A stretch of 25,972 nucleotides of DNA from an uncultured bacterium (GCA_964573245.1 CAZNJA010000016.1:1-25972), one strand, 5' to 3'. Shown: positions 1 to 25,972, counted from the stretch's first letter. A program made the numbers and translations. The notes: a model not told the origin generated them from the sequence alone.

Positions 1-54
1 TTGCGGTATACACGCTCTCCAAGCGCGCGCTTTCGGCCGCTCAGCCACCTCTCC
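1..54 (-). tRNA. tRNA-Ser(GGA), 5' part only (truncated by the window edge)
   Basis: Reverse complement reads GGAGAGG-TG-GCTGAGCGGCCGAAAGC-G-CGCGC-TTGGAGA-GCGTG-TATACCGCAA: a Ser-type acceptor 5' strand, D-arm, anticodon GGA and the start of a long variable arm. Confidence 0.9.
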
Positions 55-147
55 AGTTCTAGATTCTTGATGCTAGATACTAGATTCTAGTTGCTAAATT
101 TTCTTCTTGCGTTTTTACTAGTATCAAGCATCCAGTGTCAAGTATCT
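55..147. repeat. Inverted heptamer tandem-repeat array (family C)
   Basis: Left arm AGATTCT TGATGCT AGATACT AGATTCT AGTTGCT (61-95). Right arm AGTATCA AGCATCC AGTGTCA AGTATCT (120-147) carries the reverse complement of the same unit. Confidence 0.8.
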
Positions 148-152
148 TGTTT

Positions 153-1061
153 TTAATTCTTTATTTTACTGCATATCATATTAGCCAATTGCAACGCTTT
201 CAAACCGTCTTCGCCGCTTACTCGCGGCTTCTTATTATACTTCACGCAGTCAAGAAAATCTTTTAATTCTTCTTTTAATGGCTCTTTCTTTTCTATCGTA
301 ACAGAAGTTTTTTTAATGGTATTGCCTTCTCCTTTTTCAGAACTATTTATTGTTTGGTTGAAATAGTCAAGGGAAATATAATGCTTTGGCTGAAAAACCC
401 TGATTTTTCTCAAATGTTTTTCGCTTACCCGCGACGCCGTAATATTAGCAACGCAACCGGAAGTAAAATTTATTCTGGCATTGACGATATCGGCGGTTTT
501 CGATAAAACCTCCACTCCAAAAGCGTCAACAGAAGTCACGGCGGAATTGACTAGCCGCAGAATAATATCCAAATCGTGAATCATTACTTCTTTTACAACA
601 TTCGTTTCTGCGCCTCTGCTTGGATATGGGCCCACGCGATGGCATTCTATAAAAAGAGGGTCTGAAACAAGTTCATATAATTTGATAACCGCAGGGTTAT
701 ATCTTTCCACATGCCCGACTTGAAGAATAAGGTTGTTTTTTTTAGCCAACTGGATAAGTTCAAGCGCTTCCTTTTCTTCTGAAGTGATTATCTTTTCCAC
801 GAGGACATGGACGCCGTTTTTTAAGAAATCTTTTGCGAGCGGATAATGAAACTGGGTTGGAGTGGAAATACTTACGCAATCTACTTTTCCTATAAGCTGG
901 CGATAGTCGGAGTATGCCTCTGTTTTATAAAGCGAAGAGATTTTTTCTCTATTTTCTTTAGATTCGTCGCATACACCCACGACAGAAGCATCTTTGAGTT
1001 CGGAAAAAACCCGAGCATGTCGCTCGCCCATATAACCCACACCTATAACGGCAACTCGCAT
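153..1061 (-). CDS. Gfo/Idh/MocA-family NAD-dependent oxidoreductase (GnnA-like, in a lipid A cluster)
   Basis: N-terminal Rossmann motif VIGVGYMG, HVLVEK, VGHVERYNP and MIHDLD; directly downstream of lpxA-lpxI. Confidence 0.9.
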   Translation of the reverse strand: MRVAVIGVGYMGERHARVFSELKDASVVGVCDESKENREKISSLYKTEAYSDYRQLIGKVDCVSISTPTQFHYPLAKDFLKNGVHVLVEKIITSEEKEALELIQLAKKNNLILQVGHVERYNPAVIKLYELVSDPLFIECHRVGPYPSRGAETNVVKEVMIHDLDIILRLVNSAVTSVDAFGVEVLSKTADIVNARINFTSGCVANITASRVSEKHLRKIRVFQPKHYISLDYFNQTINSSEKGEGNTIKKTSVTIEKKEPLKEELKDFLDCVKYNKKPRVSGEDGLKALQLANMICSKIKN

Positions 1062-1087
1062 TTTTATCTCACTTCGTTCGGTTTAAC

Positions 1088-1145
1088 TCAGAAGACAGAC
1101 ATAAAAACTATTTTCTTTCTGTTCTCTATTACCCGTTTTCCGTTT
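1088..1145. repeat. Inverted heptamer array (CAGA/TCTG type, family C)
   Basis: TCAGAAG ACAGACA ... TCTGTTC TCTATTA CCCGTTT TCCGTTT; clearly similar to 21142-21180. Confidence 0.6.
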
Positions 1146-1153
1146 CCTTTTTA

Positions 1154-1957
1154 TTAAAGCCCTATCAAAGCAATGCCTTTGCTATTACATTTTTTGATGA
1201 GGGTTTGTTTTTCCAAAACTATGGTTTTTTCCGCTTCAAAAGCGAGGGCGGAAATGCCCGCCTTGAATGAAACATCAAGAGTGTTCAAGCCTATAACAGG
1301 CGGGTGGTCAAAACGGGCATCTTGATTTGACCTGGCGACTTTTACGACAATAGCGCCTTTCCCGGCTAGTTTACCGCCGCGCAATATGGTCTCATCCGTA
1401 CCCTCTATTGACTCTATTGCGAAAACCATTCCTTCCTTGATGACAACCGTATGACCTATATCAAGATGCGCGATATTTTTTGCAATATTCCAACCTAAAC
1501 TTATGTCTAAATTTTCTTTGGAAGTTGGTTTTCTCTTGCTTAAAATTCTTTTGCCGACAAGGTTGGATTTAAGATATTCATAGGGACTTACTAGTTCGAT
1601 GTCTTCCTTTTCGAAGATGTTAGCGATATGCCAGAGAAGAGAAAAATCGCCCTTGTCTTCCATTTTATAGAGAAGCTGTTTAACCTTGTTGTCGAAACGA
1701 GAATTATCAAGCAGAAGTTTCTTGTCAACTTTGCCCGAGAAAATGAGTTTGGTTACACCCGATTCTCTTAAAATGGTTATAAGTTTCTCAAATTCGCCAA
1801 GATGAAGCCAGTAAACCTTGTTGGTCAATTTGTTGACTTCTCTTTTGGTAATGCCCTTTAACGCCAACACCAGAAAGTGTTCGCGTCTCTTTCTTATTTT
1901 ATTTATAATCAGAGAAGGCAATTCGCCTGCCCCGGCTAATACGGCTATCCTTTCCAT
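1154..1957 (-). CDS. lpxI: UDP-2,3-diacylglucosamine pyrophosphatase LpxI
   Basis: LAGAGELP, DIGHTVV, AIESIEGTD and QDARFD motifs; 267 aa; immediately after lpxA. Confidence 0.9.
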   Translation of the reverse strand: MERIAVLAGAGELPSLIINKIRKRREHFLVLALKGITKREVNKLTNKVYWLHLGEFEKLITILRESGVTKLIFSGKVDKKLLLDNSRFDNKVKQLLYKMEDKGDFSLLWHIANIFEKEDIELVSPYEYLKSNLVGKRILSKRKPTSKENLDISLGWNIAKNIAHLDIGHTVVIKEGMVFAIESIEGTDETILRGGKLAGKGAIVVKVARSNQDARFDHPPVIGLNTLDVSFKAGISALAFEAEKTIVLEKQTLIKKCNSKGIALIGL

Positions 1958-2019
1958 TTTTCTATCAAAAGGCAGAGATAAATTGGGATAAGTTCTCTTT
2001 CCATGATGTATTTCTGTTT

Positions 2020-2856
2020 TTACTTAGTTATTCCTCTTTTTGATTCTCCTATGAATGTAATTATGCGTTGGACTTCTTCTTGACTCGGGAATCGTTCTTT
2101 CAATTTAGATAAGGCTTGGGATGTGTTGAGCCCGGCCCTGAATAAAATTTTGAAAACTTCCTTGAGTAGGTTAATTACTTCTTCGGGGAAATTGTTTCTT
2201 CTCAACCCCACGGAGTTTAGGTTGTATATTTTTAGCGGGTGTCCGTCCGCTTTTGCGTAGGGGAGAACATCCTTTACAACCTTGGAACAACCGCCGATGA
2301 TAGAAAGTGTCCCGATATTTACAAATTGATGAACCCCTACAAGTCCGCCTAAAATCGCGTTGTCTTCTATGTTTACATGCCCGCCCAGTGCGGCAGCATT
2401 TGCCATTACGACACCGTTCCCAAGTCGGCAGTTGTGTGCGACATGCGAGTAAGCCATAAGATAATTATTATCTCCCAAAACAGTTGCCTTACCCTCTTCT
2501 GTTGACCTGTTTATCATCACGTATTCTCTGATCACGTTATTATTGCCTATTTTGAGATATGTTTTTTCGCCTTTGTATTTAAAATCCTGTGGCGGAGTGC
2601 CTAAAACAACTCCTTTGGAAATATAGCAATTCTTGCCTATTGTAGTTTCTCCTTCAATAAAAACATTGGGCTCAATTTTTGTATTTTCACCGATAATTAC
2701 GTTTTTTTCAATAGTGGTATATGGTCCTATTTCCACCCCCTTGCCCAAATTCGCATTTTTATGAACTACAGATGTAGGATGAATTTTTACCCCCACCTGC
2801 TTACTCCTACGAGAAGCTGGCGGGTGTCCTTTTTGGGTCATGGATATGTCAACCAT
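2020..2856 (-). CDS. lpxA: Acyl-ACP--UDP-N-acetylglucosamine O-acyltransferase LpxA (start uncertain: 2856, 2841 or GTG at 2796)
   Basis: Hexapeptide repeats, PQDFKY, IREYVMINR, SHVAHNC, VHQF and LNSVGLRR. Confidence 0.96.
   Translation of the reverse strand: MVDISMTQKGHPPASRRSKQVGVKIHPTSVVHKNANLGKGVEIGPYTTIEKNVIIGENTKIEPNVFIEGETTIGKNCYISKGVVLGTPPQDFKYKGEKTYLKIGNNNVIREYVMINRSTEEGKATVLGDNNYLMAYSHVAHNCRLGNGVVMANAAALGGHVNIEDNAILGGLVGVHQFVNIGTLSIIGGCSKVVKDVLPYAKADGHPLKIYNLNSVGLRRNNFPEEVINLLKEVFKILFRAGLNTSQALSKLKERFPSQEEVQRIITFIGESKRGITK
2792..2824. repeat. GC-rich imperfect palindrome (family A) at the lpxA 5' end
   Basis: CCCACCTGCTTACTCCTACGAGAAGCTGGCGGG, 33 nt; arms resemble those of 22175-22213. 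Confidence 0.7.
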
Positions 2857-2922
2857 TTAATGGTTTTTCCTTTCGTGGTTAAAAAGTCGCTTATTTCGGC
2901 AAACGATGTTGAGCGTTGCTGT

Positions 2923-4260
2923 TTATTTTTTGTCAACCAAGGAAAACATAAAATCTGCTTCAGCAACTTTTGTATCTTCTACAGTAGCAGAAGCGTGAAC
3001 TTTCCCTGTTTTTTGCTTAAGTTTTTGTATTTCGACTTCTATCAGCAATTGGTCGCCGGGGACCACGGGTTTTCTAAATTTTGCATTTTCTATTACTGTA
3101 AAAAACGGCAATTTCCCCTCGCTTCCAGTTTTACTCAATAAAAGTACGCCAGCGACTTGAGCCATGGTTTCTAATGTTAGAACGGCTGGCATTATAGGAA
3201 ATTCAGGGAAATGCCCTTGGAAAAATTCTTCTCCACCTGTAACTGATTTAATGCCTACCGCCCGCTTCTTGCCAAGCGAAAGAATCCTGTCCACAAATAG
3301 GAAAGGATACCTATGCGGTAGTATCTTTTTGATATCCTTTAAATCCATTACCGCCCCCATATTTCCTCCTCTCTGCCTTGACTCGCCGTTTTCAGCAAGA
3401 CAAGTTTCAAATATTTTTTTTGCCATTTTTATGTTTAAATCATGGCCGCTCTTCATGCCTATGATATGGGTGTTTCTCAAATGCTTTCCACTTAAATAGA
3501 GGTCTCCGATTGCATCCAGCGCTTTATGACGCGCAATTTCATTGGGAAACCTCAAATCATCATTTAAAATTTTATCCTTGTCTATTACAAGTGCGTTTTC
3601 TAAGCTTCCTCCTTTTATCAAACCGTTTTCTTTTAACGCATTCACTTCTTCAAGTAAACAGAATGTCCTTGCCGGAGCAATTTGCTTTGCAAATGTTTCA
3701 CTGCCTTCAAAAGGCAGCGAACAGATGTTCCCTATTGAGTTCTCGCTTTTGCATCCCGCAAAACTTTCAGGGAATTCAAAAGTATATGTGACATTTCTTG
3801 AATGAGAAGGAAGCAAAATAAGGTAAGAATCATTTTGGGGATTTGAAACTATGAGAGGATAGTTGGGGCTAAAAGTTTGTTTTTTTCTATCGTAGAATTT
3901 TTTCTCTGCTTTTAGCAGAATGTCTGTCCAGGATCTCGCGCTCCCGTCCAAAATAGGAGGTTCACAGTTGTCTATTGCTATAAAAAGATTATCAACCCCG
4001 ACACCGGCGATTGCCGCCATCACATGCTCAATTGTGCAAACTTCGGCGCCATCTTTTTCTAAAGCAGTAGAGCGCTTTCTAGAATTTGCATAATCAACCT
4101 TTGCGGGAATTCTGGGCTTTCCCTTAAGGTCTTTTCTAATGAAAACTATCCCGCAATTTTCGGGCGCGGGTTTAAAAGTGAGGGTTGTACTTTTCCCCGT
4201 GTGAAGACCTATGCCTTTGATAGAAACTTCCTTATTGATGCTACACTGAAATTCTTCCAT
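2923..4260 (-). CDS. lpxC-fabZ: Bifunctional LpxC deacetylase / FabZ 3-hydroxyacyl-ACP dehydratase
   Basis: LpxC motifs GIGLHTG, TIEH, EPPILDGS, APARTF, HKALD..GDL and KSGH. FabZ motifs LPHRYPFL and FQGHFP..PIMP in the last ~145 aa. Confidence 0.96.
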   Translation of the reverse strand: MEEFQCSINKEVSIKGIGLHTGKSTTLTFKPAPENCGIVFIRKDLKGKPRIPAKVDYANSRKRSTALEKDGAEVCTIEHVMAAIAGVGVDNLFIAIDNCEPPILDGSARSWTDILLKAEKKFYDRKKQTFSPNYPLIVSNPQNDSYLILLPSHSRNVTYTFEFPESFAGCKSENSIGNICSLPFEGSETFAKQIAPARTFCLLEEVNALKENGLIKGGSLENALVIDKDKILNDDLRFPNEIARHKALDAIGDLYLSGKHLRNTHIIGMKSGHDLNIKMAKKIFETCLAENGESRQRGGNMGAVMDLKDIKKILPHRYPFLFVDRILSLGKKRAVGIKSVTGGEEFFQGHFPEFPIMPAVLTLETMAQVAGVLLLSKTGSEGKLPFFTVIENAKFRKPVVPGDQLLIEVEIQKLKQKTGKVHASATVEDTKVAEADFMFSLVDKK

Positions 4261-4271
4261 TGTTTTTAGTA

Positions 4272-4904
4272 CTACTCTTTGCCGTTTTTGTTTACGTAAT
4301 CTATTATTTCTTGGGTAAGGTCAAAACGCGTGTCAGAGAAGATAAGTTCGTTTTGGTCAAAAATCATAGCGTAACCTTTTTCTTTCCCGTATTCGGAAAT
4401 TTTCAATCTTAACTCTTCTATCAACTTGTCTATCGCTTGCCTTCTCTCGCTGTCTATTTTTGAGTTAAACTCTTGAATTTTCCTGGCTATTTGCTTTTTT
4501 AATTCTTCAATTTCCTTGTCTAAAACCTCTTTTTCCTTTTCAGACAGAATCCCGGAATTAAGTTTTTTTTCGAGTTCAGATATTTTATCCCTGTCCACAT
4601 TAATTTCTTCCTGCAATTCGCGCCCTTTTTCTTTTAACTTTTTGTCTTCCAGTTTCGTTTGCGAATAAGAATGATAAATTGCCAAAAAGTCCGCAAAGCC
4701 CGTTTTGTTTTCTATTCTTGCTTCGTTGCTTTGAGAAACGGATATGCTGTCAGGCTGTTTTCCGTTCGGCGGCACAGGCTCGGAAGGATTTGCTGCTTGC
4801 AGCAACGCTATGACTGTCCCCGAACACAAAACCAACGCTGAAAAAAACAACAATTTTAAAAAATCACTTCTCTTTAGAAAACAAATTTTATTTTTAATAC
4901 CCAT
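4272..4904 (-). CDS. skp: OmpH/Skp periplasmic chaperone
   Basis: Hydrophobic signal segment, long charged coiled coil, C-terminal KGYAMIFD...DLTQEII; directly follows bamA. Confidence 0.85.
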   Translation of the reverse strand: MGIKNKICFLKRSDFLKLLFFSALVLCSGTVIALLQAANPSEPVPPNGKQPDSISVSQSNEARIENKTGFADFLAIYHSYSQTKLEDKKLKEKGRELQEEINVDRDKISELEKKLNSGILSEKEKEVLDKEIEELKKQIARKIQEFNSKIDSERRQAIDKLIEELRLKISEYGKEKGYAMIFDQNELIFSDTRFDLTQEIIDYVNKNGKE

Positions 4905-4993
4905 CTTAAACTATCTCCTTTGTTTGGTGATAAATAAAAATGAATCTCTCCAATTAAAGTGCTAGTTAAAAGACAAGAACTTGTGCTCTCCGA

Positions 4994-7372
4994 TTAGAAA
5001 GAGTACCCCATCGAGAAATGCAGCCTGCCTTTATTGTCCTCTATTCCGTATCCATAATCTAAATTAACAGGGCCGATAGGAGTTTGCATTCTTAACCCAA
5101 CTCCAAATCCCGAGAAAAAACCGTTGAATTCTATTTCGTCGGGTTCTTCCCACGCGTTCCCGGTATCATAAAACAATGCGCCTCGTATGACTCTTTTCCA
5201 GATTGGAAAGGTATATTCGGCGTTGGCAACCAAAAAGGACTTGCCTCCTATAGGATTATCGTCTTCGTCTTGAGGACCAACGCTTCTTTCCGCGTACCCC
5301 CTTATAGTATCACTTCCACCAATGAAGAAGCGCTCATTTATGGGGACGTTGTCCGAATCGCCAAACTCTTTGGCAATTCCGGCCCTTAAACGGAAAGATA
5401 AAACATGCTCGAATTCTTCTTTTTTAACAATAGGCAAAAACCAGGCCCCATCTACCATGTGTTTCGTAAAATTCCTGTCTCCACCTAGGAAACCGCCCGC
5501 ATATTCCGTTGCCACGGTTCCCACGAAACCCCGAGTCGGAATCATGACATTGTCTCTGGTGTCTCTAACAAGCCCAACTGTTAAGCTGGAAGTGGCAAAT
5601 TTGCCTTCTTCGTCTTTTATGGCATCGCTGGCATTCGAAGAAACATCAGATATTTTAACATTTTCATATTTATAAATTGTGTTTAAACGGACATAGTCAG
5701 TAAGTCTTTTGCCAATTCTTACATTGCCGCCAGTATTTCTCTGGTCATAAGCTGTCCACTCGCGTGTCCTGTCGTAGATATCGAAGCCTACAGATAAAGG
5801 ATACCCCAAGAAATAGGGTTCCGTAAAACTCAATATATATTCTCCCGATAGCGCACCGAACCTTGCTCTGGCTCTAATTTTCTGCCCGCCTCCAGTAAAA
5901 TAAGGGGGGTTTCCTATATCAAAATTGTTTTGTTCAAGTTGAATAAACCCCACAAGGTCTTCAATGCTGGAATAACCCACCCCGAAAGTGAGCGAGCCTG
6001 TCTTGGCTTCTTCGACTTCAAAAACGAGGTCTCGCAACTCAGGTGTATCCGTAGGCTCAGTATACACTTTTACATCGCTAAAATATCCCAAATTGTAAAG
6101 CTTTTCTCTTGACCTTCTTATTTTATCTCCGTCAAACGCATCTCCCGGTTTAATTGTCAGTTCTCGGCGTATTACATTGTCCTTAGTTTTGGTGTTTCCC
6201 GCCATCCTTATAAGACGCACATAGGTTTTGGGGCCTTCGTTGATGCGATATATTGTTTTGACTTCTTTGTTCTCTTTATCTATGGAGGGTTCGTCCCAGA
6301 TTTGCGTAATGATATAGCCTTTTTGGGCGTAAAGCTTTCTTATAATGCCTATTTCTTCCGCAACTGCGTAAGGATTATAGGGGTTGCCTTCTTTGTTTTT
6401 GAGTTTATTAAGCAATTCTTCGTCTTCAAATAATGTGTTTCCCGAAACATTAATTTCTTTGACTGTATAAATATCTCCTTCGTCAATTTCTATGGTAATA
6501 AAGAGAAGCCTGCCTTCGTGTGTATATTCTAAATCGTAATCTTTTATCTTGGCATCCAAATAGCCAAAGGATTGGCAAATTGTAACTATCTTTTTAAGGT
6601 CTCTTTCAAATTCCTCCTTGCCAAAAATACCTCTTCTGAAAAATTGGGCTGTTTTGGTTTCCATTTGAGCCCGTATCTGCCTCTCAGGGACGTGCTTATT
6701 TCCCAATATCTTTATTTCTTTTACCCGTGTCCGCGGCCCTTCTATGATATCAAGCACAATTGATACTACTTTTTCCTCTTCCCTTATTTTTACCTCAGGA
6801 GTAATTTGAGTTCTATAGTACCCTTTTTTTTCATATAATTCGTCTATCCTTTTAATGTCTTCCGCCAAATCCTTCTCCAAGTAAATGTCACCAGCCGAAA
6901 CGGTCATAACGCGGTCTATTTCTTCTTCCTTTATCGCGCGGCTGCCTTTAATCTCAATTGCCTCCACATAAGGTTTTTCTTCAACTACATAAGTAATCTT
7001 GACGCCTGCCTCAAAGGGAATCGATTCAACCGATATATTCGAAAAATAGCCGAGTGCATAAATGTTTTTTATATCCTGAGATATAGTTTTCTGCGAAAGG
7101 GCCTCCCCTTCTTTCGTCTTTATTCTTGAAAGGACTATCATCGTAGAAACTCTTTTGTTTCCTGAAACTTCTATTTTTTTGACTACCGAAGTAACTTCTT
7201 TTTGATCGTTTTCTGATTCCGCCACATTTGTCTGGTTTGAGTAAATCGGGGAAGCAGTTGATTCTTCGGCTAATATAGAACAAGAAGAAAAAACGGTTAT
7301 CAGCAATAGCATTGCAAAACTAATGGTTATAAAACTGCATGATAGTAACCTTTTGATATTTTTAATTCTCAT
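4994..7372 (-). CDS. bamA: Outer membrane protein assembly factor BamA (likely start ATG 7372, not the ORF start 7468)
   Basis: POTRA repeats (I.V.GN motifs, TKDNVIRRE), the loop-6 motif IRGY and a C-terminal aromatic signature (FSMGYSF); signal peptide follows MRIKNIKR. Confidence 0.96.
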   Translation of the reverse strand: MRIKNIKRLLSCSFITISFAMLLLITVFSSCSILAEESTASPIYSNQTNVAESENDQKEVTSVVKKIEVSGNKRVSTMIVLSRIKTKEGEALSQKTISQDIKNIYALGYFSNISVESIPFEAGVKITYVVEEKPYVEAIEIKGSRAIKEEEIDRVMTVSAGDIYLEKDLAEDIKRIDELYEKKGYYRTQITPEVKIREEEKVVSIVLDIIEGPRTRVKEIKILGNKHVPERQIRAQMETKTAQFFRRGIFGKEEFERDLKKIVTICQSFGYLDAKIKDYDLEYTHEGRLLFITIEIDEGDIYTVKEINVSGNTLFEDEELLNKLKNKEGNPYNPYAVAEEIGIIRKLYAQKGYIITQIWDEPSIDKENKEVKTIYRINEGPKTYVRLIRMAGNTKTKDNVIRRELTIKPGDAFDGDKIRRSREKLYNLGYFSDVKVYTEPTDTPELRDLVFEVEEAKTGSLTFGVGYSSIEDLVGFIQLEQNNFDIGNPPYFTGGGQKIRARARFGALSGEYILSFTEPYFLGYPLSVGFDIYDRTREWTAYDQRNTGGNVRIGKRLTDYVRLNTIYKYENVKISDVSSNASDAIKDEEGKFATSSLTVGLVRDTRDNVMIPTRGFVGTVATEYAGGFLGGDRNFTKHMVDGAWFLPIVKKEEFEHVLSFRLRAGIAKEFGDSDNVPINERFFIGGSDTIRGYAERSVGPQDEDDNPIGGKSFLVANAEYTFPIWKRVIRGALFYDTGNAWEEPDEIEFNGFFSGFGVGLRMQTPIGPVNLDYGYGIEDNKGRLHFSMGYSF

Positions 7373-8315
7373 TTGAAATTTTATCCTTATTAGTGTTTCC
7401 CAACTGCTCCGGTTTAGGAGGAGCGGAAGGGGGTGTTTTACGTTTAGTATCATTTGTAGCCAAAGCATCTAAGGGTTTAACATAAAATAACTTGAAAATT
7501 TTTAACAAAACTTGTTTCAAGTTCTTTCTGTGAACAACCATATCTATCATCCCATGTTCCAGCAAAAATTCTGCCTTTTGAAACTTGTCGGGCAATTTTT
7601 GTCTAACGGTTTGTTCGATTACTCTTGGGCCCGCAAAACCAATTAACGCGCCTGGTTCTGCGATAATTATGTCTGCCAAAAAAGCGAAAGAAGCAGAAAC
7701 CCCTCCTGTGGTAGGGTCGGTCAAAATAGAAACATAAGGCAACTTCTTTTTATTGTAAAGATTAAGCGCAGCAGAGGTTTTTACCATTTGCATGAGAGAT
7801 AAAATTCCTTCCTGCATCCTCGCACCGCCAGACGCAGAAACAATCACCAGGGGAAGTTCTTTTTCCGCCCCTCTTTCTATTAAACGGCATACTTTTTCCC
7901 CGACTACCGAAGCCATACTCCCGCCCAAAAACGAAAAGTTAAAAAAACCCACAGCGATGTTGTGATCCCCGATTTTTCCTTCTCCTGTGATAACGGCTTC
8001 TTTTAGCCCTGTTTTTTCCTGCGCTTCTTTGACTCGGTCGCTGTATTTTTGCTTGTCCTCAAACTTCAAAGGGTCAACCGGTTCCAAGGTTGAATCTGTT
8101 TCCTCAAAAGTGTTTTCTTGCAGTAACTGAGACAATCTCTCTTGCGCAGACAAGCGGAAATGGTAACCACATTTAGGGCATACCTTAAGATTCTTTAGTA
8201 ATTGTTCCGTATAAAGAATTCTTGAACACGCCGGGCATTTTGACCAAATACCTTCCGGGATACCTTTTCTCTTTTTAGGTTTTAATATATATTCTACGCT
8301 TCTTTTCCAGGCCAT
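7362..8315 (-). CDS. accD: Acetyl-CoA carboxylase carboxyltransferase beta subunit
   Basis: Zinc finger CPAC...CPKC, GGSM, SGGARMQEG..SLMQM, DPTTGGV and IGFAGPRVI; SD GAGGAG upstream. Confidence 0.97.
   Translation of the reverse strand: MAWKRSVEYILKPKKRKGIPEGIWSKCPACSRILYTEQLLKNLKVCPKCGYHFRLSAQERLSQLLQENTFEETDSTLEPVDPLKFEDKQKYSDRVKEAQEKTGLKEAVITGEGKIGDHNIAVGFFNFSFLGGSMASVVGEKVCRLIERGAEKELPLVIVSASGGARMQEGILSLMQMVKTSAALNLYNKKKLPYVSILTDPTTGGVSASFAFLADIIIAEPGALIGFAGPRVIEQTVRQKLPDKFQKAEFLLEHGMIDMVVHRKNLKQVLLKIFKLFYVKPLDALATNDTKRKTPPSAPPKPEQLGNTNKDKISNEN
7399..7431. repeat. Palindrome (family A-like) in the accD 3' extension
   Basis: CCCAACTGCTCC-GGTTTAGGA-GGAGCGGAAGGG; the CTGCTCC/GGAGCGG core is shared with 11073-11113. 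Confidence 0.55.
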
Positions 8316-8388
8316 TTTCTCCTCGTTCCGTCGCCAAAGCTTTCAAGCATCGGTGACACTTACACTCGGGAGTAACGAGTATAGCAAA

Positions 8389-8421
8389 CCCGTTAGAAAT
8401 TAGAAAAAAGTTCTTTACGGG
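8389..8421. repeat. REP-like hairpin CCCGTTAGAAAT...TTCTTTACGGG in the accD leader
   Basis: Imperfect inverted repeat with CCCG/CGGG feet; resembles the family B arm CCC(T/G)AGAAAT. Confidence 0.5.
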
Positions 8422-8481
8422 ACAAATAGAGAGTAAAAATATTCTTACAAAGCCCTCTTCTTTTTTATTGCTTAATGAGGC

Positions 8482-8511
8482 AGTTTACTAAAGGATAAAA
8501 GCCATTGTCAA
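8482..8511 (-). promoter_or_regulatory. Putative sigma70 promoter of the accD-bamA-lpx operon
   Basis: TTGACA (8511-8506), 18 nt spacer, TAAACT (8487-8482). Confidence 0.6.
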
Positions 8512-8515
8512 ATAC

Positions 8516-8541
8516 TATAGGTGGAGAACATCCGCCCATAG
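8516..8541 (-). terminator. Hairpin downstream of V-ATPase subunit F, possible terminator
   Basis: CTATAGGTGGA-GAACA-TCCGCCCATAG inverted repeat; only a weak U-tract (TATTT) follows on the minus strand. Confidence 0.3.
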
Positions 8542-8599
8542 GGCAAGCATTTCGCCTCTTCCCTCCAAAAAACAAATGCCGGTTATTTTGTTCCTGAAT

Positions 8600-8902
8600 T
8601 TAGAATCCAACCGCTTCTTTCATTATCTTCTTAACCGTATCTTTAGCAAAATTTTTTCTGGTTTTATTTTGCGGTAGGACCAAAACAGCAGGCGGGAACC
8701 TTTTGATAATTTTTAAAAACGCTCCCTGATTTCCATAAACTATGTCTTCCGCAATAATTACAAGCCCATAGCCTTGTGCACTTAAATCTTCGATTAAATC
8801 TTCGGCTTCCTGCAAACTTTTGCAATCAAATAGGCTAAATCCGAGCGATTTTAACGGCAAAAGTTCTTTTTTATCGCCTAAAGCTGCAAGTTTAGTTCCC
8901 AT
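8600..8902 (-). CDS. V/A-type ATPase subunit F
   Basis: 100 aa; KLAALGD...LGF N-terminus, VLVLP, and C-terminal EAVGF; follows subunit C. Confidence 0.88.
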   Translation of the reverse strand: MGTKLAALGDKKELLPLKSLGFSLFDCKSLQEAEDLIEDLSAQGYGLVIIAEDIVYGNQGAFLKIIKRFPPAVLVLPQNKTRKNFAKDTVKKIMKEAVGF

Positions 8903-8919
8903 ATCGGTTCTTCGCCTTT

Positions 8920-9930
8920 TTACGCATTAAACGGTCCTATTTTCGCCTTGATTTCTTCCGAAGGGACATTATGCGTTTTCCCGACAAAAATCGTCCTTAA
9001 ATTCTTGATTTCATTGTTTTTCAAGAAAACATATCTCAAAACAGGCTCATATCCAAAAGCAGTATATTTCGCGCACGCTAAATACTGCAAAAGAGCAAGA
9101 TAACACTTGTTTTCTATCTCATAAAATTTATCGAAACTTTTGGAGGTGTCTATTTCAATGTTGGTTAAGACAGCATAAGGAGTAAATTTTATTCGTTGGA
9201 ACAAGTTATCCGCAGATTCTTTGCCTGTTCCGCCAAAAAAACGTTTACCCAACAACCCTCCGCTTATAAATAGTCGGCCAAACAAATCGTCTTCCGCATC
9301 CCGATTTTTGCATCTTATAAAAGTTTTGATGTTGATTAAATCGATTTCCGCTTTAAAGAAATATTGCGCAAAAGGAAATTCTTCCGTAACAGTTAAAATT
9401 TGCTCGTATAATCTCTGTTCCAAAACCGCGTCTAACATCTGCCAATCGCCTGTTTTCTCATGTATGTTCCATGCTTCGTTCAGAAAATCCTGGTAATTTT
9501 TGGGAAGAGATGCCAATTCCTGGCCGTCAAGTGCCTCCGCGATTTTTTCTTTTTCGACAAGCCCTTCTTCTAACCAATCATTTTCGATATCCGTGAATTT
9601 CGACTTTGCAAGCAACTTCAAATTATGAAAATCCTTCTTATAAAAAAATGGAAGCAGAAAGCTATCATTTTTTAGGAAACTTTTAAGTTCTTTTAATGTG
9701 GCGATTTCTTCTGCAGCAAAAGAATTATCAAAATCCGAAGGCGCAACCCTTTTTCCGTATGCGCTGGAACTTAATATAGACTCTAATTCCGATAAATTTC
9801 TGGCATCCGCCAACTGGTAAAACATTGATGCAGAAAGCAGTTTCGATTCCCAAACTCTTATCCTGCCCACAGCAAAAGTGTAATCGGGACTTTTCTGAAT
9901 TTTTATATTAGGAGATAGCATTTTAAACAA
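8920..9930 (-). CDS. ntpC: V/A-type ATPase subunit C (d)
   Basis: YTFAVGRIRVWESKLL, EIDLINIKT and NEIKNLRTIF motifs; ~335 aa; operon position. Confidence 0.9.
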   Translation of the reverse strand: MFKMLSPNIKIQKSPDYTFAVGRIRVWESKLLSASMFYQLADARNLSELESILSSSAYGKRVAPSDFDNSFAAEEIATLKELKSFLKNDSFLLPFFYKKDFHNLKLLAKSKFTDIENDWLEEGLVEKEKIAEALDGQELASLPKNYQDFLNEAWNIHEKTGDWQMLDAVLEQRLYEQILTVTEEFPFAQYFFKAEIDLINIKTFIRCKNRDAEDDLFGRLFISGGLLGKRFFGGTGKESADNLFQRIKFTPYAVLTNIEIDTSKSFDKFYEIENKCYLALLQYLACAKYTAFGYEPVLRYVFLKNNEIKNLRTIFVGKTHNVPSEEIKAKIGPFNA

Positions 9931-9934
9931 TAAA

Positions 9935-10531
9935 CTACAAATTTTTAAACAATATTCGGCTTATTTTAAGCTTTACGTCGTTGCGTTTTTCTTCAAGAAG
10001 CGATTCAAAAGAGTAATTTATTTCTTTTCTTTGTTGTTTTAGTATAAACCCGCCTCTTATTTTCTGTGTGCTTTTTGACAGTTTGACGCGGCTTTTGCCG
10101 TCGAGTTTTTTGTTGATGTTTTCTAAAAAAACCCTTACACCAACTCTTTTTGTAAATTTTGCAGGCAATATTATTTCGTTTTCACCCGGTTCTATAACAT
10201 TCAATATCGTTTTTTCCGTCCAGTTCACATATTCTTTGTCATATAAATTTTCAAGTTTATTCAAAGCTTCGCTAAAAATAGCGTTAACAGCCTCGCTTTT
10301 TGCTTTAAGTGTCTCTTTTGCCATTTTAAGTCGAGCGTTTTGAAGCAGGTTTTCTTTTAACTTTTCGGCTCTCGAATGCGCTTCGCGCTTATTTTTCTCT
10401 TTAAGTTCCCAAATAAACGCTTCAGTTTCTTCATTGATGTCTTTGCATTTTTCTCTTGCTTCTTTTTTTATGTGCTTAATATCTTTTCTGTTTTTTTCTT
10501 CTATTTTTTTTAAAATATCCTCTAATGCCAT
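9935..10531 (-). CDS. ntpE: V/A-type ATPase subunit E
   Basis: N-terminal coiled coil (MALEDILKKIEE) and C-terminal GGFIL...INYSFESLL. Confidence 0.9.
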   Translation of the reverse strand: MALEDILKKIEEKNRKDIKHIKKEAREKCKDINEETEAFIWELKEKNKREAHSRAEKLKENLLQNARLKMAKETLKAKSEAVNAIFSEALNKLENLYDKEYVNWTEKTILNVIEPGENEIILPAKFTKRVGVRVFLENINKKLDGKSRVKLSKSTQKIRGGFILKQQRKEINYSFESLLEEKRNDVKLKISRILFKNL

Positions 10532-10573
10532 AATAAATAATCCTTAAGCGGTTCTGTTTGCTTTATAACGATA

Positions 10574-11050
<477 letters not shown>

Positions 11051-13090
11051 TTACCTCCCTCCGGTTCTACGACCCGCCCGCTCCGACGTGACGTCGGAGC
11101 AGGTAGAGGTCGGAGACCTTTTAACTTTTGATATGATATATTTACTTTCTTGAGAAAGCGGCTGAAAAGCTTCTCCGCCTCCCTGGAAAAAGTATGAGAA
11201 AAATTCTACAAACTGCAGTCTTGTAGTATGAACAAAAGCCCCCAATGTATTAATAGCAATATTAAATAGATGCCCTACAATAATAATAAATAAAGCAAGT
11301 AAAATGCCCAAATAAGGAAGCTGTTCTAAGGCAATTCCTGCAAGAATATTTATGACAAGCGCAATAATACTGGTTGCCAACCCCAATGCCATAAGGCGGG
11401 AGTAGGAGAGAATATTACCCAGAAAATCTTTGGATTTCCATATAAATCCTCCCAGGCTAATCAATAGATTTAAAAGGGGGTTTCGGCCTTTCTTAAACAA
11501 TGAGGCAGCTACCATTATTCCTGCTCCTGCAAGCATTATAAAAAGAGCCGTCTGATTAAATTGTGGGGATAGAAAGCCCTGTTTTGAAATGATCCATAGG
11601 ATAACTCCGGGCAAGATAATAAGATAAGAAAGCTGGTCAGCAAACGCATCGGCGAAATTCCTGCTTCTTAATTGTTCATACATTTCAACGCCTATCCCAA
11701 GAAGTATATGAACAACACCGAAGGATAAGGCAAGAATAAAAAGTTTCATAAGATTATCTAAAGGATTGATTAAGATTAACATCTTAAGAACTTGAGGAAG
11801 TTTTGCAATCTCTATCCCAAACCAACCTCCGGTAACTATTCCCCAAAAAATTGTTGCAATTCCCCCAAGCAAAAAAAGTCGAAAGAACTCTCTACCTTCA
11901 ACTCCCACCTTTATTTTCTTCATAGCAAAAAGGGTAAGGGCGATAAGAACGAATCCATAACCAACATCAGTTAGGCATAACCCGAAGAATACGAAGAAAA
12001 AAGGTGCTACAAAGCCACTGGGGTCAACTTCTCCAAAATGGGGAAGACCAAAAAGTTTGGTTATTCCCTGGAAAGGTCTAACTAAAGCGGGATTTTTTAT
12101 TTCAATAGGCGGAAATTCTCCCTTGTCGGGGTCAATGTTTTCAATGTGGGTAGAAGGAAAGTCACTTTGCAAAGTTGCTTTTATTTTGTTCATATCGTCT
12201 TTCCTTACCCATCCCTGCAATACGAAAGTTCTTTGCGACTCGCACAAATGTTCTTTGGCTTTTTCTCTTTGCAACCGAAATAAATACCAATCGTGAACCA
12301 TCATCAATTTATCTTTATATTGAAGCAATTGTTTGATTTTCCTAAAAAGCTTTTCTTTTTCATCAAGTAGGGATGCTATTTGCTTTTTATCTGAATCTAT
12401 CGCGTTAGAAGGCAACTTGTCGCATAAAGAAAGATTTACAGTTTCAAATCCTTCTTCCTTTAACAAAGATGAGATTTCGTCATCATTTTCTTTCCAATAC
12501 ATCAATAGCAGGCATGCAAAATCGGCATCTATAGATATAATTTCCGCACAAGTTGCATCTATTTCACTCAATTTGTTGATTAGTGAGTCGTGTTTTTCTT
12601 TTGGACCTTTTAAGAAAAGAGAACTTGTAGTTTGAGTTTCTTTCGCCTCACAAGGAGACCATGATAAATTTTTAAAAGGGGTAAGAAGGGCAATATCATT
12701 ATGCAGAAACGATATTTTTTCGCTAATTTTTGAAATTTTCTCTTTTATATCGTTAACATTTTTTACTATTTCTTGATAACTAAAATTGCGCACGGTTTTC
12801 TCAAATTCTTTTTCATCCGTTTCCACCCTCGCCGGGAAAAAATTTTCAACAAGCGCCTTATTTTCATTAAATTGTTCCAGAAAGGAAATAGTGGATTCTA
12901 TGTGAGCGATTTCTTCGCCGATATGCCGCTCTTCGCTGTCAGGGTCATGGCCTGAAAAATAATTGTCCAACGTGCCTTCTTCAAAACCTTTAAGATGGAT
13001 AAATTCGGATTTTTGTAATTGCCTAATCATCTTTTCCTTCTCTTCTTTTAGGCCGATTACCCTAATTTTCCGCATTTTTACTACAGACAT
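11051..13090 (-). CDS. ntpI: V/A-type ATPase subunit I (a)
   Basis: Soluble N-terminal half with LQGWV; membrane half with FFGLCLTDVGYG, SYSRLMALGLA (essential Arg) and RLQFVEFF. Confidence 0.96.
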   Translation of the reverse strand: MSVVKMRKIRVIGLKEEKEKMIRQLQKSEFIHLKGFEEGTLDNYFSGHDPDSEERHIGEEIAHIESTISFLEQFNENKALVENFFPARVETDEKEFEKTVRNFSYQEIVKNVNDIKEKISKISEKISFLHNDIALLTPFKNLSWSPCEAKETQTTSSLFLKGPKEKHDSLINKLSEIDATCAEIISIDADFACLLLMYWKENDDEISSLLKEEGFETVNLSLCDKLPSNAIDSDKKQIASLLDEKEKLFRKIKQLLQYKDKLMMVHDWYLFRLQREKAKEHLCESQRTFVLQGWVRKDDMNKIKATLQSDFPSTHIENIDPDKGEFPPIEIKNPALVRPFQGITKLFGLPHFGEVDPSGFVAPFFFVFFGLCLTDVGYGFVLIALTLFAMKKIKVGVEGREFFRLFLLGGIATIFWGIVTGGWFGIEIAKLPQVLKMLILINPLDNLMKLFILALSFGVVHILLGIGVEMYEQLRSRNFADAFADQLSYLIILPGVILWIISKQGFLSPQFNQTALFIMLAGAGIMVAASLFKKGRNPLLNLLISLGGFIWKSKDFLGNILSYSRLMALGLATSIIALVINILAGIALEQLPYLGILLALFIIIVGHLFNIAINTLGAFVHTTRLQFVEFFSYFFQGGGEAFQPLSQESKYIISKVKRSPTSTCSDVTSERAGRRTGGR
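11073..11113. repeat. GC-rich palindrome (family A) inside the ntpI 3' end
   Basis: CCCGCCCGCTCCGACG-TGA-CGTCGGAGCAGGTAGAGGTCGG; its reverse complement matches the ugd copy at 25/31 positions by manual alignment. Confidence 0.75.
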
Positions 13091-13164
13091 TGGTTTATCC
13101 CTAATTTGACCTTTTTTTAAAAAAACAAAAATGTTTTTACATTTTAAATATGTGTTTTTTAATG

Positions 13165-13488
13165 TTATTTAAAAACCTCATCTATGACAATAGCTATGGC
13201 TTTTTCTTTATTTTTAGACGCCAATTGCTCAATTCTTTGTTTTTCTGCGTCCGTTTGGTTTTTCAACTTATCTGTCTTTTCCTTTATTTCTTTTCTTACC
13301 TGCTCAAGCAATTCCTTTGTAAGCTTTTTGTTTTCTTTTCCAACGCCAACAATAAGTCCTTCTCTTTGCTTTTTAGCTTTAGCTATCATCTTTGCCGCAT
13401 CTTCGCGCGCCTTTACCAAATCTTTTTCGACTTTTTTTTCAGCTTCTTTTATCGCTTCTAAAGGTGAATTATTCAATCTTGTCCTCAC
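13165..13488 (-). CDS. V/A-type ATPase peripheral stalk subunit H/G
   Basis: 107-aa charged coiled coil (IKEAEKK...AREDAAKMIAKAK...NKEKAIAIVIDEV), first gene before subunit I. Confidence 0.82.
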   Translation of the reverse strand: MRTRLNNSPLEAIKEAEKKVEKDLVKAREDAAKMIAKAKKQREGLIVGVGKENKKLTKELLEQVRKEIKEKTDKLKNQTDAEKQRIEQLASKNKEKAIAIVIDEVFK

Positions 13489-13506
13489 TTAATTGAGAAT
13501 ATTAGC

Positions 13507-14319
13507 TCAAATTTTAACTCCCAGCGTTTCCAATATCCTGTTTAAGTCTTCATCGGAATAGTATTCTATGACAAGTAAACCCCGCTGTCTACTTGTTTTT
13601 AGAAGGACTTTGGTCCCTAAAATCCGCTGCAGTTGTTCTTCGATATGTTGAAGATTCGCATCTTTCTTTTCCGTTTTTTTCTTTCTATGTGCAATTCTTT
13701 CTGTTTCTCTAACCGAATAAGACCGTCCTTCCAATAGTCTTTTGTGTAATTTTTCCCTTTCTTCCGGCGGCAAAGAAAGGAGAACTCTGCCATGCCCCTC
13801 GCTAATATTCCCCTTCTTAATGTCATCTTGAATATTCTGTGGCAGTTTCAATAATCTTAGTGTATTTGCAACCGACGAGCGCTTTTTGCCCGCAATTTTT
13901 GCCACGTCTTCCTGGGATAAGTTAAATTCGGCAATCAGCGCCTGATAGCCCCCGGCCCTTTCTATTGCGTTTAACTCTTCTCTTTGAAGGTTTTCTACCA
14001 AAGCCAATTTTAACTGACTTTTATTGTCCGCATCTCTTACAATTATAGGAATATTTTTAAGGCCAGCTTCTTTTGTCGCTCTCCAACGCCTTTCGCCGAA
14101 AATGATTTCATAACTGTTGCCAACAGGCTTTACAACAACCGGCTGTAGAACTCCGTTTTCTTTTATAGATTCTATCAACCCTGCCATTTGATTGGAGTCA
14201 AAACTCTTGCGCGGTTGGAATTTATTTGGAACTATCTTGTCTATCCCTACTAATTTAATATTTTCTTTAGAAGAAGGGATTAGTGCCTCAAGCCCTCTCC
14301 CCAACACTCTTTTCTGCAT
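13507..14319 (-). CDS. parB: ParB/Spo0J chromosome partitioning protein (likely start ATG 14319)
   Basis: [31 protein letters not shown] and [21 protein letters not shown] before 14319. Confidence 0.96.
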
Positions 14320-15073
14320 TTCTTCTAACCTCCTTTGCAAGATTCAGATAACTTCTTGCTCCCTTGGAAAAAGAAGCATACAAAATTGCCGGTTTTCCAA
14401 AACTCGGAGCTTCAGATAATCTGATATTACGAGGAATCAATGTTTTAAAAACTTTATCCGGAAAGTAATTTTTTACCTCTGCTATAACCTCTTTAGTAAG
14501 ATTTGTCCTCAAGTCTACCATTACAAGGACTATTCCCAATATTTCTAGTGGAGAATTAAACGAGTTTTTGATCTGTTCTATGATATTAGTAATTCTTCCC
14601 AGCCCTTCTAGTGCGTAATATTCGCATTGAATAGGAATAATAACCGATTGTGCCGCCACAAGTGCATTTACAGTCAATAAGCCCAAAGAGGGTGGACAAT
14701 CTATAAAAATAAAGTCGAAATCGTTTTTTATTTTTTCAAGTTTTTCTTTCAATAGAAATTCCCTTGAAGGCATATCAACCAGCTCCACTTCAGCGCCGAT
14801 TAGACGTTCGTTTGAAGGCAATATATAAAGAGTTTTTATCTCGGTGGGAATCGTTAAATCTCTTGACTCTGCCTCCGATATCAATAATTCATACGCGGTA
14901 TGGTCCATCTGTTTGCCGTTTATGCCGAAACCCGCCGTAGCGTTGGCTTGCGGGTCAAAATCTATAAGAAGAACCTTTTTTCTGTTTATAGCCAAAGAAG
15001 CGGCAAGATTGACGGCCGTAGTTGTCTTGCCAACGCCCCCTTTTTGATTAGCAATAGCTATTATTTCACCCAT
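14288..15073 (-). CDS. parA: ParA/Soj ATPase (likely start ATG 15073)
   Basis: [33 protein letters not shown] and [14 protein letters not shown]. Confidence 0.97.
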
Positions 15074-15081
15074 AGTATTTA

Positions 15082-15228
15082 ATAGAAACCAGATGACAGC
15101 GGTCAGAAATACTGCTAATTTTGTCCTCTGTATTCTGTTTTCTGGGGTAAACCAGAACAAGTACGGTTTACCCCAGCCCTGAACCGTGATTTTTTAGAAA
15201 TCTCTGGTTCAAGGGCTGTCTTCTATTT
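15082..15228. repeat. Inverted heptamer array (family C) interrupted by a hairpin doublet
   Basis: CCAGATG ACAGCGG TCAGAAA ... TTTGTCC TCTGTAT TCTGTTT TCTG[insert]TCT TCTATTT. Confidence 0.65.
15142..15218. mobile_element. Hairpin-doublet MITE/REPIN-like element (family B-like)
   Basis: A perfect 12-bp stem CTGGGGTAAACC/GGTTTACCCCAG is followed directly by CCCTGAACC...GGTTCAAGGG (1-nt bulge); CTG is duplicated at both ends. Confidence 0.55.
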
Positions 15229-15236
15229 TTAAAGCA

Positions 15237-15252
15237 TGTTTCACGTGAAACA
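15237..15252. promoter_or_regulatory. parS: parS centromere-like site
   Basis: Exact TGTTTCACGTGAAACA palindrome ~160 bp upstream of parA. Confidence 0.95.
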
Positions 15253-15274
15253 AAGCGTTTCATCTACTCCAATT

Positions 15275-16474
15275 TTATCTTGAATCTTCTCTTTTTTGCT
15301 CCGTTTTGAAAGACCGCTGTAACCCCTCAACTATTACTCCCCCAATCCCCAAAGGCAAAATCGTAAACGAGGGATTATCAATTGTGCCTGTCAATTTAAT
15401 CCTTCTTAAAACATTGCCAAACTCGTCTATTATACCCCCTAAGGCCTTAGTAAGCGAAGTCCCCCCTAAAAGTTCAGATGAAGCATATAATCCTAATATA
15501 AAGTTTAATTTTTTGTTCCATCCTACCTCGCCTGTTGATGTTATTCGTATCCCCGGTCCTTTAATCTCGGCATTATCGGTATAAGCGTATCCTTCAAAAA
15601 CCTTGAAATCCGCATGGAACGTGGTTAAAGAAAAATCCCGGGACACTGCCGCAAACGGCGAAAAAGTAAGAATGCGGCCTATCAAACCTACTTTTCCAAG
15701 CTCCCCCTCGTCAATATCAATTTTGGCTTTCCCTAAAATGCTTGTCGGTTTCCCAAATTCCCCTGAAAGCCCGGCATCGCAAAATAGTATGCCTGATACA
15801 GAGTGTGTATAGCCCCACTGTTCTGAAATAATGCCTATATCCACACCTTGGACATCTAACTTGATATTAAAGAATGTCGGGCTTTTAGCGAAATCTATAT
15901 TGCCGTTTATATACACTACCCCTTTGGCAGTTTTCATCTCGCCGTTTTCAATAAACAAGTTTTTCCCCTGCAGCCTATAATTAGCTTTCAATTCTTGTGC
16001 GGAGAGTCTGCCCCATTCAAAATAAGCACTCTTTATTTTGCCGGTTATATTAGGAGAGCCGCCCTTAAAATCTATTGTGAATTCGCCTTCTAATTGAGAA
16101 AATTCCAGCGGGAAAAGAAAATTTTCCGAAGATAAAGATAGTTTCTGCGAAGAAAAAGTTCCACTTGAAATAATCCCCCGCCCCTCTTCAACCTTAACGT
16201 CCGACGATAAAGAAACTTCCCCTTCATACTTTATTCCTGCGGAGTGTTTCTCCAGCAAGGACTTAAAATTAAGAAGATTTAAGTTTTCCGTTGTTATACG
16301 AAAATTACCCCTATCCTTATTGGAGAGAGAGTTGGGCGTGTCAGTCCCAGCGCGCAAAATACCTGAATGCGTAAAAGGGACAACCCAAAGACACAGCAGG
16401 AGAGTATATTTAAAAATTCCACCCCAAAAATTTGCCCGAATTATGTTTTTTTGGATTCTGGACGATTTATCCAT
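15275..16474 (-). CDS. AsmA-like (bridge-like beta-groove) membrane-anchored protein
   Basis: N-terminal hydrophobic segment, beta-strand-rich glycine pattern and the AsmA C-terminal-type IKLTGTIDNPSF; overlaps the yidC 3' end. Confidence 0.7.
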   Translation of the reverse strand: MDKSSRIQKNIIRANFWGGIFKYTLLLCLWVVPFTHSGILRAGTDTPNSLSNKDRGNFRITTENLNLLNFKSLLEKHSAGIKYEGEVSLSSDVKVEEGRGIISSGTFSSQKLSLSSENFLFPLEFSQLEGEFTIDFKGGSPNITGKIKSAYFEWGRLSAQELKANYRLQGKNLFIENGEMKTAKGVVYINGNIDFAKSPTFFNIKLDVQGVDIGIISEQWGYTHSVSGILFCDAGLSGEFGKPTSILGKAKIDIDEGELGKVGLIGRILTFSPFAAVSRDFSLTTFHADFKVFEGYAYTDNAEIKGPGIRITSTGEVGWNKKLNFILGLYASSELLGGTSLTKALGGIIDEFGNVLRRIKLTGTIDNPSFTILPLGIGGVIVEGLQRSFKTEQKREDSR

Positions 16475-18189
16475 GTCTGTGCAAGTATATTAATTAGACT
16501 GCCACATACGAAATACAATACCAAACCCGACGGAAAATTATAAAAGATAAACAGCATAATAATAGGGAAAACAAACATCATGCTCTGGTTTGCCCCGGCG
16601 CTTCCCGAAACCTTCTGTTGTAAAAAGGTTACCGCAGTCATTAGTATCGGTAAAATGTTTACGGTTGGGCCAATATAGGGAATACCGAATGGCAACGGCA
16701 GTGCATCCGGCAGGGAAAGGTCTTTTATCCATAAAATAAAAGGAGCACCTCTTAACTCAATAACAGAACGAAGAGTCATAAACAATCCGATAAAAATCGG
16801 CAGTTGAAGAAGCATCGGCAGACACCCGCCTGCGGGATTTACCTTATGCCTGCGATATAATTCTATCACTTCCCTGTTCATCTTTTGCGGGTCACTTTTA
16901 AATTCTTTTCTTATTCTCTCCATTTCCGACTGTAATTTACGCATTTCTTTCATAGATGCGAAACTTTTCAAGGAAAGAGGAAGAAGAACAAGATTAATCA
17001 AAATAGTCAACAGGATTATTGCCACTCCGTAATTATTGGTCAATCTATGGAAGAATTTAAGGATGTGGACTATATGAAACAGGTTGCCAAAAAGCCCATA
17101 GTCCACTATTTTGGAAGTTTCTCTCCCAACTTGATATAAATGCTCCAACTTTTTAGGGCCCAAATACATGTCGAAAGAAAATTCGCTTTTTTGCGCAGGT
17201 TCAAGGGCAGATATCGCTACTTTTAATCCTATTTTATGCTCTCCATATTCATTTTTTTGAATATACGCACTTTTGACGGTTTCATTAGGTATTAAAATTT
17301 TGGCAAAATACTTGTTTTGCAAAGCTACCCAACCAATTTGTCCGTATTCTACAATTGGATTTTGAGAGCCCCTCCCGAATTTCTCTCGTTTTAATTGGTT
17401 GTTGAGAAAAACCACAGGTTCAAATTTGGTATAAGTGCGAATTCCTTCGTTAATACCCACATCAGGCCCGCAGGTTATTAAAAAATCATGATTTTCTAAA
17501 GCCTCGGCTCCAATGTTTTCCACTGTAATTTTTACGCTCACCAAATATGAGTCAGGAGCAAAAGCGAATTCTTTTTTAAGCGAAACCAAACCAGGTATTT
17601 CTTTGATCAATTGGACTTTGTTTGGTCCTTCTCTGACAAGCTCATAATTAGTCTCCTCCGACCATATTACTTTGTTGTTTTTGTCTCTTATCTGTAAAAA
17701 AGGCGGAAAGTAATCGTGATACTGCTCGCTAAAAGATATTAATTCAACGCCTTCATGATTATTGGATTCTTCAAGGTGGGATATCTCATATCTTAACTTT
17801 TTGATTGGATATAGAAGGGGAGAATCTATATCAAGATTATGGAGTGCTTGCGATGCGGCCTGTTTGCGGAATTGTTGCTGTGCTTTTTGCAACTGCTGTT
17901 GTAGTTGTCCAATTCCAAAATCTCTTGTTTTATATTCATTTAACCTAAAACTGCTTATCCCGCCATTTTCTGAGAGTAAAGCAGAATATAATGGCAACTC
18001 AAACGCAACTTCTTCCGATTTAGTCGGTTTAAGTACCGCTTCGTTTAATAACTGTTCTATTTTTTCTTCGCTTTTTTCTTGGCTTTCTTCTAATTGCCCT
18101 TGCTTTTTAGGTTGGGGAGCATTGATAACCTGAAAAAAGATAAGCACAAAAATTATTAATACAACAGCCAAAATTACCCTTTTTTCCAT
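16441..18189 (-). CDS. yidC: Membrane protein insertase YidC
   Basis: N-terminal TM, large periplasmic domain ending YLGPK, NYGVAIILLT, NPAGGCLPMLLQLPIF, WIKDLS.PD and PSGLVLY; SD GAGGAG. Confidence 0.97.
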   Translation of the reverse strand: MEKRVILAVVLIIFVLIFFQVINAPQPKKQGQLEESQEKSEEKIEQLLNEAVLKPTKSEEVAFELPLYSALLSENGGISSFRLNEYKTRDFGIGQLQQQLQKAQQQFRKQAASQALHNLDIDSPLLYPIKKLRYEISHLEESNNHEGVELISFSEQYHDYFPPFLQIRDKNNKVIWSEETNYELVREGPNKVQLIKEIPGLVSLKKEFAFAPDSYLVSVKITVENIGAEALENHDFLITCGPDVGINEGIRTYTKFEPVVFLNNQLKREKFGRGSQNPIVEYGQIGWVALQNKYFAKILIPNETVKSAYIQKNEYGEHKIGLKVAISALEPAQKSEFSFDMYLGPKKLEHLYQVGRETSKIVDYGLFGNLFHIVHILKFFHRLTNNYGVAIILLTILINLVLLPLSLKSFASMKEMRKLQSEMERIRKEFKSDPQKMNREVIELYRRHKVNPAGGCLPMLLQLPIFIGLFMTLRSVIELRGAPFILWIKDLSLPDALPLPFGIPYIGPTVNILPILMTAVTFLQQKVSGSAGANQSMMFVFPIIMLFIFYNFPSGLVLYFVCGSLINILAQTWINRPESKKT

Positions 18190-18270
18190 GGAATGAACTC
18201 CTCTTTGGCAAAACTAATTACACGTACACCTGTCTAATTTTAGTAGACACACAAATTTTCCCATAAAAAC

Positions 18271-18300
18271 GAATCTCTCCGCGCTAAAGCACAGGGTTTC
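18271..18300. repeat. IS200/IS605-end-like imperfect hairpin
   Basis: CTCCGCGC-TAAA-GCACAGGG followed by TTTC resembles the CCCC...TAAA...GGGGCTTC subterminal hairpins of IS200/IS605 elements; no transposase nearby. Confidence 0.35.
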
Positions 18301-18376
18301 TTTTCTTTGACAACCATGAACTGTGTCCCGAGCAAAACGATTTAAAAAAGGAAAAATATTCTCCATTAATCGGAAA

Positions 18377-18586
18377 TCATTTTAGTGGGTCGTAACCCCC
18401 AGGATGAAAAGGATGGCACTTGGCAATCCTAACCAATGTATAAAAAACACCTTCCAGCACGCCTTTTTTGTCTATGGCTTCATAAGCGTATCGAGAGCAA
18501 CTTGGATAGAAACGGCAATGTTTTCCTAATAGAGGGGAAATGAAACGTTGGTAAAAAAGCAATAGTTTCAATAAGATTATCCGCAT
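18377..18586 (-). CDS. yidD: Membrane protein insertion efficiency factor YidD
   Basis: [17 protein letters not shown] and [12 protein letters not shown]; likely start ATG 18586. Confidence 0.95.
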
Positions 18587-18684
18587 ACTTATATACCTTG
18601 AATTTGACAAAGAATTCTTAATACCTCCCGTAAGAAAACTGTCGGCTGATAATATTTCCAGTGTCTGCTACCTGCGACCTGATA

Positions 18685-18825
18685 TTAATCTACGGAGATT
18701 CTTTTTCTCCCTTTTTTCCTACGTCGGGCTAACACTTTCCTGCCGTTTTTACTCTCTAATCTTTTCAGAAAGCCATGAGTTCTTTTTCTTTTCCTTTTTG
18801 ATGGCTGATAAGTTCTTTTAGTCAT
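18685..18825 (-). CDS. rpmH: 50S ribosomal protein L34 (not in the ORF track)
   Basis: Manual translation [53 protein letters not shown]. Confidence 0.97.
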
Positions 18826-18854
18826 TCTTTTCTCCTGTCACTTATTAGTTAGGT

Positions 18855-18884
18855 ATTATAAGATAAACCTCTGCCAATCGTCAA
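18855..18884 (-). promoter_or_regulatory. Putative sigma70 promoter of rpmH
   Basis: TTGACG (18884-18879), 18 nt spacer, TATAAT (18860-18855). Confidence 0.7.
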
Positions 18885-19008
18885 ACCTATGCACGTAGAA
18901 TAGAAGGAAGGCGGTTTGAACCAGGATCAAACGAAAGGATATGAAAGGTATATCGATTTTTACAAAAAATCTTACTCATCTTGCCTGTTCTTTATGGTTT
19001 ATTGGTGC

Positions 19009-19659
19009 CTAAACTCTCAATTTGTTTATATCGCTTTCTTTACCAATAACCATCAAGACGCTGTCCGGTTTTATCTTGACATCAGCCTCAGGTATCAAAT
19101 GGAGTGTGTCCTGTAGCACATCCTTTACGGCAATTACCTCTATATTGTATTTACTGCGCAATTGGAGTTCCTTCAATGATTTCCCGACAAAATCGTCAGG
19201 AACGGCGATTTCCATTATGCTGTATTCGGGGGCGAGAGGTATATGCTCTATGAGATTGGGCATTGTTAACCTTTGGGCCAGCCTTACAGCCTCTTCCTTT
19301 TCTGGATAAATCACTTCCATGGCTCCTATTAATTTTAATATTTGTCCGTGGTCGTCATTTATTGCTTTTACAATAATTTTCTTGACTCCCAACTCCTTTA
19401 AATAAAGTGTGGTCAAGATACTCGCTTCTATTTTATCTCCTAAACTAATAATAGCCGCATCGATGTCGCTGCTTATGATCTCGGATAAGGCGTCTTTTTC
19501 TTTGACATTAGCAGCAACTGCCTGCGTTACTTTGTCTTTAATTTGTTCGATTTTTTTACTGTTCGCGTCGATAGCTAACACTTCGTTATTCTGTTCGAAC
19601 AAGGAAACTGCCACATTGTATCCGAAATTACCCAAACCTATAACAACAAATTGTCCCAT
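19009..19659 (-). CDS. ktrA: KtrA/TrkA potassium uptake regulatory subunit (RCK_N + RCK_C); likely start ATG 19659
   Basis: FVVIGLGNFG, VLAID, VIYPEKE and GKSLKELQLR; SD GGAGGA. Confidence 0.93.
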   Translation of the reverse strand: MGQFVVIGLGNFGYNVAVSLFEQNNEVLAIDANSKKIEQIKDKVTQAVAANVKEKDALSEIISSDIDAAIISLGDKIEASILTTLYLKELGVKKIIVKAINDDHGQILKLIGAMEVIYPEKEEAVRLAQRLTMPNLIEHIPLAPEYSIMEIAVPDDFVGKSLKELQLRSKYNIEVIAVKDVLQDTLHLIPEADVKIKPDSVLMVIGKESDINKLRV

Positions 19660-19672
19660 TTTATCCTCCATT

Positions 19673-19771
19673 GCCTGCCGAGGCCTAAAGGCGAAGGCAG
19701 ACTTCCTTCGTCCCTATCATTCGTTTCGCTTTGGTGAAACAAGGAACGAACCAAAACGGAACAGTAGGGAC
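19673..19771. repeat. Cluster of REP-like hairpins in the ktrB-ktrA spacer
   Basis: GCCTGCCGAGGCC-TAAA-GGCGAAGGCAGAC (19673-19702) and GTCCCTA...TAGGGAC (19710-19771). Confidence 0.55.
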
Positions 19772-19775
19772 TTAA

Positions 19776-21125
19776 TTATCCTACCAAAACATCTGCTTCG
19801 GAATATTTAAACTTTGACGGTTTTGGTTTACCAACAAGCGAAAAACCAATAGCCAACGGTCCCATTCTTCCGACCAACATTGTAATGGATATAACTATCT
19901 TGCCAATATTACTAAGAGACGAAGTTACTCCAGTGGATAAACCCACGTTACTCAAAGCGGATACTACCTCAAATACAACCTGCAGAAAAGCGGCTTTTTC
20001 TGTGAATACCAATATTCCCGTAGCAAGAACTACCCATAAAACAGCAATAGCACTTATTGCAAAAACTTTATTTACTATCTGTGCAGGGATTCTTCTTTTA
20101 AAAAGGTTGATATCTCCTTTCCCAGTCAAAAGAGAGAAAAGAAACATCAATATTACCCCAAAAGCCACTGTTTTAATACCAGCTCCTGTTCCTCCCGGAG
20201 ATGCTCCTACAAACATTAATAATACTATTACAAAAAGGCTTGGGGAGCTCATTGCTCTGATGTTAATTGTGTTGAACCCCGTTGTAGTGGAAGCAGAGAT
20301 TGATTGAAAAGCAGAACTCAATAGTCTTTCGTTTAAAGAATACGTTTGATACCCCTTTTCTGACACAAAAATAATCACCGCTCCAAATAGGATAAGAGTC
20401 ATTGTTATCAACAAAACGAATTTACTGTGGACGGTTAGAGCAAGCCGTTTCTTAGTTTCGATGGCTTTCTTGCCTGAAGCGTAAATATCATATAATACGA
20501 AAAACCCAATGGCGCCCGCGATACAAACAAAATTGATAATTAAATTTATAGCAGTGTTTCCCCGATATGGACTGAAACTTGTCGAAAAAAGACTAAAACC
20601 CGCAGTGCAGAAAGCCGAAACCGAGTGAAAAATCCCGTGCAATAGCGCTCTCTTGAAAGGGAAAAAATTAGTCCAATAGAGAGTCAAGAATGTTGCTCCG
20701 ATAAGCTCAATAACAAAAGTGAAAACAATCACCACCTTTACGAATTTAAACATATTCATTGAACTGGGATGTGCTAAAGATTCGTTCAGAAGAACTCTGC
20801 CGTTAAAAGATATCCGTCTGCCTACACCCAAAATGATTAAGGCAATAAAAATCATATACCCCAGACCGCAAACTTGAATGAGAGTAAGAATAACCATTTG
20901 ACCAAAAAAAGAGTAAAAACTGCCTGTATCTGCAACTATCAACCCTGTAGTTGTAACTGCGGAAGTGGAGGTAAATAAAACATCGACCAATGGTTGGGGA
21001 ATGTTTCCGGATGTAGCAATGGGCAGAGAAAGCAAAATCATTCCCACCACAATCATCAAAATAAACCCCATTAGCAGGGTTTGGGCAGGCGTAATCGTTT
21101 TCCAAAATTTTTGAGAATTTATCAT
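19776..21125 (-). CDS. ktrB: KtrB/TrkH potassium uptake membrane subunit
   Basis: Four pore-loop motifs each with the filter Gly (SAVTTTGL, SAFCTAGF, SASTTTGF, SALSNVGL), plus GASPGGTGAGIK and GRMGPL. Confidence 0.95.
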   Translation of the reverse strand: MINSQKFWKTITPAQTLLMGFILMIVVGMILLSLPIATSGNIPQPLVDVLFTSTSAVTTTGLIVADTGSFYSFFGQMVILTLIQVCGLGYMIFIALIILGVGRRISFNGRVLLNESLAHPSSMNMFKFVKVVIVFTFVIELIGATFLTLYWTNFFPFKRALLHGIFHSVSAFCTAGFSLFSTSFSPYRGNTAINLIINFVCIAGAIGFFVLYDIYASGKKAIETKKRLALTVHSKFVLLITMTLILFGAVIIFVSEKGYQTYSLNERLLSSAFQSISASTTTGFNTINIRAMSSPSLFVIVLLMFVGASPGGTGAGIKTVAFGVILMFLFSLLTGKGDINLFKRRIPAQIVNKVFAISAIAVLWVVLATGILVFTEKAAFLQVVFEVVSALSNVGLSTGVTSSLSNIGKIVISITMLVGRMGPLAIGFSLVGKPKPSKFKYSEADVLVG

Positions 21126-21141
21126 GGTATTAAGTAATAAT

Positions 21142-21180
21142 ACAGAATACAGATATAAAAATATCTTCTGTTATCTATTT
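21142..21180. repeat. Short inverted heptamer array just 3' of tRNA-Pro
   Basis: ACAGAAT ACAGATA ... TCTGTTA TCTATTT; homologous to 1088-1145. Confidence 0.55.
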
Positions 21181-21187
21181 TTTTTAT

Positions 21188-21266
21188 TGGTCGGGGCGAC
21201 TGGATTCGAACCAGCGACCTCTTGAACCCCATTCAAGCGCGCTAAACCAAACTGCGCCACGCCCCG
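21188..21266 (-). tRNA. tRNA-Pro(GGG) with encoded CCA
   Basis: CGGGGCG-TG-GCGC-AGTTTGGTTTA-GCGC-G-CTTGA-ATGGGGT-TCAAG-AGGTC-GCTGG-TTCGAAT-CCAGT-CGCCCCG-ACCA forms a full cloverleaf, 79 nt. Confidence 0.98.
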
Positions 21267-21273
21267 ATGCAAT

Positions 21274-21449
21274 ATTAAAAATCAAAAATCAAATATCAAA
21301 AATTACAAACAAAATATTCTTTTTTGAGAAAATTTTAAATTTTAATATGTCATTTTGCCCCGAGAAATCCAGAGGATTTCCGGGACTCAGTCCCTGAAAT
21401 TGTTTCACGATTTCTAGGGGCGTTTTGATTTTTGAATTTTGCATTTCTA
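21274..21449. repeat. AT-rich inverted heptamer array (ATCAAAA/TTTTGAT, family C)
   Basis: ATTAAAA ATCAAAA ATCAAAT ATCAAAA ... TTTTG[insert]TTTTGAT TTTTGAA TTTTGCA. Confidence 0.75.
21357..21421. mobile_element. Hairpin-doublet MITE/REPIN-like element (family B)
   Basis: GCCCCGAGAAATCC-AGA-GGATTTCCGGG, ACTCAGT spacer, CCCTGAAATTG-TTTCA-CGATTTCTAGGGGC; 21389-21419 is the exact reverse complement of 25886-25916. Confidence 0.75.
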
Positions 21450-21451
21450 TG

Positions 21452-21772
21452 TTATCTATTTATTATTTCAAATATCTCTTCAAGTTCTTTTTTTACAAGA
21501 TTGACCGTGTTTTTTATGTTTTCCGAATTTTCTTCCTTTTGCGTTCCTTTTATCTTTTTTTTGACACCTGCTGCTTTATATTTTTTGTCATATATTAAAT
21601 CTTTTATCTTTTTTATCAACTCTAAATCAGTATTTTTGTATCTTCTTTTACCGCGAGAGTCCTTTTCGGGACGGACAAGGCCATATTCTTTTTCCCAATA
21701 ACGGATGGTGTAGGGAGGAACTCCGGCATATTCGCTTGCTTCTCGAATAGAATAGAATAATTTTGAATTCAT
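21452..21772 (-). CDS. MerR-family HTH transcriptional regulator
   Basis: YSIREASEYAGV...TIRYWEKE...RRY; the merR-like gene followed by tRNA-Pro(GGG) is a familiar synteny. Confidence 0.9.
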   Translation of the reverse strand: MNSKLFYSIREASEYAGVPPYTIRYWEKEYGLVRPEKDSRGKRRYKNTDLELIKKIKDLIYDKKYKAAGVKKKIKGTQKEENSENIKNTVNLVKKELEEIFEIINR

Positions 21773-21795
21773 ACCAACCCGCCTTTCTGCTGCAA

Positions 21796-23130
21796 TTAAC
21801 CCCTTCCAACGGGAATATACTTAAAGCCCATACGTTTCATCTTGTTTGGGTCATATAAATTGCGCCCATCCGCTATTATCGGCCTCTTGAGCAAAGATTT
21901 GATTTTTAACAAGTCCGGGTTTCTAAAATCCTTCCATTCGGTAAGAATAAGCAGGGCATCTGCCCCTTTTATCGCTTCATAAGGAGAATTGACGTAAATA
22001 ATACTGGGAAATATTTTCTTCATATTATCCATAGTTTTAGGGTCAAACGCGCGAATATTTTTCACTTTTCTCTTCAGAAGTTCTTCTATAATATAGATAG
22101 CCGGCGCCTCTCTTATATCATCCGTTTCAGGCTTAAAGGACAACCCCCACACTGCAATTGTTTTGCCTGCAAATCCCGCCTGTTTGCTACGATGTAGCAT
22201 CGGAGTGGGCGGGTCTTCAAGGGCTTTTTCTATCCGCTTGATAAAGTGTGCTCTGCGTTCTGTGTTTATATTGCGGACTTCTTCAAGCAATTTAAAATTG
22301 CAACCGCTTTTTTTACCTATGTGAATGAAAGCTGACATGTCTTTTGGGAAACACGAACCGCCGTAACCGATACCCGCTTTCAAAAAGTCCTCTCCGATAC
22401 GTTTATCAAGCCCTATACCTTTTGCGACTTTTACGACATCTGCACCTGTTTTTTCGCATAGATTCGCCAACATGTTCGCAAACGATATTTTCGTTGCAAG
22501 GAACGAATTTGATGCGTGCTTTATAAGTTCTGCGGATTTTATGTCAGTTATAAGAATTGGTGCGTTAAGTGGCGAATAAAGTTGAACGAGTTCGGATGCC
22601 GCTCTCTGCGAAGATACGCCGATTATAATTCTATCGGGATGAATAAAATCATGTATGGCGGCTCCTTCCCTTAAAAATTCCGGGTTGGATGCCACATCGA
22701 ACCGGACTCCTTTTGGGGCCTGCTTATTTAAAGTTTTTAAAATCCATTCGCCTGTTTCAACCGGGACTGTAGACTTTTCCACCACGAGTTTATACCCGTT
22801 AAGCGCCTTTGCAATTTGAGAAGCGGTTTTTTTGACTGCGGACATATCAACTTCGCCTGTTTTGCGAGATGGTGTGCTAACACATATAAATATTATTTGC
22901 GAAGCCAAGACAGCACCAATAGTATCCCCTGAAAACGATAGCCGACCTTCAATATGATTAGTATACACCAACTTGTCCAATCCAGGTTCGTAAAATGGGA
23001 TGTTGCCCCCTTTTAGCACTTGCAACTTCTTCTTGTCATGGTCTACGCATATCACATCGTGACCCAACTCTGCAAAACATGCTCCTGTAACCAAACCAAC
23101 ATGTCCTGCTCCAATAACTGCTATTTTCAT
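21796..23130 (-). CDS. ugd: UDP-glucose/GDP-mannose 6-dehydrogenase
   Basis: GAGHVG, EKSTVP, NPEFLREG, catalytic GYGGSCFPKD and WGLSFKPETDDIRE. Confidence 0.95.
   Translation of the reverse strand: MKIAVIGAGHVGLVTGACFAELGHDVICVDHDKKKLQVLKGGNIPFYEPGLDKLVYTNHIEGRLSFSGDTIGAVLASQIIFICVSTPSRKTGEVDMSAVKKTASQIAKALNGYKLVVEKSTVPVETGEWILKTLNKQAPKGVRFDVASNPEFLREGAAIHDFIHPDRIIIGVSSQRAASELVQLYSPLNAPILITDIKSAELIKHASNSFLATKISFANMLANLCEKTGADVVKVAKGIGLDKRIGEDFLKAGIGYGGSCFPKDMSAFIHIGKKSGCNFKLLEEVRNINTERRAHFIKRIEKALEDPPTPMLHRSKQAGFAGKTIAVWGLSFKPETDDIREAPAIYIIEELLKRKVKNIRAFDPKTMDNMKKIFPSIIYVNSPYEAIKGADALLILTEWKDFRNPDLLKIKSLLKRPIIADGRNLYDPNKMKRMGFKYIPVGRG
22175..22213. repeat. GC-rich palindrome (family A) inserted in frame in ugd
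   Basis: CCCGCCTGTTTGCTACGATG-TAG-CATCGGAGTGGGCGGG, 39 nt, encoding PPTPMLHRSKQAG. Confidence 0.8.
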
Positions 23131-23212
23131 TTATTCACTCCAATGGTGTCAGACTTTTCTGCCCCAATGTATAGCCGGAACACCCCGACTTAGCGTTGGG
23201 CATTGTCTGTCT

Positions 23213-24556
23213 TTATAAAATATACCTCGACAAATTTTTGTCTTTTGCTATATCTTTTAATTTATCCCTAACATATTTTCTATTGATGTTAATTTTTTTA
23301 CCTTTCAGTTCCGGGCCCTGAAAAGAAATGTCTTCCACAACTTTTTCCATTATTGTATGAAGTCTTCTTGCTCCTATATTCTCAGTTTGCTCATTTACGG
23401 TTTGCGCAATAGAGGATAATTCATCCACAGCATCCGTCGCAAATTTTACATTTATTCCCTCAGTCTTAAGAAGCGCCGTATATTGTTTAATCAAAGAATT
23501 ATCCGGCTCTATCAATATTCTCTTGAGATCCTCTCTGCTTAGACTTTTAAGTTCCACTCTTATCGGAAATCTGCCCTGTAGTTCCGGAATTAAATCAGAA
23601 GGCTTCTTTGCATGAAACGCGCCTGCGGCAATGAATAAAATATGGTCGGTCTTCGCCATGCCGTATTTTGTGGTAACCGTCGTGCCCTCTATGATAGGCA
23701 AAAGGTCTCTTTGAACGCCTTCTCTGGAAATATCAGGGCCATGTGCTGATTCTCTGCCTGCTACTTTATCTATTTCGTCAATAAAAATAATACCCGAATT
23801 TTCCGCTCTTAATATACCTTCTTTAATAACAGCATCTATATCAAGCAGTTTATCTACTTCTTCGGCTATGAGAATTCTCCGTGCCTCTGCCACAGTTGCT
23901 TTTCTGTTTTTCTTCTGCGGAGACATTGCCTTACCAAACATCTCCTGGAAATTTATTCCAAATTCTTCTATCCCCGAAGAAGAGAAAATTTCAATTAACG
24001 GCATGGCGCTTTTTTTAACTTCAAGCTCAACTATTCTGTCATCTAATTTGCCGTCCAAAAGTTGCGCTTTCATTTTCCCGCGCACCCTTTTTCTCTGCGC
24101 TTCCGCTTCCTTATCTTCTGTCGAATTCGCCTTGCGCAGAGGTGGGATAAGTAAGTCCAAAATTCTTTCTTCAGCTAATTCCTTAGCTTTAGCTTCGACT
24201 TCTTTTCTTTTTTCGGCTTTTACCATATTGGCAGATATATCCACCAGATCGCGCACCATCGATTCTACGTCTCTGCCGACATATCCGACTTCGGTATATT
24301 TTGACGCTTCTACTTTTAAGAACGGCGCTTGGGCTAAACGCGCCAATCTGCGAGCGATCTCGGTTTTTCCTATACCGGTCGACCCAATCATAATAATATT
24401 TTTCGGAGCAACCTCGTCGCGTAAATCCTGCGACAGTTTTTGTCTCCTCCAACGGTTACGCAAAGCAATAGCCACACATTTTTTCGCTTCGTTTTGTCCG
24501 ATTATATATTTGTCCAACGACGCGACAACTTCTCTTGGAGTAAGAACTTCGCTCAT
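23213..24556 (-). CDS. hslU: ATP-dependent protease ATPase subunit HslU
   Basis: LTPRE, Walker A GSTGIGKT, pore motif [28 protein letters not shown] and C-terminal LSRYIL. Confidence 0.98.
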
Positions 24557-25077
24557 AATTCTGCCACCTCAATCTCTTTATTGGTATAAATACAAACGGT
24601 AGAAGCTGTAAGAATCGCTTCCTTTACAATATCTTTTGCCTTGAGATTAGAATGTTTAATCAAGACTCTTGCCGCAACTAAAGCGTAAGAGCCACCCGAG
24701 CCAATAGCAATGATTCCGTCATCCGGCTCCATTACGTCTCCGTTACCCGAAAGCAAAAAACTCTTTTCCTTGTCCGCTACGACAAGTAGCGCTTCAAGTT
24801 TTCTCAAGACCCTATCTGTCCTCCAGTCTTTTGCCAATTCCAAAGCAGCTCTTTTTAAATTTCCGCTGAATGCTTCTAATTTTGCCTCAAATCTCTCAAA
24901 TAAAGTAAAAGCGTCTGCTGTTGAACCTGCAAATCCCGCAAGTATCTTATTACCATACATTTTTCGTATTTTCTTGGCTTTATGCTTCAAAATTGTATGT
25001 TGCAAAGTGACCTGACCGTCTCCGCCAATAGCCACCTCACCCTTGTGTCTTACTATTACAATCGTTGTGGCATGCAT
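24553..25077 (-). CDS. hslV: ATP-dependent protease peptidase subunit HslV
   Basis: MHATTI (Thr nucleophile), [24 protein letters not shown] and AIGSGG; SD GGAGGA. Confidence 0.98.
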
Positions 25078-25089
25078 TATTTAATCCTC

Positions 25090-25119
25090 CCCGCCTGCCT
25101 TACAGAGGCAAACAATTGG
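25090..25119. repeat. Family A palindrome remnant in the hslV 5' UTR
   Basis: Reverse complement TGTTTGCC-TCTGTAA-GGCAGGCGGG parallels the ugd copy TGTTTGCT...AGTGGGCGGG. Confidence 0.55.
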
Positions 25120-25123
25120 TTTA

Positions 25124-25134
25124 ATTATAACACA
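25124..25134 (-). promoter_or_regulatory. Putative extended -10 promoter of hslVU
   Basis: TGTGTTATAAT on the minus strand; no recognisable -35. Confidence 0.5.
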
Positions 25135-25221
25135 AGGGGTTGTTAATTTTTAGATTGGATATGCCTTTACAAACTTTAAAATTAATAATTAAAAACGAAA
25201 GTTTGGGTTTAGGGTTTTATA

Positions 25222-25803
25222 TTAAAGTAGTAATTTCTCGCCGATTTCGGAAGCTTTTTTCAAACAATCAGATTTTTTGTTTATAGCGTCTTTACTGTCA
25301 ACGTCGGAGCAGAGGAGTTCTAACTTATAGTTGGTGCCGATGGTCGCAAATAAATTCTTTACTATTGACTTTGCGTTTTTAAAAAAATCCTTCTTGTCGG
25401 AGGCTTCAACGCATATAAAAGCGCCTGCTTTTTTATTTTTTGATTTATACGTCTTGAATATGTTTTTCGCAAGCCATAAACATTGGAAACGGTCTATAAA
25501 CATTTTCGTCTGCGCTGAAACGCTTCCGAAGAATATGGGAGATGCCAAAACTATCGCGTCTGCATCTTCTATTTCTGAAAATATTTTTTGCCAGTCGTCT
25601 TTTATGATACAGATGCCGTCTCTGCGGATATTTTCGCATTCTTGGCAGGGAGAAAATTTAAGTTTGTTCAAAACAAATTTTTTTACATCAGCACCCTTGT
25701 TTTTAGCCGAATCCAAAACTTTGTCTAAAAGGATTTCCGTGTTTCCGTCTCTTCTGGGGCTCCCCAATATCCCGATTATTTTTTTTGGTTTTTTTTCTTC
25801 CAT
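25222..25803 (-). CDS. Flavodoxin-like NAD(P)H-dependent FMN reductase / iron-sulfur flavoprotein (Isf-like)
   Basis: GSPRRDGNTE, PCQEC...C.IKDD and ADAIVLASPIFFG.VSAQTKMFIDR. Confidence 0.88.
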   Translation of the reverse strand: MEEKKPKKIIGILGSPRRDGNTEILLDKVLDSAKNKGADVKKFVLNKLKFSPCQECENIRRDGICIIKDDWQKIFSEIEDADAIVLASPIFFGSVSAQTKMFIDRFQCLWLAKNIFKTYKSKNKKAGAFICVEASDKKDFFKNAKSIVKNLFATIGTNYKLELLCSDVDSKDAINKKSDCLKKASEIGEKLLL

Positions 25804-25847
25804 TTTTTATATTTGATTTTTGCTATATATTTTTAACTTTTTATTTT
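25804..25847. repeat. Degenerate T-rich heptamer arm (family C)
   Basis: TTTTTAT ATTTGAT TTTTGCT ... TTTTAAC TTTTTAT, similar to the right arm of 21274-21449. Confidence 0.4.
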
Positions 25848-25972
25848 CCCTCTGGAATCTTTAAAAGATTCCGAGGACTTAGTTTCCCTAGAAATCGTGA
25901 AACAATTTCAGGGACTCAATCCCTGAAATGCTCTGCATTTCTAGGGGCCGGAAATTCTTTGAATTTCTCGGG
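25848..25972. mobile_element. Nested composite of two family B hairpin doublets (runs to the window edge)
   Basis: Four hairpins. The inner doublet CCCTAGAAAT...GGGACTCAATCCC...ATTTCTAGGG (25886-25947) splits an outer doublet (25848-25885 plus 25948-25972). Confidence 0.75.

What the first reader, a model, noticed from the sequence alone, without database searches (positions are those of the whole stretch)
2792..25119. Candidate system: a palindromic repeat family colonising reading frames of core genes
Seen: five related copies in 26 kb (2792, 7399, 11073, 22175, 25090), with consensus roughly CCCRCC-TGYTTRCTMC-[variable hairpin]-GRAGY-KGGCGGG, a constant asymmetric internal loop, and both orientations. 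Four lie inside ORFs, and three measure 33, 33 and 39 nt by my boundaries. Known: Rickettsia palindromic elements insert in frame into proteins, and REP sequences are mobilised by HUH-type RAYT transposases. Inference: this is a much shorter RPE-like family that creates new peptide segments; no mobiliser is visible in the window. I cannot tell from the sequence alone whether the family is already described.
Basis: partly seen in the sequence, partly recalled or inferred. Interest (0 to 1): 0.8.

Follow-up and report, generated by a model that had tools for sequence, protein, structure and literature searches.

The report
Tiny hairpin repeats inside core genes
A family of very short GC-rich hairpin DNA repeats is scattered through this small uncultured bacterial genome and sits, in frame, inside many housekeeping genes, adding small floppy loops to their proteins; this kind of repeat is already known from Rickettsia and some other bacteria.

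Summary
The finding is real, but the window holds only old, decayed copies. Genome-wide the family is CCCGCCTGC-[6-27 nt]-GCGGGCAGG, 24-45 nt long. There are 50 confident copies and 72 loose loci, against 4 hits for a backwards control.

Of the five window copies:
- Three are backed by indels against relatives. UGDH has an exact 39-nt/13-codon insert in a disordered loop. LpxA has an N-terminal insert behind a conserved start codon. The V-ATPase I tail has a 27-nt unit nested in an older hairpin.
- Two stay weak: the AccD tail and the hslV leader.

Across the genome, 21 of 50 confident copies lie in coding sequence. Hosts include RpoBC, RadA (three inserts), Mfd and UvrC. All 21 are multiples of three, against 20 of 29 outside genes. 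31 of 50 are stop-free in all six frames. Inserts have precise ends and no target duplication.

No mobiliser was found. Y1/RAYT transposases do not track the repeat: the richest relative has none.

I read it as a REP/RPE-like non-autonomous mobile hairpin, a new family of a known kind. This scan has already reported the same habit in other Omnitrophota-like genomes, including another contig of this genome. Interest is moderate.

The parts
22175..22213 (+). Copy 4: 39-nt unit of the 39-nt subfamily (3 arm mismatches), read on the minus strand as PPTPMLHRSKQAG inside UDP-glucose 6-dehydrogenase
   Evidence: Exact 39-nt/13-codon gap in G001, G002, G004 and five more distant orthologues. G003 has a decayed 33-nt unit at the same site. 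12-residue gap in PDB 4a7p. Model pLDDT <50 at residues 309-316, between helix 280-303 and strand 324-328. Best covariance-model hit in the window, 16.2 bits. Present with no skipped form in contigs of 4 other runs.
2792..2824 (+). Copy 1: 33-nt unit (3 arm mismatches), read on the minus strand as HPPASRRSKQVG in the N-terminal region of LpxA
   Evidence: ATG and the purine-rich stretch before it are conserved in G000, G001 and G003. G001 is 33-36 nt shorter here. G003 has a decayed copy at the same site. Translation.
11077..11103 (-). Copy 3, inner unit: 27 nt with the core GCTCCGACGTNACGTCGGAGC, in the C-terminal tail of V-ATPase subunit I
   Evidence: Present in G000 and G002, and exactly absent (27 nt) in G001. 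The core is an over-represented hairpin module: 37 sites in the genome, and GCTCCGACGT occurs 12+9 times against 0.25 expected.
11066..11114 (.). Outer hairpin (..CTACG...CGTAG..) that carries the 27-nt unit in its loop
   Evidence: G001 has the outer hairpin alone. Either a nested insertion in G000/G002 or a precise loss in G001.
7399..7431 (+). Copy 2: doubtful 33-nt relic (5 arm mismatches), read as TPPSAPPKPEQLG in the C-terminal tail of AccD
   Evidence: The tail is hypervariable in all four relatives, so no empty site can be defined. Covariance model 7.6 bits, E 6.8.
25090..25114 (+). Copy 5: 5' arm CCCGCCTGC plus a small hairpin, with no 3' arm, in the hslV leader
   Evidence: A segment of about 26 nt is shared by G000, G002 and G003 and absent in G001, between the RBS and a TATAAT-like box. 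Not found by the model.
21796..23130 (-). Host gene: UDP-glucose 6-dehydrogenase
   Evidence: Pfam PF03721, PF00984, PF03720. PDB 4a7p at E 4e-114.
2020..2856 (-). Host gene: LpxA
   Evidence: Pfam Hexapep and Acetyltransf_11.
11051..13090 (-). Host gene: V-type ATPase subunit I
   Evidence: Pfam V_ATPase_I. The stop codon lies 3 nt before the subunit K start.
7362..8315 (-). Host gene: AccD. Its last 11 nt overlap the likely BamA start at 7372.
   Evidence: Pfam Carboxyl_trans and Zn_ribbon_ACC. Translation.

Best explanation
The stretches are copies of a non-autonomous mobile DNA hairpin of the REP/RPE kind.

The unit has two fixed 9-nt arms, CCCGCCTGC and GCGGGCAGG. They pair imperfectly, always with one T.G pair and one C.A mismatch or bulged A. 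Between them lies a variable middle, either a short loop or a further hairpin module. This gives subfamilies of 24, 25, 26, 27, 33, 39 and 45 nt.

Shown:
- Copies are pasted with exact ends and no target duplication, mostly after an A.
- They occur in gene spacers and in coding sequence.
- They differ in presence or absence between species of one genus.

Inferred:
- Selection then filters them. In genes only 3n-long, stop-free copies survive, in disordered loops or at protein ends.
- There they are translated as Pro/Ala/Arg/Gly-rich segments (PAR..AGG, LPA..KQAG, PPAK..RAG).
- The window's copies are old. They are shared with G002 or G003 and their arms have decayed.
- The paste step probably acts on single-stranded DNA folded as a hairpin, as with HUH/Y1 enzymes. 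No such enzyme is tied to the family here, so the mobiliser is unknown.
For: Family:
- 106 raw hits against 4 in the backwards control.
- 50 confident copies.
- Arms invariant in 20 of 20 aligned copies.

Spread:
- Exact arms in 7 of 31 relatives searched (G000 28, G001 46, G002 17, G003 3, G006 8, G007 14, G010 9). The backwards control gave 0 in all but one genome.
- 6 of 9 genomes of the phylum set.
- Identical 24-nt units and multi-copy contigs in IMG/VR.

Empty sites with exact 3n gaps:
- UGDH 39 nt.
- V-ATPase I 27 nt and LpxA 33-36 nt.
- RadA 33, 33 and 39 nt, absent in 5 of 5 relatives.
- Mur ligase 39 nt and 60 nt.
- RpoBC 27 nt.
- Element ends are exact and there is no duplication (ATA|AAA, AAA|GAR, AGA|GAC).

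Filter:
- 21 of 21 in-gene copies are 3n against 20 of 29 outside (Fisher p 0.006). Lengths 25 and 26 occur only outside genes (8 of 8).
- 31 of 50 are open in all six frames, against 6.9% of random genomic segments.
- In-gene share is 21 of 50 against 89% coding density.

Loop position: pLDDT <50 at UGDH residues 309-316.

Recency: 11 of the 21 in-gene copies have perfect arms. Those checked (in RadA and the Mur ligase) lie in genes whose orthologues lack them; the RpoBC copy, with one arm mismatch, also lacks a counterpart in G003-G005.

Real in the population: four other runs carry the UGDH insert.
Against: - No mobiliser was found. The only Y1_Tnp match in G000 is weak (32.7 bits, profile positions 9-86 of 121). 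It sits in a 436-aa membrane protein whose HUH position, by eye, has no histidines.
- Y1_Tnp is in 5 of 7 repeat carriers and 16 of 24 non-carriers. G001 has the most copies and has none.
- 0 of 5 multi-copy viral records have Y1_Tnp.
- 11 ORFs beside clustered copies in G001 are all housekeeping genes.
- No GTAG or CGTC tag.
- Movement was not seen directly: contigs of four runs show only the filled UGDH site.
- Covariation is thin. 7 of 11 pairs never vary and only 2 show changes on both sides. With the arms fixed, the middles fold better than shuffles (at most 5 of 200 shuffles as stable) in 8 of 42 distinct sequences, mostly the 27- to 45-nt classes.
- Window copies score at noise level with the model, except copy 4.
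- Translation of the inserts is inferred, not shown.
- Gene calls come from a crude caller of my own.
Confidence: 0.7

Rival explanations
1. The hairpins are functional cis-elements: a binding site for a conserved host protein, or an RNA hairpin that stabilises, pauses or ends transcripts. They are kept by selection, and the copies inside genes are side effects or tune translation.
For: - Both arms, including the odd mismatch, are invariant in 20 of 20 aligned copies and identical in genomes of other families and another phylum-level group.
- Orientation is biased against the direction of transcription, 27 to 12 (p 0.02).
- Many copies sit just behind or before genes.
Against: - Sites are not conserved between species of one genus.
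- Older copies, those of the window, decay freely, including the mismatch.
- 21 of 50 copies lie inside coding sequence, where a terminator would be harmful.
- No run of T follows as a rule.
Confidence: 0.12
2. The copies spread without a dedicated transposase. Template switching, slippage or gene conversion between hairpins during replication or repair would do it, which also explains nested hairpins and reuse of the same sites.
For: - No mobiliser tracks the family.
- The same codon boundary carries different hairpins in different relatives: Mur ligase in G000 against G002, and RpoBC in G000 against G001/G002.
- Inner units sit in the loops of outer hairpins that relatives have alone.
- The module CCGACGTWACGTCGG is found inside several unrelated outer repeats.
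- Short direct repeats (CGGG) flank the 27-nt unit.
Against: - Clean insertions occur at sites with no earlier hairpin and no homology to the unit (RadA, Mur ligase site 1, RpoBC against G003).
- Identical units occur at many unlinked sites and in other phyla.
Confidence: 0.13
3. The window's stretches are not repeat copies at all. They are ordinary lineage-specific Pro/Ala/Gly-rich linker indels that look alike by chance.
For: - Covariance-model E-values are 1.6 to 6.8 for copies 1-3, and copy 5 is missed.
- The AccD tail is hypervariable in every relative.
- Loose hits with 3 mismatches include clear chance matches, such as 1253-1304 inside the conserved LpxI C domain.
Against: - Copy 4 aligns along all 39 nt to the canonical 39-nt unit and is an exact 39-nt indel.
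- Copy 3 holds the over-represented 21-nt module.
- Copy 1 matches the 33-nt class and is a 33-36 nt indel.
- Canonical copies do the same thing in 14 other genes.
Confidence: 0.05

Closest known systems
Intragenic REPs of the GTAG- and CGTC-tagged palindrome superfamilies (Di Nocera, De Gregorio, Rocco 2013, PMC3733652; abstract and passages read)
   Same: - 20-40 nt palindromic repeats in many copies.
- Mostly between genes, but in some species wholly inside ORFs.
- Often in DNA repair and replication genes, sometimes twice in one gene.
- Tolerated at protein ends or in linkers.
- CGTC repeats also lack a dedicated transposase.
   Different: - No GTAG or CGTC tag at either end (0-1 of 49 copies).
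- Different arm sequence.
- A much higher in-gene share here (21 of 50).
- Mostly single units, not dimers.
- The host phylum is not among those named in the passages I read.
Rickettsia palindromic elements (RPE; Ogata et al. 2000, seen only as summarised in PMC10969869, passages read)
   Same: Palindromic selfish DNA inserted in frame into unrelated housekeeping genes and read through as extra peptide. About half of copies lie in ORFs.
   Different: RPEs are about 100-150 bp, AT-richer and restricted to Rickettsia. These units are 24-45 nt, GC-rich in a 38% GC genome, and shared across phylum-level groups and viral contigs.
REP/RAYT systems and REPINs (Nunvar 2010, Bertels and Rainey 2011: recalled; RAYT passages of PMC3733652 read)
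   Same: Short imperfect hairpins with conserved mismatches, no target duplication and subfamilies within one genome.
   Different: - No RAYT gene flanked by the repeat.
- No link between Y1_Tnp and repeat presence.
- Units are mostly singletons, not inverted doublets.
MITEs (review PMC10969869, passages read)
   Same: Non-autonomous, small, with inverted ends. In-frame fusions with host ORFs are known.
   Different: MITEs are usually 100-500 bp and AT-rich, with terminal inverted repeats of an IS and target-site duplications. Here the units are under 50 nt and GC-rich, with no duplication and no parent IS.

Membership tests
REP (repetitive extragenic palindrome), broad sense | Imperfect palindrome of 20-40 nt in many dispersed copies | tested here: met
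   50 confident copies of 24-45 nt, 72 loose loci, against 4 control hits. 93% of aligned pair cells form a standard pair.
REP (repetitive extragenic palindrome), broad sense | Predominantly extragenic | tested here: not met
   21 of 50 confident copies lie inside coding sequence by my crude gene calls. Eight such sites were confirmed as inserts against orthologues: three in the window and five elsewhere. A sixth site elsewhere (a second 33-nt insert in RadA) carries a different arm variant.
GTAG- or CGTC-tagged REP superfamilies (PMC3733652) | GTAG or CGTC tetranucleotide at one end of the palindrome | tested here: not met
   GTAG, CTAC, CGTC or GACG within 8 nt of either end in 0 or 1 of 49 copies each. 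The outer hairpin at 11066-11114 does carry CTACG/CGTAG, but it is a different element.
REP/RAYT (REPtron) | A Y1 HUH transposase gene flanked by the repeat in the same genome | tested here: not met
   One weak Y1_Tnp match in G000, not flanked by the repeat; the nearest copy is 4 kb away. G001 has 46 copies and no match. Genes between clustered copies are housekeeping. G000 is 93% complete, so a missing gene is possible.
Rickettsia palindromic elements | 100-150 bp element families of Rickettsia encoding a conserved peptide | tested here: not met
   Units are 24-45 nt. Relatives of the host genome bear record titles naming Omnitrophota/Ratteibacteria. In-frame behaviour is shared.
MITE | Target-site duplication and terminal inverted repeats matching a parent IS | tested here: not met
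   No duplication at 5 clean junctions. No parent IS was sought beyond Y1_Tnp.
Intrinsic terminator | GC hairpin followed by a run of T, behind genes | tested here: not met
   Downstream positions are only mildly T-rich: 12-29 of 49 at positions +1 to +6. 21 of 50 copies are inside genes. A few single copies do have a T run.

The most novel reading that the evidence does not exclude
An unknown machinery that is not a Y1 transposase, and that may ride on phages, pastes tiny hairpins into single-stranded DNA, preferably into exposed loops of earlier hairpins. It shuffles hairpin modules among unrelated repeats. In this way it keeps making new surface loops in essential proteins (RNA polymerase, RadA, UvrC, Mfd) across Omnitrophota-like phyla and their viruses. 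If so, this is a general and still active engine of protein-loop innovation.
Probability: 0.15. Interest if true: 0.8.

Novelty: new member of a known kind. Interest (0 to 1): 0.45.

Why it matters
This shows, with empty-site controls, that a 1.5-Mb genome tolerates dozens of 8-15-residue insertions in essential enzymes. It also shows a simple filter that decides which copies stay: length 3n, no stops, loops or protein ends.

For annotation:
- Odd Pro/Ala/Gly-rich loops and N- or C-terminal extensions in these candidate phyla are often repeat-derived.
- Contig breaks often fall in repeat-rich spacers.

For mobile-DNA biology, it is a REP-like family with no tag and no RAYT that is shared across phylum-level groups and viral contigs. 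That makes 'what moves REPs that have no RAYT' testable by phyletic profiling.

The kind itself (intragenic REPs, RPEs) is known, and this scan has met it repeatedly, so the gain is incremental.

Tried and rejected
- RAYT as mobiliser: searched in G000, 30 relatives and 5 viral records. No association.
- REPtron-like genes: the ORFs at six clusters of copies in G001 (11 scanned) are CarA, an isocitrate/isopropylmalate dehydrogenase, a nitroreductase, UvrC, Sua5, RpiB, an aminotransferase, GAPDH, PFK, CoaBC and ValRS.
- Fold test of the middles with arms fixed: median z -0.58. Only the longer classes are clearly better than shuffles.
- Strand bias against GC skew: 30 to 20, not significant.
- Population polymorphism of the UGDH insert: contigs of runs X2-X5 all carry it, with no joint across it. 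These are contigs, not reads, so rare forms would be missed.
- Print search:
  - 'Omnitrophota' with 'palindromic': 10 papers hold both terms. None of the 9 listed looked relevant by title and abstract start.
  - The four 9-mers: 43 papers hold at least two. The 15 listed are unrelated by title.
  - Figures and supplements were not searchable, and Additional file 3 of PMC3733652 (list of intragenic REPs) was not opened.
- AccD tail: no empty site could be defined.
- Loose hit 1253-1304 in LpxI, and the 5'-arm-only hits at 8688 and 16825, were treated as chance.
- ARAGORN, also with introns allowed, did not call the partial tRNA-Val copies on contig C14.
Full report
**Setting**

The window is the whole of contig C16 of a 1.456-Mb, 110-contig assembly with 38% GC. 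CheckM-type completeness is 93%.

Almost all genes lie on the minus strand. In order they are a MocA-type oxidoreductase, LpxI, LpxA, an LpxC-FabZ fusion, Skp, BamA, AccD, V-type ATPase subunits F, C, E, K and I, ParB, ParA, a YhdP-like protein, YidC, YidD, TrkA, TrkH, a MerR regulator, UDP-glucose 6-dehydrogenase (UGDH), HslU, HslV and an FMN reductase. Close relatives carry record titles naming Candidatus Omnitrophota or Ratteibacteria.

**The observation**

Their mutual likeness is modest. The real pattern shows only at genome scale.

- CCCGCC and GGCGGG occur 346 and 348 times.
- The 9-mers CCCGCCTGC and GCGGGCAGG occur 34 (+24 reverse) and 38 (+30) times, against about 2.7 expected.
- Listing their contexts gives one family: CCCGCCTGC, a variable middle, then GCGGGCAGG.
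- With up to 2 mismatches per arm (3 in all) and 4-40 nt between the arms, there are 106 raw hits. The arms read backwards give 4, and swapped arms give 22.
- After merging overlaps there are 72 loci.
- I treat the 50 loci with at most 2 mismatches and at most 45 nt as confident. The 3-mismatch, long-spacer tail clearly holds chance hits.
- A covariance model built from 20 copies finds 38 matches at E<=0.01. Twenty of these are its own training set.

The arms never vary. They pair with one T.G pair and one C.A mismatch, or equivalently a bulged A. Two pairing registers compete, CCCGCC with GGCGGG and CCTGC with GCAGG. Covariation is therefore thin. Of 11 pairs, 7 never vary and 2 show changes on both sides, although 0 of 500 shuffles reach the observed score. 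Subfamilies have 24, 25, 26, 27, 33, 39 and 45 nt.

**The window copies**

None is canonical. With the model:

| Place | Bits | E-value (window) | Note |
|---|---|---|---|
| 22175-22213 | 16.2 | 0.086 | copy 4 |
| 11077-11103 | 10.5 | 1.6 | copy 3 |
| 2796-2824 | 10.0 | 2 | copy 1, matched on the wrong strand |
| 7399-7430 | 7.6 | 6.8 | copy 2 |
| 25090 | - | - | copy 5, absent from the list |

(All.) Comparison with relatives G001-G004 (same genus or family, synteny kept) decides more.

- **Copy 4 (UGDH).**
  - G000 has exactly 39 nt (13 codons) that G001, G002, G004, G005, G006, G009, G010 and G012 lack.
  - G003 has a decayed 33-nt unit at the same place.
  - The unit aligns along its whole length with the canonical 39-nt class.
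  - PDB 4a7p shows a 12-residue gap opposite DPPTPMLHRSKQ.
  - In an AlphaFold2 model (mean pLDDT 83) the insert lies between helix 280-303 and strand 324-328, with pLDDT below 50 at residues 309-316.
- **Copy 1 (LpxA).**
  - The ATG and the purine-rich stretch before it are conserved in G000, G001 and G003, so the repeat lies inside the coding region.
  - G001 is 33-36 nt shorter here.
  - G003 again has a decayed copy at the same site.
- **Copy 3 (V-ATPase I tail).**
  - G000 and G002 share a 27-nt unit that G001 lacks exactly.
  - The flanks form an outer hairpin (CTACG..CGTAG), which G001 has alone.
  - The reading frame runs on to a stop 3 nt before the next gene in both forms.
- **Copy 2 (AccD tail).** The tail differs in all relatives, so nothing can be said.
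- **Copy 5.**
  - It has only the 5' arm.
  - A segment of about 26 nt in the hslV leader is shared with G002 and G003 and missing in G001.

**Genome-wide behaviour**

I used a crude codon-usage gene caller of my own, which gave 1326 genes and 89% coding density.

- 21 of the 50 confident copies lie in coding sequence. Of these, 16 are more than 25 codons from either end.
- The hosts of those 16, scanned with Pfam (14 genes), are:
  - a fused RpoB-RpoC
  - RadA
  - a Mur ligase
  - UvrC
  - Mfd
  - a transketolase-like enzyme
  - V-ATPase subunit A
  - anthranilate synthase I
  - the GTPase Der/EngA
  - an ABC ATPase
  - a PurE-like protein
  - a radical SAM enzyme
  - a DHOD-B type electron-transfer subunit
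  - an amidase
- Orthologue alignments confirm inserts:
  - RadA has 33, 33 and 39 nt, absent in 5 of 5 relatives.
  - The Mur ligase has 39 nt and a 60-nt composite.
  - RpoBC has 27 nt.
- The junctions are clean, with the element's exact ends and no duplicated target (ATA|AAA, AAA|GAR, AGA|GAC).
- The same boundary is reused. G002 carries a different 39-42 nt hairpin at the Mur ligase site. G001 and G002 carry a different 36-nt insert at the RpoBC site. G003 carries only the outer 33 nt of the 60-nt composite.

**The filter**

- All 21 in-gene copies are multiples of three, against 20 of 29 elsewhere (Fisher p 0.0065). On distinct sequences it is 20 of 20 against 17 of 25 (p 0.0056).
- The 25- and 26-nt subfamilies (8 copies) occur only outside genes.
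- 31 of 50 copies are stop-free in all six frames, against 6.9% of random genomic pieces of the same lengths.
- Copies are still depleted in genes: 42% against 89% coding density.
- 12 of the 21 in-gene copies are read in one orientation and phase, giving P-A-R...A-G-G.
- Over genes and one-directional spacers, the orientation runs against transcription 27 to 12 (p 0.02).

**Age**

- 11 of the 21 in-gene copies have perfect arms. Those checked, in RadA and the Mur ligase, lie in genes whose orthologues lack them. The RpoBC copy, with one arm mismatch, also has no counterpart in G003-G005. DNA identity across the window's syntenic region is about 71-82%. I infer that these copies postdate the species splits.
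- The window copies are shared with G002 or G003 and are decayed, so they are older.
- Contigs of four other runs carry the UGDH insert unchanged, and none skips it.

**Spread**

- Exact arms occur in 7 of 31 relatives searched: all four genomes of the genus, two of another family of the class, and G010 of a different phylum-level group. The backwards control found almost nothing.
- They occur in 6 of 9 genomes of the phylum set.
- Of the 88 matches I printed, 70 are 3n long.
- Several equal the 24-nt unit, or belong to a 36-nt class with several copies per contig.
- Others lie in 70-80% GC DNA and may be chance; I ran no control for this collection.

**Mobiliser**

None was found.

- G000 has one weak Y1_Tnp match (32.7 bits, profile positions 9-86 of 121).
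- The match is the N-terminus of a 436-aa protein with a membrane helix.
- Where IS200/RAYT enzymes carry His-hydrophobic-His (placement recalled, not aligned) it reads D-K-V-Y.
- Y1_Tnp occurs in 5 of 7 carriers and 16 of 24 non-carriers. G001, with 46 exact copies on 10 contigs, has none.
- Five multi-copy viral records have none.
- Genes between clustered copies in G001 are housekeeping, and three more of them (PFK, CoaBC, ValRS) carry copies inside.

**Mechanism**

Shown:
- Dispersed identical units.
- Precise 3n indels between close relatives.
- No target duplication.
- The length and stop filter.
- Loop or terminal positions in proteins.

Inferred:
- Copy-and-paste of a single-stranded hairpin. 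The fixed mismatch and the strand asymmetry of the arms suggest recognition by a protein, as with HUH enzymes.
- Translation of the inserts.

Open:
- The enzyme.
- Whether nested hairpins arise by insertion into loops or by loss of the inner unit.

**Comparison with what is known**

- Di Nocera et al. 2013 (PMC3733652; abstract and passages read) describe 20-40 bp REPs inside genes in several species. Many are in repair genes, sometimes twice per gene. They also note that CGTC repeats lack a dedicated transposase.
- RPEs are the classic in-frame case (PMC10969869, passages read).
- This family has neither tag and no RAYT link, so it is not a member of those named families. It behaves like them.
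- I found no paper on it.
- Earlier notes of this scan report the same habit in other Omnitrophota genomes and on another contig of this genome. I took from them the lead to PMC3733652. I confirmed independently that the same loops carry different repeats in different relatives.

**Verdict**

This is a new member of a known kind, of moderate interest.

Noticed in passing
window 59-142: A 25-nt inverted repeat built from heptamer-like units (CTAGATWC / GATACTAG) in the spacer at the contig start. The same heptamer runs flank many intergenic copies of the hairpin elsewhere, for example C13, C48 and C59. GATACTAGAT occurs 21+17 times against 0.7 expected. Bases 1-55 look by eye like part of a tRNA on the minus strand cut by the contig end; this was not tested.
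   Followed up: partly
window 25825-25972: A third repeat family of nested palindromes (CCCTCTGGAATC..GATTCCGAGG, CCCTAGAAAT..ATTTCTAGGG, CCGGAAATTC..GAATTTCTCGGG) at the contig end. The last 100 nt of my query matched dozens of places in G001-G004 at 76-94% identity. Similar units flank hairpin copies on C11 and C70.
   Followed up: partly
genome-wide (none found in the window): A second abundant palindromic family, TCTCTAACGGGGT ... ACCCCGTTAGAGA, with about 45 copies of the core per strand against 0.4-0.7 expected. It is sometimes wrapped around the CCCGCCTGC hairpin (C68, C42).
   Followed up: no
G000 37 sites; window 11083-11097: The hairpin module CCGACGTWACGTCGG sits inside several unrelated outer repeats: the CCCGCCTGC arms, the CCCCGTTAGA family and CCCTGAACC..GGTTCAGGG. 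This suggests modules are exchanged or nested.
   Followed up: partly
G000 C14:12780-13620 (L228): Tandem partial copies of tRNA-Val in which the anticodon arm is replaced by the CCGACGTAACGTCGG hairpin, next to one intact tRNA-Val(GAC) and a 3' half further on. ARAGORN calls only the intact gene. Part of the stretch is masked with N.
   Followed up: partly
G000 C12:23859-25169 (L001 1429-2739): A 436-aa ORF with a weak Y1_Tnp-like N-terminal domain that seems to lack the HUH histidines, a membrane helix, and a C-terminal domain resembling the 202-aa protein encoded just upstream.
   Followed up: no
G000 C8:25476-33464 (L030): RpoB and RpoC are fused in one 2662-aa reading frame. The open frames are of similar size in G001-G003: 2691, 2673 and 2652 aa.
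   Followed up: no
window 2923-4260: LpxC and FabZ are fused in one 445-aa protein, followed by LpxA and LpxI.
   Followed up: no
window 15142-15176: A perfect 12-nt inverted repeat, CTGGGGTAAACC / GGTTTACCCCAG, with an 11-nt loop at the ParA start region.
   Followed up: no
G001/G002 AccD tail (L032, L044): The AccD tails of G001 and G002 hold a different small hairpin with CTAC/GTAG-like ends (..CTACCCGCCAGGATCCGGTAG..), so this tail has taken up repeats more than once.
   Followed up: no
G001 C11:449232-450555: G001 has about 1.3 kb between hslV and the FMN reductase gene that G000 lacks.
   Followed up: no
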